The position numbers and the translations under genes were made by a program. The notes beneath the pieces were generated by a model. That model saw only the letters and a list, made by a program, of their open reading frames with translations, did not search any database and was not told the origin of the DNA. From Acidobacteriaceae bacterium (GTDB lineage: Bacteria > Acidobacteriota > Terriglobia > Terriglobales > Acidobacteriaceae): DNA of 64,000 bases. Every line of letters begins with the position of its first letter. Position 1 is the first letter of the stretch. Location: positions 4,340-68,339 of the forward strand of contig DASRRO010000219.1 in assembly GCA_035656855.1 (NCBI GenBank), read 5' to 3'. Below, one piece after another: positions 1 through 64,000 of this stretch.

Positions 1-672
1 TCCTTCTGGGAAGATCTCACGATCAGCGAGAATCTCGATTTTGTCGCGCGCATGTATGAGATTCCCTCGCGCAGCGCGGCTGTGCGCCAGGCTCTCAAGC
101 GGCTGGGTCTCACGCAGCGTGCTCACCAGCTGGCAGGCGAGCTTTCCGGAGGATGGAAGCAGCGGATGGCATTGGCCGCCTGCATGCTGCATCAGCCCCG
201 GCTGCTCCTTCTCGATGAGCCGACTGCGGGCGTGGATCCACGCGCCCGCCGCGATTTCTGGGACGAGATTCAGTCCCTCGCCGCCGGCGGCATTTCCGTC
301 CTGGTCAGTACGCACTATATGGATGAAGCTGTGCGCTGCCACAAGCTCGCGTATATCGCTTACGGTCGCCTCCTCACTCAGGGATCGGCCTCCGAGGTGA
401 TCGCCGGGCAGCGGCTCACCACCTGGGCGCTCCACGGCGACCGGCTCGCCGACCTGCAGGAGAAGCTGCGCCGCCAACCCGGCGTGGAGCAGACCGTCAG
501 CTTTGGCAACGCTCTGCACGTGAGTGGGACTGACGCCGCGGCCCTGCAGCAAACCGTCGAGTCCGCAGCCCGCTCCGAGGGCCTCCGCGCCGAGAAAATC
601 GACACCAGCCTCGAAGATGTCTTCATTCACCTCATGAGCCAGTCAGACGGCAGCGGGGGAGGCCACGCATGA
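1..672 (+). CDS. ABC transporter ATP-binding protein (5' end outside window)
   Basis: Frame 1 open from base 1; ABC signature LSGGWKQR, Walker B LLLLDEPTAGVD, H-loop VSTHYMDE; stop overlaps next start (ATGA 669-672). Confidence 0.9.
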   Translation, partial: SFWEDLTISENLDFVARMYEIPSRSAAVRQALKRLGLTQRAHQLAGELSGGWKQRMALAACMLHQPRLLLLDEPTAGVDPRARRDFWDEIQSLAAGGISVLVSTHYMDEAVRCHKLAYIAYGRLLTQGSASEVIAGQRLTTWALHGDRLADLQEKLRRQPGVEQTVSFGNALHVSGTDAAALQQTVESAARSEGLRAEKIDTSLEDVFIHLMSQSDGSGGGHA

Positions 673-1811
673 CGGCGCGCAGCGGCTTTTCCTTAACGCG
701 GTGGTGGAGCATCGTCCTCAAGGAATTCACGCAGCTCCGACGCGATCGCCTCACTTTCGCCATGATCGTCGGCATTCCTATCGTTCAGATGGCCCTCTTC
801 GGCTATGCCATCAACACCAATCCGCGACATCTGGATACGGCCGTCATCGACGCGGACCCCAGCGACATCACCCGCAGCCTCCTTGCTGCCATGCAGAACT
901 CCTCCTACTTCCACATCGTCTCCGATTTGCCCAGCGAGGCGGCCGGACGCGAGGCCCTGGCGCAGGGCCGGGTCCTTTTCGTTGTGAACATCCCCGCGGG
1001 ATTCACCCGGCAGCTCCTGCGCCACGAGCATCCGTCGCTGCTCATCGAGGCCGATGCGACTGACCCTACGGCTACGGCCAGCGCCCTCGCCTCCCTGAAC
1101 GGAATCACCCAGTCGGTCATCGCCCGGGAGATCACCGGGCCCCTCGCCTTCCTGCAGGGCAGCCCGGCTCCCTTCAGCGTGAACGTGCATCCGATGTTCA
1201 ATCCCGACAGCATTACGCAATACAGCGTTGTGCCGGGATTGATGGGCGTCGTCCTCACGCTCACCATGGTGATGATGACCGGCCTCGCTATGACACGCGA
1301 GCGCGAGCGCGGCACCATGGAAAACCTCCTCGCCATGCCCGCCACTCCGCTCGAGGTGATGACCGGCAAGCTGGTTCCTTACATCGGCATCGGACTCTTG
1401 CAGGCGTCCATCATTCTTCTGGCCGCGCGCTTCGTCTTTCACGTGCCGTTTTTCGGCAGCCTTGGCGCGATCTACCTTGCGGCTCTCTTGTTCATTGCCG
1501 CAAATCTCACCGTCGGCATTACGTTCTCGTCGCTGGCACAAAATCAGCTGCAGGCCGTGCAACTGGCGATCTTCTACTTTCTGCCCAACATCCTGCTCTC
1601 CGGCTTCATGTTTCCGTTTCAGGGGATGCCCGCCTGGGCGCGGGCCATCGGCGACCTGCTGCCACTCACGTATTTCAACCGCCTGATCCGGGGCATCATG
1701 CTCAAGGGCAATGGATGGCCGGACTCATGGCCGAGCGTTTGGCCGATGATCGTTTTTACCGTGGCCCTCATGGCGGTCGCCGTCGCCACCTATCGCCGGA
1801 CGCTGGATTGA
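669..1811 (+). CDS. ABC-2 type transporter permease
   Basis: 380 aa; one N-terminal TM, a large extracytoplasmic loop, then a C-terminal cluster of hydrophobic helices typical of ABC-2 permeases; translationally coupled to the ATPase. Confidence 0.85.
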   Translation: MTARSGFSLTRWWSIVLKEFTQLRRDRLTFAMIVGIPIVQMALFGYAINTNPRHLDTAVIDADPSDITRSLLAAMQNSSYFHIVSDLPSEAAGREALAQGRVLFVVNIPAGFTRQLLRHEHPSLLIEADATDPTATASALASLNGITQSVIAREITGPLAFLQGSPAPFSVNVHPMFNPDSITQYSVVPGLMGVVLTLTMVMMTGLAMTRERERGTMENLLAMPATPLEVMTGKLVPYIGIGLLQASIILLAARFVFHVPFFGSLGAIYLAALLFIAANLTVGITFSSLAQNQLQAVQLAIFYFLPNILLSGFMFPFQGMPAWARAIGDLLPLTYFNRLIRGIMLKGNGWPDSWPSVWPMIVFTVALMAVAVATYRRTLD

Positions 1812-1821
1812 GAGGCTCTGC

Positions 1822-3282
1822 ATGCACAGATCCGTCTCGTGGAAGATCGCAACGAATGCCATGGTCGCGGTAACGCTGATGCTCCCCCAGGCCTGCACCG
1901 TAGGCCCAAACTACCATCCGCCTGCCCCGCCCGCGATAACCGCCTACACTCCGCAGGCGCAACCGCCGGTGACGGCATCCGGCCCGGGTGCCGCGGGAGA
2001 ATCTCAGCAGTTGCATGGCTCCAGCGATCTCCCCGCGCAGTGGTGGGCTCTTTTCCAGTCGCCCCAACTCGACGGCATGGTGCGCGAAGCGCTCAGTAAC
2101 AGTCCCACACTCGCCGCCGCGACCGCGCGCCTTACTCAGGCTCGGCAGGAAGTCCGGGCCCGCGTCGGTGCAACGAAATATCCTGCCGTCAGCGGCAATG
2201 CGTCCGTCGCGGGCCAGCAACTCGATCTCGCCGCGTACGGTATCCCCTTTCCCAATCCATCTCCCTTCGCGCTGCTCAACGGGTCGATTGGCATTACGTA
2301 TGCGCTCGATCTCTTCGGTGGCAATCGCCGCCTGATCGAGAGCCTGCGGGCTCAGGCTGACTACCAGCAGTGGCAGCTGGAAGGAGCGAGACTGATCCTG
2401 GCGGGCAACGTGGTGGCGGCTGCCGTGCGCCAGGCGCAGTTGCGCGCGCAGCTGGACATCACCGAACAAATGATTCAGGTTCGCCAAACGGAGCTCCGCA
2501 TCACCGAAGCGCGACGCCGCGCCGGAGGCGTCTCGGATTCCGATCTCCGGGCCCAACGATTGCTGTTGGCTCAGACCGAGGCCGCCCTGCCTCCGATTCG
2601 CCAGCAGTTGGAGATCGCCAGCGTCCAGCTCGCGGTGCTGATGGGCCGCCCTCCCGCACAAGCCCCCTTTCCCGGCATCGCTTTCGACTCGCTGAAGCTT
2701 CCCGCGCAGTTGCCGCTATCCCTGCCTTCGTCTCTGGTACGCCAGAGGCCCGATATACGGGCAGCCGAATCGCTTTTGCACCAGGCCAGCGCCGGCGTCG
2801 GCGTGGCCACGGCGAACCGCTATCCGCAGATCACAATTTCCGCCAGCGCCGGCGCGCTCGGAACCAGCTTCATTACCGGCGGCGATATCTGGAATGTCGC
2901 GGCTGGGCTGGCCCAGCCACTCTACAACGGCGGCGCTCTGAAGGCAGAGCAGCGCAAAGCTCAGGCAGCCTATGACGAGGCGAACAGCGAGTATCGTCAG
3001 ACGGTCATCGAGGCGTTTCAGCAGGTAGCCGACACGCTCTACGCGATCCAGAACGACGCGCAGACCTTTCAGTCGCGAACCGCGGCCGCCGAGCAGGCCG
3101 AGGCCGCATACCAGATCGACGTGCAACGCTATCAGGCTGGCGGCATCAGCCGCCTGGCTCTTCTTGAGGCGCAGCGCCAGCAGTTGCAAACCGCTCTCGA
3201 TCGCTCCTCTTCGGCTGAAAATCGGTATCTGGATTCGGCAACGCTGTTTCAGGCGCTCGGCGGTGGATGGTGGAATCGCTGA
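1822..3282 (+). CDS. Efflux outer-membrane factor lipoprotein, NodT family
   Basis: 486 aa; signal peptide ending ...MLPQAC; two TolC-like repeat halves; C-terminal LFQALGGGW motif typical of NodT/OprM proteins. Confidence 0.85.
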   Translation: MHRSVSWKIATNAMVAVTLMLPQACTVGPNYHPPAPPAITAYTPQAQPPVTASGPGAAGESQQLHGSSDLPAQWWALFQSPQLDGMVREALSNSPTLAAATARLTQARQEVRARVGATKYPAVSGNASVAGQQLDLAAYGIPFPNPSPFALLNGSIGITYALDLFGGNRRLIESLRAQADYQQWQLEGARLILAGNVVAAAVRQAQLRAQLDITEQMIQVRQTELRITEARRRAGGVSDSDLRAQRLLLAQTEAALPPIRQQLEIASVQLAVLMGRPPAQAPFPGIAFDSLKLPAQLPLSLPSSLVRQRPDIRAAESLLHQASAGVGVATANRYPQITISASAGALGTSFITGGDIWNVAAGLAQPLYNGGALKAEQRKAQAAYDEANSEYRQTVIEAFQQVADTLYAIQNDAQTFQSRTAAAEQAEAAYQIDVQRYQAGGISRLALLEAQRQQLQTALDRSSSAENRYLDSATLFQALGGGWWNR

Positions 3283-3445
3283 CTATCAGGCAGGAAATCG
3301 GACTTCGCCGCGTAGAGCTCTCTGATGAGTGCCATGCCCTGATGGCGCCAAAACAGCTTTCCGTGACGGACGAGCGGGCGATTTACGGACCTTCGGATTC
3401 CCAGGCCGTCGGCGACGCCCGCGCTGGAACCGTCATCTAAAAACT

Positions 3446-3838
3446 ATGTCATCCCAAACCGTAACGCGCACCGTCGAATCGGATTCTGAGCCGACCGAGA
3501 TTTACAAAGTTCTGGCCGAAGCCAGCAACATTCCCAGATGGGCGCCGGTCTTTGCCGACGACATTGAACGCATCGACGACACGCACTACGGCGTTACGAA
3601 GAATGGCGAGACCTTCCGGCTGGAACTCTTCCTGCATCCATCCGCCTGCGCCGTGGACTACATTCGAGAAATGGCCAACAACAGGCGCGGCGGTGCTTAC
3701 ATCCGCGTAACGCCTCGCCCTCTCGGGGGATGCGCGATTACGATCACTGTGCCCGTAGGCCTCAATACGAATGAATCGGAAGTTGCGAAGACCCTTGATC
3801 AGGAACTCGCACAGCTAAGCCAGCTTGTGAAGGCCTGA
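3446..3838 (+). CDS. SRPBCC-fold (polyketide cyclase/dehydrase-like) protein
   Basis: Internal ATG at 3446 (MSSQTVTRTVESD...); the N-terminal pattern EIYKVLAEASNIPRWAPVF resembles SRPBCC proteins; about 130 aa. Confidence 0.45.
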   Translation: MSSQTVTRTVESDSEPTEIYKVLAEASNIPRWAPVFADDIERIDDTHYGVTKNGETFRLELFLHPSACAVDYIREMANNRRGGAYIRVTPRPLGGCAITITVPVGLNTNESEVAKTLDQELAQLSQLVKA

Positions 3839-3914
3839 TTGCTCAAGACGCAGAGACGCGAGACGCTTGCGCGGCCCGGCGGCCACACTCGCTCATCGAT
3901 CCGCTGCGGCTATG

Positions 3915-4112
3915 CTAGGCTGCCTCACTCGCGGTCTCATGGATCAAGTGGATCGCATCGAACGGAACATCCCTCAGGACGACGCGGGGGTCCTCCCACA
4001 CTTCCACGTTGGCGATGCTGTTCACCCGGTCGACGCGAACGACGACCAAAGCTCCCTGATGTCCTTCTACGCGAACTCTTTCACCACGACGTGGAACCCG
4101 GGTCGTTGCCAT
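3915..4112 (-). CDS. Hypothetical small protein
   Basis: 65-aa ORF (MATTRVPRRGERVRVEGHQGALVVV...) divergent from the receptor gene; no recognisable family. Confidence 0.3.
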   Translation of the reverse strand: MATTRVPRRGERVRVEGHQGALVVVRVDRVNSIANVEVWEDPRVVLRDVPFDAIHLIHETASEAA

Positions 4113-4293
4113 GCCCAGCATTGTTTCACATCCCTCCCCCAAGTCAAGGCGTCCTTCCCGGTCCTCCGGCAGTTGCAAACAGGCCCCTGCATTTGCAGGC
4201 TGCCCCGGTCTCATCGAGTGCTTTCGGAGGTTCTTGACAGGACATAGTAACGAAGTATGCAATAGCGTCCGAGTAAATCATGGAGGCTCCCCG

Positions 4294-7200
4294 ATGTCTG
4301 CATTTCTCCATAGGATCTGGACGTTGCGGCAAGGATCCGTCTTCTGCAAGCCGTACTGCTTTCTCCGCCTCGCGATCAAACCGATTGCGTCGCGCGCTTT
4401 CTCGGCGGCCCTTATCGCATTGGCGACGGGCGGAGCTCTCCTCTATGGGCAGGCGACCAACGGAACCATCAACGGAACGGTCACGGACCAGACCGGCGGA
4501 GTCGTCGCCGGAGCTGCGGTAACACTGACAAATACCGGCACCTCCGACGCGCGGAAAGCGGCGACGAACGGATCCGGCTTTTACGAGTTCACCAACCTGC
4601 CGCCGGGATCCTACAGCGTTGTAGCGCAAAAGGCGGGGTATCAGCGGTTGGTGCGCCAGCCCATCACTCTGCAGGTTGCGGGGACGCTGCTCATCGATAT
4701 GACCCTGGCGGTGGGCCGCGAGACGCAGCAGGTAGTCGTAACCGGGACGACTCCTCTGATCCAGGCGGAGAGTGACACGCTGGGCGCGGTCGTGGATCAG
4801 CGGGAGACCAACGAGATCCCACTCAACGGTCGCGATCCGATGGCGCTGGTGGCCCTGGTCCCGTCGGTGGTGCCGCAGGGGCAGTCGGAGCAAACCCCGA
4901 CGGGAACCAATCCTTTCGGATGGGGAAATTATCAGATCGGCGGCGGATTCGCGAACCAGAGCGTGACCTATCTCGATGGCGCGCCGGTTAACACGGAGTA
5001 CATCAACCTCACAGCGCTGATTCCAACCCAGGATTCCCTGCAGGAATTCAAGGTAATGACGAACAATCTGCCACCGGAGTACGGGCGCCTCGCGGGCGGA
5101 GCGGTGCAGTTTCGAACTAAGTCAGGCACGAATAATCCGCACGGCTCGGCCTACGAGTACCTGCGCAACAAGGTGCTCAACGCGAACACCTTTTTCGGGA
5201 ACCAGGCACACCTGCCGAACCCGGCCTTCACGCAAAACCAGTTCGGCATCAATTTGGGCGGTCCCGTCTATATTCCGCACGTGTACAACGGACGGAATCG
5301 AACATTTTTCTTCGTAAGCTGGGAAGGATTTGCGCTCCGGCAGGGAGTTACCTACAAGCAGACCGTGCCGACCGCTGCCGAACTGACGGGAAATCTGTCC
5401 GATCTGAACACGCCCATCTACGATCCGGCGACGACGTGCGGAGTAGCGGGAGGGCGGCCCTGCAATCCGGGAGAACCGCAATATGATCGGACGGCTTTCG
5501 GCGGGGGAGTCATCCCGAGCGGGCGGCTCAACTCCACCTCGCTCGCCTATCTGAAGACCTTCTTCCCGGCGCCAAATGTGCCCGGGGCTGCACCTGGGAC
5601 CCCGAACTTTACGACGAACGGATCCGCAGGGGGCAACAATTACGAGACGGTCGTGCATATCGATCAGAATGTATCGAGCAAGCAGCACCTCAACGGCCGG
5701 TATACGTGGTGGAAGAACAACAATCTTCCCACAGTTGCTTTCAATGGGATCTGCCAGGACCGGTGCGGGGAATTGTTCACAACCAACAGCTTCGTGCTGG
5801 CCGACGATTATTCGTTCAGCAGCAAGACCCTGCTCGATCTTCGGATCAGTTATATGCGTTTCAACTACTCCCGGTCGCCGCTGCTCAATAACTTCGATCT
5901 GACCAGTATCGGGCAGTCGACCGCATTGCAAAGTCAGGTGGAGTATCCCGGGCCGCCGGTCATGGTGGTTACCGGCTTCGATCCCCAGGGCATCTTCGGC
6001 AGTCAGGGAGCCGACAGTACGATTCACAACGCGACGGATGACGACCGGATTTCAGGATCGCTGACCCGATTCATAGGCAACCATACGTTGTCGTTCGGCG
6101 GTGAGTTTCTGCGGGCTACGTTCAACTACGTGCAGAACAATATTTCGTCGGGCGATTACAGCTTCAGTCCGGGGTTCACCGCGCAGAATCCGCTCACCGG
6201 CGTGGGCGGTCTCGGCCTGGCAACCTTCCTGCTGGGGTATCCGTCCAGCGGAAGCGCGGAGATCGCCGCGCCCCTCGCCTCCGAACAGTTGTATCCGGCG
6301 CTGTACCTCAATGACGACTGGCGAGTGCGGCCGCGACTCACACTGCATCTGGGACTACGTTGGGAAGATACGCAGCCGTTTACAGAGCGGCACGACCGGC
6401 TGAGCTACTTCGATCCAGGGGCAACGAATCCTGCACTCGGGGCCGCGGGAAGTTCCGCGCCGGGCGCGATCGGACTGGTACATTCCAGTACCCGCAGTTC
6501 GCGGTTTGCCATCAATAACAGCCTGAAGCAGTTTTCGCCCCGCCTGGGTTTTGCCTGGCAAATGTTTCCCAACACCGTGTTCAGTGGCGGGTACGGAGTC
6601 TTCTGGCTGCCGAACGATGTGACCGACTTGCCGTACACCGATCCCATCGATGCATCGACGACGGGTGTGGTTACCTCCATCAACGGAGGACTGACGCCCA
6701 GCGCGACGGTCGACAATCCCTACCCGCAGGGACTGGTCGCGCCCGTGCAGCGGGGATCGAACCTGCAGCAGACACTGCTGGGAACGGGGGGCAGCTATAA
6801 CCTGACGACCGATCCCTATGCTTACTCGCAGCAGTACAACTTCGGCGTGCAGCAGCAACTGGGGAGCAGCTTCATGTTCAGCCTCGTATATGGTGGGGCG
6901 AAGGGAACGCATCTGCCCTTCAGCGGTCTGAATATCGACACGCTGCCGGATCAGGATCTGTCCTTGGGGGCTGCCCTGGTGAATCAGGTGCCCAACCCGT
7001 ACTACGGAATTATCAGCTCGAAATACAGCCTGGGTGCGCCGACCATTCCCGCAGGCCAGCTCCTGCTGCCGTATCCCGAATATTCCGGGCTTGGAATCCA
7101 GGCGGACAACGTAGCCAACTCAACCTATAACTCCATGCAGGTGACGGCGCAGCAGCGATTCGCGCACGGCGCGTCCATCAACGCGGCGTACACGTGGGCG

Positions 7201-7872
7201 AAGCTGATCAGCGACACCGACACGCTGACCACCTGGCTGGAGCCCGGCGTCGCGGGCGTGCAGGATCCGAGGAACCTGAATGCAGAGAAGTCACTCTCTT
7301 CCGATGACGCCCGGCAGCGGCTGGTCGTGAGCTATGTCTACGATCTGCCCTTTGGCAGAGGCATGCGCTTCGGATCGAACGTCCCGGGAGTCCTGAATCA
7401 GCTGCTGGGCGGCTGGGGTTTTGGCGGCGTGACGACGGTGCAGACCGGCTTTCCGCTGGGCTTCACCACCGCCCAGAACCTGACCAACTCCTTCGGCGGA
7501 GGCTCGCGGCCCAATGTTGTGCCGGGGTGCAACAAAATGGTTCCAGGCAACGAGACGCAGCGGATCAATCAGTGGTTCAACCCGGCCTGCTTCACGCAGC
7601 CCGCTTCGTTCACCTTCGGCGACGAATCGCGGAACGATCCTGATCTTCGCGCCTCGGGCGTCGCCAACTGGGATGCGTCGATGTACAAGACCTTTCCCTT
7701 TACACACAACGAGGCAACGAACCTGCAGTTTCGCGCGGAGGCGTTTAACCTTTTCAACCGGGTCCAGTTTGGGTATCCGGGAACTCAGCAGGGTGCGTCG
7801 AATTTCGGCATCGTGAGCAGCCAGCTGAATAATCCACGATTGCTTCAATTCTCGCTGAGACTCAACTACTGA
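4294..7872 (+). CDS. TonB-dependent receptor-like outer membrane protein with N-terminal carboxypeptidase-regulatory-like domain
   Basis: GGAGG 6 nt upstream of ATG 4294; signal peptide; NGTINGTVTDQTGGVVAGAAVTLTN...GFYEFTNLPPGSY (CarboxypepD_reg); long beta-barrel region; C-terminal ...QFSLRLNY. Confidence 0.85.
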   Translation: MSAFLHRIWTLRQGSVFCKPYCFLRLAIKPIASRAFSAALIALATGGALLYGQATNGTINGTVTDQTGGVVAGAAVTLTNTGTSDARKAATNGSGFYEFTNLPPGSYSVVAQKAGYQRLVRQPITLQVAGTLLIDMTLAVGRETQQVVVTGTTPLIQAESDTLGAVVDQRETNEIPLNGRDPMALVALVPSVVPQGQSEQTPTGTNPFGWGNYQIGGGFANQSVTYLDGAPVNTEYINLTALIPTQDSLQEFKVMTNNLPPEYGRLAGGAVQFRTKSGTNNPHGSAYEYLRNKVLNANTFFGNQAHLPNPAFTQNQFGINLGGPVYIPHVYNGRNRTFFFVSWEGFALRQGVTYKQTVPTAAELTGNLSDLNTPIYDPATTCGVAGGRPCNPGEPQYDRTAFGGGVIPSGRLNSTSLAYLKTFFPAPNVPGAAPGTPNFTTNGSAGGNNYETVVHIDQNVSSKQHLNGRYTWWKNNNLPTVAFNGICQDRCGELFTTNSFVLADDYSFSSKTLLDLRISYMRFNYSRSPLLNNFDLTSIGQSTALQSQVEYPGPPVMVVTGFDPQGIFGSQGADSTIHNATDDDRISGSLTRFIGNHTLSFGGEFLRATFNYVQNNISSGDYSFSPGFTAQNPLTGVGGLGLATFLLGYPSSGSAEIAAPLASEQLYPALYLNDDWRVRPRLTLHLGLRWEDTQPFTERHDRLSYFDPGATNPALGAAGSSAPGAIGLVHSSTRSSRFAINNSLKQFSPRLGFAWQMFPNTVFSGGYGVFWLPNDVTDLPYTDPIDASTTGVVTSINGGLTPSATVDNPYPQGLVAPVQRGSNLQQTLLGTGGSYNLTTDPYAYSQQYNFGVQQQLGSSFMFSLVYGGAKGTHLPFSGLNIDTLPDQDLSLGAALVNQVPNPYYGIISSKYSLGAPTIPAGQLLLPYPEYSGLGIQADNVANSTYNSMQVTAQQRFAHGASINAAYTWAKLISDTDTLTTWLEPGVAGVQDPRNLNAEKSLSSDDARQRLVVSYVYDLPFGRGMRFGSNVPGVLNQLLGGWGFGGVTTVQTGFPLGFTTAQNLTNSFGGGSRPNVVPGCNKMVPGNETQRINQWFNPACFTQPASFTFGDESRNDPDLRASGVANWDASMYKTFPFTHNEATNLQFRAEAFNLFNRVQFGYPGTQQGASNFGIVSSQLNNPRLLQFSLRLNY

Positions 7873-8053
7873 ATCACCGGATCTGGTAAAGGTCCTGGCA
7901 CGACCGCGATGGCACTCCTCTGCCCGGCCACCTTGGTATACTTTTTCAGGTTCGTCGGACGGCGGTCGCGCGATCCATGCCTGCTATCCACAGGCCCTGC
8001 GGCGCAGGATAATCCGCCGCCGGGGAATCGTGCGCAAGGTATTTCTTTCAAAA

Positions 8054-8128
8054 GCGGGAGTAGTTCAGTGGCAGAACGTCAGCTTCCCAAGCTGAATGTC
8101 GCCGGTTCGATCCCGGTCTCCCGCTCCA
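8054..8128 (+). tRNA. tRNA-Gly (anticodon CCC), CCA encoded
   Basis: Cloverleaf read by hand: acceptor GCGGGAG/CTCCCGC, D stem GTTC/GAAC, anticodon stem TCAGC/GCTGA with loop TTCCCAA, T arm GCCGG-TTCGATC-CCGGT, discriminator T, CCA. Confidence 0.9.
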
Positions 8129-8151
8129 GTCGCTCTTGCCGAGCACCTGCC

Positions 8152-8304
8152 TCAGAAGACCCGCAGCAATAACAGCACAACCAGGATGAGCAGGATCAGG
8201 CCGATGCCGCCGCTCGGATAGTAGCCCCAGCCGCGACTGTAAGGCCAGGCGGGAAAGGCTCCAATCAACATCAGGAGCAGGATAATCACCAGGATTGTAA
8301 TCAT
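8152..8304 (-). CDS. DUF3309-like small membrane protein
   Basis: 50 aa MITILVIILLLMLIGAFPAWPYSRGWGYYPSGGIGLILLILVVLLLLRVF; AAGGAAG RBS upstream; only the last 50 codons of the 204-aa track ORF look real. Confidence 0.7.
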   Translation of the reverse strand: MITILVIILLLMLIGAFPAWPYSRGWGYYPSGGIGLILLILVVLLLLRVF

Positions 8305-8402
8305 AGGCCGGTTCTTCCTTTGAGCCGGGAGTCTCATTGCGCTCCTGGGCTTTACCACTGGATGCCGGGAAGATGCGGCGAAGATGTCCTCTGCGGCGAA
8401 AA

Positions 8403-9122
8403 TTACCGCAGTGATCGGCCGGCCAGCTGCCGTGCCCGCTGAAAAACGCGCAGCATCATCGCCGCGGTCAGCTTGCCGGTATTCGTGTTCTGCAGCGAAG
8501 GATGGTAGCTCGCCAGCAGCCAGCGGTGTCCGGGAATTCGATATTCGACGCCGTGTCCGAAGATCAGGCCGCTGCGCCGCTCGATTTGCCGCGTGCGCAC
8601 CAGATGCGCGGCCACGCCATCGAAGCCGATCTTGCCGAGACAAACAATCACCCGCAGGTTGCTGAGCGCCGCAATCTCCTCGTCCAGATACGGCGCGCAC
8701 TGGGCAATCTCTGCCGGCGAGGGCTTGTTCCCGGGCGGGGCGCAGCGTACCACCGACGTGATCCACGCGTCTACAAGGCGCATCCCGTCGTCGCGATTCG
8801 TCGAGCGCGGCTGCGAGGCAAAGGCCGCCTGATGCAGCAGCGGATATAGAAAGTCTCCGGAGCCGTCGCCGGTGAACGGCCGTCCTGTCCGATTTGATCC
8901 GTGCGCGCCAGGCGCCAGCCCCACGAACAGCACCCGCGCCGCCGGGTCGCCGTAAGAGGGAACCGGCTTACCCCAGTAGGTCCAGTCCTGCCAGGCCCGC
9001 TTCTTCTTCGCGGCAGTGGCCATGCAGTGCTGGCGGAGACGTTCGCAGCGCTCACAGGCCACGATGCGCTGGTTTAGCGCTGCGAGAGTAGCGGCGGGAT
9101 CATGAAGAGGAACAAGGGGCAC
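8403..9122 (-). CDS. Uracil-DNA glycosylase, family 5 (UdgB)-like
   Basis: Motif FVGLAPGAHGSNRTGRPFTGDGSGDF and Cys cluster CERCERL...C; start set to GTG 9122 so it does not overlap purU (start uncertain). Confidence 0.75.
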   Translation of the reverse strand: MPLVPLHDPAATLAALNQRIVACERCERLRQHCMATAAKKKRAWQDWTYWGKPVPSYGDPAARVLFVGLAPGAHGSNRTGRPFTGDGSGDFLYPLLHQAAFASQPRSTNRDDGMRLVDAWITSVVRCAPPGNKPSPAEIAQCAPYLDEEIAALSNLRVIVCLGKIGFDGVAAHLVRTRQIERRSGLIFGHGVEYRIPGHRWLLASYHPSLQNTNTGKLTAAMMLRVFQRARQLAGRSLR

Positions 9123-9168
9123 ATCCTGATTATAAGAAGCCGACGGAGGAGCCCGGTCGACTGCCGCC

Positions 9169-10032
9169 TCAGTCGAAGACCACCGTCTTGTTCCCGTAGC
9201 ACAGAATTCTCCGTTCCAGCCGCCAGCGCACGGCGCGCGCCAGCACAATCCGCTCCAGATCGCGCCCCGTGGCGATCAGGTCCTCCACCTGATCGCGGTG
9301 CGAAATCCGTGCCACGTCCTGCTCGATAATAGGCCCGTCGTCGAGGATCTCCGTAACGTAGTGGCTGGTAGCGCCGATCAGCTTTACGCCCCGCTCGTAC
9401 GCTGCATGATACGGCCGCGCTCCCGTAAAGGCCGGCAGAAACGAGTGGTGCACGTTGATAATCGCCGCCGGATAGCGCGAAACGAAATTCGCCGAGAGCA
9501 CCTGCATGTAGCGCGCCAGTACGATCAGGTCCACTCGCTTCTCCGCCAGCAGCGCCAGTTGCTGCGCTTCGGCCGCTTCGCGGGTAGCTGCGGTGACGGG
9601 CACATGGACGAAGGGCGCACCGTAGAAGTCGGCCAACGGCTCGACTTCCCGATGATTCGAGATAATCAGCGCCACGTCGCAGTGCAGCTCGCCGCTGTGC
9701 CACCGGTGCAGCAGATCGGCCATGCAGTGCAGATAATGCGAGCAGAACAGGGCGACTCGAGGGCGTTGATCGCTCGAGCTCAGGCTCCAGGTCATCTGCA
9801 GTTCCTGAGCCACCGGAGCAAAGGCCTCCTCGAAAGCCGGCAGATCGAAAAGCGTGCCGGAAGAATCCCGCAGCTCCCATTCCACCCGCATGAAGAAGAG
9901 CCCAAGCGCCTGATCGCGGTGCTGGTCCGCGTGGAGAATGTTGGCGCCTCGCTCATACAACAGAGTCGAGACGCGAGCGACCAGCCCCGGACGATCCGGG
10001 CAGTCGATTAGCAGCACGGCCGAGTCCGTCAT
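9169..10032 (-). CDS. purU: Formyltetrahydrofolate deformylase
   Basis: N-terminal ACT-like segment (LLIDCPDRPGLVARVSTLLYERGANI) plus formyltransferase core (NVHHSFLPAFTGARPYHAAYERGVKLIGATSHYV). Confidence 0.9.
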   Translation of the reverse strand: MTDSAVLLIDCPDRPGLVARVSTLLYERGANILHADQHRDQALGLFFMRVEWELRDSSGTLFDLPAFEEAFAPVAQELQMTWSLSSSDQRPRVALFCSHYLHCMADLLHRWHSGELHCDVALIISNHREVEPLADFYGAPFVHVPVTAATREAAEAQQLALLAEKRVDLIVLARYMQVLSANFVSRYPAAIINVHHSFLPAFTGARPYHAAYERGVKLIGATSHYVTEILDDGPIIEQDVARISHRDQVEDLIATGRDLERIVLARAVRWRLERRILCYGNKTVVFD

Positions 10033-10145
10033 GGACCGAGGATAAAGCATCCCATCTCTGCGTCCGTACAAAATCCGGATGCGGACGGCGTAGAATGAGG
10101 GCGCTCATGAAGTTCATTCATTATCCTGCCGGGGAGAAATCAAAA

Positions 10146-11375
10146 ATGGCTTTGCGCAGAACCATCGTGGCAGCGGCCGCGATAGCAACCACATTTGCCT
10201 GGATCGCAGGGTGCAAAAAGGAGACGCCGCCCGTGGCTGAGACACCCCAAAGCTCGCAACCCGCACAGCCCTCTGCGCCGGAGATCGGCGGCCAGCCGGT
10301 CGTGAAGCTGACGCGCGCCGCCACCGCCAACGGACAGCAACCCGAGTTCCGCTCGGTGACGGTGCTGCCCGGCCGCGGCATGAATGTGTTCCAGATTACG
10401 GCCGAACTGCCGGGCAAGGGCGAAATTCCTATCCTTCATGCGCCCAGCCTGGAAGAAGCGGCGTCGAAACTGAATGGCGGCCCCGGCGATGAGTACGGCA
10501 ACGCCAGCTTCAGCTTTGGCGGCGCCTTCCTGGTGCCGTATCCCAACCGGATCATCGGCAAGCTGTCGGCAGACAAGAAGACCGTGACCGCGGAATGGCA
10601 TGGCAAGAAGATCGTGCTGCCCGCCAACTGGCACAACAGCGAGCATCCCACTGAAGATCTCCACGCCATGCACGGCCTCATCCTGGCCTCGCACACTGAC
10701 GATGTGCAGACGATGCCGATTCCCGACGGCCAGACCGTGACCGGCGTGATCCACGCGGGCGACTTTGGCGGCCACTGGCTTTCGCAGACCGACCTCAGCT
10801 TCGTGATCTCGCTCACCGGCAAAGCCATCGATGCCACGATTGTCGCGAAGAATGTGGGTAAAGAGGATGAGCCGATCGCCATCGGCTGGCATCCTTACTT
10901 TGCCATTCCCAGCGGAGATCGCAAGCAGGCGTTGCTCCATGTTCCGGGCTCCGAAGTCGCGGTGGTCAATAACTACGGCGCTGTGTTTCCCACCGGCAAG
11001 CTGGTCCCGGCCAGGGGAACCAAGTGGGACTTCATGGCAGCCCAGGGAAAACCGCTCGACGATATCTATCTCGACGATAACTGGTCGAAGCTAACTCGGA
11101 CCGACGGCGCGGTAGACGTGAACCTCACCGATCCCGCCAGCAACTATGGCGTGAAGATCCTTGGCCTGTCACCGCACATCAAGACCGTGCAGGTGTATGC
11201 GCCGCCAACCCAGTCCTTTGCCGCCATCGAGCAGCAGTTCAACTTCGCCGATCCCTTTGGCAAAGAATGGCACGGGATGGATACCGGCATGGTGACGCTG
11301 AAGCCCGGCGCCTCAGTCGAGTGGCACGTCCGTCTGGAACTATTCCAACCGAACAGTGCGTCCGCCTCGAAGTAG
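10146..11375 (+). CDS. Aldose 1-epimerase family lipoprotein
   Basis: Lipoprotein signal ...FAWIAGC; mutarotase-like motifs HGLILASH and IGWHPYFAIP; GGGGAGA RBS before ATG 10146. Confidence 0.75.
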   Translation: MALRRTIVAAAAIATTFAWIAGCKKETPPVAETPQSSQPAQPSAPEIGGQPVVKLTRAATANGQQPEFRSVTVLPGRGMNVFQITAELPGKGEIPILHAPSLEEAASKLNGGPGDEYGNASFSFGGAFLVPYPNRIIGKLSADKKTVTAEWHGKKIVLPANWHNSEHPTEDLHAMHGLILASHTDDVQTMPIPDGQTVTGVIHAGDFGGHWLSQTDLSFVISLTGKAIDATIVAKNVGKEDEPIAIGWHPYFAIPSGDRKQALLHVPGSEVAVVNNYGAVFPTGKLVPARGTKWDFMAAQGKPLDDIYLDDNWSKLTRTDGAVDVNLTDPASNYGVKILGLSPHIKTVQVYAPPTQSFAAIEQQFNFADPFGKEWHGMDTGMVTLKPGASVEWHVRLELFQPNSASASK

Positions 11376-11437
11376 AGGACCTTCTCTCTCCGGAGCGGCT
11401 ACAACGCCGCTCCCATCACTACCCGGATTCGCCCGTC

Positions 11438-11521
11438 TACCCCACCCCCCCCGGGTATGGGGTATAGGCTTGCGACTGATTTCAAAGCACATGGAAGGTA
11501 ATACTTTTTGGGTATTACCTT
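11438..11521 (+). repeat. Variant copy (R1) of the intergenic module: G/C dyad, ATTTCAAAG, GGTAATAC/GTATTACC hairpin
   Basis: TACCCCA..TGGGGTA (11438-11464), ATTTCAAAG (11479-11487), AAGGTAATAC-tttttgg-GTATTACCTT (11495-11521); same blocks as R2 and R3 but in a different order. Confidence 0.6.
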
Positions 11522-11590
11522 CACTTGCGCCCTTCCGCTCCCAGAGAGTCCTCGAAGATCGGATGGCCGCCCTGTCTGAGCCGGCCTTCC

Positions 11591-11627
11591 AAAGAAAAAG
11601 CTCCGTTCGCGATGAACAGAGCTTTCC
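11591..11627 (-). terminator. Orphan Rho-independent terminator-like hairpin (T1)
   Basis: Minus strand reads GGAAAGCTCTGTTC-atcgc-GAACGGAGCTTT then TTCTTT; no minus-strand CDS upstream of it. Confidence 0.5.
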
Positions 11628-11828
11628 TTCTACCAAGGTTAGCGAACCTGCTAAGTCCGTACAAGAGAAATCCGGTAACCCTACAGTACGACGGTAAGGT
11701 TCGCCTTCGCTCCGGGCCAGCCCGGGTTTGGCCTTTAAATTAATTTCCGCCTTTAGCAACCTGGTAATTCCTTAGTCACCTCTATCTATTCGTTCGCTTC
11801 CCCGGGCAACAATCAACGTGGAGGTCCT

Positions 11829-13616
11829 ATGCTGCGCTTCCGTTGCGCATGTGTGCTTTCCGTCTGCCTGGTTCTCTGTTGTGCTGCAGCGTTCGCTCAG
11901 AACCCCGTCACGTTTACCGCTCACACTTCGACTGCCGGGCTTTCGCCGCAGGACGTGTATGCGGTCGATATCAACAACGACGGAATTCCGGACCTGATTG
12001 AGGACGCCACGAGTGGAGGCAACAACACTGTCTCCATTGCGATCGCGAACGGAGACGGCACATTCCAGGCTCCCAAGCAGCTCTATGTGCTCCCCATGAC
12101 CTACACCAACCGGGCTCCGATGGCCTACGGCGATTTCAACGGGGACGGCAAGGTGGATCTCGTCTTCGCCATGAACTACACAAACCAGCTGGTGGTTTTC
12201 CTGGGCAACGGAGACGGCACCTTTCAGGCGCCGAAGATTGAAACCGTTGCATTCCCCAGCAGCGAAAAATTCATAGGCGTGCAGCTGCTCGCCGCCGATT
12301 TCAACCACGACGGCAAGCTGGATCTGGCTGCCTTCGCCAGTGCGAATGCAGGCGGTTTGTATGTTCTGCCGGGTGATGGAACGGGAAGTTTCGGCGCGCC
12401 TCGTTCGATCCTTTCGCCGACCGTCACCGGGAATCTCGCCGTGGGCGACTTCGATGGAGACGGCAATGCGGACATCGCGGTTGCAGAGGGCATCGCCAAT
12501 GGAGCCAACGCACTGCACGTGTTGTACGGCAACGGGTCGTTCGGATTTACCGACAGCACGGTTTACACCACGTCTTCCAGCTACTTTTATTTCGCGAGCG
12601 GCGACATCAACAGTGACGGCCGCACGGATCTTTTCGGCTTTCCCAGTGGCAACAAGCTGATGGTGTGGACTTCGCAGCCAGACCGGCAATGGACCACATT
12701 CTCCATGGACACATCCGCCAATCTGGAGCAGAGCACCAACCTGACGGCACCGCCGTTCATGGTTGCCGATTTCAATGGTGACGGCAATATGGACCTGGGT
12801 GCCCTTGCGGTTCTGAGCGGTTCAGGGGGTACGTTTCAGGATGTGTTCGATTTCTTCCTTGCCAATGGATCGGGAGGCTACGAAGAACAGAGCGTGCCGA
12901 CCTCTGACATCGGCAATCTTGTTGCCGGCGATTTCAATCGTGATCTGAGGCCGGATGTGGCCACGATCGACGGGCACCTTGCGTATCCCGGCACAGGCGC
13001 GCAGATGACGGTGGGCCTGAATGAGACAGAAAACGGCAAGTGGAGCCCATGCGCGTATCCAGCCAAGGGGCAGGGAATCGCTCTGTGCTCACCAGGAAGC
13101 ACATCGGGAACTTCAGTTTCCTTCACCGCTTCTGCCAATTCTTTCGGCATGCTGCGCAAGATGGAGTTGTGGATCGACGGTAAAAAGATTGCTGAGCAGC
13201 ACCATACCTGGGCCAATCGGGCGTGGTTCAATCTGACCACCACGCTGAGTGCCGGCAGCCACAAAGTGACATTGTTTGCCGCCGACATCGATAACCGCCT
13301 GCAGAAATTCACCTCAACCGTGCAGGTGGGCGGCAGCAGTTGCAGCGCGCCGGCCTCAGCCGGCGTGAATCTGTGCCAGCCCGCCAGCGGAGCGACGGTC
13401 AGTTCGCCGGTGCAGGTGATGGCGAGCGCGACGGTGACCGGCAAGCTGGCGAGTATGCAGCTGTGGGTGGACGGAGTGAAGAAATACTCCGAGACCTCAA
13501 GCGCCACGCTGCAAACCTCGATCAGTTTGAGCGCCGGCTCGCACCGGTTCGCAGTGCTTGCTGTCAACACCTCGGGCCAGAAATGGGAGCAGGCTGTCAA
13601 CGCCACGGTGAAGTAA
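11829..13616 (+). CDS. Secreted FG-GAP (integrin-alpha-like beta-propeller) repeat protein with two C-terminal Ig-like domains
   Basis: Signal peptide; seven DxNxDGxxD motifs (DINNDGIPD, GDFNGDGKVD, ADFNHDGKLD, GDFDGDGNAD, GDINSDGRTD, ADFNGDGNMD, GDFNRDLRPD); duplicated C-terminal unit (MELWIDGKK...SAGSHKV / MQLWVDGVK...SAGSHRF). Confidence 0.8.
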   Translation: MLRFRCACVLSVCLVLCCAAAFAQNPVTFTAHTSTAGLSPQDVYAVDINNDGIPDLIEDATSGGNNTVSIAIANGDGTFQAPKQLYVLPMTYTNRAPMAYGDFNGDGKVDLVFAMNYTNQLVVFLGNGDGTFQAPKIETVAFPSSEKFIGVQLLAADFNHDGKLDLAAFASANAGGLYVLPGDGTGSFGAPRSILSPTVTGNLAVGDFDGDGNADIAVAEGIANGANALHVLYGNGSFGFTDSTVYTTSSSYFYFASGDINSDGRTDLFGFPSGNKLMVWTSQPDRQWTTFSMDTSANLEQSTNLTAPPFMVADFNGDGNMDLGALAVLSGSGGTFQDVFDFFLANGSGGYEEQSVPTSDIGNLVAGDFNRDLRPDVATIDGHLAYPGTGAQMTVGLNETENGKWSPCAYPAKGQGIALCSPGSTSGTSVSFTASANSFGMLRKMELWIDGKKIAEQHHTWANRAWFNLTTTLSAGSHKVTLFAADIDNRLQKFTSTVQVGGSSCSAPASAGVNLCQPASGATVSSPVQVMASATVTGKLASMQLWVDGVKKYSETSSATLQTSISLSAGSHRFAVLAVNTSGQKWEQAVNATVK

Positions 13617-13650
13617 GGCGCCGCTGGGCAAACAAATACGTGCGAAGGAC

Positions 13651-13696
13651 GGAGGCAAGGCGCCCTGTGAAGGCCAGCCTTCCCCTCCTTTATTTT
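13651..13696 (+). terminator. Rho-independent terminator after the FG-GAP gene
   Basis: GGAGGcAAGGC ... GCCTTccCCTCC stem followed by TTTATTTT. Confidence 0.6.
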
Positions 13697-13821
13697 CAAT
13701 CAGTTGTCCGGTTCTGAACGAGAGAAAACGCGTCTAAACCGCGGCAACGGCGATAATATGAGTGCCTTTCACTCACTTTTCACCTCTCGCCACTTGACAT
13801 CCACAGCCCGGACTCGCTACC

Positions 13822-13848
13822 TTAGCAGTCGTAGGGCGAAAGTGCTAA
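13822..13848 (+). promoter_or_regulatory. CIRCE (HrcA operator) upstream of groES
   Basis: TTAGCAGTC-N9-AAGTGCTAA versus consensus TTAGCACTC-N9-GAGTGCTAA; TTGACA at 13794-13799 lies just upstream. Confidence 0.75.
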
Positions 13849-14052
13849 ACAGGCGGTTCCGCGCAGATTGAAGGGCGCGACGCCGCTCCGGACCCTCCCA
13901 AATCAGCCGGGTCCGGCGGTCGCCCCACAATCACCCAAGGCAAGCAGTCTCGACGCCGGAAGTTCTCTTCCGCGGGTAGCCCCTGCGGGAAACCATGGTC
14001 GGAGCGAGTTCGTGAGAACTGCTCTGGAATTTCAGAAGGAGAAGGAAACGCA

Positions 14053-14370
14053 ATGCCAACTGCAACTGCTTCGGCAACCACGACGTTCACTCCGCTGCAC
14101 GATCGCATCCTTGTTCGTCGCATCGAGGAGAACGAAACGGTGCGCGGCGGGATCATCATCCCCGACAGCGCGAAAGAAAAGCCCCAGGAAGGCGAAGTCA
14201 TCTCCGTGGGCAAGGGCAAGTCAAATGACGAAGGCAAGGTCTTCCCCCTGGATGTGAAGAAGGGCGACCGCATTCTCTTCGGCAAGTATTCGGGCACCGA
14301 GATCCGGATCGATGGGGAAGAGTTCCTCATCATGCGCGAGGAAGAAGTTCTCGGCATCCTCAAGGCCTAA
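14053..14370 (+). CDS. groS: Co-chaperonin GroES
   Basis: [42 protein letters not shown]... unmistakable Cpn10; AAGGAGAAGG RBS. Confidence 0.97.
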
Positions 14371-14415
14371 GTTCTGGCCGGACGGGCGGACGCGCCTTGC
14401 GGCGCAGAAGCCTGA

Positions 14416-16140
<1,725 letters not shown>

Positions 16141-16180
16141 GTCCGCGTTTAGCGGAACGCGGCTTGCGCCGCACAACAGC

Positions 16181-16212
16181 GGGCGTCCCGAAAGGGACGC
16201 CCGTTTTGTTTT
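16181..16212 (+). terminator. Rho-independent terminator of groESL
   Basis: GGGCGTCCC-gaaa-GGGACGCCC followed by GTTTTGTTTT. Confidence 0.8.
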
Positions 16213-16244
16213 GCGACTCTCCTCAGCATACTTGATAATCATCC

Positions 16245-16256
16245 TATCATATGATA
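16245..16256. promoter_or_regulatory. Perfect 12-bp palindrome TATCATATGATA in AT-rich region upstream of TA locus 1 (putative operator)
   Basis: Lies 27 nt upstream of ATG 16283, between TTGATA (16232-16237) and the AGGAGG RBS. Confidence 0.4.
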
Positions 16257-16282
16257 ACAATTATGTTGATAGGAGGCATTCA

Positions 16283-16798
16283 ATGACCCTGCTCGTCGAG
16301 GAAACTGGCACCAGATTTCTGGCTGCTGATCGGGTTTGGATCGCTACCGCTTTGCTCCATATGGAAAATCCAAAGCGGGAAGATTTCTCCAAACTTGAAA
16401 TTCGCGACCGTGGGAAAAAAGAGGGGTTTGTTGAGAAGACCAACACCTTCCAGATCCATGTCAACCAGCATTGTGTTGCAAATCGAAAACCGGATACGGT
16501 GAATCACCGGATGCTTTTCCGAACCATTCAAGGCAGGCGACGGCTTTTCCGCGAAGGCGACACCACGTCGCCAGGAAGGGTTGGCAAAATTACTCCAAAT
16601 CGCGAAGAAATCCCTTCCAGGTACCACTATCTGCTCGATTGGTATCTAAAATGGGCGGCTAAACTGTCCCCCGGGAGTGAGGGGAACGGCGGCCCGGCGT
16701 CGGATCCATTGTTGCGCCTCAGAGGCTCCGGCCGCGAAATATGGAAGCACGAGCATGCCGATGAGTTTGTTCGGAAGCTGCGCGAGGGCTGGGAATGA
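16283..16798 (+). CDS. Putative antitoxin, atypical 171-aa protein, partner of the PIN toxin
   Basis: AGGAGG RBS at 16271-16276; 4-nt ATGA overlap with the PIN gene; C-terminal tail DPLLRLRGSGREIWKHEHADEFVRKLREGWE resembles antitoxin tails; the N-terminal ~120 aa has no recognisable RHH, AbrB or HTH fold. Confidence 0.6.
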   Translation: MTLLVEETGTRFLAADRVWIATALLHMENPKREDFSKLEIRDRGKKEGFVEKTNTFQIHVNQHCVANRKPDTVNHRMLFRTIQGRRRLFREGDTTSPGRVGKITPNREEIPSRYHYLLDWYLKWAAKLSPGSEGNGGPASDPLLRLRGSGREIWKHEHADEFVRKLREGWE

Positions 16799-17220
16799 GC
16801 CGCATCTTCTGGGACACAAGCCTGTTCATTTATTTGTTTGAGGATTACGGAAAGCACTCTGAACACACGGCCCAGCTTCGCCAGAAAATGCTTGTGCGAG
16901 GCGATGAGTTGCTCACATCAACGCTGGCAATTGGCGAGCTCCTCACCGGCCCTGAAAGAAAAGGTGAAAAGCAACTGTGTCAGGATTACGAGGAGGCAAT
17001 TCGATTGGCCGCCGTTGTTGTCAGCTTTGACCTCAAGGCAGCACAGAGGTATGCGCAGCTGCGAGCCCGACCCCCGAAAATTCCACCCCCTGACGCCATC
17101 CAACTCGCCTGTGCGGCAAGTGCCGGTGTCGACCTTTTCCTGACGAACGACACGCGCCTGCATAATCTGCACATCGACGGAATACAATTCATCACATCCG
17201 TGGAGCGGGCACCGTTGTAG
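16795..17220 (+). CDS. vapC: PIN-domain ribonuclease toxin (VapC-like)
   Basis: IFWDTSLFIY (Asp), AIGELLTG (Glu), PPPDAIQLA (Asp), LFLTNDTRL (Asp): the PIN acidic tetrad. Confidence 0.85.
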   Translation: MSRIFWDTSLFIYLFEDYGKHSEHTAQLRQKMLVRGDELLTSTLAIGELLTGPERKGEKQLCQDYEEAIRLAAVVVSFDLKAAQRYAQLRARPPKIPPPDAIQLACAASAGVDLFLTNDTRLHNLHIDGIQFITSVERAPL

Positions 17221-17403
17221 CAAATCTCGATGTGAAGAGTCTCCGCGAACACTGGGAGTAACCGCCAGAGCAGACTCGGTGGTTTTGTATCAGGGCTTGG
17301 CTTCAGCCATGCCGCAAAAGACCGGCGCGCAGCGCCTTCCATGCTGCCGCAGGCTCCTGTACAGCTTCGAAGGAGCGCGGTCGGGAGTTGGCCATGCCGC
17401 GGA

Positions 17404-17832
17404 CTAAACCCGCGCGTAGTCAGGACGCCAGGCCTGGATGCTGCTCTTGATCGCCTTGGGATCGAGGTTCTCCGCCAGCGTCCGCGCCACCAACGCGGGA
17501 AGTTCCGCATCCGAGGCAAAACGCAGCGCGATGAATTGGGCCATCGACAGCCGGCTTACATCTGCCTGGGGCGCGAGGGCGGCGATGCGCAGCCGCTCTT
17601 CGAGGCGGATCAACCGATCCTGTACGCGAAGTGCGTACAGGCGCATCTTCAACGCCATAAGGAACAGCGCCACCGCGATCACGACCAGCCAGAGATGCAG
17701 GGCGAGATGGTGCCGACCTCGTACGGCCACGACAACGGCAACAACAAAATTGATCAGGAAGATCGGCCCCAGCACGAAATGCGTGAGGGTATCGAAAGCG
17801 GCGTGGCTGGCTGCGGTCTGCGGTCTGGGCAT
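17404..17832 (-). CDS. Two-TM membrane protein (resembles DUF6526 family)
   Basis: Start at internal ATG 17832 (MPRPQTAASHAAFD...); two hydrophobic helices, then RLYALRVQDRLIRLEERLR...FIALRFASDAEL...WRPDYARV. Confidence 0.6.
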   Translation of the reverse strand: MPRPQTAASHAAFDTLTHFVLGPIFLINFVVAVVVAVRGRHHLALHLWLVVIAVALFLMALKMRLYALRVQDRLIRLEERLRIAALAPQADVSRLSMAQFIALRFASDAELPALVARTLAENLDPKAIKSSIQAWRPDYARV

Positions 17833-18072
17833 GGTCCATCGTAGTATTGACGCCCCCTCCTGGGGGAAAGGCCCCAGAAAATTGCCTTCGGCCCGTGCCA
17901 GGTCGCGCATCCAGGTCCGGCGTCAGACCTGTCTCAAGGTGCTGATCCACCAGGCGGATTCCGAGCCGAAAGCACGCCGCTCCCGATAGCCTCACACCCA
18001 TGACCTTCGTACCGCGTTCACTGCCGATTCTTCTTGCCTCAGGGCACCGCGAATCCTAAGCTCAAGGCAGGG

Positions 18073-18110
18073 AAAGCTCTGTCCGCAAACGCGAACAGAG
18101 CTTTTCTTTT
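18073..18110 (+). terminator. Orphan Rho-independent terminator-like hairpin (T2), paralogous to T1
   Basis: AAAGCTCTGT-ccgcaaacgcga-ACAGAGCTTT followed by TCTTTT; no plus-strand CDS upstream. Confidence 0.5.
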
Positions 18111-18175
18111 GCGGACCCAGCCCCGCGGTCATCCCGACCCCGGTTCCCGCGGCCCAGGCTGCGGAAGTCCCGGCT

Positions 18176-18287
18176 CTTTGAAATCGTCCTCGGAAGGCCC
18201 GATCAGGGTAATACCCAAAAGGTATTACCCTCACGGCCGCGCAGAATCTGCAACTTGCCAGAGCCTACCCCCCTGGGGGGTACCCCC
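18176..18287 (+). repeat. Four-block intergenic module (R2) upstream of the alpha/beta hydrolase gene
   Basis: CTTTGAAAT (18176-84), AGGGTAATACC-caaaa-GGTATTACCCT (18205-31), CGCAGAATC (18240-48), GGGGGGTACCCCC (18275-87). Confidence 0.65.
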
Positions 18288-18330
18288 TCTGGCCGTAAGA
18301 TGGTGCACATTGCCGCTTCGGAGGTTCTCC

Positions 18331-19449
18331 TTGCTCCCGATTCGCTCCCGCTGTCTCGGCTCTTTCGCTGCCATCGCACTCCTTGCCGCTGCCTTCAATG
18401 TCGCAGCGCAGGCGCCGGCGCCGAGCTATCCGCCAACCCACTGGCCGACTCGCGATGGCGTTTACATCATCCACGATTTCCATTTTGGAAGTGGCGAAAT
18501 GCTGCCCGAGCTCAGGCTCCATTACCTGACACTGGGCACGCTGCATCGCGACGCATCGGGTCACGCGGACAACGCGATCCTTCTGCTGCACGGAACCGGA
18601 GGCAACGCGCACTCGCTGCTGAATCCCGTGTTTTCCGACGTCCTCTTTGGTCCCGGCCGGCCGCTCGATATCACGAAATACTTCATCATCCTGCCGGACG
18701 ACATCGGGATGGGCGAGTCGAGCAAGCCGTCCGACGGCCTGCGAATGAAATTTCCGCACTACGACTATGACGATATGGTCCGCTCGCAGCACGCCATGCT
18801 GCTCGAAGGTCTCCACGTCGATCGTCTGCGGCTGATTCTTGGCACTTCGATGGGCTGCATGCAGAGCTTCGTCTGGGGCGAAACGTATCCTGGTTTCGCG
18901 AACGCGCTCGCGCCCTTCGCCTGCATGCCCATCGAGATTGCCGGACGCAATCGCATGTGGCGTTACATGGCGATGCGGAGCATCCGCGACGATCCGCAAT
19001 GGGATAACGGCAACTACACGCAGGAACCGGCGGAAGGGCTGAAAGGCGCAGCGGATTTTCTGATCATCGCCGGCTCGGCTCCGCAGCAGATGCAGAAAGA
19101 CGATCCAACCCGCCAGCAGGCAGAGGACTATGTCAACAGGACAGTGAGCCGAACGATCGAGCACACCGACGCCGATGACTTTCTTTACTACTTCGACGCA
19201 TCGCGCAACTACAATCCCGAAGCCCGGCTGAGCACGATCAAAGTGCCGGTCCTGTGGATCAACTCCGAAGACGACTTCATCAATCCGCCGGAACTGAAGA
19301 TGGCTTCCGAACTCGCGAAGCGAATGCCGCATGCGCGCTTCGTCCTGGTTCCAGCGTCGCTGAATACCTTCGGCCACGGAACGCACACGCACGCCGCGGT
19401 TTGGAAGGATTATCTCGTACAGCTCCTGCAGGAGTCGGCGAAGAAATAG
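18331..19449 (+). CDS. Secreted alpha/beta-fold hydrolase
   Basis: TTG 18331 preceded by GGAGG (18320-24); signal peptide ...AAFNVAAQA; LLLHGTGGNAHS and nucleophile elbow GTSMGCMQ. Confidence 0.75.
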   Translation: MLPIRSRCLGSFAAIALLAAAFNVAAQAPAPSYPPTHWPTRDGVYIIHDFHFGSGEMLPELRLHYLTLGTLHRDASGHADNAILLLHGTGGNAHSLLNPVFSDVLFGPGRPLDITKYFIILPDDIGMGESSKPSDGLRMKFPHYDYDDMVRSQHAMLLEGLHVDRLRLILGTSMGCMQSFVWGETYPGFANALAPFACMPIEIAGRNRMWRYMAMRSIRDDPQWDNGNYTQEPAEGLKGAADFLIIAGSAPQQMQKDDPTRQQAEDYVNRTVSRTIEHTDADDFLYYFDASRNYNPEARLSTIKVPVLWINSEDDFINPPELKMASELAKRMPHARFVLVPASLNTFGHGTHTHAAVWKDYLVQLLQESAKK

Positions 19450-19515
19450 CCCGAAGCGGCCAGCGTGATATCGTCACTGGTATTCCGACAACTCTATCCT
19501 CAGGAGCGAGGTCCG

Positions 19516-20937
19516 ATGCGACTCGGGTTCCGACATCTGGCAACAGTGGCAGTACTTTGTGGATGCACGGCGGTTTGGGCGCAGGCAAAGCCGGCGAAAG
19601 ATGCGCGGCTGGCGGGCGCGTACAAGTTCCAGCGCGCCGGCTGGACCTACGTTCATCTGCAGGGAACGCCGGATCAGATCGGATTCCAGCACGGCTACCT
19701 GCTCGGTCCGCAGATTACCGACGCGCTGCACGTGTACCGCGTGGAAGACGAGCATTCCACCCATCGCGACTGGGCATTCTACCGGAATGCCGGGAAGACG
19801 ATCCTGTGGCCGCATATCGAGCCGGAATACCAGGCGGAACTGAAGGGCATTGCCGCAGGCGCGCAGGCGCGCGGCGTGAAGGTGGATGTGTGGGACATTG
19901 TTGCGCTGAACGCAACGATGGAGTTGAGCGAGTACTACGTTCCGTGGCTGAACAAGCAGCAGCACGCGATGAATGCGCCGGTGATTCACGCGCCGGGCAA
20001 GTGCAGCGCCTTCATCGCAACCGGTAGCTATACAAAGGACGGCAAGATCGTCATTGCCCACAATAACTGGTCGTCGTACGCGGAGGGTTCGCGGTGGACG
20101 ATCATGTTCGACATCAAGCCCGAGCACGGGCACAGGATTATGCAGGACGGCATTCCGGGCATGATCACCAGCAATGACGACTTCGGGATCAACGATGCCG
20201 GCATCATGATGACCGAAACCACGATCACCCAGTTTGAAGGCTGGAACAGCAAGGGGATTCCGGAGTTTGTGCGGTCGCGCAAGGCATTGCAGTATGCCAA
20301 CAGCATCGATGATTTTGTCGCCACCATGATCGAGGGCGATAACGGCGGCTATGCGAACGACTGGCTCGTTGGAGATCGCAAGACGGGCGAAATCGCGTAT
20401 CTGGAACTGGGCCTCGAGCACACGCCAGTGTGGCGGAAGAAGGACGGGTATTTCGTCAGCTCGAACTTTCCGCGCGATCCATCGCTGATTAAAGACGAAA
20501 CAGACGGCTTCAATCCGCATGATATGTCGTCGTCGATGAACGCCCGGCATCTGCGCTGGGAGCAGCTGATGAAGGAGAATAAAGGCCGGATCGATGTGGA
20601 CCTGGCGGAGAAGTTCCTGGCGGATCACGAGGACCCCTTCACGCACAAGGAGGGAGCCGATCAACGCACCCTTTGCGGACATGAGGACGTGGCGAAGGAG
20701 GGCGTCCCGCAGTGGGACGACTCACCGTATAACCCCGGCGGCGCGGTGCAGGGCAAGGTGACGGACAGCGATCTGGTGGCGAAGATGACATTGATTGCGC
20801 GCGCGGGACATCCCTGTGGCGAGGATTTTCTGGCCAAGCCGTTCCTGGCGGCGCATCCGGAGTACGCCTGGCAGGCGCCAATTTTGCGGGATATGAAAGC
20901 GGGCCCATGGACGGAATTTCAGGCGGGAGAGAAGTGA
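19516..20937 (+). CDS. C45-family / phospholipase-B-like Ntn hydrolase
   Basis: Signal peptide; candidate nucleophile in HAPGKCSAFIATGSYTKDGKIVIAHNNW, matching the C45 autoproteolytic pattern. Confidence 0.55.
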   Translation: MRLGFRHLATVAVLCGCTAVWAQAKPAKDARLAGAYKFQRAGWTYVHLQGTPDQIGFQHGYLLGPQITDALHVYRVEDEHSTHRDWAFYRNAGKTILWPHIEPEYQAELKGIAAGAQARGVKVDVWDIVALNATMELSEYYVPWLNKQQHAMNAPVIHAPGKCSAFIATGSYTKDGKIVIAHNNWSSYAEGSRWTIMFDIKPEHGHRIMQDGIPGMITSNDDFGINDAGIMMTETTITQFEGWNSKGIPEFVRSRKALQYANSIDDFVATMIEGDNGGYANDWLVGDRKTGEIAYLELGLEHTPVWRKKDGYFVSSNFPRDPSLIKDETDGFNPHDMSSSMNARHLRWEQLMKENKGRIDVDLAEKFLADHEDPFTHKEGADQRTLCGHEDVAKEGVPQWDDSPYNPGGAVQGKVTDSDLVAKMTLIARAGHPCGEDFLAKPFLAAHPEYAWQAPILRDMKAGPWTEFQAGEK

Positions 20938-20944
20938 GAGAGCG

Positions 20945-20972
20945 GGGGATAGGGGTTAGGGGATAGGGGTTA
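20945..20972 (+). repeat. Heptad array (GGGGWTA)x4
   Basis: ggggata ggggtta ggggata ggggtta, starting 8 nt after the stop at 20937. Confidence 0.85.
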
Positions 20973-21188
20973 TGGTTCCGATGAACCCTGCCGCTGGCGG
21001 CGCGCCTCGGCAAGGCGATGGCGCAGGCGGCCTCGGCGGGAAATGACCAGAATCATGCGGGGTTCCGGCGCCACCAGGAGATGCTTGAGTGCAGGGCGTT
21101 CTAACTCCGTCATGGATATGTCATCCATGGGGCCGGTCGATGTGTCCGGTCACCCGCAGATCGGGCCGCGGTACGCAATAATAGGGCT

Positions 21189-22349
21189 ATGCAGCCAAAC
21201 GATTCCATGACGGATGTCCCCGGCGCGGTGGAAGAAATTAAGGCCGGCCGCATGATCATTGTCGTCGACGACGAGGATCGCGAAAACGAGGGCGACCTGA
21301 CGCTGGCGGCGGAGCACGTGACGCCGGAAGCCATCAACTTCATGGCGAAGTATGGGCGCGGGCTGGTCTGCCTGACGATGACCGAGGAGCGGGCCGACTA
21401 TCTGCGGCTGGGGCCGATGACGCAGCAGAACTCGTCGCGTTTTGGCACCGCCTTTACCGAATCGATTGAGGCGCGGGAAGGCGTAACGACGGGGATTTCC
21501 GCCTACGATCGGGCGCACACGATCAGAGTGGCAATCGATCCCCGGTCGACAGCGGCCGATCTGGCGCGACCCGGACATGTGTTTCCGCTGCGGGCGCGCA
21601 AGGGCGGCGTGCTGGTGCGGGCCGGGCAGACCGAAGCGTCCGTGGACCTTGCGCGGCTGGCAGGGCTGATTCCCGCAGGCGTGATCTGTGAGGTGATGAA
21701 GGACGACGGAACGATGGCGCGGGTGCCGGACCTGACCGCCTTCTGCCAGGAGCACGGGCTGAAGATGCTGACCGTGGCGGAGTTGATCCGGTATCGGCTG
21801 CAGCACGAGCGGTACATTGTGCGGGTGGCTGAGAGCCTGCTGCCGACCGAATGGGGCGAGTTCCGGATGATCGCCTATGAGAGCGAGGTGCATGGCGGGG
21901 AGAGCCATGTGGCGCTGGTGCGGGGCGATGTGAGCGGGACGGATCCGGTGCTGGTGCGGGTGCATTCCCGCTGTCTGGCGGGCGATGTGTTTGGGGCGAC
22001 GCTGTGCGACTGTCAACGGACGACACGCCAGTCGTTGAAGATGATTGCAGACGCGGGACGCGGCGCCTTCCTCTATCTGCACAACGCGGGCCGCGGATTC
22101 GAGATCGATCGGACGGGCGAGAAGCCGCGGGTCCTGTTCCATCGGGAGGCGCGAGCTCGCGAGGCTCACGCAGAGAGGCATCAGCGGATCCTGCGCGAGG
22201 TAGGGTTGGGTGGGCAGATCCTGGCGGATCTGGCGATTCACCGGATTCGCCTGCTGAGCAACACGCCGACGCATGTACCCGCACTCCAGGGCTTCGCTGT
22301 GGAGATTGTGGAGCAGGTACGGATTCCGGTAGAAGAGCCGGTCAGGTAA
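21189..22349 (+). CDS. ribBA: Bifunctional DHBP synthase / GTP cyclohydrolase II-like protein
   Basis: DHBP synthase half [20 protein letters not shown]...; second half keeps [16 protein letters not shown] zinc cysteines but diverges after them. Confidence 0.9.
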
Positions 22350-22376
22350 AACGGCAGCACAGATCGCTGGGAAAGA

Positions 22377-23795
22377 TCAGGCCGCGTCAGAGAGCGCGGC
22401 CTCTTCTTTTTGGGCGGCGCGGCTGCGGAATCGATAAAAGATCACCGCGATGAGATTGCTGAGCAGGATGGTGGCGATGATCTTGGCCGCGTACGTGCGC
22501 GCGCTGACGACATGCACGAACGGAAAAGCCGAGATGAACAGGCTGAAGAGCGTGGAGGCGAGGCCGACGGCGGATGTCCATTTGAGCCAGCGGGGCAGGG
22601 AACGGCGCAAGGCGGCGGCGCCAAAGAGCGGGATGGCAAACATGGCGACGTAGGCGACCTCGTAGTGAGTGAGACTGGCGTTGGTCAGGAGTTGGTACGC
22701 CTCCTGCGCGTGGACGCCCGAGCTGAAGAGCAGGATGAGCGCGAGGACCAGCACAGACGTGCAGGCGATGGAGTTGGTGGGGGTGCGACGGCGCGGATGC
22801 AGTCGAGTGAACCATTCGGGCACGAGGTGATTCCAGCCGGCAGCCATGGGCAGGCGGGTGACCCCGGTGAAGAGATAGCTGGTGGCTCCCAGCAGCCGCA
22901 TCTGCAGCAGAAGGATGGCGAGGATCGCCACGAGATTGCCGATGCCCGAGGCGCCCAGGGTCATGCGCATGGCCTGGGGAATGGGCGCGATGAAGTCGAT
23001 GTGGCCGCGGGGCACGAGGGCGACGATGGATGCGGTGCCGAGGATGAACATGGCGCAGATGACGGGCGAGGAGAGGATGACGGATTGTCCGATACTGCGC
23101 GCTGGATTGCGGCTTTCTCCGGCAAGGATAGCGATGTATTCGAGTCCGCAAAGGGCTCCGAAGAGCATCTGGCCGAAGAGCGCGAAGGTGCGGAGGTTGA
23201 GAGGCGGCGCGGCGACGGAGAAGGGTGTGTAGTGGATCGGTGCGTGGTGGGCGAGCGCCCAGAGCGGGAGCAGGATGAGTCCGGCGAAGACAATGAGGAT
23301 GGCAATGCCGCCGGTGTTGTGGATCCACTTACCGAGTTCCAGGCCGCGCAAGGCGGCGTAGGTGATGCCGGCCAGCATAAGGACGACGATGGCCAGGCAG
23401 AGGGGGCGATCCTCCGGCAGACCGCGAGCCGCGGGGCCGATGAGGTAGGAGATTTCCGTAGGGATGGCATAGAGGATGGTGGCGGTGACCGCGACCCCAT
23501 AGACCCAGAGGTTCCACGCAGTGAGGAAGCCGCCTAGATTGCCGAAGGCTGCGCGAGCCCAGACGTAGAGACCCCCTTCGAGGGGCATGGCGCGGTTGAG
23601 GCAGACGACCGAGCCGGCCATGGGAATGTAAAAGAGCAGCATGGCCGCGACCCAGATGAGCGATTGTGAGCGGCCGAGTCCGCCGGCAACGCCGACCCAG
23701 GAAGTGCCGACGACGCACAGGATCTGGGCGAGGACCAGATCGCGCAGCCGCAATGGACGATGCAGGCGATGCTCGGCCTCGGCGCGCTCGGGCAT
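22377..23795 (-). CDS. APC-family amino acid/polyamine permease
   Basis: 472 aa with about 12 hydrophobic segments; N-terminal LRDLVLAQILCVVGTSWVGVA pattern typical of APC transporters. Confidence 0.85.
   Translation of the reverse strand: MPERAEAEHRLHRPLRLRDLVLAQILCVVGTSWVGVAGGLGRSQSLIWVAAMLLFYIPMAGSVVCLNRAMPLEGGLYVWARAAFGNLGGFLTAWNLWVYGVAVTATILYAIPTEISYLIGPAARGLPEDRPLCLAIVVLMLAGITYAALRGLELGKWIHNTGGIAILIVFAGLILLPLWALAHHAPIHYTPFSVAAPPLNLRTFALFGQMLFGALCGLEYIAILAGESRNPARSIGQSVILSSPVICAMFILGTASIVALVPRGHIDFIAPIPQAMRMTLGASGIGNLVAILAILLLQMRLLGATSYLFTGVTRLPMAAGWNHLVPEWFTRLHPRRRTPTNSIACTSVLVLALILLFSSGVHAQEAYQLLTNASLTHYEVAYVAMFAIPLFGAAALRRSLPRWLKWTSAVGLASTLFSLFISAFPFVHVVSARTYAAKIIATILLSNLIAVIFYRFRSRAAQKEEAALSDAA
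22378..22410 (+). terminator. Terminator-like hairpin for ribBA, inside the 3' end of the convergent permease gene
   Basis: AGGCCGCG-tcagagag-CGCGGCCT followed by CTTCTTTTT. Confidence 0.5.
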
Positions 23796-23808
23796 GGTTC
23801 CGCCATAG

Positions 23809-23871
23809 TACAGGGTGCGGCGGACAGGGTACAGGGTACAGGTTGCGGGTTACAGGTTACGGGCTACAGTG
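23809..23871 (+). repeat. Heptad array, 9 units (TACAGGG-like)
   Basis: tacaggg tgcggcg gacaggg tacaggg tacaggt tgcgggt tacaggt tacgggc tacagtg. Confidence 0.85.
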
Positions 23872-24530
23872 TCTGGGACGGGCTCTTTGCCGGGTTGGGG
23901 CAAACCTTGCAGCAGAGGGTGCGCAGACAGATCGGCGCGCAACTGCTCGATGGAGCGAAAGAGAAGAGCGTGCAGGCCGAGCTGCTCCGCGGCGTGGATG
24001 TTGACGGGCTTGTCGTCGATGAAGAGGGCTTCTTCCGGGCGAACCCCCAGCTTCTCACAGGTGTGGAGATAGATGGCGGGGTCGGGCTTGGCAATGCCGA
24101 GCTCACAGGACCAGGTGAGTTGGGTAAAGCCGCTGAGCCAGGAAAAGTCGCGGCGCATGCGGCCGAGGACCTCGGCAACCATGTTGGAGAGGATGGCGGT
24201 GCGGAAGCCGGCGTTCTGCAGGGACTCGATCCAGGCGAGCATGCGCGGGTCGAGAAGTCGGGTCCACAACACGACATCGGCTTCGATGAGGGCGTTGATC
24301 TGCTCCGGGGTAAAGGAGAGGCCGGAATCCTGAGAGAACTGCCGCCAGAACGAAGGTCCGTCGTGGCGGCCGAGATCGTAGTTGTGGCGGTCGCGCCAGT
24401 AATGGCGCTCAAAGGTCGCGCGGTCGAGGCCAGTGAGCGCCAGGAGTTCGCGGTGGGCGGCGGGATCGGGCTGGCAGAGGACTTCTCCGTAATCGAAGAT
24501 GACGGCGCGGAGGGGGGAATTCGTCGGCAA
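23850..24530 (-). CDS. HAD-superfamily hydrolase
   Basis: TTG 24530 with AGGAG 6 nt upstream; motif I VIFDYGEVL, then ILSNM and FIDDKPVN; the rest of the 879-aa track ORF is antisense to the malic enzyme gene. Confidence 0.8.
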   Translation of the reverse strand: MPTNSPLRAVIFDYGEVLCQPDPAAHRELLALTGLDRATFERHYWRDRHNYDLGRHDGPSFWRQFSQDSGLSFTPEQINALIEADVVLWTRLLDPRMLAWIESLQNAGFRTAILSNMVAEVLGRMRRDFSWLSGFTQLTWSCELGIAKPDPAIYLHTCEKLGVRPEEALFIDDKPVNIHAAEQLGLHALLFRSIEQLRADLSAHPLLQGLPQPGKEPVPDTVARNL

Positions 24531-24797
24531 AAGAAGCTCCTGAGTGACTGGCGATGCGCTGCTTCTATTATGCCGTGGAGATTTGCGCGGACAGGAAAAT
24601 GGAGGATTTGTCAGGGCCAGGATGCTGGGAACGCAACAGAGATAGCGGGCCGAGGGCAGACTTCGGTAATCGTGACTAGCGGTATCTTTAGCGCAACTGC
24701 CGAAGACCGGGCTTAAACTTGGTAGGTTCGCCGGATGTTTCCCGCCGGGTGTCGTGAGGGACTTCTGGCCTGCATCTCTTTCTGCAGGAGGCGTCTC

Positions 24798-26531
24798 ATG
24801 GCATCGACCAGCGAAGCGATTACTGACCCAGCTACGGATCAGAGAACCGGACACGACGTACCGGTGATCCGGACGAAGCTTTACGGGTTTACCCTCCTGA
24901 ATCATCCCCGCCTGAACAAGGGCACGGCGTTTTCCGAAGAAGAGCGCGACGCCTTCGACCTGCACGGACTGCTGCCACCCCATGTGGGGACGCTGGCGGA
25001 GCAGATCCAGAGGAGGCGGGCGGCCTTTGATGCCTATGAAACGCCATTTGAGAGATACACCTTCATGCGGGACCTGCAGGACATCAATGAGACGCTGTTT
25101 TACGCGCTGATCTTGTCGGACGTGCGGACGTTTATGCCAGTCGTGTACACGCCAACGGTGGGCGAGGGATGCCAGCGATTCAGCGAAATCTGGCGGAAGC
25201 CGCGGGGATTGTTCCTGAGCTATCCGAACAAGCACCGGATCGAGAAGATTTTGTCGCACCAGCGCTACGACAACGTGAAGGCGATCGTGGTGAGCGACGG
25301 CGAACGCATCCTGGGCCTCGGCGATCAGGGCGCGGGAGGCATGGGGATTCCGATTGGCAAGATGGCGCTGTACACGGCTTTGGGCGGGCTGCATCACGAA
25401 AATTGCCTGCCGGTGCTGCTGGATGTGGGGACGGACAACGAGGAGCGGCTGGCCAATCCGATTTACATCGGGTGGCGGCAGAAGCGGGTGCGCGGGGCGG
25501 AGTACGACGACTTCATCGAGACCTTTGTGCGCGCCGTGGAAAAGCGGTGGCCGCACGTTCTGCTGCAGTGGGAGGACTTTGCCGGTTCGAATGCGGCCAG
25601 GCTGCTGAAGAGATATCGGGATCGGCTCTGCACCTTCAACGACGACATTCAGGGAACTGCGGCGGTGGTGCTCGCAACTTTGCTGGCGGCGGTGAAGGCG
25701 GCGGGGACGAAGCTGGAGGATCAGCGGGTGGCGATTCTGGGCTTCGGATCCGCGGGGATCGGGATTGCGAACCTCATCGTGAAAGCCCTGATGGATAGCG
25801 GCCTGAGCGAGATGGATGCGAAGAGCCGGATTTATCCGCTGGGGCGGCCGGGGCTGCTGGTAGAGGGCGCTGAGGGGATTCACGAGGAGCAGAAGGGTTT
25901 TGTGCATCCGCGGAAGGACGTTGAGGGTTGGCAGGTTGCCGATGCCAAGAAGATCACGCTGGAAGAAGTGGTGCGGAACGGCAGGATTACGGTGCTGATC
26001 GGCGTGGCGGCGAAGGCGGGGATGTTTACGGAAGAGGCCGTGCGCGCGATGGCAAAGAATACGGAGCGGCCGGTGATCTTCCCGCTGTCGAATCCGACGT
26101 CGAAGAGCGAGGCGAGGCCGGAGGATCTGATGAAGTGGACGAATGGTAAGGCGTTGATCGGGACGGGAAGCCCGTTCGCTCCAGTGAAGATCGGCGACCG
26201 CGAAGTTTGTATCGATCAAACGAACAATTCGTACGTCTTCCCAGGGCTGGCTCTGGGGATTGTGGCGGCGCGGGCGCGGCGGGTCACTGACGCGATGATC
26301 ATGACCGCGGCCCAGGCGCTGGCGCGTTTGTCGCCGGTGGAGAAGGATCGGAACGCGAGCCTCCTGCCGCCGATGGCGCAGTCGCGGGCAATCAGCCGCA
26401 TGATTGCGGGGGCGGTAGCGCGGCAGGCAATCGCGGAGGGTTTGTCGGATCTGCGCGACGGCGAGGTTGACGCGGCGGTTGACGCGCACGTGTGGAATCC
26501 CGTGTACGCACGGTTCGAGAGGGAGTACTGA
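24798..26531 (+). CDS. NAD-dependent malic enzyme
   Basis: AGGAGG RBS; LLNHPRLNKGTAFSEEERDAF, VYTPTVGEGC, VVSDGERILGLGDQGAGGMGIPIGK, FNDDIQGTAAV. Confidence 0.92.
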   Translation: MASTSEAITDPATDQRTGHDVPVIRTKLYGFTLLNHPRLNKGTAFSEEERDAFDLHGLLPPHVGTLAEQIQRRRAAFDAYETPFERYTFMRDLQDINETLFYALILSDVRTFMPVVYTPTVGEGCQRFSEIWRKPRGLFLSYPNKHRIEKILSHQRYDNVKAIVVSDGERILGLGDQGAGGMGIPIGKMALYTALGGLHHENCLPVLLDVGTDNEERLANPIYIGWRQKRVRGAEYDDFIETFVRAVEKRWPHVLLQWEDFAGSNAARLLKRYRDRLCTFNDDIQGTAAVVLATLLAAVKAAGTKLEDQRVAILGFGSAGIGIANLIVKALMDSGLSEMDAKSRIYPLGRPGLLVEGAEGIHEEQKGFVHPRKDVEGWQVADAKKITLEEVVRNGRITVLIGVAAKAGMFTEEAVRAMAKNTERPVIFPLSNPTSKSEARPEDLMKWTNGKALIGTGSPFAPVKIGDREVCIDQTNNSYVFPGLALGIVAARARRVTDAMIMTAAQALARLSPVEKDRNASLLPPMAQSRAISRMIAGAVARQAIAEGLSDLRDGEVDAAVDAHVWNPVYARFEREY

Positions 26532-26538
26532 GGAGAAC

Positions 26539-26566
26539 CCGGTAGCCGGTAGCTTGCGGCCCGTAG
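26539..26566 (+). repeat. Heptad array (CCGGTAG subfamily), 4 units
   Basis: ccggtag ccggtag cttgcgg cccgtag, starting 8 nt after the stop at 26531. Confidence 0.8.
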
Positions 26567-26707
26567 CGAGGAACTGAGGGCGAAAGCTATCATGTGCCTG
26601 CGCCTATGACCGTCTCCGGACGCTAATCCGGCTGAAGCCTGCTGACCATGCGGTGCGGGGCACCGGTCGGCAGAGATGCGTCGAACCATTCACTCCGGAG
26701 AAATCCA

Positions 26708-27211
26708 ATGACATTTCCAGATATTCTGACGCCCCGGCTGCGGCTGGTGGCGATAGCGCCCGCGCTTTTGCGGGTGGAAGGTCCCGAGCTCGAGGCATCG
26801 GTCGGTGCCGAGATTCCCGCGGCGTGGCCGCCGGAGCACTGGGAGCCTCACGTCTACGACTTCCTCGAAGAACTGTACGGCCGCGCGCCGTATGCAATCG
26901 CGTGGACTCGCTATGTGGTGACGCGGGCCGCGCCTCCCACGCTGATCGGAACGCTGGGCGGCTTCCCGCGCACGGAAACGGAGGCGGAAGTGGGGTATAG
27001 CATTCTGCCGCCGTGGCAAAGACAGGGGCTGGCGACGGAAGGTCTGCTGGCAGTGATGGAGGAGATCCGGCGGCGGGAGGAAGTGCAGACCTTCACGGCG
27101 CAGACGTTTCCGCATCTGCTGGCGTCAGTGCGGGTGCTGGAGAAGTGTGGGTTTGCGCTCACGGGCCAGGGCGACGAGGTAGGCACGATGCGTTATCGGC
27201 GCAAGAGGTGA
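26708..27211 (+). CDS. GNAT-family N-acetyltransferase (RimJ/RimL-like)
   Basis: TPRLRLVAI N-terminus; acetyl-CoA motif WQRQGLATEGL; C-terminal VRVLEKCGF. Confidence 0.75.
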   Translation: MTFPDILTPRLRLVAIAPALLRVEGPELEASVGAEIPAAWPPEHWEPHVYDFLEELYGRAPYAIAWTRYVVTRAAPPTLIGTLGGFPRTETEAEVGYSILPPWQRQGLATEGLLAVMEEIRRREEVQTFTAQTFPHLLASVRVLEKCGFALTGQGDEVGTMRYRRKR

Positions 27212-27279
27212 TCCCGGCGCCGATTCAGGTAAGCTGGAGGGACTTTGATTTGATCCCTGGGACGGAAAGGAATTCCGGC

Positions 27280-27855
27280 ATGAAGCTGGCAAAACTGGCA
27301 GGTTTGGTTCTGGCTGCGGCGGCGCCGCTGGCGATGGCGCAAACCTCGACGTGGAAGGCGGACCCATACCACAGCGAGGTGGACTTCACGGTGAAGCACC
27401 TTGGCATCACGAATGTGCACGGGCGATTCGGCAAGGTGGACGCCACGCTGGAGTGGAACGAGGCGGATCCGACGAAATCGACCGTCAACGCGACTATCGA
27501 TGTGACGGGCGTGGACACAGGCGTGACGCCGCGCGACAACGATCTGAAGGGCGATCATTTCTTCAATGTGGCGCAGTTTCCGACGGCGACCTTCGTGAGC
27601 ACGAGCGTGGAGAAGACCGCGTCGGGCCTCGAAGTGAATGGGAATCTAACCATCAAGGGCGTGACCAAACCCGTGGTGCTCGAGGTTCAGGGACCGTCTG
27701 GACCGGTGAATGGGATGGGCAAGAAGCCACATATCGGATTCGCGGCGACCACCAACGTGAAGCGGACGGATTTCGGGATTGCGGCGGCAATGCCGTCCAC
27801 GATGGTGAGCGACGACATTCATCTGGAGATCGATCTGGATTTCGCGAAACAGTAG
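27280..27855 (+). CDS. YceI-family polyisoprenoid-binding periplasmic protein
   Basis: Signal peptide ...PLAMAQ; DPYHSEVDFTVKHLGITNVHGRF and LTIKGVTKPV motifs. Confidence 0.85.
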   Translation: MKLAKLAGLVLAAAAPLAMAQTSTWKADPYHSEVDFTVKHLGITNVHGRFGKVDATLEWNEADPTKSTVNATIDVTGVDTGVTPRDNDLKGDHFFNVAQFPTATFVSTSVEKTASGLEVNGNLTIKGVTKPVVLEVQGPSGPVNGMGKKPHIGFAATTNVKRTDFGIAAAMPSTMVSDDIHLEIDLDFAKQ

Positions 27856-27907
27856 GGCACTCCCACGTCTGCCAAAGGCGGGCAGGCATGGGGCACTCGA
27901 GGAAGCA

Positions 27908-27937
27908 GGCGGCCCGCGCGGGCCGCCTTTTCTTTTT
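27908..27937 (+). terminator. Rho-independent terminator after the yceI-like gene
   Basis: GGCGGCCC-gcgc-GGGCCGCC followed by TTTTCTTTTT; overlaps the stop codon of the convergent gene. Confidence 0.7.
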
Positions 27938-28391
27938 AGCGTGCCGAACAGGTTTTGCGGCCGGTATCGGCAATGGCGGCGATACGCCACTGGCCGTTGA
28001 CGCGGACGAGGCTGAACAGGTCAGTGCCGCAGTGATCGACCTTGCCGTCACTGAGGAAGTCGAAGGGCGCCCAGACCACGGCGAGGTCGTGGTCGATGCG
28101 GACGAGGGGATGATGGATGCGCTCCTCGATGCGCATGGTGCCGGGCTTCGCGACGCGGGCGGCAAAGTCATCGAAGGACATCTGGACGGGCTTGCCGTCG
28201 CGCATCAGGGTGAGCGATCCACCGGGCAGCAGAGGCGCGCGAATCGCGTCGGCGTCACGGTGAGCCATGCCGTCGAAGAGAGCCTGCACCGGAGCGAGAA
28301 CGGCCTGGTCTTCCGGGGACGCGGCGCGGAGGGCAGGGCTGCAGGCAGCGAGCAGAAGGAGCGCGAGGACGAGTTTCGTCATGGCGGACAT
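27936..28391 (-). CDS. Secreted NTF2-like (SnoaL/DUF4440-like) protein
   Basis: Signal peptide MSAMTKLVLALLLLAACSPA; about 130-aa alpha+beta cone pattern ending ...FSLVRVNGQWRIAAI. Confidence 0.55.
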   Translation of the reverse strand: MSAMTKLVLALLLLAACSPALRAASPEDQAVLAPVQALFDGMAHRDADAIRAPLLPGGSLTLMRDGKPVQMSFDDFAARVAKPGTMRIEERIHHPLVRIDHDLAVVWAPFDFLSDGKVDHCGTDLFSLVRVNGQWRIAAIADTGRKTCSAR

Positions 28392-28402
28392 TCTAACGGC
28401 AG

Positions 28403-28423
28403 CCGGTAGCCGATGGCCCGTAG
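28403..28423 (+). repeat. Heptad array (CCGGTAG subfamily), 3 units
   Basis: ccggtag ccgatgg cccgtag; 12 nt upstream of the minus-strand ATG at 28391. Confidence 0.7.
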
Positions 28424-28489
28424 CTCGTCGTGCAAATCCGGAACAAGTGGATGGCGGACAGCATCCGGGCGGCGGACCGCGGTGGGATC

Positions 28490-29839
28490 TCACCGTGGGC
28501 TGAGGCGGCGTTTGGCTTTGAGAAGGACGTCGTCGGCTTCGGGATGGTCGTCCCAGTAGTCGAGACGAATGCGGCCATCGGGAAGCTGGCTTACGGTGGC
28601 GGGTTCGGCGCTGGCGGTAACGTACCATCCTGCGGGAAGAACAACGGCATTGCGGGGACGGCCAAGGCTGCGGTCGAAGACCAATTCATCGCCGTCAAGA
28701 TGGTAGCTGACGGGAGCGGTGTAAGTTTCGAGGATGCGCAGGCGCAGCGACTGGCCGGATTGCACGGCGGGAAAGGGAATAACGACCACGCTGTCTTTGG
28801 GATCGGCGGTCTCGCCGGTTTTGATCCCGGAGGCGGTCAGCTGGGCGCCGGTCATCTCTTCGGTTTTCAGTTGCTCGCCGGTGTCGAGGATGTAGGCCGA
28901 CGGGCGAGTGGCGACGCTGCCTGTGCGGACGACGTTCGCGTAGCCGTCGATGCCGAGGCGCGACTCAGTGTAGTCGTGGTACAGGGCGAAGGCGTGGGTC
29001 TCAGGCTGCTGGAGGAAGTAGACGATATCGCGGTCCTGATGGGCGCGCTGGGAGAGGCGGGCGCGCTCCGGTTCACCCTGGAAGGGCGATTCCCAGCTGA
29101 CCTGGCGGGTGAGGGCTTTGGGCAGCGCGGCCGCGCCGGTTTGCGCATCTTTGACGGCGCGAATCACGAGGGGCGCTTCACCGGCGCCGGCGTGGAGGAA
29201 GCTGACGGCGATGCGGCCGTCGGACTCGGTCAGAATCTGCGAGGGGACGCTGAGGCGGACGATTTCGTAGCCGGGCGGCAGGACGACCTGGTTGCGGCGG
29301 ATGCCGAGAGGGCGGTCGAAGACGATCGCGTCGCCGTCGGTGTGGTAGCTCTTCGCATCCTTATAGGTCTTGACGATGAGGATGCGAGCCTGTCCATGCT
29401 GCGGAACGGGACGGGCGAGAGTGACCTTGATGTAATCCATCGAAGGATCCGCGTCTGCCATGAGCGGGTCTTTGCGGGCGTCGGCGCCGCTGACGACGGC
29501 GAAGGCGAGCGGCTTGCCGGTCATAGCGTCGTCAACACTCTCGTCGCTGGCGACGCTGCCTTTGCGGATGGGGTTGTAGAAGACGGTGGCGCCGGCCGTG
29601 GTGGCGGTGACTTCGTAGTAGATTTTGAAACTCGCGGTTTCAGGTGAGAGGAGTTCGTAGCGGGTGTACTCGTCCGTCTCGGTCTGGGTTCCGGTGGCGT
29701 TCGGCAGGTAGACGGCGTCACGCGTGTCGGGCTGAGCGGCCGGCGCGGTTTGCGCTGGAGACGCGCAGGCGACGGAAAGGGCGAGACAGGCGGCCAACGG
29801 CAGGGCAGATCCAGCTGGATGGAACATGTGCAGGAGCAT
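28490..29839 (-). CDS. Secreted hypothetical protein with internally duplicated ~190-aa domain
   Basis: Signal peptide; the two halves align (e.g. RILIVKTYKDAKSYHTDGDAIVFDRPLGIRRNQVVLPPGY versus RLRILETYTAPVSYHLDGDELVFDRSLGRPRNAVVLPAGW). Confidence 0.6.
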   Translation of the reverse strand: MLLHMFHPAGSALPLAACLALSVACASPAQTAPAAQPDTRDAVYLPNATGTQTETDEYTRYELLSPETASFKIYYEVTATTAGATVFYNPIRKGSVASDESVDDAMTGKPLAFAVVSGADARKDPLMADADPSMDYIKVTLARPVPQHGQARILIVKTYKDAKSYHTDGDAIVFDRPLGIRRNQVVLPPGYEIVRLSVPSQILTESDGRIAVSFLHAGAGEAPLVIRAVKDAQTGAAALPKALTRQVSWESPFQGEPERARLSQRAHQDRDIVYFLQQPETHAFALYHDYTESRLGIDGYANVVRTGSVATRPSAYILDTGEQLKTEEMTGAQLTASGIKTGETADPKDSVVVIPFPAVQSGQSLRLRILETYTAPVSYHLDGDELVFDRSLGRPRNAVVLPAGWYVTASAEPATVSQLPDGRIRLDYWDDHPEADDVLLKAKRRLSPR

Positions 29840-29889
29840 ACGGGAAAGCCGCCCGAGCCGCCACCTGAGGTGGCTGATCCCAGACCGCT

Positions 29890-30327
29890 TCAGGCGGTTG
29901 CGGCGGTCGGAAACTTTTCGCAGTGGGCCTTGAGGCTGCGCGCTTCGGTCTTCACGTATTCCGCGATGCGTTTGGCGTACATGCTGCCGAGAATCGCGCC
30001 GAGAAGCCCTTCTGTGGAGAAGGAGAGCTCGACTTCCGTAGTGGCGCTGTCGCCGATGAGGCGATGGTCGGCGATCATGGTGGCGCCAGGGGCTTTCTGG
30101 ATCCAGGTGAAGGCCTTATGCGGTGCCAGCTCAACCACCTCGTAAACAGCGGGACGCAGTTTGGGCTGGGTGATGCGGTAGCGGGCGCCGAGACGGAGTC
30201 CGTCGGGAGTAAGGGGCTGGACGTGCTGGACGGTCGGGGTCCAGGTGGGCCAGCGCTCGACGTCGGCAAGGACGCGCCAGATGTCAGCGGGAGTGGCCTG
30301 GATGATGACGCGCTCGACGGTCTGCAT
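29890..30327 (-). CDS. SRPBCC-family protein
   Basis: MQTVERVIIQATPADIWRVLADVERWPTWTP... is a typical polyketide-cyclase/SRPBCC N-terminus; AAGGAGG RBS. Confidence 0.75.
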   Translation of the reverse strand: MQTVERVIIQATPADIWRVLADVERWPTWTPTVQHVQPLTPDGLRLGARYRITQPKLRPAVYEVVELAPHKAFTWIQKAPGATMIADHRLIGDSATTEVELSFSTEGLLGAILGSMYAKRIAEYVKTEARSLKAHCEKFPTAATA

Positions 30328-30402
30328 GGAAAACTCCTCCTTCGCAGCACATACGCATAGAGGGCGGCAGCGGTTCCCTGAACTGGCCAGTCAGGCCGGG
30401 AA

Positions 30403-30511
30403 GGGGTACCCCCCCTGGGTCGAGGCATGCCGATTGCGTTGATTCTGCGGGACCTGCAGGGTAATACCCTGAGGGTATTACCTTCCGCGAGCCACTCTTG
30501 TCATTTCAAAG
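30403..30511 (-). repeat. Four-block intergenic module (R3) upstream of the SRPBCC gene
   Basis: Read on the minus strand: CTTTGAAAT (30511-03), AAGGTAATACCC-tca-GGGTATTACCCT (30484-58), CGCAGAATC (30449-41), GGGGGGGTACCCC (30415-03). Confidence 0.65.
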
Positions 30512-30555
30512 ATCGAAGCCGATTGCCGGCCTGGGCCGGGGCTTTGCGTCGCAAT

Positions 30556-30582
30556 GAAAAAGCCTCGCGGCTGGCGAGGCTT
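30556..30582 (-). terminator. Rho-independent terminator of the peroxiredoxin-like gene
   Basis: Minus strand reads AAGCCTCGC-cagc-CGCGAGGCTT followed by TTTT. Confidence 0.75.
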
Positions 30583-30697
30583 GTTGGGACATAAATCTCC
30601 CAGTTGTCAGGATAGAAGTGGGGCGCGGCGAGGGCAAGAGGAATCGGCTGGCGAGACGGTACGAAGGTAAGGGAACTTGATTCGGACAGTGTGACGT

Positions 30698-31354
30698 TCA
30701 GGGGCGGGCAAACGCAGGGATGGCGCGGAGGACGTCATCGGGTTCGGGGCGGACGCGGAAGTCAGCATGGCCTTCGGCGAAGAGGATTTTGCCGTCCTGA
30801 TCGATGACGTAGGTGGCGGGAATGGGGAGCTTCCAGCTCTCGTCGCCATTGATGAAGGGAATGTTGAGGAGGATGCCGCGATAGTAACGCTGGAGGTAGT
30901 CAGGGAGTGTCCAGACAAGGCCGTAACGGCTGGCGACGGCGCAGCCAGGGTCGGAGAGGATGGGGAAGGGAATCTGGTGCTGGCCGGCAGTGAAGTCCGA
31001 CTGGCGCTGGGTCTGCGGGGAGACGCCGATGACCATGGCGCCGCGCTCGCGGAGGCTGGGGTACAGGTCGCGCCAGGCTTCCAGCTCGGTGACGCAGTAG
31101 GGACACCAGCGGCCGCGGAAGAAGTTGATGACGAGGGGTCCGAGGGCGAGCAGGTCGGCGGAGCGGACGACTTTGCCGGAGAAGTCGGGCAGAGAGAAGC
31201 CCGGGGCCTGGGAGCCGATGGGGAGGAGGTGATTCTCAATGCCGGAGGCAAAGAGCTCCTCGAGGGCGCGCTCGCCGACGGCAAGGCGCTCGGGCTGTAC
31301 CAGGTTGCGGGTCTGGGCAGTGATCTCGTCGAGCTGATCCTGGAGGTGTGCCAT
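30698..31354 (-). CDS. Peroxiredoxin-like (AhpC/TSA, thioredoxin-fold) protein
   Basis: INFFRGRWCPYCVTELEAW redox motif; APGFSLPDFSGKVV substrate-loop pattern. Confidence 0.8.
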   Translation of the reverse strand: MAHLQDQLDEITAQTRNLVQPERLAVGERALEELFASGIENHLLPIGSQAPGFSLPDFSGKVVRSADLLALGPLVINFFRGRWCPYCVTELEAWRDLYPSLRERGAMVIGVSPQTQRQSDFTAGQHQIPFPILSDPGCAVASRYGLVWTLPDYLQRYYRGILLNIPFINGDESWKLPIPATYVIDQDGKILFAEGHADFRVRPEPDDVLRAIPAFARP

Positions 31355-31428
31355 GGCTTCTTTAGTTTAGATGGAGATGTGCGAATACAAGATGGAGATT
31401 TGCGGGATGGAATTACGATGGTGAGCGG

Positions 31429-32298
31429 ATGAGGGGTACGAGTATGCGGGGAATGGGATTGGGGCGGATCGTGGCAGGGCTGGCGATGGTGCTCGGCGCG
31501 GCCGGGGGATGGGGGCAAGGTTCAGTGCCGGTGACGGTGGTGGTGACGGATCCCGGCGGCGCGGCAGTGCAGGGGGCGCGGGTGGAGATTACGCCGGATT
31601 CCGGCGCGGCGGTCAGCATTCTGAGCAGCGACGCAGGGGGGCGACTGCAGACAACGCTCGATCCGGGCGGGTACGATCTGGAGATTTCGGCGCCAGGTTT
31701 TTTGAAGCAGGACAAGCCGGTTACGGTGTCCAGGTCGATGAAGATTGCCGTTGTGCTGGCGGTGGGCGGGACGGCGGATCCGGAGATCACGATTGAGAAT
31801 CCGTCGCGGGCGCTGGTGACGGATGTGCCACCGGACGCGGGGCAGATCGGGACGGAAGCGCCTGCTGCGAAGGCCGACGTCCTGGTGATTGAGGCGGGGC
31901 CGGGGGAGCGCGGGGTGTTTACGGTGGCTTCGCTCGCGGAATATCCGCAGACGAAGGTCACGGTGTTCGATCATCACACGAACAAAGACGTGACGTATGC
32001 AGGCGTGCCGCTGATGGAGCTGCTGGCGCATCTGGGCGTGGTGCACGGAAAGGATCTGAAGGGCAAAGCGCTGGCGGACTATGTGGTGGCGACCGGGGCA
32101 GACGGATACGTGAGCGTGGTGGCGCTGGGCGAGGTGGATCCGGAGTTTCATCCAGGCGTAGTGCTGGTGGCGGATGAACTGGACGGGAAGCCACTGGATG
32201 CTAAGACGGGGCCGTTCCGGTTGGTGGTGAGCGAGGACAAGCGGCCGGCTCGGAGCGTGCGAAATCTGGTGAAGATTGAGGTGAGGACGGCGGAGTGA
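31429..32298 (+). CDS. Secreted protein: carboxypeptidase-regulatory-like domain plus molybdopterin-oxidoreductase-like domain
   Basis: VTVVVTDPGGAAVQGARVEI...GGYDLEISAPGF (CarboxypepD_reg-like); C-terminal GVPLMELLAHLGV...VLVADELDGKPLDAKTGPFRLVV resembles the Oxidored_molyb fold. Confidence 0.55.
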   Translation: MRGTSMRGMGLGRIVAGLAMVLGAAGGWGQGSVPVTVVVTDPGGAAVQGARVEITPDSGAAVSILSSDAGGRLQTTLDPGGYDLEISAPGFLKQDKPVTVSRSMKIAVVLAVGGTADPEITIENPSRALVTDVPPDAGQIGTEAPAAKADVLVIEAGPGERGVFTVASLAEYPQTKVTVFDHHTNKDVTYAGVPLMELLAHLGVVHGKDLKGKALADYVVATGADGYVSVVALGEVDPEFHPGVVLVADELDGKPLDAKTGPFRLVVSEDKRPARSVRNLVKIEVRTAE

Positions 32299-32300
32299 CT

Positions 32301-32328
32301 CAGCGGACAGCGGACAGCGTACAGGCGC
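32301..32328 (+). repeat. Heptad array (CAGCGGA-like), 4 units
   Basis: cagcgga cagcgga cagcgta caggcgc; fills the 35-nt gap between two convergent stop codons. Confidence 0.75.
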
Positions 32329-32333
32329 GGCGC

Positions 32334-32768
32334 TCAGGGGCTCAGGATGCGGTCGCCGAGGTCGGGAGCGATGCGGCGGAAATGAGCGACGTTCAGAGTG
32401 TAGACGCGTGCGCATTTGGTTTTTCGTGCCGCCTGCATGTGAAGGGCGTCAAAGATCATGCCGCCCGTCCAGCCCTCAGCGGCGCAATGGCGCAGAACGT
32501 CGGAGTAATCTGTGCGACTCAGGGAAATGATCTCAAAGGAGCCGAGCACGTTCTGCTGCAGGCTGCGCCAGGCATCCGCTGAGGTGATGCGCGGCTGAAA
32601 GGGAGTGCGCGTCAAGACGGAATAGGCCTCGGCGAGGCCATGGGCGGCGATCACCGGGGTCCAGCGGCTGACTCTGATTTTGCGAAACAGCTCCAGAACG
32701 TTCGCCTTATGCGGGTGGATGAGCGCCGTGTCCGCAATCACGATACTTGTATCGAGGTAGACGTTCAC
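32334..32768 (-). CDS. vapC: PIN-domain toxin (VapC)
   Basis: VYLDTSIVIA, GLAEAYSVL, MIFDALHMQ acidic residues; 4-nt overlap with the upstream antitoxin. Confidence 0.85.
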   Translation of the reverse strand: MNVYLDTSIVIADTALIHPHKANVLELFRKIRVSRWTPVIAAHGLAEAYSVLTRTPFQPRITSADAWRSLQQNVLGSFEIISLSRTDYSDVLRHCAAEGWTGGMIFDALHMQAARKTKCARVYTLNVAHFRRIAPDLGDRILSP

Positions 32769-33028
32769 CAGCCGCCAATTTTCCGAATCCGCTCCTCGCG
32801 CATATCGTCCACAAGAGTGTTCCAGTGAATACCCGCGGGAGCGCCACCGGCGTAAACCAGGTGACCATTTTCGTCATGTCTCCAGACCGATTCCGGGGAA
32901 GGCGATTTGAGCAGAATCCCTTCGGGGCTCTCAACGATTTCAAGTGCCGTGTCAGGGCGCAGGCCCAGGCGATCGCGGATCGGCTTGGGAACGACGATGC
33001 GCCCGGCTTTGTCGATGGAGACTTGCAT
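32765..33028 (-). CDS. vapB: AbrB/SpoVT-family antitoxin (VapB)
   Basis: MQVSIDKAGRIVVPKPIRDRLGL... swapped-hairpin motif; start taken at ATG 33028. Confidence 0.8.
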   Translation of the reverse strand: MQVSIDKAGRIVVPKPIRDRLGLRPDTALEIVESPEGILLKSPSPESVWRHDENGHLVYAGGAPAGIHWNTLVDDMREERIRKIGGW

Positions 33029-33050
33029 GTGCCTATTATGCCATTCGTCG

Positions 33051-33064
33051 ATGGTAATTACCAT
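33051..33064. promoter_or_regulatory. 14-bp perfect palindrome ATGGTAATTACCAT flanked by CCATTCG repeats (putative vapBC operator)
   Basis: Lies 23-36 nt upstream of the vapB start; CCATTCGtcgATGG and CCATTCGacaATGG dyads on each side. Confidence 0.5.
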
Positions 33065-33096
33065 TCGACAATGGCATTCGGAAAAAGCGGATCTGC

Positions 33097-33582
33097 CTAT
33101 TCAAAATTGTTCAGGTCGGTGTCCGGGGCAGGATGGCCGAGAAGCCGGCACATGGCGACGATCTGGCCCTTGTGATGAAACGCGTGCGTCAGCATATGGT
33201 GCAGGATGAGCGCCGGGGTGCGGACGGTCGTGTCGCCCTCGGGAAAATGCAGGGCGGTATTGGCGGTGAGCTGTTCGTCGGTCAGCAGTGCCAGGTAGTC
33301 GCGGGTTTGCGCTGTGACCTTGTCTCTCAGGGCGCGGGCATCGGAGACGGCGGGCCGGCGGGCGGGGTCCTCATCGGTGAAGGGAAGCGCCTGGAGCGTG
33401 TGGACCCAGAAGGCCTCGCAGTTCAGGATGTGAATGACCTGGGCGCGCAGGGTGGGGAAGCCGAGGCCGGGAAGTTCTTTTGTGTAGTCGGCGGGGGGCA
33501 GCGTGGCGAGGTGGTCGAGGACAACGGTCAGGCACTGGTGGGTCCAGGCGTGAAATTTGCGAATGCCGTCGAGGGTGAACAT
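33097..33582 (-). CDS. DinB-family (four-helix-bundle) protein
   Basis: Start at ATG 33582; HILNCEAFW...LILHHMLTHAFHHKGQI histidine pattern typical of DinB/YfiT-like proteins. Confidence 0.8.
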   Translation of the reverse strand: MFTLDGIRKFHAWTHQCLTVVLDHLATLPPADYTKELPGLGFPTLRAQVIHILNCEAFWVHTLQALPFTDEDPARRPAVSDARALRDKVTAQTRDYLALLTDEQLTANTALHFPEGDTTVRTPALILHHMLTHAFHHKGQIVAMCRLLGHPAPDTDLNNFE

Positions 33583-33619
33583 GGGTGGGCTCCTGTGATC
33601 CATTCTTGCGGTGGTTTCC

Positions 33620-33701
33620 GGGGCTGAAGCCCCTTTTCTCGTGTGGCCTGATTCCACGGCCTGAAGGCCGTGGCTTTCTCCGTCGTGCCGCTTCGCGGCA
33701 C
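33620..33701 (+). other. Three consecutive GC-rich stem-loops between the ubiD-like and dinB-like genes
   Basis: GGGGC-tgaa-GCCCC+TTTTCT (33620-33639), CCACGGCC-tgaa-GGCCGTGG+CTTTCT (33654-33680), GTGCCG-cttc-GCGGCAC (33685-33701). Confidence 0.5.
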
Positions 33702-33754
33702 CAGAGTCCAAACGTTCAACCCTGGCGCGCCCACCAGAATGGGGCACCCGGATC

Positions 33755-35335
33755 CTACTCCAGCCCTAATTTCTTCCAGAGAGTGTCGATCCTGGATTGT
33801 GTCGCAGCGTCCATCACAATTTCCTTTGGCCAGGGGCGGGTGAAGCCTTCGGCAGACCACTTGCGGGTGGCATCGATGCCCATCTTGCTGCCGTAGTTGG
33901 GCATCCGAGAGGCGTGGTCGAGGGAATCGATGGGGCCGAGGGTGAACTGGATGTCGCGCTCCGGGTCGATGTTGTTGGCCGCGCGAAGAGTGACCTCGGC
34001 GAGGTCCTGCACGTCGCAGTCTTCGTCGACGACGATGATGCATTTGGTGAACATGGCCTGACCCATGGCCCAGATGCCGTTCATGACCTTGCGGGCCTGG
34101 CCTGCGTAGCTCTTGCGGATCGACACGATCATGAGGTTGTGGAACACGGCTTCGATGGGGAGGTTGATGTCCACGACTTCGGGGAGCGTGAGGCGGAAGA
34201 GCGGGAGAAAGATGCGCTCGACGGCCTTGCCCATCCACGCGTCTTCCTGGGGGGGCTTGCCGACGATGGTGGCGGAGTAAATCGGGTCCTTGCGGTGGGT
34301 GATGCAGGTGATGTGGAAGACGGGATAGTCCTCGGCGGGGGTATAGAAACCGGTGTGGTCGCCAAAGGGGCCTTCGGGGCGCAGCTCATCGAGGCGGACG
34401 TAGCCTTCGAGGATGATTTCAGCGTGGGCCGGGACTTCGAGGTCGACGGTCTCGCACTTGACCAGCTCGACGGGCTCCTGACGGAGGAAGCCGGCGATGA
34501 GAAACTCTTCCACTTCCGGCGGCGCCGGGACGATGGCCGCGAAAGTCGTCGCCGGATCGGTGCCGATGGCGACGGCGACTTCTAATTTGTCACCGACGAT
34601 GTTACCCATGACGATGTTGGCGGTGCCGCCGGCGGTTTCGGCCATGGCGGCGACCCGTGAGGAGGCATCGCCTGCTGCGGCGCGGAGCCGGTCCCGAAGA
34701 TGCTCGGCGGCGTTTTTCTGGCGCTGCCAGTGCATGCCGGTGGTTTGGCCGTCGTAGACCTGCATGCGGTACATGCCCATATTGCGCTTGCCGGTTTTGG
34801 GGTCGCGGGTGACGACGCAGGGGAGGGTGATGAAGCGTCCGCCGTCGAGGGGCCAGCACTGCAGGATGGGAAAGTCGAGAACGGAGAAGTTGTCGCGGAG
34901 GATGACGTCTTTGCAGGGGGCATCTTTGGCGGAGAGGGTCTTCGGGAAGACGTTGCCGATCGCCGCCAGCTGTGGGAGCATCTTCAGTTTTTCAAGGAGA
35001 CCTTCGGGGGATTTGATTTCGAGCAGCGCGCGAATGCGGCCGGCGATTTCGTCCAGAGAGCCTTTGTCGGGGTCGAGGCCGAGAGCGAGCTTCATGCGAC
35101 GCTCGGAGCCGAACTGGTTGATGAGGACGCGGGCGCCGGGGTATCCGGCGATGTTTTCAAAGAGGAGCGCGGGGCCGCCGGGGGTGTGTTTCGAGGCGCG
35201 CGCGAAGCCGGATTTTGAGACGCGGTCGGTGATCTCGGCGATTTCAAGGAGGGGCGAGACTTCTTCGCGGATACGGCGAAGCTCGCCGGCTTTGTCGAGG
35301 ACTTTGATCCAGTCTCTGAGATCGTCGCAGGGCAT
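33755..35335 (-). CDS. UbiD-family (prenylated-FMN dependent) decarboxylase
   Basis: 526 aa; LRDWIKVLDKAGELRRIREEVSPLLEIAEITDR N-terminus and GMYRMQV...GPFGDHTGFY core motifs. Confidence 0.9.
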   Translation of the reverse strand: MPCDDLRDWIKVLDKAGELRRIREEVSPLLEIAEITDRVSKSGFARASKHTPGGPALLFENIAGYPGARVLINQFGSERRMKLALGLDPDKGSLDEIAGRIRALLEIKSPEGLLEKLKMLPQLAAIGNVFPKTLSAKDAPCKDVILRDNFSVLDFPILQCWPLDGGRFITLPCVVTRDPKTGKRNMGMYRMQVYDGQTTGMHWQRQKNAAEHLRDRLRAAAGDASSRVAAMAETAGGTANIVMGNIVGDKLEVAVAIGTDPATTFAAIVPAPPEVEEFLIAGFLRQEPVELVKCETVDLEVPAHAEIILEGYVRLDELRPEGPFGDHTGFYTPAEDYPVFHITCITHRKDPIYSATIVGKPPQEDAWMGKAVERIFLPLFRLTLPEVVDINLPIEAVFHNLMIVSIRKSYAGQARKVMNGIWAMGQAMFTKCIIVVDEDCDVQDLAEVTLRAANNIDPERDIQFTLGPIDSLDHASRMPNYGSKMGIDATRKWSAEGFTRPWPKEIVMDAATQSRIDTLWKKLGLE

Positions 35336-35380
35336 GGCTCCACTATAGAAGGTCTATGTGGGAAGCCGGGGGTGATGCGG

Positions 35381-36808
35381 TCAGGCGGGGAGGAGGGCTT
35401 TGACGACGTCGGCGGCGGTGTAGGTGACGCTGGCTTCGGGGAGGAAGCGGGCGATTTCGGTGAGGTCATCGCCGGCGGTGACGAGGGGCGGCTCGACGTG
35501 GTGGCCGGCGCGGATCTGCTGGTGGCCGATGTTGGCCATGAGGGCATTGCAGAGGCATTTGCGGCCGGCGGCGTCCTCGGCGGTGCCACCTTTGGAGAGG
35601 TAGAGGGAAAGAGGCTCGGCGGGGCAGCGATGGACGAAGGAGCCGTCTCCGGCGCGAACGATCTCGGAGAGGAAGCCGAGGTCGCAGATGCGGGGACGGG
35701 CGGCGCAGACGGATTCGTCGGAGGCGGTGCCTTCGAGCTGCGCGACTTTAAAGGGGAATCCGGCGGGTGAGGCGAGGGGATCGGTGAAGACGGAGGCTTC
35801 GTGGCGGCGCGCTTTGTCGAGGAGAGCCCGCTTGAGGTCGTCGCGGAGGTCGGACTCCTGGGTGAAGGCGAAGGCGGTGCCGACCTGGACGCCGGTGGCT
35901 CCGAGGGCGAGGGCTTCCCGAAGCTTCGACGGCGAACCGTAGCCGCCTGCGAGCCAGAAGGGAGCGCCGAGGTCGCGGAGCTTGGCGATGTCGATGGCGT
36001 CCCGGTCGCCGTAGATGGGCTCGCCGCGCGCGTCGAGCTGGAGCTTACCGCGGGGCGGAGCGTTGTGGCCGCCAGCCGTGCGGGTTTCGATGATGAGGCC
36101 ATCGACGCGTCCGTTGGCGCGGCGGAGCATGGTGGTGGCGAGGGTGTTGGAGGAGACGATGGCGAGGAAGGCGGGGCGGGGGAGGGATGTCTGGTTGAGT
36201 GCCGGGCTGCCGTAGTCGCGGGGATCGAAGCGCAGGGTGGTGTCGTCGCCTTCGCGCGCGCCGGTGACATGAAGAGGATAGTCGGCGGGCTCGAGGCGGG
36301 CGAGGCGATCGAGGACGCCGGGGACGCTGAGGGGGATGCCCGCGCCCATGAGCACGTAGCCGACGCCGGCGAGCATGGCTCCATAGAGGGAGGGCAGGAG
36401 GGGGATCTGGATCTTCTCCAGGTAGTTGATGCCGACGGGCTTGGCGTGGCCTTCGCGGGCGAGGAAGACTTCGACGAAGTTGGCGGCGATGCAGAGCTCG
36501 GTCAGCTCGCGAGGCTCGTCATTGGCGTGGGCAGGCGTGGTGAGGTAGGCGGCCGACGCCGATTTGCCGCCGGGGATGAAGTAGTCGCGGAGGATGCGGT
36601 CAGCGATTGGCGGGAAGGGAAAGGCGGCGAGGCCGCGGCGCATGTCGCCGCCGGGATCGCCATCCTGGAGACGGCGAATGAGGATCTGATCGAGGGCGGT
36701 GCCGGAGACGACGCCGAGCTGACCGAGGCGAGAGACGGCCTGCGCGAGGCGCCAGCTGGAGACGCCCGCGCCCATGCCTCCCTGAATGATGAGCGGAAGT
36801 GGATGCAT
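35381..36808 (-). CDS. Nitronate monooxygenase / 2-nitropropane dioxygenase family FMN oxidoreductase
   Basis: PLIIQGGMGAGVSSWRLAQAVSRLGQLGVVSG N-terminus; TIM-barrel pattern with WLAGGYG...GVQVGTAF. Confidence 0.8.
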   Translation of the reverse strand: MHPLPLIIQGGMGAGVSSWRLAQAVSRLGQLGVVSGTALDQILIRRLQDGDPGGDMRRGLAAFPFPPIADRILRDYFIPGGKSASAAYLTTPAHANDEPRELTELCIAANFVEVFLAREGHAKPVGINYLEKIQIPLLPSLYGAMLAGVGYVLMGAGIPLSVPGVLDRLARLEPADYPLHVTGAREGDDTTLRFDPRDYGSPALNQTSLPRPAFLAIVSSNTLATTMLRRANGRVDGLIIETRTAGGHNAPPRGKLQLDARGEPIYGDRDAIDIAKLRDLGAPFWLAGGYGSPSKLREALALGATGVQVGTAFAFTQESDLRDDLKRALLDKARRHEASVFTDPLASPAGFPFKVAQLEGTASDESVCAARPRICDLGFLSEIVRAGDGSFVHRCPAEPLSLYLSKGGTAEDAAGRKCLCNALMANIGHQQIRAGHHVEPPLVTAGDDLTEIARFLPEASVTYTAADVVKALLPA

Positions 36809-36928
36809 GCCTGTGGTGATGATTGCACCGCTGGCAGGAACGTCTGTGTCGCAGAAGTGTAATTTCGAGGATTTCTCGAGAAAGGGGAAACGTTAGTACC
36901 GTGCGCGTTTTGACGCAGGTGGAGCGGG

Positions 36929-38428
36929 CTATTGCGAGCGGTGCTGCTGCGGCGGTTGCGGATGGCGACGGAGGTTGTGGAGCGCGAGATCCTGGGCGGT
37001 GGTGAGGGCGTCGGCTGCCTTGACTTTGACATCGGGTGCGACGCCGACGCCTTCCCAGTCGTGATCGGAGTATGGGTTGACGGGGTGGGATTCGGGGATG
37101 CCCATGCCGAAGTGGTCGTCGATGCGATGGAAGACGCCGGCATGGGCGCCGCCGCGGGTTGTTTCGCCGACGAGGGTGGCGCGCTTCAGCATTTTGAGGT
37201 CGTAGCTGAACTGCTCGGCGCCGGACCAGGTGGCGGAGGAAGTGAGGATGTAGACAGGCTTGTCGGCGAGGAGGCTGCCGGGGACGGGGGAGTGCGTCCA
37301 GGACTCAGCGGAGGGCGCGGCGCGGGGACTGTACATGTAGACCGGGTGGTCGAAGAGCCAGGCGGCGATGAAGGAGACCATGTCGGGGAAGCCGCCGGTG
37401 TTGTCGCGCAGATCGAAGATGAGTGCGTCCGTGTGGTTCAGAGAAGCCATGGCAGCCGTGGCGGTGGGTTGGCACACCGTTGTGTCGGGGAAGAAATCGA
37501 GCTTGAGATAGCCGATGTTGTGGGGCAGGACAGAGACCTTACGGAACATGCAGTTTTGCCGGAGCATGGCCTCGCGATAGCGGGCGAGGTCGGCAGGGGT
37601 GGGCGCAGGCGGAGCGGCGGGCAACGGGCTGGCGCTGTATTCGACGATGAGGTGCGCGTCGTGGCTGGCGTTTCTCATCTGGCGGGTGAGCAGCGCGGCG
37701 AGGGCGCCCCCCTGGGTGGCGGATCGATCGTCGGCACTGTTTTGCTGCGCGAGCAGGGCTGCGGCCGTTTGTTGGCCGATGGCGCGATCGAAGTAGAAGG
37801 CTTTGAGATCGCGGGCGGCGGTTTCAATCACGCGGTGGCGCTCGGCATCGTCGATGAGATTGCCGGGCAGGATGGAAACGCTGGAGGGGGCGGCGGCCTG
37901 CGGGGTTGCCGATGAGGCGAGCGCACCCGGTGCGAGGGCCGCGGCCTCTCCGGTATTGGAGGAAACGGGGAAATTTGCGCCCGATGGGGAAAGGGCAGGG
38001 GAGGATGTTCCCATGGCCGTGGGCCGGGACTGAGCGCGACGTTCCGCGGCCGAGAGCCGGGAGGCAAGCGGAACGCCCGCGTAGTTCAGGAGAAGAAAGA
38101 AAGCGGCTGTGCCGCCGAGGGAAAGTGTGGCGGCAACGACGACGGCGGCTGCGCGCGGAGGGCGAGGCTCGAGGATTCCGAAGGAGGGCATGCCGGTGAG
38201 CGGTTGCCGGGCCGGGGCGATTTCCATGACGGGGCGGAGCGCGCGGTGCTCGCGCGGCAGGGAGACGGCCAGATCGAAAAGGAGATCGCACCAGAGGCGG
38301 AGCCGAGCGAAGATGCCTGGCTCGTCGCGGAGGCGATCGCGGAAGAGTTCGAGGGCATCGCGGGTCCAGGTCCGGCGGAAGTGCGCGGGGTAAAGACTTA
38401 GGAGCAGGGCATAGATCTTTTCAGACAT
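36929..38428 (-). CDS. Membrane-anchored S41-family peptidase with PadR-partner-like N-terminal domain
   Basis: ATG 38428 overlaps the PadR stop by 8 nt; N-terminal LLLSLYPAHFRRTW...; one TM (AAAVVVAATLSLGGTAAFFLLL); S41 core IGYLKLDFF, ALIFDLRDNTGG, ILTSSATWSGAEQF, LVGETTRGGAH. Confidence 0.75.
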   Translation of the reverse strand: MSEKIYALLLSLYPAHFRRTWTRDALELFRDRLRDEPGIFARLRLWCDLLFDLAVSLPREHRALRPVMEIAPARQPLTGMPSFGILEPRPPRAAAVVVAATLSLGGTAAFFLLLNYAGVPLASRLSAAERRAQSRPTAMGTSSPALSPSGANFPVSSNTGEAAALAPGALASSATPQAAAPSSVSILPGNLIDDAERHRVIETAARDLKAFYFDRAIGQQTAAALLAQQNSADDRSATQGGALAALLTRQMRNASHDAHLIVEYSASPLPAAPPAPTPADLARYREAMLRQNCMFRKVSVLPHNIGYLKLDFFPDTTVCQPTATAAMASLNHTDALIFDLRDNTGGFPDMVSFIAAWLFDHPVYMYSPRAAPSAESWTHSPVPGSLLADKPVYILTSSATWSGAEQFSYDLKMLKRATLVGETTRGGAHAGVFHRIDDHFGMGIPESHPVNPYSDHDWEGVGVAPDVKVKAADALTTAQDLALHNLRRHPQPPQQHRSQ

Positions 38429-38774
38429 GGTCCCCCCGGAGGATTTTGCAGGCGCGGGCAACGCGGAGGAGATCGGCGAGACGGTCGGCTTCGGCGCGGG
38501 CGATTTTGCGTCCGGCGGCGGTGAGGCGGTAGTAGCGGCGGCGCTCGCTGTTGGGGGCATCGTCGTCGCGGGGCGGGTCGACCTCTTCGATGAGTTTCTC
38601 GTCGAGGAGGGACTGCACAGAGCTGTAGAGGGTGCCAGGGCCGAGCCGCACGCGGCCGCCGCTCTGCTCCTCGACCTGGCGCATAATGCCGTAGCCGTGG
38701 CGGTCCTCGCCGGCAAGGGCGAGGAGAATCTGGAAGGCGGCGGAGGGAAGCGGATCAAGTTTACGTTTCGGCAT
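38421..38774 (-). CDS. PadR-family transcriptional regulator
   Basis: FQILLALAGEDRHGYGIMRQVEEQSGGRVRLGPGTLYSSVQSLLDEKLIE winged-helix signature. Confidence 0.9.
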   Translation of the reverse strand: MPKRKLDPLPSAAFQILLALAGEDRHGYGIMRQVEEQSGGRVRLGPGTLYSSVQSLLDEKLIEEVDPPRDDDAPNSERRRYYRLTAAGRKIARAEADRLADLLRVARACKILRGDHV

Positions 38775-38844
38775 AGTCGATGATCGATATAACGAGGATC
38801 GAGCTTAAAACGGAAAAGGAACAGGTGTCAAGATTCCCGGGCGA

Positions 38845-38876
38845 AAGAAAAAGGATGGCCGGGGCGCGGCCATCCT
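38845..38876 (-). terminator. Rho-independent terminator after the Big_2/beta-propeller gene
   Basis: Minus strand reads AGGATGGCC-gcgcccc-GGCCATCCT followed by TTTTTCTT. Confidence 0.7.
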
Positions 38877-38896
38877 TTAAAGAGCAGGCAGGTGCC

Positions 38897-41698
38897 TTAC
38901 TTCACGCCGTAGACATCGATTTCGCCCTGGGGATTGGTGACGGTGGTGAGGTCGTGTCCGGTGGAGATGTAGACCTTGCCGTTGGCCACCACAGGCGAGG
39001 TGAATTTGATGCCATAGCCGGGCGTATCCGCGGAGTTCTGGCCGCTGTCCCAGAGCTCATTGGGATAGCTGGCCGCGGAGAAGGCGCGGAGCGTGGCATC
39101 GGTGGGCGGTTGGGTGGTGCCGGGATTGCTGGGATCGCTCTGGGTGTTCTGGAGGGGGAAGCCCTCGTCGATCATCCACACGATGCCGTCGTTGGTGCCG
39201 TTGGCGGAGATGAAGGGGCTGGTGCCGCGGGTGCCCTGCTGGACCGCCGGCGTGGTGTCGGCGAAGGGCGATAGTGTTCCGGAGTATTCGAACTGGCGCA
39301 CGCCGCCGGGGGCGGTGGAGGACGTGGGCGTGACGCCGAGGTAGACGTAGTTGTTGAAGTACGCGGAGGTTCCGAAGATCTCGTAGGAAGTGACGTTAGC
39401 GTTGTTGACGCCGCTGGAGTCAGTGCAGGAACTGGGGTAGGTGCTGCCGTTGGTCAGGCCTGCGCCCCAGACCTGCATCTGCAGGGCGCCGGAATCGTTG
39501 GAGGTTTCGTGGCCGAGATTGCCGCTGTTGACCAGGTACATGGTGCCGGTTTTGCCGCCTGCAATCAGGGTGGTGGTACCGGGGATGAGGATGAGACCGC
39601 CTGCAGCGAGATCAGAGTCGTTGCAGTCCATGTACTGGTAAATGCTGGGCGTGAAGTAGTCGCTGGGCTGCATGGTGCCGGTGGCGCCGGAGGTGGGAGT
39701 GGGCGGGAACTTCAGCACCGAGTCGGCGAAGGCACTGGTGCCGTTCCACGGACCGTTGCCGGTGGTGATGTAGACGTTGCCGGAGCTGTCGGCGACGGGG
39801 CCGCCTGAACCCATCCAGACTCCGCCTGCGCTGGCGTAAGTGCCTTCGCCGTTGAGGGCGGTGCTGGAGTTGAAGACGCCGACCTGGGCGAGGCTGGAAG
39901 CGTTATAAGCAACGAGCCAGCCGCTGTGGCAGCCACCGAACCCGATGTAGACGTTGCCATTGGCGAGGAGCAGAGCGGCGCGCTGAATGCAGGAGGTATC
40001 GAGCGTCTGGATGCCGCCAACCGAAGCGCTGTTGGTGGCGGAAACCGAAACGTTGAGAGTAACGGGGCCGCCGAATTTCTCAGCGCCGGTGGTGATGTCG
40101 AGAGCGTGCAGGCGGAAGAAGCCGGCGCTGCCCGAGGCAATTTGCGCGGAGACGACATAGAGGGTCCCGGTGGAGGGATCGATGACCGGGGTTGAGGTGA
40201 CGCCTTCATACGGCTTGATGGGCGCGGCGGTGAGGGGGGTTTCGCCCGACTGCAGGAGCGAGACCTGCCAGAGCGGCGAGCCGGCGGTATCGGCGTCGAA
40301 GGCGTAGACACTGTCGTGCTCGGTGGCGACGTAGAGGACGTTGTGCTTCGCGCTGTTGATGGTGACGCCGGACATCAGCAAGGGCTCGGCGTAGGCGTAG
40401 CCGTCGATGGGCAGCGAGAAGAGCTTGCCGAAGGTGGCCGGGACGACGTTGGACGGGGTGAGGATTGTCTCGTTGGCGTTGAGGCCGCTGCGGTTGGCAT
40501 CGACGTGCCAGGTGGTGATGTTCACCCCGGACACCGCTGCGGTGATGGTCGCGGTGGTATGGCCGCTGACGGTGTTCGCCGTGGCCGTGATGGTGGTGGT
40601 TCCGGTGGCGGCGGCGGTGGCGAGGCCGGAGCTGTTAATGGTGGCGACGGAAGTATCGGAACTGGTCCAGGTGGCTGTGCTGGTGATGTTGCCGGTGGTG
40701 CTGTCGGTGTAGGTGGCGGTGGCCGTGAACTGCTGGGTGGCTCCCGTGGCAAAGCTCGGGTTAGCCGGCGTGACGGCGATCGAGGAAATGGTCTTCGCGG
40801 TGACAGTGGCGGTCGTCGAACCGGCGATGCCGGTGAGAGTGGCGGTGATGGTGCTGGTGCCCGCCGCGACACCGGTGGCCAGGCCGGAGGCGTTAATGGT
40901 CGCGGCGGAGGTGTTGGAACTGGTCCACGTCACCGTTGAAGTGACGTTTTTGGTCGAACTGTCACTGTAGGTAGCCGTTGCGGTGAATTGTTGGGTGGCT
41001 CCGACGGCGACACCGGGATTGGCCGGTGTGACGGCGATGGATGTGAGCGTCGGCGCCGTCGGCGCGGGGACTGTAAGGGTGGTTGTCCCGGAGACGCCGC
41101 TGAGCGCTGCGGTAATAGTCGCGGATCCCTGTGCGACACCGGTGGCAAGGCCCGCGGCATCAATGGTGGCGACGGCGGTCGCGGAGCTGGTCCATGTCGC
41201 CGTGGTAGTGACATTTTTAGTGGAACCGTCGCTGTAAGTAGCCGTGGCCGTGAACTGCTGCGTGGCTCCGGTGGTCACGGTGGGATTAGCGGGAGTCACC
41301 GCGATGGAAGAAAGCGTCGGGGCTGCGGCGGCAATCGTGAAAGCGCTGTTGCCGTTCACGCCGCTCAGTGAGGCCGTGACGGTGGCCGATCCGGCGGCGA
41401 CAGCGGTGACCATTCCGCCGGAATTGACGGTGGCGACCGACGCGGCGCTGCTGGTCCAGCTGACGGAGGTGGTGACGTTGGCCGTGGAGCCATCGCTGTA
41501 ACTGGCTGTTGCTGTGAGCTGCTGGGTAGCGCCGACGGCAATGCTGGGAGTGGCGGGAGTGACGGCCAGGGCGGTGACCGATTTTGCAACAAGCCGAGGT
41601 CCGGAGGAGCCACCGCATCCACTGAGAAGCGCGATCACGCTAAGGGAAAGAAAAATCACAGCGGACGACCAACAGTGGCGGCGTAAATGGGGGCTCAT
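38897..41698 (-). CDS. Lipoprotein with four Big_2 (bacterial Ig-like) domains and a C-terminal PQQ-like beta-propeller
   Basis: AGGAG RBS; lipobox LLSGC; four ~88-aa units (IAVTPANP..GATQQFTATATYSD..T..VT...TWTSS); propeller motifs such as LYVATEHDSVYAFDADTAGSPLWQ. Confidence 0.8.
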   Translation of the reverse strand: MSPHLRRHCWSSAVIFLSLSVIALLSGCGGSSGPRLVAKSVTALAVTPATPSIAVGATQQLTATASYSDGSTANVTTSVSWTSSAASVATVNSGGMVTAVAAGSATVTASLSGVNGNSAFTIAAAAPTLSSIAVTPANPTVTTGATQQFTATATYSDGSTKNVTTTATWTSSATAVATIDAAGLATGVAQGSATITAALSGVSGTTTLTVPAPTAPTLTSIAVTPANPGVAVGATQQFTATATYSDSSTKNVTSTVTWTSSNTSAATINASGLATGVAAGTSTITATLTGIAGSTTATVTAKTISSIAVTPANPSFATGATQQFTATATYTDSTTGNITSTATWTSSDTSVATINSSGLATAAATGTTTITATANTVSGHTTATITAAVSGVNITTWHVDANRSGLNANETILTPSNVVPATFGKLFSLPIDGYAYAEPLLMSGVTINSAKHNVLYVATEHDSVYAFDADTAGSPLWQVSLLQSGETPLTAAPIKPYEGVTSTPVIDPSTGTLYVVSAQIASGSAGFFRLHALDITTGAEKFGGPVTLNVSVSATNSASVGGIQTLDTSCIQRAALLLANGNVYIGFGGCHSGWLVAYNASSLAQVGVFNSSTALNGEGTYASAGGVWMGSGGPVADSSGNVYITTGNGPWNGTSAFADSVLKFPPTPTSGATGTMQPSDYFTPSIYQYMDCNDSDLAAGGLILIPGTTTLIAGGKTGTMYLVNSGNLGHETSNDSGALQMQVWGAGLTNGSTYPSSCTDSSGVNNANVTSYEIFGTSAYFNNYVYLGVTPTSSTAPGGVRQFEYSGTLSPFADTTPAVQQGTRGTSPFISANGTNDGIVWMIDEGFPLQNTQSDPSNPGTTQPPTDATLRAFSAASYPNELWDSGQNSADTPGYGIKFTSPVVANGKVYISTGHDLTTVTNPQGEIDVYGVK
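40535..41578 (-). repeat. Tandem ~264-nt coding repeats (four Big_2 units)
   Basis: Recurrent GCCGTGAACTGCTGGGTGGCTCC-like blocks at about 264-nt spacing; in frame within the CDS. Confidence 0.8.
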
Positions 41699-42117
41699 CG
41701 ATTCTCCTGGACGGGTATTACACGGACGCTTGATCGGGCGCACACCAGGGCAGGGCTGGACCTTTGGTGAGCGCGTATACAGCAGAAAGGGGTCCGTCGC
41801 ACCTTCGACGGCCGGCGGGAACCTGCGGAAGAAAAAAGCCAAAGCAAAGTCAGCGAACAGCGATAAGCCATTCAAAAGCGTTCTTTCAGGAGCGTGGGTT
41901 GTAAACCTGTATTGATTCGAATTCGCTCCTGCAAACCATTAGTCGAGAGCCAGGCTGGGTCTGGTTGTATGGCCCCGAACAAAAGATGGCCATTCAGTTA
42001 TCGATCTTTGGTAATAGGTTACTTAACGGTTACCTGTACTGGGGCCAGGCGGTCAAGGCTCAGCTGTGGAAAACACGGATTTTAATGCGGATGAAAAGTG
42101 GAGGCGATTTTTCCGCG

Positions 42118-45100
42118 CTATTCGCGGGCCATGAAGTAGTAGACCGCCGGCGTGACGATGAGCGACAGGGCCATGGAGATGAGGAGTCCGCCTATGACGG
42201 CAATGGCCAGGGGCTGAAGCATCTGCGAGCCCTGGCCGATGGCGAAGGCCAGGGGCAACATGCCGGTCATGGCGGCCAGCGCGGTCATGACGATGGGGCG
42301 GAGACGGCGGCGGGCTGCCTGGATCATGGCATCGCGCGGGGAAAGGCCGGCAAGTCGGAAGCGCTGATCGGCGTCGAGCAGGAGGATGCCGTTCTTGGCG
42401 ACGATGCCGATGACCATGATGAGTCCCATGAAGGACGCGACGTTGAAGGTGGTTCGGGTAATGAGAAGGGCGAAGATGACGCCGGAGGTGGAAAGGACGG
42501 AGGAGACGAGGATCGAGGTGGGGGCGGAGAAGTTGCGGAACTCCGCGAGCAGGACGCCGAAGACCAGGACGAGGGCGAGGAGGAGAACCTGTAACAGTTC
42601 ATGGAACGATTTCTGCTGCTCCTGCCAGGTTCCTCCATAGGAGACGCGGACGCTGGAGGGCAGGTGGAGATCGGCGACGGCCTTTTGCACGCGGGCAATG
42701 GCGGTGCCGAGGTCGGAGCCTTCGAGGCGGCCGGTGACGGCGACCATTTGCTGCAGGTTTTCGCGCTGGATTTCGTTCTGAGGGGGGAGCTGCTCGATGT
42801 GGGCGAGGGAGCCGAGGGTGGCGAGCTTGCCGGTGGAGCTGACGAAGATGGTGTTCTCGATGGCATCGAGCGAGCCGCGGTGGGAGTCGTCGAGGCGGAC
42901 GCGGACGGTATAAGGGCGGCCGTTCTGGATGAGGGGCTCGGGAGTGGTGATGCCGTCGAGGATCGAGGTGGCATCGGTGCTGATTTCAGAGGTGGTGAAG
43001 CCGAGGCGGGCGGCGAGGCCGGGATCGACTTCGAAGGTGGTGGCGGGCCCGCTGATGGTGTTGTCGATGCCATTCTCGACATCCACGACGCCCGAGACTT
43101 TGGAGATGGCGTCACCGACGCGGGGCGCGATCTGATTCAGGAGACCCTGGTTGGAGGAGTAGAGCTTGATCTGGACCGGCTCGGGAGCGTTGGTGAGGTC
43201 GCCGAGCATGTCCTGCAGGACCTGGGTGAACTCGATATCGAGCTCGGGCTCGGCGGCGTGGATGCGCTGGCGGGCATCCTGCATGACCTCGTCGATGCCG
43301 CGGCTGCGGTGGTCGGCCAGGAGAACGGAGAAGTCCCCGGTGTTGGCTTCAGTGACGGCGGCAAGACCCATCTGAAGGCCGGTGCGGCGGGAGGTGGTGG
43401 TGACCTCCGGGATCTGGTGGAGGATCTGGTTGACGTGGAGAAGGACGCGGTTGGTCTCCTGCAGAGAGCTGCCGGCGGGCATGATGTAGTCGAGGACGAA
43501 GGCGCCTTCATCCATCTCCGGGAGCAGGTCGGAGCCGAGGCCTTTGTAGGCAAAGAAGACGCCGATAATCAGGACACCGCAGGCGGCGGCCAGCCAAAGA
43601 GGTCGCGCCAGAGCGGTACGGAGAGCCCGTTCGTGGAAGCGCAGAACGGGCGCCATGAGGCCGTGGTGGTGCTCGGATTCGGTCTCCGCATGAGGGTTGG
43701 AATCACCGTGCTGTTTGCCGCCACGGAGAAAACGGAGCGAGAGGGCGGGTGTCCAGGTGAGCGCGAGGGCGAGCGAGGTGAGCAGAGCCACGGTCATGGT
43801 AAGGGCGAGGGCGCGGAAGAAAGTTCCGGTAACGCCGGTGACCGAGATCAGAGGAAGAAAGACGACGATGGGGGTGATGGTGGAGCCGATGAGGGGGTGG
43901 GTAATCTCGCGGAGCGCTTTGCGGACGGCTTGAATGCGATCCTCGCCCGCCTCGCGGTGCAAAGAGATATTCTCCACGACGACGATGGCGTCGTCGATGA
44001 CGAGGCCGACGGCGGCCGCGAGTCCGCCGAGGGTCATCAGGTTGAAGCTCTGACCGAGGGCCCAGAGAGCGATAAACGTCACTGTGATGGTGACGGGAAT
44101 AACGAGGCCGGCGACCAGGGAGGCGCTCCAGTCGCGCAGAAACAGGACGAGGATGATGGCGGCGAGGACAAGTCCGATGAGGATGGCGTCGCGGACGCTG
44201 GCAATGCTGTCGCGGACGAGGTGGGACTGGTCGTAGAAAGGGGAAACGTCAACGCCGGGCGGCAGAGCGCGGCGCAGTTGCGCGATTTCGGCGCTGACTT
44301 CGTCGGCAACGGCGACGGTGTTGGAGTCGGGCTGGCGAAAGACGTTGAGCAGAACCGCGGGCTGGCCGTTCGAGGTGACGATGGTGTAGACGGGCTCGGT
44401 GGCGGGCACGACCTGCGCGACATCGGAGAGGTGAATGGGAACGCCGCCCGCCGTGGCCTTCACCGAGATGTTGGCCAGCTGCTGGAGGTTCGTGGCCTGG
44501 TCTCCCACAAGACCGAGGATGAGCTGGTGATGATCGTTGTAGAGGCCGGGAGACTGAATGAGGTTCGTCTGCTGGACGGCGTTGACGAGGTCGGAGATGG
44601 TAAGCGAGGCGCTGATGAGCTTCGCGGTGTTGGGGATGATGTGATACTCGGGCACCTGGCCGCCCTGGACGACGACCGTGGAGACACCGTCGAGGCGGTT
44701 GATGGGTGGCTTGAGTTCGTAAGTGGCCAGCTCCCAGAGGCGCGTCTGCGAGATGGTTTTGGAGGTGAGGGCGTAGCCGGTGATGGGGTCGAGCGTAGCG
44801 AAGGTCAGGCGGTTGGTAGTGATCTGGGCGGTAGGTGGCAGCGATTGCTGGATGCGGGCGACGGCTGCGTTGACCAGCTGTAGGGTCTGCAGCATATCCA
44901 CATTCCAGCTGAAAAAGAGGCTGATTTCCGCAGAGCCGCGGCTGGTGATGGAGCGGACGGTCTGGAGACCGGGAACGCTGTTGATCGCGTCTTCAAGGGG
45001 CCGGGTGATGGTGACTTCCATCTGCTCGACGGGCATGACGCCGTTATCGACACCGATGACCACGCGGGGGAAGTTGGTCTGCGGAAAGACGGAGACAGGA

Positions 45101-45222
45101 ATGTGGAAGGCGAGGTACGCTCCGGCGACGGCGAGCACGATGGTGAAGAAGAAGATGGCGCGCGCCCAGTGCGGAAGCCAGAAGGATTTTTCCTCGGTGG
45201 TTTCGGTGGCGAGCCCGCTCAT
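42118..45222 (-). CDS. RND efflux transporter permease (CzcA/CusA/AcrB superfamily)
   Basis: 1034 aa; FPQTNFPRVVIGVDNGVMPVEQMEVTITRPLEDAINSVPGLQTVRSITSRGSAEISLFF; 12-TM architecture with two large loops; ATGA overlap with the MFP gene. Confidence 0.93.
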   Translation of the reverse strand: MSGLATETTEEKSFWLPHWARAIFFFTIVLAVAGAYLAFHIPVSVFPQTNFPRVVIGVDNGVMPVEQMEVTITRPLEDAINSVPGLQTVRSITSRGSAEISLFFSWNVDMLQTLQLVNAAVARIQQSLPPTAQITTNRLTFATLDPITGYALTSKTISQTRLWELATYELKPPINRLDGVSTVVVQGGQVPEYHIIPNTAKLISASLTISDLVNAVQQTNLIQSPGLYNDHHQLILGLVGDQATNLQQLANISVKATAGGVPIHLSDVAQVVPATEPVYTIVTSNGQPAVLLNVFRQPDSNTVAVADEVSAEIAQLRRALPPGVDVSPFYDQSHLVRDSIASVRDAILIGLVLAAIILVLFLRDWSASLVAGLVIPVTITVTFIALWALGQSFNLMTLGGLAAAVGLVIDDAIVVVENISLHREAGEDRIQAVRKALREITHPLIGSTITPIVVFLPLISVTGVTGTFFRALALTMTVALLTSLALALTWTPALSLRFLRGGKQHGDSNPHAETESEHHHGLMAPVLRFHERALRTALARPLWLAAACGVLIIGVFFAYKGLGSDLLPEMDEGAFVLDYIMPAGSSLQETNRVLLHVNQILHQIPEVTTTSRRTGLQMGLAAVTEANTGDFSVLLADHRSRGIDEVMQDARQRIHAAEPELDIEFTQVLQDMLGDLTNAPEPVQIKLYSSNQGLLNQIAPRVGDAISKVSGVVDVENGIDNTISGPATTFEVDPGLAARLGFTTSEISTDATSILDGITTPEPLIQNGRPYTVRVRLDDSHRGSLDAIENTIFVSSTGKLATLGSLAHIEQLPPQNEIQRENLQQMVAVTGRLEGSDLGTAIARVQKAVADLHLPSSVRVSYGGTWQEQQKSFHELLQVLLLALVLVFGVLLAEFRNFSAPTSILVSSVLSTSGVIFALLITRTTFNVASFMGLIMVIGIVAKNGILLLDADQRFRLAGLSPRDAMIQAARRRLRPIVMTALAAMTGMLPLAFAIGQGSQMLQPLAIAVIGGLLISMALSLIVTPAVYYFMARE

Positions 45223-46514
45223 TGGCCGTCGTCTCCCTTCGCGGGCTTGTCGTCGGAGTTGTCGCCGTCGCCAGCGGGCTTCACCTGGACTTTGGTGCCG
45301 TCGTCCATGGAGGCGGCGCCGGTGGTGACGACCTGCTGGCCGGCGGAGAGGCCGCTCAGGATCTGGGTTTCGCCGTTGTCGCTGATGCCGGTAGTCACGG
45401 GTGTCTGATGCGCGACCCCATCGCTGCCAACCACCATGACGGCGGATTTACCGGAACTGGTGAGCACAATGGCCGCGGAAGGAACGACCAGAGCTTTCGG
45501 CGCCGTCCGTCCGGCAACGTTGACGTGAACGGCGCTCCCCGGGCGCAGGGAGCCTTTCGGATTCTCGATGCGGACCCAGACCTCGACGGTGGTGCTGCCG
45601 GGGTCGAGGGCCGGGCTGACCAGGGTGATCTTGCCGGAGACGGGCTCGGAGAGGCCGGGCACGTCGACAGTGGCGGGATCGCCGACGCTGAGAATCTGTG
45701 CCTGCGCCTGCGACAGATGGATTTTGGCGAGCAGGGCGCGGGTATCCATGACGGTGATCAGCGGCGCGCCGGCAGCCACGGATTCGCCGGCGAAGAGCGG
45801 CCGGTCGGTGACCACTCCCGTGATGGGGCTGCGAATTTCGGAGTAGCTGAGCTGGGCTTCGGCGCCCTGGTATTTGCCCTGCGCGGATTCAAACTGGCCC
45901 TGGGCGGATTTGAGAGCGGCCGCGTGGCTAACCTCTTTCATGCCGGCGAAGTGTTTGGCGGCGGAATCATAGGCAGCCTGGGCCTGCACCAGGGCGGCCT
46001 GGGCGGTATCGAGGTCGCGGCCGGGAATAGCGCCCTGGGCAAAGAGCTGTTTGCGGCTGGTCACGATGCTCTGGTTCAGATCGAGATTGGCTTTGGCCTG
46101 GGCGAGGTCGAGCTCGGCTTTCTGGTAATCCTCAGGAACGGTGGCTTTGACCTCAGTCTGATAGGTGGCGTCGGCGGAGTCGAAGGCCCCCTGATTGTCA
46201 GTGACGGCGGCCTGAAGATCTTTGCTTTCGAGGGTGGCGAGCAGCTGGCCGGCCTTCACGTGCGCACCGCGCTGGACGTAGAACTTTTTAACCGGGGCCG
46301 TGATCCTGGGAGAGATTGCAGCCTGCGCCACGGGAGCGAGGACGGCATCGGTGACGACGTGCTCGGTGATGGGCTGGACCTGCGCGGTGGCGGCTTCGAC
46401 AGAAACCGCGGTGGGCGCTGCTTCTTCCTTCTTTGAACAGCCGGCCAGAGAGACGAGCAGGCAGATAAGTGCAAGACGCGAGAGCGAACAGACAAGAGGC
46501 GAACGGGTCTTCAT
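45219..46514 (-). CDS. RND efflux periplasmic adaptor (MFP/HlyD family) lipoprotein
   Basis: Lipobox LVSLAGC; lipoyl-like VKKFYVQRGAHVKAGQLLATLE; coiled-coil then beta-barrel segments. Confidence 0.88.
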   Translation of the reverse strand: MKTRSPLVCSLSRLALICLLVSLAGCSKKEEAAPTAVSVEAATAQVQPITEHVVTDAVLAPVAQAAISPRITAPVKKFYVQRGAHVKAGQLLATLESKDLQAAVTDNQGAFDSADATYQTEVKATVPEDYQKAELDLAQAKANLDLNQSIVTSRKQLFAQGAIPGRDLDTAQAALVQAQAAYDSAAKHFAGMKEVSHAAALKSAQGQFESAQGKYQGAEAQLSYSEIRSPITGVVTDRPLFAGESVAAGAPLITVMDTRALLAKIHLSQAQAQILSVGDPATVDVPGLSEPVSGKITLVSPALDPGSTTVEVWVRIENPKGSLRPGSAVHVNVAGRTAPKALVVPSAAIVLTSSGKSAVMVVGSDGVAHQTPVTTGISDNGETQILSGLSAGQQVVTTGAASMDDGTKVQVKPAGDGDNSDDKPAKGDDGQ

Positions 46515-46515
46515 C

Positions 46516-47916
46516 CTAGAGGACTCCGGTAAGGGTTTGCAGGTTGGCGCGAGCGACCTGGGCCCGCAGCAGGCCGTCGGCCAGGGCGGATTCAGCCTGG
46601 GCCAGGGCATTTTCCGCATCCACGACTTCAAGAGCGAGGGCCTCTCCGGCGGAGTAGCGGAGGCGGGTGAGGCGAAGGCTTTCGCGGGCGGTGTCCACAC
46701 TGGTGCGCAGCGACGCGACCTGGTCGGAGGCGACGCGGGCTTCGTTGTAGTACTCGTCGAGTTGCGCGATGAGCGTTCGCTGCATGTTGGTGAGCGCCGC
46801 CTGGGCAGCCCGCTCTCTCAGTTCGCTCTGGCGGATGCGGTCGTGGGTAGCGAACCAGTCCCACAGGGGGACATCCAAACCTACCGACGCGGAGTAGCCA
46901 AGGTTGCGGACGCCATCGGGGCCGTTAACGGCGAACTGCGGCGCATCGATGCCCCAGCTGTAATTGAGAGCCAGAGCGGGGAAATAGCCGGCGCGCGCGG
47001 CATAGACATCACTGTGCGCCGCGTGCAGCGCCGCCAGCGCGCTGCGCAGATCAGGGTTATTGGTTCCTGCCTGGGCCTCAACCGCGGCGCGATCCGGCAG
47101 CGGTTCGGCGATCTGGCCTTCCGCAGCCAGTGGGCAGGGAGTGCGGGGATCGGGGAAGAGCAGAACGCCGAGGTCGAGACGGGCTTTTTCAGCGGCCAGG
47201 GTGGCATCTTCGAATTCCCGCTGGCGCTGCTGATCCGACAGGTCGGCTTTGACTACATCGGCGTGCGCCACTTCGCGGCCGTTCTCAAGTTTCTGTGTCA
47301 GGTCGACGAAAGCTTTGGCTTCGTTGAGGGCGCGCCGGGCAACGTTCACCTTCTCGTTGGCCGAGAGCACGCCGAAGTAAGCGGCCACAACGCGCACGAC
47401 GAGGTCGCGGCGGGCGCTTTCGAGGTCGGCGGAGGACTGGGCCGCCAGCGCGCGGGCGCGCTGATAATTGGCGAGGCCGGCGAAGCTGAGGGTTTCGTTG
47501 ACCAGGATTTGCGCGGCGTATTCCCGGATCGCGTTGTTGGCGATGAAGCGAGGCGCAGCCTGGGAGCCGATTTGTCCTCCCTGGTTGCGAACGCCGTTGG
47601 GCTGGGTGTAGAGATACTGCCCGTGCGCGTCGGCGTTGGGCAGCAGGGCACTGCGGCTGAGAGCTGCGTCCAGCCGAGCCGAGCCTCTGGCGGCAACCGC
47701 GCCGGCATAGGCTGGATCGTTTTTGAGGGCCAGGTCAATGGCCTGGCTGAGGGTGATGGCGCCGGCGGCCGGACTGGACTGGCTCGCCGCGGCAGCCTGC
47801 GAGGCAGGTTGCGGGGCCTGGGGCAGGGAATCGGCGGAGACGGGCCGAGCGCAGACAATCGCTGCGCCGGCGACAAGGAGCGTCGCAAGCCGTGCCGGAA
47901 AGCCCGAACGAAACAT
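46516..47916 (-). CDS. TolC-family outer membrane efflux protein
   Basis: Signal peptide; duplicated TolC repeats (LSQAIDLALKNDPAYAGAV...; ...LDLGVLLFPDP...); 1-nt gap to the MFP start. Confidence 0.85.
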   Translation of the reverse strand: MFRSGFPARLATLLVAGAAIVCARPVSADSLPQAPQPASQAAAASQSSPAAGAITLSQAIDLALKNDPAYAGAVAARGSARLDAALSRSALLPNADAHGQYLYTQPNGVRNQGGQIGSQAAPRFIANNAIREYAAQILVNETLSFAGLANYQRARALAAQSSADLESARRDLVVRVVAAYFGVLSANEKVNVARRALNEAKAFVDLTQKLENGREVAHADVVKADLSDQQRQREFEDATLAAEKARLDLGVLLFPDPRTPCPLAAEGQIAEPLPDRAAVEAQAGTNNPDLRSALAALHAAHSDVYAARAGYFPALALNYSWGIDAPQFAVNGPDGVRNLGYSASVGLDVPLWDWFATHDRIRQSELRERAAQAALTNMQRTLIAQLDEYYNEARVASDQVASLRTSVDTARESLRLTRLRYSAGEALALEVVDAENALAQAESALADGLLRAQVARANLQTLTGVL

Positions 47917-47980
47917 GGGCTTGAGAATATCAACAGCAGCTTAAGGAAGGCTGAAGGAGGCGGTTCGGACCGGCCCCGGG

Positions 47981-48733
47981 CTAGCGCAGTTGCTCTTCGG
48001 TCATCAGGTGCGCGAATTCCGGGGTAGCGCGCAGGGCAGTGAGCGTCTGGTCCGCATAGAGTTTTTGGCGATCTCCGAAGCCCTCATTCAGCGCGCGGCG
48101 GAGAAAATCGAGGGCTTTGGCATTCTTTCCGGACTGGGCAAAGATGCGGGCGATGGAATAGTCCTCCTGAGCGCGCCGACTGGCGGGCAGAGGCTCGTTG
48201 ACCAGGAGGCTGCTGGATTCGTTGAAAACGCGGGGATCGAGGGCGAAGGCCTTCTGATAGGCTCCGAGACCGTCCTCGTACCTTTCCTCCGCAAACCAGG
48301 CGGTTCCCAGATTGCAGTACATGGTTGCGGAATTCGGGTTGAGGGCCAGAGCTTTGCGATAGCACCGGACCGCCTTTGGGTAATTCTTCTGCGCAAAGTA
48401 AACGGCGCCCAGGTTATTGAGGGCTTCGGGGTAAGCGGGGCGCAGATGCAGGGCGCGCTCATAGGCGCGCTTTGCTTCGTCGATGGCGAACAAGTGATGA
48501 AAGGCCATGCCCAGCTTGTTCCAGACGTCGGGGGAATCCTGCGGCGACTTGCGATAGAAATCGATGGCAGTGACGTATTCCTGGCGGATCATGGCCAGGT
48601 CGCCGCGAGCTTCGGGTGTGAGCTGAGCCGGTGCGACGTGCCCGGGAAGTGCGTCCAGAGCCTGCGGCGCTGCGGGCGGGACGAGCGCCAGAAGCAGGAA
48701 CAAAGGTGCGACCACGGTGCCAGCGTGCGGCAT
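47981..48733 (-). CDS. Tetratricopeptide-repeat protein (secreted)
   Basis: TPR units (AKRAYERALHLRPAYPEALNNLGAVYFAQKNYPKAVRCYRKALALNPNSA...); alternative ATG at 48757. Confidence 0.75.
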   Translation of the reverse strand: MPHAGTVVAPLFLLLALVPPAAPQALDALPGHVAPAQLTPEARGDLAMIRQEYVTAIDFYRKSPQDSPDVWNKLGMAFHHLFAIDEAKRAYERALHLRPAYPEALNNLGAVYFAQKNYPKAVRCYRKALALNPNSATMYCNLGTAWFAEERYEDGLGAYQKAFALDPRVFNESSSLLVNEPLPASRRAQEDYSIARIFAQSGKNAKALDFLRRALNEGFGDRQKLYADQTLTALRATPEFAHLMTEEQLR

Positions 48734-48836
48734 GGGAGCCCTCTCAGACGCCCCCATGATGGACCGAAAGGTCCGGGATGGGAAGAACGAAATTTGAGCC
48801 GGCGTTTACGAGAGGCACACCGGTGTCGCGTCGCCT

Positions 48837-49979
48837 TTAGCCGGCGATCGGCGGCGGCTCCAGTGGCGGCATGAGAGGGCTGGCGGAAGGTGGAACCTGC
48901 GGTGCCGGAAGCGGGGTTCCCGGAGGATCGAGACGATCGCCGAGGGGTGGATAGTATCCCCCGTAGTAGTAGACCGCGTAGGACTCCTTGATGACCGCGA
49001 TGAAACCGTAGAGAACCACACAAAGCAGGAGATACGCTGCGACGAGAAGGGCGCCGGCGGCGAGGCAGTACAGGATGAACAGCGCCATGCCGAGCGGTCC
49101 AGCATGCCAGAAGGCGCGGAAGAGGACAAAGCCGATGCCCACGCCGGCGCCGCCCAGCAGGAGCAGAACGATCATCAGGGCCATGGCGCCAATCCAGGCA
49201 AGGCCGAGCTCGAGGACGAAGCGCAGGAGCAGATAGCCGAGGAAGGAACCGAACTTCTGGCGGAGGAACTGGAAGAAGCGCGCGAATGAAACGCCAAGGG
49301 GCGCGTCTTCGAGAGCCATGGGAGGCAGGATGAAGTCCTGGGTGAGGGCGTCGGCGGTGAGTGCGACCAGCATGAAGAGAAACATGACTCCGTAAAAGGG
49401 AAAGATTGTGGTGAAGACGAATGTTGGATCATGACTGATCTGCTGCGGGTTCATGTGCCGCATCGCGAGAATGAAATGGAGCATCAGGGGCCCGGCGGTG
49501 ACGGCCAGCAGCAGGAGGAGCGCGAAGCCGATGAGGATCATGAGGCCGAAGAAGCGCCAGGCCTGAGAGCGGTATGGCTTCCAGGCGCGCGAGACGAGGC
49601 CATGCCGGTAGAGCACCAGATCGAAGAGAGTAAAGCGAAGGCGGCACCAGAGCCAGACAAGGAAGACGGCCAGCAGTAAGAGAAAGAAAAGACCGATGGT
49701 CAGCGCGGTGAAAAGGATCGAGGGCAGGCCCGATGGATGAAGCGCGCGGCGGCTCAGGGCTCCCACGACTCCGCTGCCAATGGCCAGGAATTCAAAGAAG
49801 ATGCCGAAGAGCATGCCGTAAATGTTGGGCTGGGTGAGAGCGGCGACGACGGCGATCTTCAGGAAAAACCAGAAACGGAAAGGGCTGGGCTGTCCGGGCC
49901 AGGGGCTGGGCGGGGTGAGGATGGTGCGGGCCCGGCTGAAGGCCGGAGAGATGGCGTCGACCGGCGACAGCGGTTTCAT
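48837..49979 (-). CDS. Polytopic membrane protein of unknown function with Pro-rich C-terminal tail
   Basis: 380 aa, at least 7 hydrophobic segments, tail YYYGGYYPPLGDRLDPPGTPLPAPQVPPSASPLMPPLEPPPIAG. Confidence 0.6.
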   Translation of the reverse strand: MKPLSPVDAISPAFSRARTILTPPSPWPGQPSPFRFWFFLKIAVVAALTQPNIYGMLFGIFFEFLAIGSGVVGALSRRALHPSGLPSILFTALTIGLFFLLLLAVFLVWLWCRLRFTLFDLVLYRHGLVSRAWKPYRSQAWRFFGLMILIGFALLLLLAVTAGPLMLHFILAMRHMNPQQISHDPTFVFTTIFPFYGVMFLFMLVALTADALTQDFILPPMALEDAPLGVSFARFFQFLRQKFGSFLGYLLLRFVLELGLAWIGAMALMIVLLLLGGAGVGIGFVLFRAFWHAGPLGMALFILYCLAAGALLVAAYLLLCVVLYGFIAVIKESYAVYYYGGYYPPLGDRLDPPGTPLPAPQVPPSASPLMPPLEPPPIAG

Positions 49980-50011
49980 GGTGCGGAGGCCTTTCCCCTG
50001 GAATTTGGGAC

Positions 50012-50109
50012 CAGCGTACAGGGTTCAGGGTGCAGCGTACAGGGTTCAGGGTGCAGCGTACAGGGGGGAAGAAGAACAGGGTACAGGGTGCAGGTCACAG
50101 GTTGCAGCC
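50012..50109 (+). repeat. Heptad array, 14 units, with 21-bp higher-order repeat
   Basis: cagcgta cagggtt cagggtg appears twice in full (50012-50053), followed by cagcgta and further degenerate heptads up to tgcagcc. Confidence 0.9.
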
Positions 50110-50175
50110 AATGAGAATCAGGACCAGGGTTGTTCATGACAGGACGGCGTGTATCGCTACTTATAATCAGAACTC

Positions 50176-50667
50176 ATGACGACGATTCGATGGGCGCGGC
50201 CGGAAGATGCGGCGCTGATTCTCCAGTTTGTCCGGGAGCTGGCTGAGTATGAACGCGAGCCGGACGCGGTGACGATCCTTGAAGCCGAGTTGCTGCGCGA
50301 TGGCTTTCCCGCCGACGGCGGAGAGCGCTATTTCGAGTGCCTGATTGCCGAGGAGGATGGCGAGTCGGCTGGATTTGCCCTGTTCTTTCCGGTGTACTCC
50401 ACCTGGAAGGGAAGGGCGATGCATCTGGAGGATCTCTTTGTGCGGCCGCGGTTTCGGGGGCGGGGCATCGGGAAGGCTCTGCTGACGAAGGTGGCGGCCG
50501 TGGCGGTGGAACGGGGGTGTGCTCGGTTCTTCTGGCACGTGCTGGACTGGAACACGCCGGCAATCGAGTTTTACCAGTCGCTGGGCGCAGTGCCGCTGGT
50601 CGACTGGACGCGGATGGAGATTTCCGGCGAACCGCTGCGAGCCCTGGGGCGCGAAGCAGCCCTATGA
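50176..50667 (+). CDS. GNAT-family N-acetyltransferase (diamine acetyltransferase-like)
   Basis: IRWARPEDAALILQFVRELAEYE; acetyl-CoA motif RPRFRGRGIGKALL; AIEFYQSLGA. Confidence 0.85.
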   Translation: MTTIRWARPEDAALILQFVRELAEYEREPDAVTILEAELLRDGFPADGGERYFECLIAEEDGESAGFALFFPVYSTWKGRAMHLEDLFVRPRFRGRGIGKALLTKVAAVAVERGCARFFWHVLDWNTPAIEFYQSLGAVPLVDWTRMEISGEPLRALGREAAL

Positions 50668-52013
50668 AGATTCGCGTCATCGGCGGCGGCCTTGCCGGGC
50701 CCGAGGCAGCGCTGGTCGCGGCGCGCATGGGCATCGGAGTGGATCTGTACGAAATGCGGCCCGTGCGGATGACGCCCGCCCATCAGACCCCGGACTTCGG
50801 GGAACTGGTCTGCTCGAATTCTCTTAAAAGCGAAAGCGAGAACACGGCGCCCTGGCTGTTGAAGCAGGAGATGCGCCGGGCGGGGTCGCCGCTGTTGCAG
50901 TGCGCCGATGCGAGCGCGGTGCCGGCCGGTCATGCGCTGGCGGTGGATCGGGTGGAGTTCTCGCGGTTAATCGGAGAGGCGATTGCCGCGGAGCCGCGGA
51001 TCACGGTATATCGCGAGGAAGCCACGCGCCTGGATCCGGAAGATGGGATCACGATTGTGGCGTCGGGTCCGCTGACCTCGTCAGCGCTGTCGCAGGAGAT
51101 TGCGCGACTGACCGGGAGCGAACACCTGGCGTTCTACGACTCGATCAGCCCGATCGTGGAGGCGGACTCGATCGATCGGGAGAAGGTCTACTTCGCGGCC
51201 CGCTATGACAAGGGAACCGCGGACTACATTAACTGTCCGATGACGAAGGAAGAATACGAGCGGTTCCTCGACGCGCTGTTAACGGCCGAGAGCGTCGAAG
51301 CGAAAGAGTGGGAGAAGCTCGACTACTTTGAGAGCTGCCTGCCCATCGAGGAGCTGGCGCGGCGGGGGCGGGACACGCTGCGCTTCGGGCCGATGAAGCC
51401 GGTGGGGCTGCGCGATCCGCGGACCGGGACAATGCCGTGGGCTGTGGTGCAGTTGCGGGTGGAAAATCTGCGGTCGGACTCGTATAACCTGGTCGGATTC
51501 CAGAACCATATGAAGTACGGCGAGCAGGCGCGGATCTTTCGGATGATCCCGGGACTGGAAAACGCTAAGTTCCTTCGTTACGGTCAGATCCATCGCAATA
51601 CTTACATTAACGCTCCAAAGGTGATGACTCGGCTTCTGCAGATGAAAGAGCGTCCCGGGATCTTCTTTGCGGGACAGATTTCCGGAGTCGAAGGGTACAC
51701 GGAGTCGATCGCGACAGGGATGCTGGCGGGGATGTATGCGGCGGCCATTGCGCGCCGGGAAACGCCGGAGCCGGTTCCCCGGGGGACGGCGCTGGGGTCG
51801 CTGGTTCGGTATGTCACGGAGGCGGATCCCAAGCGTTTTCAGCCAGCCAACATCACCTTCGATCTGCTGGAGCCACTGGACGATGAAACCCGGCGCAAGG
51901 TGCGGGATAAGCGGGAGCGGCACCGGATTCAGTGCGAGCGGGCGCTGGCCGAGTTTGAGACGTGGCTGAGAGCGATTCCGGCTACCACTCAAGCCAAAAC
52001 ATGGCCTGGATGA
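50664..52013 (+). CDS. trmFO: Methylenetetrahydrofolate--tRNA-(uracil-5-)-methyltransferase
   Basis: MKIRVIGGGLAGPEAAL FAD motif; GELVCSNSLKS; FAGQISGVEGYTESIATGMLAG; ATGA overlap with the GNAT stop. Confidence 0.93.
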   Translation: MKIRVIGGGLAGPEAALVAARMGIGVDLYEMRPVRMTPAHQTPDFGELVCSNSLKSESENTAPWLLKQEMRRAGSPLLQCADASAVPAGHALAVDRVEFSRLIGEAIAAEPRITVYREEATRLDPEDGITIVASGPLTSSALSQEIARLTGSEHLAFYDSISPIVEADSIDREKVYFAARYDKGTADYINCPMTKEEYERFLDALLTAESVEAKEWEKLDYFESCLPIEELARRGRDTLRFGPMKPVGLRDPRTGTMPWAVVQLRVENLRSDSYNLVGFQNHMKYGEQARIFRMIPGLENAKFLRYGQIHRNTYINAPKVMTRLLQMKERPGIFFAGQISGVEGYTESIATGMLAGMYAAAIARRETPEPVPRGTALGSLVRYVTEADPKRFQPANITFDLLEPLDDETRRKVRDKRERHRIQCERALAEFETWLRAIPATTQAKTWPG

Positions 52014-52102
52014 GGCACCCGCGTAACCCATTGAAGCCAAAGCGGGCTCAAACGGGGCACCCGGGGACGTACCTGAACTGACCTGCTAACCTTAAACCAG
52101 TC

Positions 52103-52797
<695 letters not shown>

Positions 52798-52801
<4 letters not shown>

Positions 52802-53592
52802 TCGATATCCATCACCACTTGCTGTATGCGACGGACGACGGGCCGAAGGACATTGACGGCTCCGTCGCGCAGGCCGAGGCGGCGGCCGCCGACGGCATCA
52901 CTCATATCGTGTGCACGCCGCACGCCAACGATACCTTTGAGTTCAACCCGGAGAAGAATCGCGAGCGTCTGGACGCGATCCAGGCGCGGGTCGGCAACGA
53001 TGTGCGGCTGGGTCTGGGCTGCGATTTTCACCTCTCCTACGAGAACATCGAGGACGCACTCAAACATCCGACGAAGTTCACCATCAATCAGGGGAAATAT
53101 CTGCTGGTGGAGTTTGCCGAGTTCATGATCCCGCAAAGCATCGGCGACACGTTTTACGAGTTCACGGTGCGAGGAGTGCGGCCGATCATCACCCATCCGG
53201 AACGGAATCCGATCCTGCAAAAGGAACCGGAGCGGATGATGGAGTGGATGCGGACCGGCTGTCTGGTGCAGATCACCTCAGCCTCACTGGGAGGGCGATT
53301 CGGGAAGCGGGCGCAGGCCATGGCGTGGAATCTGCTGGAGCGGAACTGGGTGCACTTTATCGCCACCGACGCGCACAATCTGGAGAGCCGGCGTCCGGCA
53401 TTGCGGCCCGCCTACGCAGGTGTGGAGAAGCGGTTTGGAGCCGAAACGGCGGAGCGGCTGTGCGTGGAAAACCCGCGGGCGGCCTTCAATAATCAGCCCT
53501 TGCCTCCCCAGCCCGAGCCGGAAGGCGTCTACGTCTATGAAGACGATCGGGGCAAGCCAAAGGGCCTGATGGCCCGGCTGTTTGGGAAGTAG
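52798..53592 (+). CDS. PHP-family protein-tyrosine phosphatase (CpsB/YwqE-like)
   Basis: [39 protein letters not shown] metal-binding motifs; ATGA overlap with purQ. Confidence 0.8.
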
Positions 53593-53648
53593 CCGAACCT
53601 GCCTCGCTGAGAAGGCGTCCCGCTCCGAACGTCGATCAACCGGCCGGA

Positions 53649-54056
53649 CTACTGAATGCCGGCTGCGTTCAGGTGATCCGAATAGGCTTTGTCCGACTCC
53701 CGGATGTGGTGGACCACCCACTGGCGGACGAAGTTGAGCAGAGAGACGGAGCTGGCCGAGCGCCCTTCCTCCAGGGCCCGCTTGTACTGTTCCACGTCCT
53801 CCATCAGCTTTCTGTGCTGCTCCCGGTGCGCAGGCAGTCCGGGATAACCGGTTTGCCGCATCAGGACTTCTTCCTGAAGGAAGTGGGTGCGGGTATAGAC
53901 GGCGAGTTGTTCCACCGTGTCGCGGAGCACGTCATCCCCCTTACCGACGCGCATGGCTTCGGCAAGGCCGTTGATGATCTCAAACAATTTCTCGTGCTGT
54001 TCGTCCATTTGCCGCACGCGTACGCTGTACGATTCATTCCAGGCGAAGATCGCCAT
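53649..54056 (-). CDS. Bacteriohemerythrin
   Basis: WNESYSVRVRQMDEQHEKLFEIIN...HFLQEE...HREQHRKLM...WVVHHIRESD: His/Glu/Asp iron ligands in hemerythrin spacing. Confidence 0.85.
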   Translation of the reverse strand: MAIFAWNESYSVRVRQMDEQHEKLFEIINGLAEAMRVGKGDDVLRDTVEQLAVYTRTHFLQEEVLMRQTGYPGLPAHREQHRKLMEDVEQYKRALEEGRSASSVSLLNFVRQWVVHHIRESDKAYSDHLNAAGIQ

Positions 54057-54144
54057 CGAGGACTCTCCCGAAAGCAGGCACTGTCCCGGTTATCGGCGCA
54101 AGGATCGGGAAGATGAGCGGGAGGGAAGAGTCCGTTGTGGCGAC

Positions 54145-54870
54145 CTAAAGGCCGAGGCCGCCGTCGACGCTCAGAATCTGACCGGTAATAAAGTGCGGGC
54201 CGGCAGCAAAAAACAGGACCGCGGCGGCCACGTCCTGCGCAGTGCCGTTGCGTTGCATGGGCGTACGGCGGGCGAAGTGCTCGTATTCCTCGGCCACTTC
54301 GCCGTTGACGATCATGCCGGGGGCGACGCAGTTGACGCTGACCTCCGGGGCAAAGGCTTTGGACATGGTCTGGGTGAGCATGTGGAGAGCGGCTTTGGAG
54401 GTGCAGTAATGGGCGTGCGTGGGCCAGGGATGCAATCCGCCAAGCGAGCCGATGTTGATGATGCGGCCGCGCGCGGCCTTCAGGTGTGGATACGCCGCCT
54501 GGGCGGTGAGGAACGGAGCGCGGGTATTGGTCTCAAACATCGCATCCCATTGCTCCACCGTGATGCTTTCCAGAGCCGCGGTTTCGTAACGGCCGGCATT
54601 GTTGACGAGGATGTCGATGCGGCTGAACTGATCGGCGATGGCGTCGATGGTGGCGTGGATCTGGCTGGGATCGCGGAGGTCGGCTCGGTAGGCGGCGGCG
54701 AGGACGCCCCGCTCGGCCAGTTCGGCGACGGTGGTCTGGGCGTCTGTTTCGGATTCCCGCCAGGTGATGGCCACATGAGCGCCGGCATCGGCCAGAGAAA
54801 GAGCCAGGGCGCGCCCAATGCGCTTCGCCGCGCCGGTCACAACGGCCACCTGGCCGTGAAGAGGCTTCAT
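54145..54870 (-). CDS. SDR-family oxidoreductase
   Basis: VAVVTGAAKRIGRA (TGxxxxIG), NNAG, YCTSKAA (YxxxK). Confidence 0.88.
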   Translation of the reverse strand: MKPLHGQVAVVTGAAKRIGRALALSLADAGAHVAITWRESETDAQTTVAELAERGVLAAAYRADLRDPSQIHATIDAIADQFSRIDILVNNAGRYETAALESITVEQWDAMFETNTRAPFLTAQAAYPHLKAARGRIINIGSLGGLHPWPTHAHYCTSKAALHMLTQTMSKAFAPEVSVNCVAPGMIVNGEVAEEYEHFARRTPMQRNGTAQDVAAAVLFFAAGPHFITGQILSVDGGLGL

Positions 54871-54969
54871 CAGTCGATTCTAACGTCCAGATCCTTACAG
54901 GATCGAGGGCGCGGGACAACGGAGGAACGGTCCGGACGCATCCCAAAGTCCGAACGAAGGACCCCCTCC

Positions 54970-55635
54970 ATGCGAAGAGCATTCGTGTTGGCCGTCATTA
55001 CAGGCTGCACGCTCGGCGTGTGCGCAGGCTGTGCCGGGAGCCGCGCCGGGCATCTGGCGCACAGCGGAGCGGCGGGAATTGCGCCCGACGATGCCGCCCT
55101 CCATCCCAATCCCAACGCTCCGTATATCCTGGCAGGCGGAACGCCGCGGCTGGTGGCGCGGGCGACGGCTGACGACGCGGCCAATGCAGGACCGTGCGAT
55201 CCCGAGGTGCTCTCCATAGAAGAAATTGCGGGCGATACCAGCGGAGTTTTCCGGTCGGTGAAGCTGGCCTTCATGAATCGCGGCCCGGTGCCCTGCCGAC
55301 TGGGTGGTTATCCGGAGGTGGCGCTGCTGGATTCCCAGGGCGAGCGGATCGGCAACATCAACACCCAAAGAGTCAGCTCAACCGAAGTGCTGGCCGAGTT
55401 TGGAAAGCAGCTGCCGCCCGGAGGCAAGGGGCCTTCCCCGGCGGTCACGCTGATGCCGCATGAGGTCGCGGCTTTTCAGGTGGTCTGGACCACGGGAACT
55501 GAATGTTCGCGGGTAGCCCGCATTCAGGTCGCGGCTCCAGGCAGCCGCCGGACCTTCGGCATTACTCAGCCTATGAAGGTCTGCACCGGGCAGATTCAGG
55601 TGACAGAGCTGCGGCTGGATGAGGGGGCCGTTTAA
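54970..55635 (+). CDS. DUF4232-like lipoprotein
   Basis: Lipobox VITGC; FMNRGPVPCRLGGYPEVALLDSQGERIG and conserved Cys pattern; only the last 221 codons of the 572-aa track ORF. Confidence 0.6.
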   Translation: MRRAFVLAVITGCTLGVCAGCAGSRAGHLAHSGAAGIAPDDAALHPNPNAPYILAGGTPRLVARATADDAANAGPCDPEVLSIEEIAGDTSGVFRSVKLAFMNRGPVPCRLGGYPEVALLDSQGERIGNINTQRVSSTEVLAEFGKQLPPGGKGPSPAVTLMPHEVAAFQVVWTTGTECSRVARIQVAAPGSRRTFGITQPMKVCTGQIQVTELRLDEGAV

Positions 55636-55637
55636 AG

Positions 55638-55672
55638 CAGGGTGCAGGGTGCAGGATGCAGGGTGCCGGGGC
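55638..55672 (+). repeat. Heptad array (CAGGGTG), 5 units
   Basis: cagggtg cagggtg caggatg cagggtg ccggggc; starts 3 nt after the stop at 55635. Confidence 0.85.
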
Positions 55673-55689
55673 GGGAGATTTCGTGCCTT

Positions 55690-57087
55690 CTATTCGGTTA
55701 TGGCTGAGGGATCTTTGCTGCTGAAGGCCACGGCGGCAAGGGCGATCAGCGGGGGAAACCATTCGAGGGTATAGCGCGGCTCCGGGGCTTCCAGCGTGAG
55801 GAGCAGCGCACAGCGCAGCAGAACGAAGGCCAGGATCGCACCGCGCAGGGGCGGCCGCTTTAGAAATCCCACTATGGCGGCCAGGAAGTAAGCCAGGTTC
55901 AGGCCCGCGTAGGCCCAGGCAAAGATCGTCTCGGCAGGATGGTGCTGGTATTGCCACCATCGCAGTTCAATCCACAGCAGCTCGGTGCGAGGGCGGAAAG
56001 CCATGTCCGCCAGACGGGCCAGGGGCAACTCCACAGAGTAGCGGAAGGGGTGGTCGTTGACGCGTTCAGCAGCCAGCGCGCCAAAGGCGGTATCCATATC
56101 CGGCGCAAGGGTGGTGGTGCGGTTGTAGTCGGCGATCAGGTTGCGGGTCTGCTGATACTGTTCCGGGGAATCGAAGGCGCGGGCGGGCAGGTCACTGAGA
56201 TTGATGACGTCGGAGTTGACATTCCAGTAGACCTCCCAGGTGCAGGCGAGATCGACGCAGATGGTTTTGGTCCAGCGATTGAAGCCGGGGTCGGAAGGCT
56301 CGCCGGGATCCACCGCATACCGCGGCGCCAGCGGCTGAAAGATATGGAAAGTGCGCTCGTTGCGGATCGTCCAGGGAATAAAGGGCAGAATCGACAGCAC
56401 GCCGCAGACGATCGCCCAGCGCAGCATGGGGGACAGACCCCAGCGGCGATATCCATAAACAACCATGGCCGGACACACGGCGACGGCGAGCAGTGCGCCG
56501 TCCGGGCGGAGCAGGGTGGCATAGCTCCATGCGAGGGCCAGCACCAGAGCCCAGGTCCAGCGGGGCGCGTCAAGAAAGCGGACGAGCGCATAGAAGGCGA
56601 GGGCGGTGCAGAAGAGTTCCAGCGTTTCCGTCAGGGGCACGGCGGCATAGTTCGCGGTGAAGGGGCAGAGCACAGCCAGCCACAATGCCCACCAGCCGGC
56701 GCGGGCACTCCAGATGCGGCGCGCGAAAGCGGCGATCAGCAGACAGGTGGCAAGATCGATGGCGGTTTGGGCAAACATGACCGCGTGGTAATGCTCCATG
56801 CCAAAAAGGCGGAAGCAAAGGATAAGGAAGAGAGGATAGCCGGGCAGGCGGATGAGGGTAGGGTGAATGCCCGCGAGGAGCTCAGAAGCGGGCGCGCCGG
56901 GAGCCGCTGCTCCGCCGCCGGTGAGGCCGTAGATGCCGTGCAGCATCCAGTTCTTTGCGATATCGCCATAGATGAGGGGATCGCCCTGGACCTCGGGATA
57001 AGCATGAATAAACCACAGGCGCAGGGCGGCGCCGGCTGACAGAGCCAGCGCGAGCAGCATCCATGACTTCAGGCCCATGCGAGGCAT
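55690..57087 (-). CDS. GT39/ArnT-like membrane glycosyltransferase
   Basis: 465 aa polytopic; N-terminal LRLWFIHAYPEVQGDPLIYGDIAKNW loop typical of PMT_2/GT-C enzymes. Confidence 0.7.
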   Translation of the reverse strand: MPRMGLKSWMLLALALSAGAALRLWFIHAYPEVQGDPLIYGDIAKNWMLHGIYGLTGGGAAAPGAPASELLAGIHPTLIRLPGYPLFLILCFRLFGMEHYHAVMFAQTAIDLATCLLIAAFARRIWSARAGWWALWLAVLCPFTANYAAVPLTETLELFCTALAFYALVRFLDAPRWTWALVLALAWSYATLLRPDGALLAVAVCPAMVVYGYRRWGLSPMLRWAIVCGVLSILPFIPWTIRNERTFHIFQPLAPRYAVDPGEPSDPGFNRWTKTICVDLACTWEVYWNVNSDVINLSDLPARAFDSPEQYQQTRNLIADYNRTTTLAPDMDTAFGALAAERVNDHPFRYSVELPLARLADMAFRPRTELLWIELRWWQYQHHPAETIFAWAYAGLNLAYFLAAIVGFLKRPPLRGAILAFVLLRCALLLTLEAPEPRYTLEWFPPLIALAAVAFSSKDPSAITE

Positions 57088-57228
57088 TGGGAGTATTAAA
57101 GCAGCCTCCGGCAGGTTCGTCTCTGCAGCGAGCGATAACAGAAGGGCAGCGCAGACCGCGGGCCTGGCAGGAAAGAAGCCCGGGAACCGGCGCGTTCCCT
57201 ATCGTACGATGGGATTTGTAGCTATTCG

Positions 57229-60200
57229 ATGATGAAACAGGTTTTCTACGACCCGCGGCAACGGCGCCGGAAGTTCCTCCGGCGGGCGACTGACCTGTCC
57301 GTCATTGGACTGACGGTGGTGCTGGTGGTGTTTGGTTTCAGCGTGCTCTCCCGGCAGACCTTGCCGGAGCTGCTGCTGCCCATACAGAAGCGCAACTACA
57401 AGGCTCTGAAGGAACGGCAGCCGGAACTGGCCCGCAAGTTAGCGGCCCGGCCGCCTCGCCGCAGGACGCGCCGCCATCCGGTGGACATTGTTCTGAACCA
57501 GGATGAGGGGCTGCGGGCGGCCTTCTACGAGAACGACGAGCAGGATTATTCCTCGCTGAAGGCCCACATCCACCAAATCGACATGCTGTTTCCTGACTGG
57601 CTGCACGTGGTTGCACCGGACGGGAACCTGGTGGCTTCCACCTCGTTGTTTCCGGTGCACCTTTATAGCGTCGTCGATGCGGCCGGCGTGCACGGCGTGG
57701 ATCCCCAAAACAGAGTGAAGAATGTGATCGACGCAGCAAAGGAGGACACCGACGTCTTCCCCATGCTGAACGACTACAACACCCTGACCGGGGAGTGGAA
57801 TGGGGAAGTCATCGGCAAGATGCTGCGGGATCCGGCTGCCCGCGAGCGGCTGCACCTGCAGCTGGACAAATTTCTGAATGCCAACCCCTCCTATCGCGGC
57901 ATTTGCCTGGACTTTGAGCAGGTTCCGGATCAGGACGAAAAGCTGTACGCCGAGTGGGTCGGCGAGCTGCAGCATGACCTTAGCTCTAAGAAGTTAAAGG
58001 TTTACGTGAATGTGCAGGCGTCGGCCGATGATGCGTTTCTCGCCCTGATGGCCCGCGACAGCGACGGCATCATCCTGATGAATTACGACGAGCACGAGGA
58101 GACCAGCGATCCCGGGCCGGTGGCCAGCGAGCCGTGGTTTGAAGCGAATCTGACCCGCGTGCTGAAGCTGGTGCCGAAGCAGAAACTCATCTGCGGCATC
58201 GGCAACTACGGCTTCGACTGGGCGACGCCGCTGCCGGAGAAGGGAAAGAAGCCTTCGAACAAGGTCGTCGATGTGGACGATCTGACCGTGCAGGATGCCT
58301 GGCAGCTGGCCGCCGACGCCGGCGCCAATGTCCATCTGGAAGGCGACGAGCTGAACCCGCACTTCGCCTACGACGATGAGGATGCGCATCTGCGCCACCA
58401 GGTCTGGTTTCTCGACGGGGTGACGGCGCTGAACGAATTGCGTGCCGGAAGGCAGATGGGTCTGCGGACGTTTGCTCTGTGGCGGCTGGGCGAAGAGGAT
58501 CCGTCATTGTGGCAGATCTGGGACCGTCCCAGCGCCAAGGATGCCCCCGAACAGCTGCGCACCGTGCCCCCGGGCGAAAACGTGGACGTGGAAGGCGAGG
58601 GAGACATTCTGCGTATCGTGGCGCCGCCCCAGACCGGCGAGCGGACGATCCAGATGGACGCGGACAACTTCACAATCATCGACGAGGGCATGACCCGCCT
58701 GCCGCACTCGTACATGATCCAGCAGTACGGGTACGACCCGCACAAGCTGGCGCTCACCTTCGATGACGGGCCGGACCCGGTGTGGACGCCGCAGATCCTG
58801 GACATTCTGAAGCAGTACCACGTCCATGCATCCTTCATGGTCATCGGCGAAGAAGCGCAGAACAATATCGGTCTGCTCAAGCGCTACGTGCGCGAGGGGC
58901 ATGAGATCGCCAATCACACGTACACGCATCCCGACATCAGCGACATTCCGCCCTTCGAGCTGCAGGAGGAACTGAACTGGACGGAGCGGCTGTTTGCCGC
59001 CGAGCTCGGGGTGCAGCCGCTCTATTTCCGGCCGCCTTATTCGATCGACCAGGAGCCGGACACCAATGATGAGGCTGCGCCGGCTTACCGCATCCAGCAG
59101 CTGGGCTACACCATCATCGGCGACAAGATCGATACCGACGACTGGAACGAGCACCCAAGGAAATCGCCGCAGGAAATCACCGACAGTGTGCTGCAGCAGA
59201 TCGACGAGATGAAGTCGCGCCCATGGATGAGGGGCAGCATCATCCTGATGCACGACGGAGGCGGGAACCGCTCCGCCACGGTGGCGGCTCTGCCGCTGCT
59301 GATTACCAGGCTGCGGGCGAAGGGTTACCAGTTCGTGCAGGTCTCCGATCTGATGGGGAAGACCAGGGCGGAGGTGATGCCGCCCATTGCGCCCAAAATG
59401 CGCTGGCAGGCGCGCATTGACTCGGTGGCGTTCTTCTTCATGGCGTTCTTCGCGCATTTTGTGATCGACATCTTCTTCATCGGCGATGTGCTGATGAGCG
59501 CGCGCCTGGTGCTCATTGGAATCTTCGCCCTGATCGACCGGCTGCGCAGGCGCCGAGTGCCCCCTGGTGTGTACGAGCCATCCGTCGCCGTGCTGATTCC
59601 GGCCTACAACGAAGAGAAGGTGATCGTGCGGACGATCCGTTCGGTGCTGCACTCGAATTATCCGCGGATCCGGGTCATCGTCATCGACGACGGCTCGCAG
59701 GACGGCACCTTCGACGCAGCGCGGGATGCGTACCCAAAGGAGATCGCCGAGGGGCGGCTGGTGGTGCTGACGAAACCGAACTCCGGCAAGGCCGAGGCCC
59801 TGAACCTCGGCATCGCCCACGTGGATGAGGAGGTATACGTCGGGATCGACGCCGATACCGTGATTGCCACGGACGCCGTGCGCCGCCTGGTGCGCTATTT
59901 TGCCGACAAACGCGTGGGTGCGGTGGCCGGGAACGCGAAGGTCGGCAATCGCATCAATCTGTGGACCCGCTGGCAGGCTCTGGAATACATCACCAGCCAG
60001 AACTTTGAGCGCCGCGCCATGGACCTGTTCAACGTGGTCACGGTGGTACCGGGCGCGATCGGGGCCTGGCGGACCGCGGCGGTGAAGACCGCCGGCGGTT
60101 ATCCCGTGAACACGGTGGCCGAAGACGCCGACCTGACCATGAATCTGCTGGAGCACCGGTACAAGGTGATCTACGACGACCACGCGCTGGCCTTCACTGA

Positions 60201-60732
60201 GGCGCCGGCGACCGCGCGCAGTCTCATGCGGCAGCGCTTCCGCTGGTCGTTCGGCATTCTGCAGGCAGTCTTCAAGCATCGCGCCGCCGCGCGCACCAAT
60301 CGGGCGATGGGTTTCTTTGCACTGCCCAACATTCTCGTCTTTCAGATCCTGCTGCCGCTGGTATCACCCTTTATCGACATCATGTTTGCTGCCGGCGTCA
60401 TTCAATATCTGATCGACCTGCACTACCACCCGGAGACGACAAGCGCGGCCAGCTTCGACAAGCTGGTGGTCTACTTCCTGGCCTTCCTGGTGATCGATTT
60501 CGTCACCTCGGTACTGGCCTTCAGCCTGGAGCCGCGGCACCCCGCCAATAAGGGCGACATCTGGCTGCTGCCCCACATCTGGTTGCAGCGGTTCAGTTAC
60601 CGGCAGCTGTTCTCGATTGTCCTGTTCCGTACACTCAAGCGAGCGGTGGAGGGGCGGCCGTTCAACTGGGAAAAGGTTGAGCGCACAGCACGCATGTCGC
60701 GGCAGACGGAGAAGATTGCCGCCGGGCAGTAG
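57229..60732 (+). CDS. Tri-domain exopolysaccharide enzyme: GH18-like, CE4 deacetylase, processive GT2 synthase
   Basis: N-terminal TM; GH18-like GICLDFE; CE4 motifs TFDDGP, ANHTYTHP, FRPPYS; GT2 motifs IPAYNEE, IDDGSQDGT, GIDADT, QRFRW; C-terminal TM helices. Confidence 0.85.
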   Translation: MMKQVFYDPRQRRRKFLRRATDLSVIGLTVVLVVFGFSVLSRQTLPELLLPIQKRNYKALKERQPELARKLAARPPRRRTRRHPVDIVLNQDEGLRAAFYENDEQDYSSLKAHIHQIDMLFPDWLHVVAPDGNLVASTSLFPVHLYSVVDAAGVHGVDPQNRVKNVIDAAKEDTDVFPMLNDYNTLTGEWNGEVIGKMLRDPAARERLHLQLDKFLNANPSYRGICLDFEQVPDQDEKLYAEWVGELQHDLSSKKLKVYVNVQASADDAFLALMARDSDGIILMNYDEHEETSDPGPVASEPWFEANLTRVLKLVPKQKLICGIGNYGFDWATPLPEKGKKPSNKVVDVDDLTVQDAWQLAADAGANVHLEGDELNPHFAYDDEDAHLRHQVWFLDGVTALNELRAGRQMGLRTFALWRLGEEDPSLWQIWDRPSAKDAPEQLRTVPPGENVDVEGEGDILRIVAPPQTGERTIQMDADNFTIIDEGMTRLPHSYMIQQYGYDPHKLALTFDDGPDPVWTPQILDILKQYHVHASFMVIGEEAQNNIGLLKRYVREGHEIANHTYTHPDISDIPPFELQEELNWTERLFAAELGVQPLYFRPPYSIDQEPDTNDEAAPAYRIQQLGYTIIGDKIDTDDWNEHPRKSPQEITDSVLQQIDEMKSRPWMRGSIILMHDGGGNRSATVAALPLLITRLRAKGYQFVQVSDLMGKTRAEVMPPIAPKMRWQARIDSVAFFFMAFFAHFVIDIFFIGDVLMSARLVLIGIFALIDRLRRRRVPPGVYEPSVAVLIPAYNEEKVIVRTIRSVLHSNYPRIRVIVIDDGSQDGTFDAARDAYPKEIAEGRLVVLTKPNSGKAEALNLGIAHVDEEVYVGIDADTVIATDAVRRLVRYFADKRVGAVAGNAKVGNRINLWTRWQALEYITSQNFERRAMDLFNVVTVVPGAIGAWRTAAVKTAGGYPVNTVAEDADLTMNLLEHRYKVIYDDHALAFTEAPATARSLMRQRFRWSFGILQAVFKHRAAARTNRAMGFFALPNILVFQILLPLVSPFIDIMFAAGVIQYLIDLHYHPETTSAASFDKLVVYFLAFLVIDFVTSVLAFSLEPRHPANKGDIWLLPHIWLQRFSYRQLFSIVLFRTLKRAVEGRPFNWEKVERTARMSRQTEKIAAGQ

Positions 60733-60735
60733 CGA

Positions 60736-61039
60736 TCACTCGCCGAGCAGCCGGTTCACACGCGTGATCAGCCCCTGATCGTCAAAGGGCGCGCGCACCT
60801 TCGCATCGTTATCGAAATAGACATACACGTCGCGTTTCTGCCGTTTTGCGTCGCGGCGGCCCATTTGGTGAAACTCGCGGGCCTCTGCAGGGAATCGAAC
60901 GCGCCGTTGACTTCGACGGTGGGAAAAGACTCGGAGGCGAGTGCGAGTTCTCGCCTGTGGGCGAGCTTTTCCGGATAGAGAACGCCGCGCCACCCCTGGG
61001 GCAGGTCCAGCCGGAGATACCGATGCGCGCGGTGCCGTA
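60736..61039 (-). pseudogene. DUF72-family gene remnant (frameshift plus large internal deletion)
   Basis: RIGISGW in one frame, LPQGWRGVLYPEKL...FPTVEVNGAF..LQRPASFTKW in a second, RDVYVYFDNDAKVRAPFDD...* in a third; about 100 codons versus the ~250 typical of DUF72; no start codon. Confidence 0.55.
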
Positions 61040-61186
61040 GGCGGTCGGGGGAAGGGCAGTCAGGGGAAGATGGAGGGCTGGTGCGGGGGCGGCGGTTGTC
61101 CGGCGACAGTACATCACAGGGTTAATGCGATAAAAGGCCGCTGCCGATAGAATCGAGAGAGCATTTTCTCTCCAATCGGGTGGACT

Positions 61187-62230
61187 TTGACTGCCATTGG
61201 TTCTGCATCGAGTGTACGGGTCGCGACGCAGCCGCTGACCTTTCAGGAATTGCTGCTGCGCCTTCAGAATTTCTGGGCGGAGCGCGGGTGTGTTCTGGCC
61301 CAGCCCTATGACGTGGAGGTGGGCGCGGGCACCATGTCGCCGGATACCTTTCTGCGTGTGCTGGGACCGGATCCGGTAGCGATCGCTTACACCCAGCCCT
61401 CGCGGCGCCCGGCGGACGGGCGCTATGGCGAAAATCCGAACCGTCTCTATAAGCACACCCAGCTGCAGGTGATCCTGAAGCCGCCGCCGGCGGATATTCA
61501 GGACATCTATCTCGACTCCCTGGAAGCGATCGGGATTCGCCTGCGCGAGCACGACATCAAGTTTGAAGAAGACAACTGGGAGTGGCCGGTGGGCGGCGCC
61601 TGGGGCGTGGGCTGGCAGGTGATGCTGGACGGCCTCGAGATCACCCAGTTCACCTACTTCCAGCAGTGCGGCGGCATGGATCTGGATCCGATCTCCGGCG
61701 AAATTACCTATGGCCTGGAGCGGATTGCGGCGTTTCTGCAGGATGTGGATTCGATTTACGACATCGTATGGGCGCGCAACCCGAAGACCGGGCGTGGGGT
61801 GACCTACGGCGACATTCGCCTGCAGGACGAGCTGCAGCTCTCGGTTTACAGCTTTGAAGCGGCGGACATCAGCAAGCTCTGGGAGCATCTGCGGCTGTAT
61901 GAGGCTGAGTGCCAGGCGCTGCTGGATGAATTCCACAAAAGCTTTCGGACCGAGAAAGCGGCGGAGCGGCACGAGAAAATTCACGACCGCGTGGTGCACG
62001 ATGGCGGCAGTCCGCCGCCGGATGAGGACGTGCGCGTCGCGCTGCGGCGCTTTCCCGTGCTGGGCGCCTATGAGCTGTGCCTGAAGTGCTCGCACCTGTT
62101 CAATCTGCTGGACGCACGAGGAGCGATTTCCGTGACCGAGCGCGTGGCCGTGATGGCGCGCATTCGCAACATGGTCGTCGGCGTCGCCAAAGCGTACGCG
62201 GCACAAAAACAGAAAGCGGAGGCCGCGTAG
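61187..62230 (+). CDS. glyQ: Glycine--tRNA ligase alpha subunit
   Basis: [72 protein letters not shown]; TTG start. Confidence 0.95.
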
Positions 62231-62234
62231 TCCA

Positions 62235-64000
62235 ATGGCGGACTTACTGTTCGAAGCAGGCATGGAAGAGATTCCGGCGCGCATGATTGCCGCCGCCGAA
62301 GCGGAGCTGACCGAGCGCGTGGTGGAGTTGCTCCGCCGCGAGCGGCTGCTGGCCGAGCCGCACGAGGTCCACAGCTATTCGACCCCGCGCCGGCTGACCG
62401 TGGAAGTCAAGGGCGTGCTGGCGCGGCAGCCGGATGCGACCCGGGAGATGACGGGACCCGCGTGGAGCGTCGCCTTCAAAGACGGACAAGCGACGGCTGC
62501 GGGTCAGGCGTTTGCCCGCAAGGCTGGGGTCGATGTCGCGTCGCTCGAAAAGATCGCCACGCCCAAAGGTGACTATGTCGCCGCAAAGTCGCTGCAGAAA
62601 GGTCGCGGCGCCACAGAAGTGCTGAGCGATATGCTGGCCGCCGAGCTGGCCGCTCTTTACTGGCCGAAAAATATGTACTGGCGTCCGCTCAAGCCCGAAC
62701 GCTTCGTGCGCCCGGTGCGCTGGATGGTGGCGCTGCTCGATCACGCCGTCGTGCCGCTGGAGTTTGGAGGTGTGCAGGCGTCCAATCAGACCTTCGGCCA
62801 CCGCATTCTGCACGGCAACGCTCCGCTGTCCGTCGATCACCCCGATGACTATCTCGGCGTACTGGAGGCCGCGAGCGTTACCGCCGACGTGCAACTGCGG
62901 CGCCATCGCATCCGCAGGGCGCTGGATCTGGAGACGCGCAGCGTGCCGGGTGCGCGCTGGCGCGAAGACGCCGCTCTGGTTGAAACCGTGACCCACCTGA
63001 CCGAGTGGCCGTCGGTCGTGCTGGGAAACTTCGACCGCGAATATCTCGAGCTGCCGGAAGAAGTGCTGGTTACGGTGATGCGCGACCACCAGAAATACTT
63101 TGCCGTGGAGAACGCGCAGGGCAAGCTGGAGCCGTATTTCCTGGCGGTGCTGAACACGCGTCCCGAAGAGAAAGGCATTGACGTCATCCGCCACGGCAAC
63201 GAACGCGTGCTGCGGGCGCGCTTCAACGACGCGCGATTTTTCTGGCGTGTGGATCAGAAAACGCCGCTCGAAGATCGCGTCGAAATGCTGAAGTCGGTCA
63301 CTTTCCACAAACAGCTGGGCAGCTACTGGGACAAGACCCAGGCCAACCTCGCCATTGCCGAGCGTCTCGCTGCTGTGTTGACTGAGCGAGGCGTTGCCGT
63401 CGATGCGGCCGCGTTGCGCCAGGCTGTGCTGCTGGCGAAAACCGACCTGACTACAGAACTGGTGAAGGAGTTCACCGAGCTCCAGGGCATCGTCGGCGGC
63501 TTGTACGCGCGCGCCCAGGGGCTGGGCGAGACGGTCGCGCAGGCCATCTACTGGCAGTACTCGCCGGCCGGCATTGAGGATCCCGTTCCCCCCACCGTCG
63601 AAGGTCAGGTGCTTGGGATCGCCGATCGCATCCAGACCATCGTGGCCATGTTCGGCATCGGCCTCGAGCCAACGGGTTCCAAAGATCCCTTCGCGCTGCG
63701 CCGTGCCGCTAACGCCGTCGTGAAAATCCTGGCCGAGACCGGATTGCCGCTGGTGCGCTCGGACCTGTTCCGCGCTGTACCCGCCGGGGTACCGGCGGAA
63801 ACCCAGGAAAAGCTTGTTGCCTTCTTCCACGAGCGCCTGGAGTTCTGGCTGCGGGAGCTGCGAGGCTTTGCGTACGACGTGGTCAACGCCGTGCTCGCCG
63901 TCCATTCCGACAACATGCGCGATGCCATTGCCCGCGCCGAGGCGCTCACCGCGGTTCGCGGATCGGAAGATCTGGCGGCGATTGCCGCGGCCTTCAAGAG
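62235..64000 (+). CDS. glyS: Glycine--tRNA ligase beta subunit (3' end outside window)
   Basis: MADLLFEAGMEEIPARMI... and YSTPRRLTV motifs; frame stays open to the window end; starts 5 nt after the glyQ stop. Confidence 0.9.
   Translation, partial: MADLLFEAGMEEIPARMIAAAEAELTERVVELLRRERLLAEPHEVHSYSTPRRLTVEVKGVLARQPDATREMTGPAWSVAFKDGQATAAGQAFARKAGVDVASLEKIATPKGDYVAAKSLQKGRGATEVLSDMLAAELAALYWPKNMYWRPLKPERFVRPVRWMVALLDHAVVPLEFGGVQASNQTFGHRILHGNAPLSVDHPDDYLGVLEAASVTADVQLRRHRIRRALDLETRSVPGARWREDAALVETVTHLTEWPSVVLGNFDREYLELPEEVLVTVMRDHQKYFAVENAQGKLEPYFLAVLNTRPEEKGIDVIRHGNERVLRARFNDARFFWRVDQKTPLEDRVEMLKSVTFHKQLGSYWDKTQANLAIAERLAAVLTERGVAVDAAALRQAVLLAKTDLTTELVKEFTELQGIVGGLYARAQGLGETVAQAIYWQYSPAGIEDPVPPTVEGQVLGIADRIQTIVAMFGIGLEPTGSKDPFALRRAANAVVKILAETGLPLVRSDLFRAVPAGVPAETQEKLVAFFHERLEFWLRELRGFAYDVVNAVLAVHSDNMRDAIARAEALTAVRGSEDLAAIAAAFK

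Follow-up and report, generated by a model that had tools for sequence, protein, structure and literature searches.

In enterobacteria, BIME-1 or RIB/RIP elements (REP, IHF site, REP) are extragenic mosaics that occur in many copies per genome at the 3′ ends of transcription units (PMC3184786). The Correia elements of Neisseria (CREE/NEMIS) are non-autonomous, measure 100–150 nt or more, contain an internal IHF site and promoters, and affect the transcription of their neighbours (PMC3184786). BOX elements of Streptococcus pneumoniae have a modular boxA-boxB(n)-boxC architecture in which the number of internal modules varies (PMC3184786). In Acidobacteria, REP/TIR families with RAYT/TIRYT transposases have been reported (Di Nocera et al. 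2013, PMC3733652).

Four short blocks in the window studied here (the whole 64-kb stretch of DNA, 64,000 nt, of metagenomic origin, JGI 3300036780) can be compared with these systems. On balance, we consider the blocks to be the right half of a non-coding mosaic element of ~270–300 nt that is dispersed in an Acidobacteriaceae clade. The best reading of this element is a BIME/Correia-like mosaic insertion element that joins a small putative promoter–terminator unit to a putative protein-binding DNA module. Like BIME-1, it combines palindromic units with non-palindromic motifs and occurs in many copies at gene 3′ ends and between convergent genes; its candidate IHF-type site, placed between two palindromes, is a partial consensus match. 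Unlike BIME-1, to which it shows no sequence similarity, it is larger, carries a promoter-like unit and a putative intrinsic terminator, and has a palindrome with no GTAG tag and no cognate RAYT seen. With Correia elements it shares intergenic insertion and presence/absence polymorphism, together with IHF-like and promoter-like motifs that are putative here. A Correia element is bounded by terminal inverted repeats of 26 bp and duplicates a TA target, features not found in our element, and its promoters point outward into neighbouring genes, whereas the promoter-like pair of the element, P1, points at an internal putative terminator. The modularity of BOX is mirrored by tandem dyad modules in four loci (L008, L011, L019 and L039). 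SPRITE and BOX, however, belong to another phylum, are unrelated in sequence, and have no reported combination of invariant dyad and IHF-like site, nor an upstream promoter motif of their own. The window contains three copies of the element, R1 to R3, with the following features.

Copy R2 and the adjacent hydrolase signals:
17995–18287, plus strand: whole element, ~290 nt by three-copy alignment
18003–18014, 9 nt, 18024–18030, plus strand: upstream motif ACCTTCGTACCG and CCGATTC, high-information columns among 63 copies
18034–18039, 17 nt, 18057–18062, plus strand: promoter-like pair P1, TTGCCT and TAAGCT
18071–18110, plus strand: hairpin GGAAAGCTCTGTCC...GAACAGAGCTTTTC then a T-run, intrinsic-terminator-like, ~8 nt past P1
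18151–18161, plus strand: small hairpin GGCCCAGGCTG
18173–18184, plus strand: block GCTCTTTGAAAT, containing block 1 of the initial annotation
18176–18184, plus strand: block 1, CTTTGAAAT
18205–18231, plus strand: dyad (block 2), AGGGTAATACC-CAAAA-GGTATTACCCT, a perfect 11-bp inverted repeat
18240–18248, plus strand: block 3, CGCAGAATC
18240–18259, plus strand: block 3 with its continuation, CGCAGAATCTGCAACTTGCC
18268–18287, plus strand: G/C-rich end CCCCCCTGGGGGGTACCCCC, containing block 4; right edge of the element
18275–18287, plus strand: block 4, GGGGGGTACCCC(C)
18296–18301, 18321–18325 and 18331–18333, plus strand: hydrolase -10-like TAAGAT, RBS GGAGG and TTG start codon, outside the element

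Copy R3 and the adjacent SRPBCC promoter:
30403–30676, minus strand: whole element, from alignment and profile matches
30668–30657, minus strand: upstream motif ACCTTCGTACCG
30637–30632 and 30614–30609, minus strand: promoter-like pair, TTGCCC and TATCCT
30600–30553, minus strand: hairpin with T-run, a terminator-like site called by the scan
30537–30527, minus strand: GGCCCAGGCCG
30511–30503, 30484–30458, 30448–30440 and 30414–30403, minus strand: the four blocks (spacings 18, 8 and 25), the first being CTTTGAAAT
30449–30440 and 30419–30403, minus strand: CGCAGAATCA and the G/C end
30378–30372, N15, 30356–30351, minus strand: ECF-type promoter of the SRPBCC gene, GGGAACC and GCGTAT (core GGAAC-N17-CGTA), outside the element

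Copy R1:
11440–11703, minus strand: whole element, the most diverged copy in the window
11695–11684, minus strand: ACCGTCGTACTG
11664–11659 and 11641–11636, minus strand: promoter-like pair, TTGTAC and TAACCT
11627–11591, minus strand: hairpin with T-run
11521–11495, minus strand: dyad
11487–11476, minus strand: CTTTGAAATCAG
11455–11440, minus strand: end, GGGGGGGGTGGGG

The initial annotation described a module of ~110 nt in two copies, R2 and R3. Its blocks occur in the order and orientation claimed, at match levels well above chance in shuffles and profile searches, with spacings of 20, 8 and 26 nt in R2 against 18, 8 and 25 nt in R3 and with spacer sequences that differ between the two. 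The extent and copy number proposed for the module do not hold: colinear similarity continues ~180 nt further 5′, to 17995 in R2 and 30676 in R3, and there is a third copy, R1. Likewise, the perfect 11-bp inverted repeat is present in R2, whereas the outermost pair is mismatched in R3 (AAGG.../...CCCT), leaving 10 of 11. The dyad pattern has three sites in the window against 0.00 expected in the shuffled window, and the right-half module profile gives E values from 4e-19 to 4e-17 for all three copies. Individual profile matches place the left half of R2 at 17992–18153 (E = 2e-35) and its right half at 18197–18295 (E = 1e-18); the corresponding values for R1 are 2e-38 and 4e-17. At the right edge, homology to the element-free orthologous locus L126 picks up again at CTCTGGCCGTAAGATGG, immediately past the G/C-rich end of R2.

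A dyad scan recovered at least 116 loci, mostly from Acidobacteriaceae metagenome-assembled genomes, with at least 5–7 exact-dyad loci per genome as a lower bound. The sequences flanking the dyad are colinear in 66 oriented copies, and left-half profile matches fall 5′ of the dyad in identical orientation. The further copies sought in relatives thus exist, and a family this widespread agrees with the earlier view that R2 and R3 are not a recent duplication. Rfam 15, searched with the window and 16 element-bearing loci, returned tRNA only; the proposed comparison with its families (including Acido-1 and Acido-Lenti-1) gave no match to the element, and nothing relevant appeared around R1 and R2 at E values up to 10. 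Plasmid and phage collections held no match to the element; five viral contigs have the dyad alone, by chance. A literature search with the dyad sequence returned primers and unrelated sequences only, and we found nothing describing the element in the literature on Acidobacterial repeats or small RNAs. The family therefore appears undescribed, in bacteria that are abundant in soil and have a scarcely explored non-coding genome.

We noted that the copies favour intergenic DNA past gene 3′ ends and between convergent genes and that they are rare in divergent gaps. By a simple GC3-based gene caller made for this analysis, the 66 oriented copies have a downstream gene on the opposite strand in 37 cases and on their own strand in 23, while their upstream gene points the same way as the copy in 44 cases and the other way in 13; gene contexts are convergent in 24, co-directional in 25 (18 of them oriented as the flanking genes) and divergent in 3. 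Often, no more than 20 nt separate the G/C end from a convergent gene's stop codon. This distribution bears on the proposal of the initial annotation that the blocks act as a shared operator or promoter, or as a cis-regulatory 5′ leader, for the hydrolase gene (18331) and the SRPBCC gene (30327). A co-oriented gene does begin 45–75 nt past R2 and R3, same-strand downstream genes follow 23 of the 60 callable copies, some at 6–50 nt, and R2 has replaced whatever occupied the hydrolase -35 position, so that it could modulate that promoter. R1, by contrast, lies between the stop of a plus-strand aldose epimerase gene (11375) and the start of a plus-strand FG-GAP gene (11829) with no downstream gene in its orientation, so that the claimed position upstream of genes applies to R2 and R3 and fails for R1; 37 of the 60 downstream genes are convergent, and the downstream genes are unrelated in function.

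The neighbouring genes have promoter-like signals of their own, and the element is independent of them. The hydrolase -10-like hexamer (18296–18301) sits 3′ of all four R2 blocks, and CCGTAAGATGG and the RBS near the hydrolase start are kept in at least 11 element-free orthologues (including L126, L129, L134, L143, L149, L153–L155, L158 and L191). Correspondingly, the SRPBCC promoter is placed between the R3 element and the RBS and is kept in filled and empty orthologous loci alike (L118, L120–L123, L119, L034 and L070). In total, 76 of 80 hydrolase orthologues and three AhpC–SRPBCC orthologues (L118, L120 and L122) are without the element yet keep the proximal motifs and RBS. The finer structure drawn for a leader RNA does not survive comparison either. 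RNAalifold on both strands returned nothing beyond the dyad hairpin, standing by itself, and a short stem in the G/C block, not the covariation-supported multi-helix structure expected of such a leader. Pairing in the suggested G/C mini-hairpin is not conserved, the block reading GGGGGGTACCCC in some copies, GGGGGGTGGGGG in others and a C-run then an A-run in yet others, and the idea that its C-rich arm pairs with the RBS needs a transcript start upstream of the blocks, of which there is no indication. Taken together, these results make an operator or leader function for the two genes very improbable.

The element has been gained and lost between orthologous loci, and its presence and absence can be seen at two such sites. 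At the hydrolase locus it occupies 4 of 80 orthologues; the AhpC–SRPBCC locus is filled in the window (R3), L034, L070 and L119, and empty in L118, L120 and L122. Inspection of the end consensuses revealed no terminal inverted repeats: the left end ccATGACCTTCGTACC and the reverse-complemented right end have at most GTACC in common, and nothing in the GGGGGGTGGGGG variant. No target duplication was found, the nearest empty-site flanks being too diverged to define one, and no cognate transposase was found. Because these three hallmarks were not found, the case for mobility is drawn solely from presence and absence. The blocks are under purifying selection, as the initial annotation had anticipated: between orthologous copies they are 0.87–0.94 identical, against 0.53–0.77 for the spacers and 0.60–0.73 for fourfold-degenerate sites of the flanking genes. 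Such selection on each vertically inherited copy fits a host function better than a purely selfish element.

We examined the left half for transcription signals. Its consensus reads ACCTYCGTACCGT-N8-CCGATT followed by TTGnnn-N17/18-TAnnCT, and ACCTYCGTACC occurs 34 times in 1.2 Mb, every time within the element. Among the 48 copies in which the P1 pair was found, the spacer is 17 nt in 28, 18 nt in 19 and 19 nt in 1, and the information content of 63 copies is highest at TTG and, within TA..CT, at A(-11), C(-8) and T(-7). The geometry and these peaks suggest that P1 may be a promoter; it shares only 3 of the 6 positions of the E. coli -10 consensus, and a scan with the strict E. coli consensus called no promoter there. 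The hairpin that follows, the sole conserved stem of the left half, folds at -23.2 kcal/mol in R2 and is succeeded by a T-run in most copies. It has forward-strand character: in 25 copies, 33 G-U pairs form on the forward strand against 15 on the reverse, and for several copies the forward strand alone gives a stable fold. Some copies carry at the equivalent place a type-2 hairpin, with a forward G-U pair and without an adjacent T-run, and in these transcription may run through the right half. The putative promoter and the intrinsic terminator would thus share one strand. A putative promoter firing directly into a terminator is an odd arrangement. Because the gene upstream of R1 and of R2 points away from the copy, P1 alone can feed the terminator there. 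Further 3′, the small hairpin takes several forms across copies (GGCC-ca-GGCC, CCACC-ca-GGTGG and CCGC-tca-GGCGG), and GCTCTTTGAnA is kept at a varying distance from the dyad. A small ORF from the left-edge ATG (MTFVP...) was rejected, other copies having TTA or GTA there and 1-nt indels breaking the frame.

These features could also describe a trans-acting small-RNA gene in many paralogous copies, forming a regulon in which P1, with a factor at ACCTYCGTACCGT, would drive a hairpin RNA of 40–55 nt or a read-through RNA of ~250 nt, the hairpins serving as a protein scaffold and the spacers conferring target specificity. The promoter-like geometry and an upstream motif exclusive to the element are in keeping with such a gene, as are the forward-strand G-U pairs of both hairpin types directly past P1, the purifying selection on blocks in each orthologous copy and the conserved handles that flank variable segments. 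Moreover, short copies without P1 lie directly behind a co-oriented gene, and the right half is therefore always forward-transcribable. Against this, conserved RNA structure is limited to isolated hairpins, with RNAalifold giving no long-range pairing of block A with the G/C end or elsewhere. Neither the dyad nor the G/C block is favoured on the forward strand. Strand tests that compared folding energies and the numbers of G-U and A-C pairs gave no indication for the G/C block, the small hairpin or the TGCACCA hairpin. A strong putative terminator separates P1 from the right half in most copies, no T-run accompanies the G/C end, complementarity between the spacers and the rest of the 64-kb window is not significant (no antisense targets beyond chance), and Rfam offers no match. 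A small-RNA gene is accordingly a possible but doubtful account of the family.

The right half most likely acts as DNA. The sequence of the dyad, beyond its mere pairing, is kept in copies located through other parts of the element (L119 and L124), with a single substitution in L125 (GGTAATGCC). Pairing stops at 11 bp with no covariation, A-C mismatches at the outer pair (21) outnumber G-T mismatches (9), and neither strand has the edge in folding, the forward being favoured in 29 copies and the reverse in 29. The end block is not palindromic in every copy. Block 3 has the family consensus AATCAR-N4-(T/A)TGCC, beginning 15 nt past the dyad. Twelve of 66 copies fit the IHF core pattern WATCARNNNNTTR without a mismatch, all at +15, and a further 16 agree with it at 8 of 9 positions; the score of R2 is 8 of 9. 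The TTR part of the pattern is weakly to moderately kept, the consensus being (T/A)TGCC, and the pattern may not match the specificity of Acidobacterial IHF. Judged from these motifs, the dyad would be a protein-binding site and the AATCAR region a candidate IHF site. Several promoter types were discarded by eye: sigma54 (-24/-12) within the blocks, where the GG–GC spacing is wrong on both strands; ECF-type or sigma28-type promoters within the blocks, with no partner element at the correct spacing; and CTCTTTGAnA or TTGCCA as a forward -35, with no conserved -10 at 16–19 nt 3′. A reverse-strand promoter over the dyad, TTGATT-N17-TAATAC, was also set aside as a minor possibility, its final T missing though the spacing is constant. 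The shared hairpin terminates poorly in the reverse direction.

A hairpin with an invariant sequence raises the prospect of a REP/REPIN or IS200/IS605-derived element, in which a RAYT/TIRYT-type Y1 (HUH) transposase would recognize the GGTAATACC hairpin when the DNA is single-stranded. Acidobacteria have been reported to carry TIRYT genes (PMC3733652), and hairpin repeats, as in the REP/TIR families, share these genomes with the element. Five RAYT-like genes occur in 4 of ~70 Acidobacteriaceae loci, directly upstream of the element in two (L048 and L110), and the lack of terminal inverted repeats and of obvious target duplication is as in HUH elements. C(GNA)G forms a stable DNA triloop, and a CGCAG loop variant of the dyad is of this type. 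The RAYT-like genes are, however, flanked by other hairpins (GGCACGACT..AGTCGTGCC, GTCCACG..CGTGGAC and GCGCGGCAT..ATGCCGCGC), none of the five by the GGTAATACC dyad, and in ~0.5 Mb of sampled loci no transposase gene is bordered by the dyad. Furthermore, the dyad, which begins AGGGTAAT, has no GTAG or CGTC tag, the published TIR motif GGGGWSAS misfits the G/C end (GGGGTACC or GGGGTGGG), and the conserved hairpin is single and internal instead of subterminal at both ends. As this origin would also leave the non-palindromic blocks and the promoter unexplained, we consider it improbable.

The mosaic insertion element that we favour would enter intergenic DNA as a single unit, mostly directly past gene 3′ ends. 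Its left half would form a small self-contained transcription unit of element-specific motif, sigma70-type promoter and RNA hairpin; given the layout of promoter, hairpin and T-run, a very short hairpin RNA would therefore be made and incoming forward transcription stopped. In the right half, the invariant 11-bp inverted repeat would suit a dimeric sequence-specific protein, AATCAR-N4-TTG, always 15 nt away, looks like a site bent by IHF, and the G/C-rich end would close the element. Its influence on neighbours would be insulation and termination, not activation. We tentatively entertain, without expecting it to prove correct, a host-kept mobile non-coding cassette that places a factor-controlled small-RNA promoter and a DNA site for a novel protein at dozens of loci and spreads without terminal inverted repeats or an adjacent transposase; its RNAs would constitute a paralogous regulon, or RNA and dyad-binding protein would drive propagation. 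The element is unusual in being large for a bacterial interspersed repeat, in the block-by-block selection on vertically inherited copies, and in joining a putative promoter–terminator unit to an invariant dyad that looks like a protein site. If only an insulator or terminator repeat, it would still provide a ready insertion-polymorphism marker and caution against taking such blocks for gene-specific regulators. If the promoter is active, the family would represent a large set of small RNAs, or point to a novel DNA-binding factor with dozens of chromosomal sites.

An identical GGTAATACC-N5-GGTATTACC also occurs in ~20 loci of Rhizobiales and related Alphaproteobacteria. This identity may be a coincidence, because tens of chance matches are expected in 596 Gb. 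Unlike the element, the Rhizobiales operator is single-copy, stands before a gene and is without the Acidobacterial flanking blocks. The site lies between a TTGACT -35 and the ATG of a VapB/AbrB-type antitoxin gene (MRVTEKGQVTIP...), a placement which shows that a dyad of this kind can act as an operator for a protein.

The four-block module that the initial annotation placed upstream of a hydrolase gene and an SRPBCC gene is the right half of a dispersed, modular, non-coding insertion element that is independent of neighbouring promoters. All four blocks are present in R2, the copy before the hydrolase gene, with the order and spacings claimed (20, 8 and 26 nt). R3, the copy before the SRPBCC gene, holds the same blocks on the minus strand from 30511 to 30403, with spacings of 18, 8 and 25 and spacer sequences that differ from those of R2. 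The dyad, described as a perfect inverted repeat, is perfect in R2; in R3 its outermost pair is mismatched. The dyad pattern occurs at three sites in the window against 0.00 expected from shuffles of the window, and the third belongs to R1, a more diverged copy missed by the annotation (minus strand, dyad at 11495–11521). Colinear similarity among the three copies reaches ~180 nt further upstream than the module, through a hairpin with a T-run and up to a block ACCTTCGTACCG...CCGATTC..CTTGCC found in all of them, so the full unit measures ~270–300 nt:

17995–18287, plus strand, whole element, R2
18176–18184, plus strand, R2 block 1, CTTTGAAAT
18205–18231, plus strand, R2 dyad, AGGGTAATACC-CAAAA-GGTATTACCCT, perfect 11-bp inverted repeat
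18240–18248, plus strand, R2 block 3, CGCAGAATC
18275–18287, plus strand, R2 block 4 (G/C end), GGGGGGTACCCCC
30676–30403, minus strand, whole element, R3
11703–11440, minus strand, whole element, R1

Elsewhere in the window, the 35 nt ahead of a tRNA gene (8020–8053; gene at 8054–8125), GGGGAATCgtgcgcAAGGTATTtCTTTCAAAAG, recall element blocks in short strings (GAATC, GGTATT, CTTTCAAA), which may be chance.

A scan of 185,579 species genomes found the dyad at no fewer than 116 loci, and most of those listed lie in Acidobacteriaceae MAGs, several per MAG (at least seven in MFD04660_bin19, at least six in MFD05512.bin.1.68 and at least five each in SMAG_U5616, JOPF003 and JOPF096). In these relatives the dyad is flanked by the other blocks of the module in unchanged order, and in most loci a profile search finds the left half upstream of it and oriented alike. 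Rfam searches of the window, of the surroundings of the copies and of 16 element-bearing loci gave no match, and the element was not found in plasmid and phage collections; five viral contigs carry the dyad, with all other parts of the element absent. The window's own source is a metagenome of soil type. Matches in Rhizobiales and related Alphaproteobacteria place the same dyad downstream of a TTGACT −35 and ahead of the ATG that starts an AbrB-type antitoxin gene, and the Rhizobiales loci hold no other block of the Acidobacterial element. At these loci (L002, L005, L015, L016, L024, L091, L107, L114, L116 and others; for example, L015:3742–3764) the identical dyad GGTAATACC-N5-GGTATTACC lies 3′ of a promoter-like TTCTTGACTTGTTC and 5′ of the AbrB/VapB-type antitoxin ATG (MRVTEKGQVTIP...). 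It is probably the operator of that toxin–antitoxin operon, and such sites are distinct from the Acidobacterial element. Within the window, a PIN-domain (VapC-like) gene (16795–17220) ~0.8 kb from R2 overlaps the end of the upstream ORF 16211–16798, and the two are probably a toxin–antitoxin pair.

Related loci from other genomes and metagenomes occur with and without the element. The AhpC–SRPBCC intergenic region spans 370 nt in the window and about as much in L034 and L070 (AhpC identity 93%); the region is empty in L118 (120 nt; AhpC 92%), L120 (94 nt; 81%) and L122 (67 nt; 77%). By inspection, the empty spacers contain no recognisable terminator hairpin with a T-run, and the next promoter follows almost directly after the stop codon. 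A typical ECF-type promoter pattern, GGGAACC-N15-GCGTAT (core GGAAC-N17-CGTA), precedes the SRPBCC gene between the R3 element and the RBS (30378–30351, minus strand) and is kept in nine of nine orthologous loci examined, filled and empty (including L119, L121 and L123), whatever the upstream gene. At the hydrolase gene, the element is present in 4 of 80 orthologous metagenome loci (L124, L125, L128 and L152), the copies in L128 and L152 being old ones with the dyad decayed or replaced. In L152 (1330–1470) another palindrome, GTTATC-aaaatc-GATAAC, has taken its place; in L128 (400–500) the dyad has decayed but the AATCAG-N4-TTG block persists, as does the G/C end. Homology with the empty site L126 restarts at CTCTGGCCG, directly past the G/C end, and CCGTAAGATGG with an RBS just 5′ of the hydrolase start is common to at least 11 element-free orthologues; in the window TAAGAT lies at 18296–18301, downstream of all four R2 blocks. 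The whole composite was thus inserted as a unit, and neither gene needs it for its proximal promoter. The persistence of these proximal motifs in element-free orthologues contradicts the proposed shared operator, promoter or leader RNA as a general role; cis-regulation survives solely as a possible by-product at R2, where what stood at the −35 position of the hydrolase promoter has given way to the element. A motif GGCCGTAAGATGG (18291–18303), ~30 nt 5′ of the hydrolase start, is kept in many orthologues without a conserved −35 and may serve as the −10 of a promoter of the activator-dependent or extended kind, or as some other signal.

Nor is the distribution of copies that of a 5′ regulatory element: the element sits after gene ends. 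Genes were called with a simple GC3-based caller, which finds the window's Pfam-supported genes again. By these calls, 44 copies have a co-oriented gene upstream and 13 an opposed one; downstream, 37 copies face an opposed gene and 23 a co-oriented one. Intergenic regions are convergent in 24 cases, co-directional in 25 (18 with the element in gene direction) and divergent in 3, and in many copies a convergent gene has its stop codon no more than ~20 nt from the G/C end. This same position bias is known from REP/BIME, SPRITE and similar repeats (PMC3184786). A REP/RAYT-type hairpin element is a possible but unlikely reading. RAYT-like genes occur at five places near copies, each with a different flanking hairpin. 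These RAYT/TIRYT-like Y1 (HUH) transposase genes (L110:6630–7215, L020:100–700, L096:700–1420 and 7150–7900, L048:3200–3810) have inverted hairpins of their own (GTATCAGGGCACGACTtcAGTCGTGCC, CCCACCCTGTCCACGatgaagcCGTGGACAAGGATGGG or GCGCGGCATnnATGCCGCGC), which make up distinct REP-like families within these genomes. The GTATCAGGGCACGACTtcAGTCGTGCC type is also found alone in L018, L060, L073 and L082; L125 has it beside the element, and L058 within it. Acidobacterial TIRYT genes have been described (PMC3733652).

In the orientation of the module, the left half of the insertion element has the consensus ccATGACCTYCGTACCGT - N8 - CCGATTy - N2 - CTTGcc - N17/18 - cTAnnCTgAAaa - ~8 nt - hairpin, followed by a small hairpin GGCC-ca-GGCC, GCTCTTTGAnA and a variable 20–160 nt before the dyad. 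In 1.2 Mb of fetched sequence, the upstream motif ACCTYCGTACC was found 34 times, always inside the element. A promoter-like pair, P1 (TTGnnn / (T/C)AnnCT), was detected in 48 of 63 first halves, with a spacer of 17 nt in 28 copies, 18 nt in 19 and 19 nt in one. Its information peaks at TTG and at A, C and T at −11, −8 and −7, the positions between being unconstrained. Such peaks at −35 and −10 are a sigma70-type promoter signature, and P1 is a predicted promoter of this type; a strict scan, whose consensus is that of E. coli, did not call it. The hairpin after P1 exists as type 1, GGAAAGCTCTGTCC...GGACAGAGCTTTTC with a T-run, which all three window copies have, and as type 2, CAGTGGGGATnnTCCGCC-cag-GCGGAnnATCCCCATYG without an adjacent T-run. 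Forward folds of type 1 hairpins contain 33 G-U pairs and reverse folds 15, several copies (R1, L048, L110 and L008) are stable only when folded forward, and most type 2 copies have a forward-orientation G-U pair. This bias indicates that the left half would act as RNA on the strand of the module, and the pairing patterns show a predicted forward-strand RNA hairpin, usually a putative terminator, directly 3′ of the promoter-like pair. Because the upstream gene is divergent in R1 and R2, a terminator there can serve P1 alone, making the left half a self-contained unit. Firing of P1 would yield a 40–55-nt hairpin RNA, and the hairpin would also halt transcription arriving from an upstream gene. 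The main alternative is that the copies form a family of trans-acting small RNAs, for which the same promoter evidence counts.

The right half of the insertion element has the consensus (a)gGGTAATACC-N5-GGTATTACCc(t) - 15 nt - AATCAR-N4-(T/A)TGCC - ~10 nt - C-run, G-run, T(A)CCCC or TGGGGG. In the dyad, the sequence as such is conserved, including in copies found through other element parts (L119 and L124; L125 with one substitution, GGTAATGCC), and pairing stops at 11 bp. Among broken outer pairs, A-C mismatches number 21 and G-T mismatches 9, counts that lend no weight to a forward RNA hairpin. Some copies, R2 among them, have a palindromic G/C end, and others do not (GGGGGGTGGGGG, or a C-run then AAAAAAA); this end folds better forward in 29 copies and better in reverse in 29, and RNAalifold returned isolated hairpins only on either strand. 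Almost every copy has the block after the dyad starting at exactly +15. This block matches the IHF core consensus, WATCARNNNNTTR, perfectly in 12 of 66 copies and at 8 of the 9 positions in another 16; the TTR part is only moderately conserved, the true consensus of the block being that given for the right half. IHF at the AATCAR block is a candidate, no more than a lead. The conserved properties of the right half look like those of double-stranded DNA sites, not RNA, and a dimeric protein would bind the dyad while the DNA would bend at the adjoining AATCAR site. Inside each orthologous group, the dyad loop alternates among the same few forms (CAAAA, CTCAG and CGCAG): CTCAG in R3 and L034, CAAAA in L070 and L119; CAAAA in R2, CTCAG in L124 and L125. 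This switching suggests either that the loop is constrained or that copies undergo gene conversion with one another.

Between orthologous copies (R3, L034, L070 and L119; R2, L124 and L125), the blocks, with limits taken from paralogues, are 0.87–0.94 identical and the spacers 0.53–0.77; in the adjacent SRPBCC and hydrolase genes, identity at fourfold-degenerate sites is 0.60–0.73. The spacers are therefore drifting at a near-neutral rate while the blocks are held, a pattern that a decaying selfish insertion would not give and that argues that each copy does something. L119 has an 85-nt insertion within the variable segment.

In the way it works, the element resembles BIME-1/RIB-RIP, Correia, BOX and SPRITE, all mosaic intergenic repeats, but it belongs to none of them, having no sequence similarity, GTAG tag, cognate RAYT or terminal inverted repeats. 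Mosaic intergenic repeats are already known; what appears new here is the pairing of an element-specific promoter–terminator unit with an invariant dyad and an adjacent IHF-like site, an arrangement that we did not find described in the literature or Rfam. A short form of ~150 nt is without the left half and has a TGCACCA-N4-TGGTGCA hairpin ahead of the dyad, and another form, with loop CTGCG or CTCAG, has an A-run instead of the G-run and dyad modules in tandem (L008, L011, L019 and L039). The window also contains short intergenic tandem arrays of 7-nt units (GTACAGG / CAGGGTA / GCAGGGT; also GGGGATA and CAGCGGA) at 23808–23869, 50012–50065 and 55637–55670, as well as 20945–20972 and 32301–32324, and similar heptamer arrays lie inside or beside elements in L124, L125, L075, L048, L011, L038 and L066. 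At 40533–41587, a ~264-nt unit occurs in four tandem copies (62–74% identical), probably as repeated domains within a large minus-strand gene.

Follow-up and report, generated by a model that had tools for sequence, protein, structure and literature searches.

The locus raises the question of whether a series of tandem arrays with 7-nt units, located between the genes of a member of the Acidobacteriaceae, constitutes a new kind of element, as an initial annotation had implied by recognizing no described repeat class. The window examined here, over which this genome was sampled, is a stretch of 64 kb from a contig of a metagenome-assembled genome with a GC content of 62.6%, of which about 91% is coding and about 9% non-coding. 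The arrays were numbered A1 to A7 by their position in the window (Table 1).

Detection and placement of the arrays

Arrays were identified with TRF and with a sliding autocorrelation that required at least 16 matches in 21, using second-order Markov sequences as controls. The autocorrelation yielded 6 segments of period 7 in the window, as compared with 0.07 in the Markov controls, and at the same threshold no segments at periods 4, 5, 8, 10, 11, or 13. Statistical support was solid for 5 of the 7 annotated arrays, namely A1, A2, A5 (which passed at 16/21), A6, and A7, whereas A3 and A4 were at noise level, neither being distinguishable from chance when taken singly. A3 was undetected by autocorrelation even at 14/21, and A4 passed at 15/21 only, where the Markov controls gave 0.9 hits per window; A3 resembled A4 except for one 7-nt unit. 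The "strict" 7-nt register described previously was too strong a term, since the degenerate arrays matched at 70% to 76%.

Table 1. Arrays and flanking features in the 64-kb window, with TRF results (period 7 unless stated)
Feature	Position	Strand	Units and context	TRF
Phospholipase-B-like gene	19465-20937	+	5' neighbor of A1	
A1	20945-20972	+	GGGGATA GGGGTTA x2; 7 nt past TGA of phospholipase-B-like gene	20945-20969, x3.6, 88% matches; period 14 x2.0, 100%
Permease start	23795	-	flanks A2 (Pfam)	
TACTAT	23805-23810	-	conserved end of A2 (reverse complement), 9 nt before ATG; -10-like hexamer	
A2	23809-23871	+	~9 units TACAGGG/TACAGGT (gene strand CCTGTAC)	23808-23869, x8.9, 70% matches
HAD hydrolase stop	23850-23852	-	flanks A2 (Pfam)	
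A3	26539-26566	+	CCGGTAG CCGGTAG CTTGCGG CCCGTAG; begins 7 nt past malic enzyme stop; marginal	2.1 perfect copies, score 30
Gene start	28382	-	product with signal-peptide-like N-terminus (ORF reading)	
A4	28403-28423	+	CCGGTAG CCGATGG CCCGTAG; 20 nt upstream of start 28382; marginal	
Stop codon	32298	+	flanks A5	
A5	32301-32328	+	CAGCGGA CAGCGGA CAGCGTA CAGGCGC; occupies 35-nt convergent gap	32301-32324, x3.4, 94% matches
Stop codon, PIN toxin gene	32334	-	flanks A5	
DUF7544 start	49979	-	flanks A6 (relatives' gene calls)	
DUF7544 leader and last heptad	49980-50018	-	conserved; last heptad TACGCTG (reverse complement of 50012-50018); contains predicted -10-like TACGCT	
A6	50012-50109	+	sub-arrays 50012-50065 and 50076-50109; CAGCGTA/CAGGGTT/CAGGGTG; 196-nt divergent gap	50012-50065, x7.7, period 21 x2.6 at 100%; second stretch 50076-50094
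GNAT start	50176	+	flanks A6 (relatives' gene calls)	
A7	55638-55672	+	CAGGGTG CAGGGTG CAGGATG CAGGGTG CCGGGGC; 2 nt past TAA of DUF4232 gene (+)	55637-55670, x4.9, 88% matches
PMT_2 glycosyltransferase stop	55690	-	convergent gene; 17 nt from far end of A7	

The confinement to gene junctions was borne out. The start and stop codons that flank the arrays were checked and none of the 7 arrays was located inside a gene body, with all 5 robust arrays falling in the non-coding 9% (p ~6e-6). The single coding overlap mentioned in the initial annotation was also recovered: A2 occupies the 54 nt that separate the HAD hydrolase gene from the permease gene, lies 13 nt away from the start of the permease, and overlaps the 3' end of the HAD gene by 22 nt (the final 6 codons and the stop, with one extra base).

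A G-rich/C-rich strand asymmetry had been ascribed to all 7 arrays. It was strong in A1, A2, A6, and A7 (GC skew 0.37 to 1.0), whereas the skew of A3 to A5 (0.07 to 0.10) was like the window average of 0.11. The G-rich strand was the plus strand in every array, and locally this strand of the window is simply the one richer in G. No dyad symmetry was found in the arrays and their RNA folding z-scores ranged from -1.4 to +1.4, which agrees with the view that they are not hairpin terminators; nor do they contain spacers, so they are not CRISPR. Genuine hairpin-plus-T-run sites were noted at other positions of the window (27907, 22379, and 30582).

Unit families and variation among relatives

The comparison set comprised about 1.44 Mb of sequence surrounding one and the same gene, for the most part in related Acidobacteriaceae, and the gene models of most of its loci were rough GC3-based calls. 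Period 7 was the commonest period for multi-copy arrays in this set: 3 or more copies were present in 21 arrays of period 7, as compared with 1 to 5 arrays at periods 4, 5, 8, 10, and 11. Likewise, a 5-mer occurred 3 times at a spacing of 7 in 239 cases, against 22, 6, 36, and 5 cases at spacings of 6, 8, 9, and 10, respectively. The main unit family in the window was CTGNACS on the minus strand, corresponding to CAGGGTN/CAGCGTA on the plus strand, arranged head-to-tail. The 10-mer CTGTACSCTG occurred 7 times, as compared with 0.12 expected, and every occurrence was inside an array; the shared 10-mer CTGTACGCTG was present on the minus strand of A5. The trinucleotide CAG/CTG was contained in 16 of 20 independent arrays, against an expectation of 4.7.

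Arrays with a CAGGG core were identified in 8 loci of relatives, 4 of which were non-orthologous (L003, L012, L054, and L062) and 4 of which (L081 to L084) carried them at the orthologs of the A2, A6, and A7 junctions, as well as in at least 120 metagenome stretches with GC contents of 41% to 75%. Numerous other arrays in the relatives were built from units that are not rich in G (AGCTAAA, AGAGAAC, and CAGTGAA, for example). The strong arrays in the relatives were mostly located outside genes, as judged from the rough gene calls, and the 3 flagged exceptions were examined. The period-7 scan proposed in the initial annotation found arrays in the relatives as well and none in the gene bodies of the window, an outcome in favor of that annotation.

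The proposed comparison of unit counts at orthologous junctions, which also came out in its favor, revealed differences for A2, A6, and A7. In close relatives, arrays were present at such junctions, with unit numbers that differed by indels of 7 and 21 nt or with changed units. The ortholog of A2 in L084 contained 4 units as compared with 8 to 9 in the window, with a 7-nt gap in the alignment, and A2 was missing upstream of the permease ortholog in L085 (84% identity). A6 had orthologous arrays in 6 relatives with protein identities of 60% to 94%; compared with L081, L082, and L083, the window carried one additional block of 21 nt, among other indels. At the A7 junction, L082 contained 3 copies of CAGGGAT at the same place as the 4 copies of CAGGGTG in the window. 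In L084, where the neighboring permease was 93% identical at the protein level, the corresponding stop codon was not followed by A1.

The 55 nt nearest the DUF7544 start were 93% to 97% identical to the relatives, as compared with 67% to 81% at third codon positions, and the A6 core CTGTACGCTG-N11-CTGTACGCTG-nTCCCA was retained in 5 to 6 of the 7 species compared, at protein identities as low as 60%. This conservation of the core far exceeds the neutral expectation. TACGCT, a predicted -10-like hexamer in the last heptad, was located 9 nt before the ATG in L211; promoter scoring of the A6 gap gave no canonical sigma-70 site.

It was also noted that each array was closer to whichever neighboring gene lay 5' with respect to the G-rich strand. 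This polarity was significant both for the 4 window arrays with room to move (Fisher p=0.036) and for the metagenome arrays (14 of 16, p=0.002).

Relationship to described heptamer repeats

The claim that the arrays match no described repeat class did not hold, because heptameric intergenic simple sequence repeats (SSRs) have already been published (PMC4692102, PMC4679880). Rehm et al. (2015) described the G-rich heptamers GGGAATC in Xanthomonas and GGGGA(C/T)T in Nostoc PCC 7120, most of which are located less than 50 bp from a start codon, with the G-rich strand antisense, or from a stop codon, with the G-rich strand sense, and which form quadruplexes (G4) in vitro (PMC4692102). The arrays in the window resemble them in their head-to-tail 7-nt units, strand asymmetry, strong non-coding bias, greater proximity to the 5'-side ORF irrespective of its orientation, mixed functions of the neighboring genes, and occurrence at the same junctions with altered length and sequence in close relatives. 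A1, with 4 GGGGATA/GGGGTTA units, is nearly of the Nostoc type and has the 4 G-tracts needed for a quadruplex. They differ in the host, in the dominant unit CAGGGTN/CAGCGTA (CTGNACS), and in the location of A6 between divergent genes, a placement that is under-represented in that study (PMC4692102).

Long SSRs with units of 5 to 11 nt, among which heptanucleotides are the most abundant, were reported by Mrazek, Guo, and Shah (2007), as summarized in PMC4679880 and PMC4692102. According to these summaries, they share with the present arrays the dominance of period 7 among non-triplet periods and the exclusion from coding regions of units that are not multiples of 3; they occur typically in non-pathogenic bacteria whose genomes are large and GC-rich, and slippage is the proposed origin. 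The STRR heptamers of heterocystous cyanobacteria have the units CCCCAGT, TTGGTCA, and CAACAGT. The TAACTGA repeats are found in Beggiatoaceae, Cyanobacteria, and Bacteroidetes (PMC4679880), and a relative in our set, L076, contained AACTGAC, one base from TAACTGA. Both are intergenic tandem heptamers of 2 to tens of copies, often just 5' of start codons and with a patchy taxonomic distribution, and CAG/CTG is part of most of their units, as in the arrays studied here. The unit sequences and host lineages are different, and several of our arrays follow stop codons instead of preceding start codons.

Repeats of 7 bp upstream of hmw1A and hmw2A are reported to tune expression in Haemophilus influenzae (PMC8262952, PMC12721329), as are TTTTGAT heptads in the ctxAB promoter of Vibrio cholerae (bioRxiv 10.1101/2021.05.14.444153). 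These heptads lie beside or between promoter elements and the start codon and vary in unit number among strains, and A2 and A6 are similarly placed. They are, however, single loci in host-adapted pathogens with demonstrated regulators or phase variation, whereas our arrays occur at many loci beside housekeeping genes and genes of unknown function.

Origin and possible roles

We conclude that the 7-base repeats between the genes are real and not a new kind of element, and that the described class is itself still poorly understood. They are probably heptanucleotide SSRs of the kind already known from free-living bacteria with large, GC-rich genomes, and fit the published class in their non-coding bias, location less than 50 bp from start or stop codons, variation between relatives, and polarity toward the 5' ORF (PMC4692102). 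Replication slippage would create the arrays and resize them in steps of one or several units, and the steps of 7 and 21 nt at orthologous junctions are the pattern that slippage produces. Selection would purge the arrays from coding sequences, since any change by 7 nt alters the frame; with about 91% of the genome coding, the arrays that survive would lie near start or stop codons. The majority of copies probably serve as spacers that are neutral or only weakly modulatory. A2 and A6 abut conserved putative -10-like hexamers 9 to 33 nt before the start codon, and these two at least have probably become part of the neighboring gene's promoter or leader, either by being built on it or by recruitment, so that their unit number could tune its expression. 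Pure neutral slippage leaves unexplained the choice of period 7, the recurrence of one unit family at several loci, the CAG/CTG enrichment, the polarity rule, and the persistence of the A6 core.

That the arrays are chance low-complexity stretches or metagenome assembly artefacts is barely credible. The noise-level signals of A3 and A4 and the metagenomic origin of the window would fit, but the autocorrelation excess, together with the recurrence of the same arrays at these junctions in contigs that had been assembled independently (JGI, ENA, and NCBI), refutes this explanation for A1, A2, A5, A6, and A7. It is considerably less improbable, but still unlikely, that the arrays are dedicated cis-regulatory elements, either platforms for proteins with a 7-nt footprint, for which cold-shock-domain, S1, or CsrA-type proteins were proposed as binders of the TAACTGA repeats, or promoter/operator modules set by unit number. 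The conservation of the A6 core and leader, the -10-like hexamers at which A2 and A6 exactly end, the common unit family with its CAG/CTG enrichment, and the orientation-dependent placement all argue for such a role, and there are precedents in the reported hmw1A and ctxAB repeats and in Nostoc, where deletion of heptamer repeats alters the behavior of the recO promoter (bioRxiv 10.1101/2022.06.06.494920). However, the units vary by locus (GGGGWTA, CAGCGGA, CAGGGTG), the A7 unit was swapped wholesale in L082, A1 and A2 were absent beside permease orthologs with 93% (L084) and 84% (L085) identity, respectively, the neighboring genes are functionally unrelated, and the A6 gap lacks a scored sigma-70 promoter. 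Furthermore, 3 arrays are located between converging stop codons or directly after a stop, which makes a promoter role impossible for them.

The potential for G4 formation and the likeness to Rho-utilization sites noted initially would make the arrays hairpin-free terminators or attenuators at gene ends, acting through quadruplexes, C-rich and G-poor Rho-utilization sites, or both. We consider this very unlikely for the arrays as a group. A1 is the sole canonical G4 motif among them by regular expression (4 tracts, loops of at most 7 nt) and the only one for which G4-aware folding predicted a quadruplex (-36.3 vs -11.3 kcal/mol), and G4 formation by the related GGGGA(C/T)T repeats in vitro lends support (PMC4692102). 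The convergent gaps of A5 and A7 also lack a classical hairpin-plus-T-run terminator, and the C-rich strands of A2 and A6 were less stably folded than shuffled controls (z = +1.05 and +1.16). Against this, A2, A6, and A7 qualify as G4 motifs only with 11-nt loops and A3 to A5 contain no G3 tracts; CTGNACS units provide no 4 closely spaced G3 tracts, and most arrays here are therefore not quadruplex motifs. Moreover, the window contained 10 canonical G4 motifs, 9 of which were ordinary genic sequence, and many arrays in the relatives are not G-rich. The transcribed strand is G-rich in some arrays and C-rich in others, the C-rich RNA of A2 and A6 would be the 5' leader of the next gene rather than a 3' end, and arrays of 21 to 35 nt look short for a Rho-utilization site.

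A literature search for intergenic heptamer repeats in Acidobacteria found no paper. Relative to the heptamer SSRs described elsewhere, the new features are the host, a member of the Acidobacteriaceae, and the unit family CTGNACS/CAGGG. New as well are the CAG/CTG trinucleotide shared by most of the independent arrays and the array upstream of the DUF7544 gene, the core of which has been kept in distant relatives and ends at a putative -10-like hexamer.

Period-7 arrays at gene junctions

The initial annotation had listed 7 arrays of period 7 in the window (A1 to A7, see the table), of which 5 are solid, namely A1, A2, A5, A6 and A7, whereas A3 and A4 are marginal. Each of the solid arrays consisted of at least 3 head-to-tail units of 7 nt, above chance, and was recovered by TRF. 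In a sliding autocorrelation test, in which at least 16 of 21 bases had to match the base 7 nt ahead, period 7 gave 6 segments in the window, as compared to 0.07 in second-order Markov simulations of the window, and periods 4, 5, 8, 10, 11 and 13 gave none. A3 contained only 2.1 perfect copies and went undetected even at 14/21, and A4 passed only at 15/21, a threshold at which the controls yielded 0.9 hits per window. The unit sequences originally quoted were found to be correct when checked against the window, the GC content of which is 62.6%.

Heptad arrays in the window and strong heptad arrays in loci fetched from relatives, with their genomic location
Array	Coordinates	Unit	TRF match	Copies	Location
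A1	20945-20972	GGGGATA/GGGGTTA	20945-20969, period 7; also period 14 (x2.0 at 100%)	3.6	Begins 7 nt past the stop of a phospholipase-B-like gene
A2	23809-23871	TACAGGG/TACAGGT	23808-23869, period 7	8.9	Occupies all 54 nt between a HAD hydrolase and an amino-acid permease gene (both - strand) and extends over the final six HAD codons and the stop
A3	26539-26566				Begins 7 nt past the malic enzyme stop
[quoted passage not shown]
A5	32301-32328	CAGCGGA and others	32301-32324, period 7	3.4	Fills a convergent gap of 35 nt
A6	50012-50109	CAGCGTA/CAGGGTT/CAGGGTG	50012-50065, period 7; also period 21 (x2.6 at 100%); second stretch 50076-50094	7.7	Divergent gap of 196 nt separating DUF7544 from a GNAT-GidA-like operon
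A7	55638-55672	CAGGGTG	55637-55670, period 7	4.9	Begins 2 nt past a stop, within a 54-nt convergent gap
L003	6411-6553	GGATCAG (CAGGGAT)		~20 (143 nt)	Between divergent genes
L045		AGAGAAC		11	
L062		CAGTGAA		11	
L012		ATTCCCT		7	
L016		AGCTAAA		6	

The location of the arrays was examined with a gene model derived from Pfam matches and from genes called in relatives. Coding sequence makes up about 91% of the window, and all 5 robust arrays were located in the remaining 9% (p ~6e-6), in agreement with the earlier claim that the arrays are confined to gene junctions. The distance to the nearest gene end was at most 32 nt for all 7 arrays. It was also noted that an array tends to lie closer to the gene that flanks its G-rich strand on the 5' side, whichever way that gene points. 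Six of the 7 window arrays conformed to this rule, with A2 spanning its whole gap, and the combined p-value by Fisher's method was 0.036 for the 4 arrays that had room to move. The rule was reproduced in a second, independent data set of high-GC metagenome contigs, where 14 of 16 arrays conformed (p = 0.002, with rough gene calls). Placement in the metagenome contigs was judged by GC3-based gene calls and not by the longest stop-to-stop ORF, because spurious ORFs cross the arrays in high-GC DNA. The same 5'-side rule has been described in Xanthomonas and Nostoc, where it was left unexplained (Rehm et al. 2015, PMC4692102).

The proposed G-rich/C-rich strand asymmetry held for A1, A2, A6 and A7, with a GC skew of 0.37 to 1.0, whereas the values for A3 to A5 (0.07 to 0.10) matched the average over the window (+0.11). 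The G-rich strand was the plus strand in all arrays, but this common orientation is not an independent feature, because the plus strand is the locally G-rich strand of the window anyway. The skew was very strong, +0.21 to +0.24, at positions 24001-48000. Genes in much of this stretch, beyond about 28.5 kb, are on the minus strand and their sense strand is markedly C-rich, and gene orientation is confounded there with any replication-related skew.

Turnover at orthologous junctions and arrays in relatives

Unit counts were compared at orthologous junctions and are not invariant. Orthologs of A6 exist in 3 loci from relatives, L081, L082 and L083, in which the DUF7544 protein was 91%, 94% and 81% identical, respectively; compared to these, the window carries 1 extra block of 21 nt, corresponding to 3 units, in addition to other small indels. 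The ortholog of A2 in L084, where the permease was 93% identical, contained 4 units instead of 8 to 9, and the alignment had a clean 7-nt gap. At the position of A7 after the DUF4232 stop, L082 contained 3 units of CAGGGAT versus 4 units of CAGGGTG in the window, and A1 was missing past the same stop codon in L084. Thus, unit number or sequence varied at the same junction in close relatives for A2, A6 and A7, and A1 was either present or absent. No orthologs of A3, A4 and A5 were found, and the synteny around the malic enzyme gene was not kept in L001 to L005.

Several differences in gene content were observed near these junctions. The segment of about 3.3 kb between the malic enzyme gene and the gene at 29890 (26532-29889) contains a GNAT and a YceI-like gene, a small gene whose product has a signal-peptide-like N-terminus, and a 449-aa ORF without Pfam match. 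It is a lineage-specific insertion, because the malic enzyme gene and the homolog of the 29890 gene are adjacent in L002, L004 and L005. The marginal array A3 is located at its left end and A4 inside it. The 2 arrays, which differ by one 7-nt unit, were considered as att-like direct repeats and rejected, since their 22-nt match, with 2 mismatches and a free gap, is by our estimate expected by chance in 64 kb; moreover, they flank only part of the insertion. In L084, a PhdYeFM antitoxin and PIN toxin gene pair is located between ribBA and the phospholipase-B-like gene (5465-6143), and the counterpart in the window (20973-21188) has A1 and a 52-aa orphan ORF (20970-21128, minus strand) there instead. 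Another PIN-domain gene adjoins A5 (32334-32768), with a small ORF upstream of it at 32765-33064. The DUF7544 ortholog in L082 (an ENA contig, 9507-10633) is split into 2 overlapping ORFs of 164 and 210 aa, which points to a frameshift pseudogene or to an error in the assembly.

A TRF run also covered 1.44 Mb in 80 loci that surround the malic enzyme gene and come mostly from Acidobacteriaceae, the closest malic-enzyme relatives being Terracidiphilus and Acidobacteriaceae MAGs with 79% to 83% protein identity. Period 7 was the most common period, with 21 arrays of at least 3 copies and 14 arrays of at least 4 copies, while periods 4, 5, 8, 10 and 11 were represented by 0 to 5 arrays each. Likewise, 5-mers recurring 3 times did so 239 times at a spacing of 7 nt, compared to 22, 6, 36 and 5 times at spacings of 6, 8, 9 and 10 nt. 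Among periods that are not multiples of 3, period 7 was thus over-represented both in the 64-kb window and in the 1.44 Mb of fetched loci. By rough gene calls, most of the strong heptad arrays in the relatives were located at gene junctions, including those of L003, L045, L062, L012 and L016. The array in L003 is the longest heptad array of the set, and its host is an Acidobacteriaceae MAG with a malic enzyme 83% identical to that of the window.

A scan of metagenomes for (CAGGGNN)x3CAGGG recovered at least 120 stretches, and contig GC contents ranged from 41% to 75% among the matches listed. One locus, L161, contains 4 arrays of 4 units each (CAGGGAT/CAGGGGT) within about 160 nt (3601-3759, minus strand), spaced 9 to 37 nt apart, which recalls the four-unit preference reported for the Xanthomonas and Nostoc repeats. 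Another array, in an Acidobacteria-related metagenome bin (L076, 263-295), has 4.7 copies of AACTGAC, which is 1 base from the TAACTGA repeat of Beggiatoaceae, Cyanobacteria and Bacteroidetes.

Unit bias and the conserved core of A6

In the 64 kb of this genome that was seen, the motif CTGNACS was common to A2, A5, A6 and A7, and the 10-mer CTGTACSCTG occurred 7 times versus 0.12 expected, in all cases inside A2, A5 and A6 on the minus strand. Across the window and the relatives, CAG/CTG was present in the unit of 16 of 20 independent heptad arrays, called by TRF regardless of their sequence, compared to 4.7 predicted from composition, and 16 was reached in none of 5000 simulations. The cyanobacterial STRR units CCCCAGT and CAACAGT likewise contain CAG. 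So does the TAACTGA repeat contain CTG (PMC4679880). An intergenic inverted repeat with a 10-bp stem, GGTAATACCC-TGA-GGGTATTACC, was observed at 30460-30482; CAGGGTA overlaps its left arm, a near-complement of CAGGGTA lies in its right arm, and TRF assigned it a period of 14 nt.

An A6-type array is still present upstream of DUF7544 in L209, L210 and L211, where the protein identity is 80%, 66% and 60%, respectively, and a core of the form CTGTACGCTG-N11-CTGTACGCTG-nTCCCA was kept in 5 to 6 of 7 species. The 55 nt nearest the DUF7544 start were 93% to 97% identical between the window and its relatives, compared to 67% to 81% for third codon positions.

Hexamers were found at a similar distance before the ATG codons of 3 genes: TACGCT, 9 nt before DUF7544 in L211; a perfect TATAAT (50162-50167, plus strand), 8 nt before the GNAT start at 50176; and TACTAT, 9 nt before the permease. 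The spacing of TATAAT is identical in the window, L081, L082, L210 and L211 and differs by 1 base in L083, and TACTAT was kept as CACTAT in L085, which is array-free at this site. From sequence we infer that the 3 hexamers represent -10 boxes, which may belong to leaderless mRNAs, and that A2 and A6 terminate exactly at these putative boxes. With TATAAT conserved 8 nt before the GNAT ATG, the GNAT-GidA-like operon may be transcribed as a leaderless mRNA. A consensus promoter scan scored nothing within the A6 gap.

Class assignment and competing explanations

The original description of the arrays holds for the most part. The arrays had been thought to represent an undescribed repeat class, a claim that we abandon, since they match published heptameric intergenic SSRs (PMC4692102, PMC4679880). 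The G-rich heptamers GGGAATC and GGGGA(C/T)T occur genome-wide, are over-represented in non-coding DNA, follow a strand rule and lie no more than 50 bp from a start or stop codon, adjoin genes of mixed function, and, when Xcc and Xac are compared junction by junction, vary in both length and sequence (Rehm et al. 2015, PMC4692102). According to the account of Mrazek (2007) given in PMC4692102 and PMC4679880 (MacGregor 2015), heptanucleotides top the long SSRs in many genomes, are typical of the large GC-rich genomes of non-pathogens, and may result from polymerase slippage on a contact of about 7 nt, and units that are not a multiple of 3 are kept out of genes. The window arrays resemble the heptamers of Rehm et al. 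in their non-coding bias, their location at most 50 bp from a start or stop, their 5'-side polarity and their variability at junctions, and they display every testable defining feature of the heptameric intergenic SSR (LSSR) class. A literature search on intergenic heptamer repeats in Acidobacteria retrieved no paper. The Acidobacteriaceae, a dominant soil lineage, are added here to the hosts of heptad repeats. For annotation, heptad arrays mark gene junctions and should be reported neither as a new repeat class nor as CRISPR-like.

Two of the original exclusions were upheld. The arrays are not CRISPR, because the 7-mers are contiguous and lack spacers, unlike the CRISPR pattern, in which repeats of about 24 to 48 nt alternate with unique spacers about as long. 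Nor are they intrinsic terminators or REP-type palindromes: none of the arrays had dyad symmetry, RNA folding was no better than for shuffled sequences (z from -1.4 to +1.4), and no terminator-like site was scored at any array, although hairpin-plus-T-run sites do exist elsewhere in the window (27907, 22379 and 30582). Rfam matched only tRNA in the whole window and no riboswitch or known RNA at any array, and ARAGORN concurred.

The G-quadruplex potential attributed to the arrays was retained for A1 only. The G-rich heptamers of Rehm et al. (2015) form G4 in vitro, and the corresponding subclass is defined by at least 4 tracts of G3+ with short loops. A1 was the only array with a canonical four-tract motif and loops of at most 7 nt, and the only one for which G4-aware folding predicted a quadruplex (-36.3 vs -11.3 kcal/mol). 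A2, A6 and A7 qualified only with 11-nt loops and A3 to A5 had no G3 tracts, so that by motif and folding prediction the arrays other than A1 fall outside the subclass. Nine of the 10 canonical G4 motifs in the window were ordinary genic sequence. Furthermore, G4 formation is excluded as the common denominator because many units in the relatives are not G-rich.

We know of no established function or origin for heptanucleotide repeats, the most abundant long SSRs in many free-living bacteria. We consider it likely that the arrays studied here belong to a lineage-wide population of heptanucleotide SSRs that is resized by slippage and confined to gene junctions by selection. Slippage would cause the gain and loss of units, selection would restrict the arrays to gene junctions, and at least A6 would sit on a conserved promoter-proximal element or have been co-opted into it. 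The turnover of A1, A2, A6 and A7 at orthologous junctions is the dynamics expected from slippage-prone simple-sequence repeats. That the arrays are functional elements, which we regard as unlikely, is suggested by the CAG/CTG core, by the polarity and by how deeply A6 is conserved. If anything less probable is the version in which heptad arrays are cross-phylum, orientation-specific cis-elements built on a CAG/CTG 7-mer, and either recognized by a nucleic-acid-binding protein whose footprint is a heptad or embedded in promoters. If this were true, the polarity, the CAG/CTG enrichment and the retention of the A6 core in relatives with as little as 60% protein identity would reflect function and not mutation bias, and in the promoter-embedded variant the promoter geometry would survive the gain and loss of units. 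Deletion of heptamer repeats in Nostoc reportedly altered the behavior of the recO promoter (bioRxiv 10.1101/2022.06.06.494920).

Experiments could make use of the CAG/CTG-containing core in most arrays, and of an array with start-proximal units conserved far beyond synonymous sites that ends at a -10-like hexamer. Two other candidate explanations were considered. Phase-variable contingency loci turn a surface or virulence gene on and off through unit numbers that vary within a population, and this family is disfavored because the genes next to the window arrays are metabolic or of unknown function. Primase in E. coli initiates at 5'-CTG; DnaG primase sites were rejected since it is the C-rich strand of the arrays that carries CTG, and by GC skew this strand is not likely to be the lagging-strand template, an argument confounded by gene orientation.

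A different kind of repeat was observed inside a gene of the window. The 992-aa ORF at 38897-41875 (minus strand) has an odd codon-position GC content, higher in the second position (0.60) than in the first (0.52), and internal repeats of 6 and 12 nt (GTGGCG x7), including those at 40581-40709, and may encode a repetitive protein.
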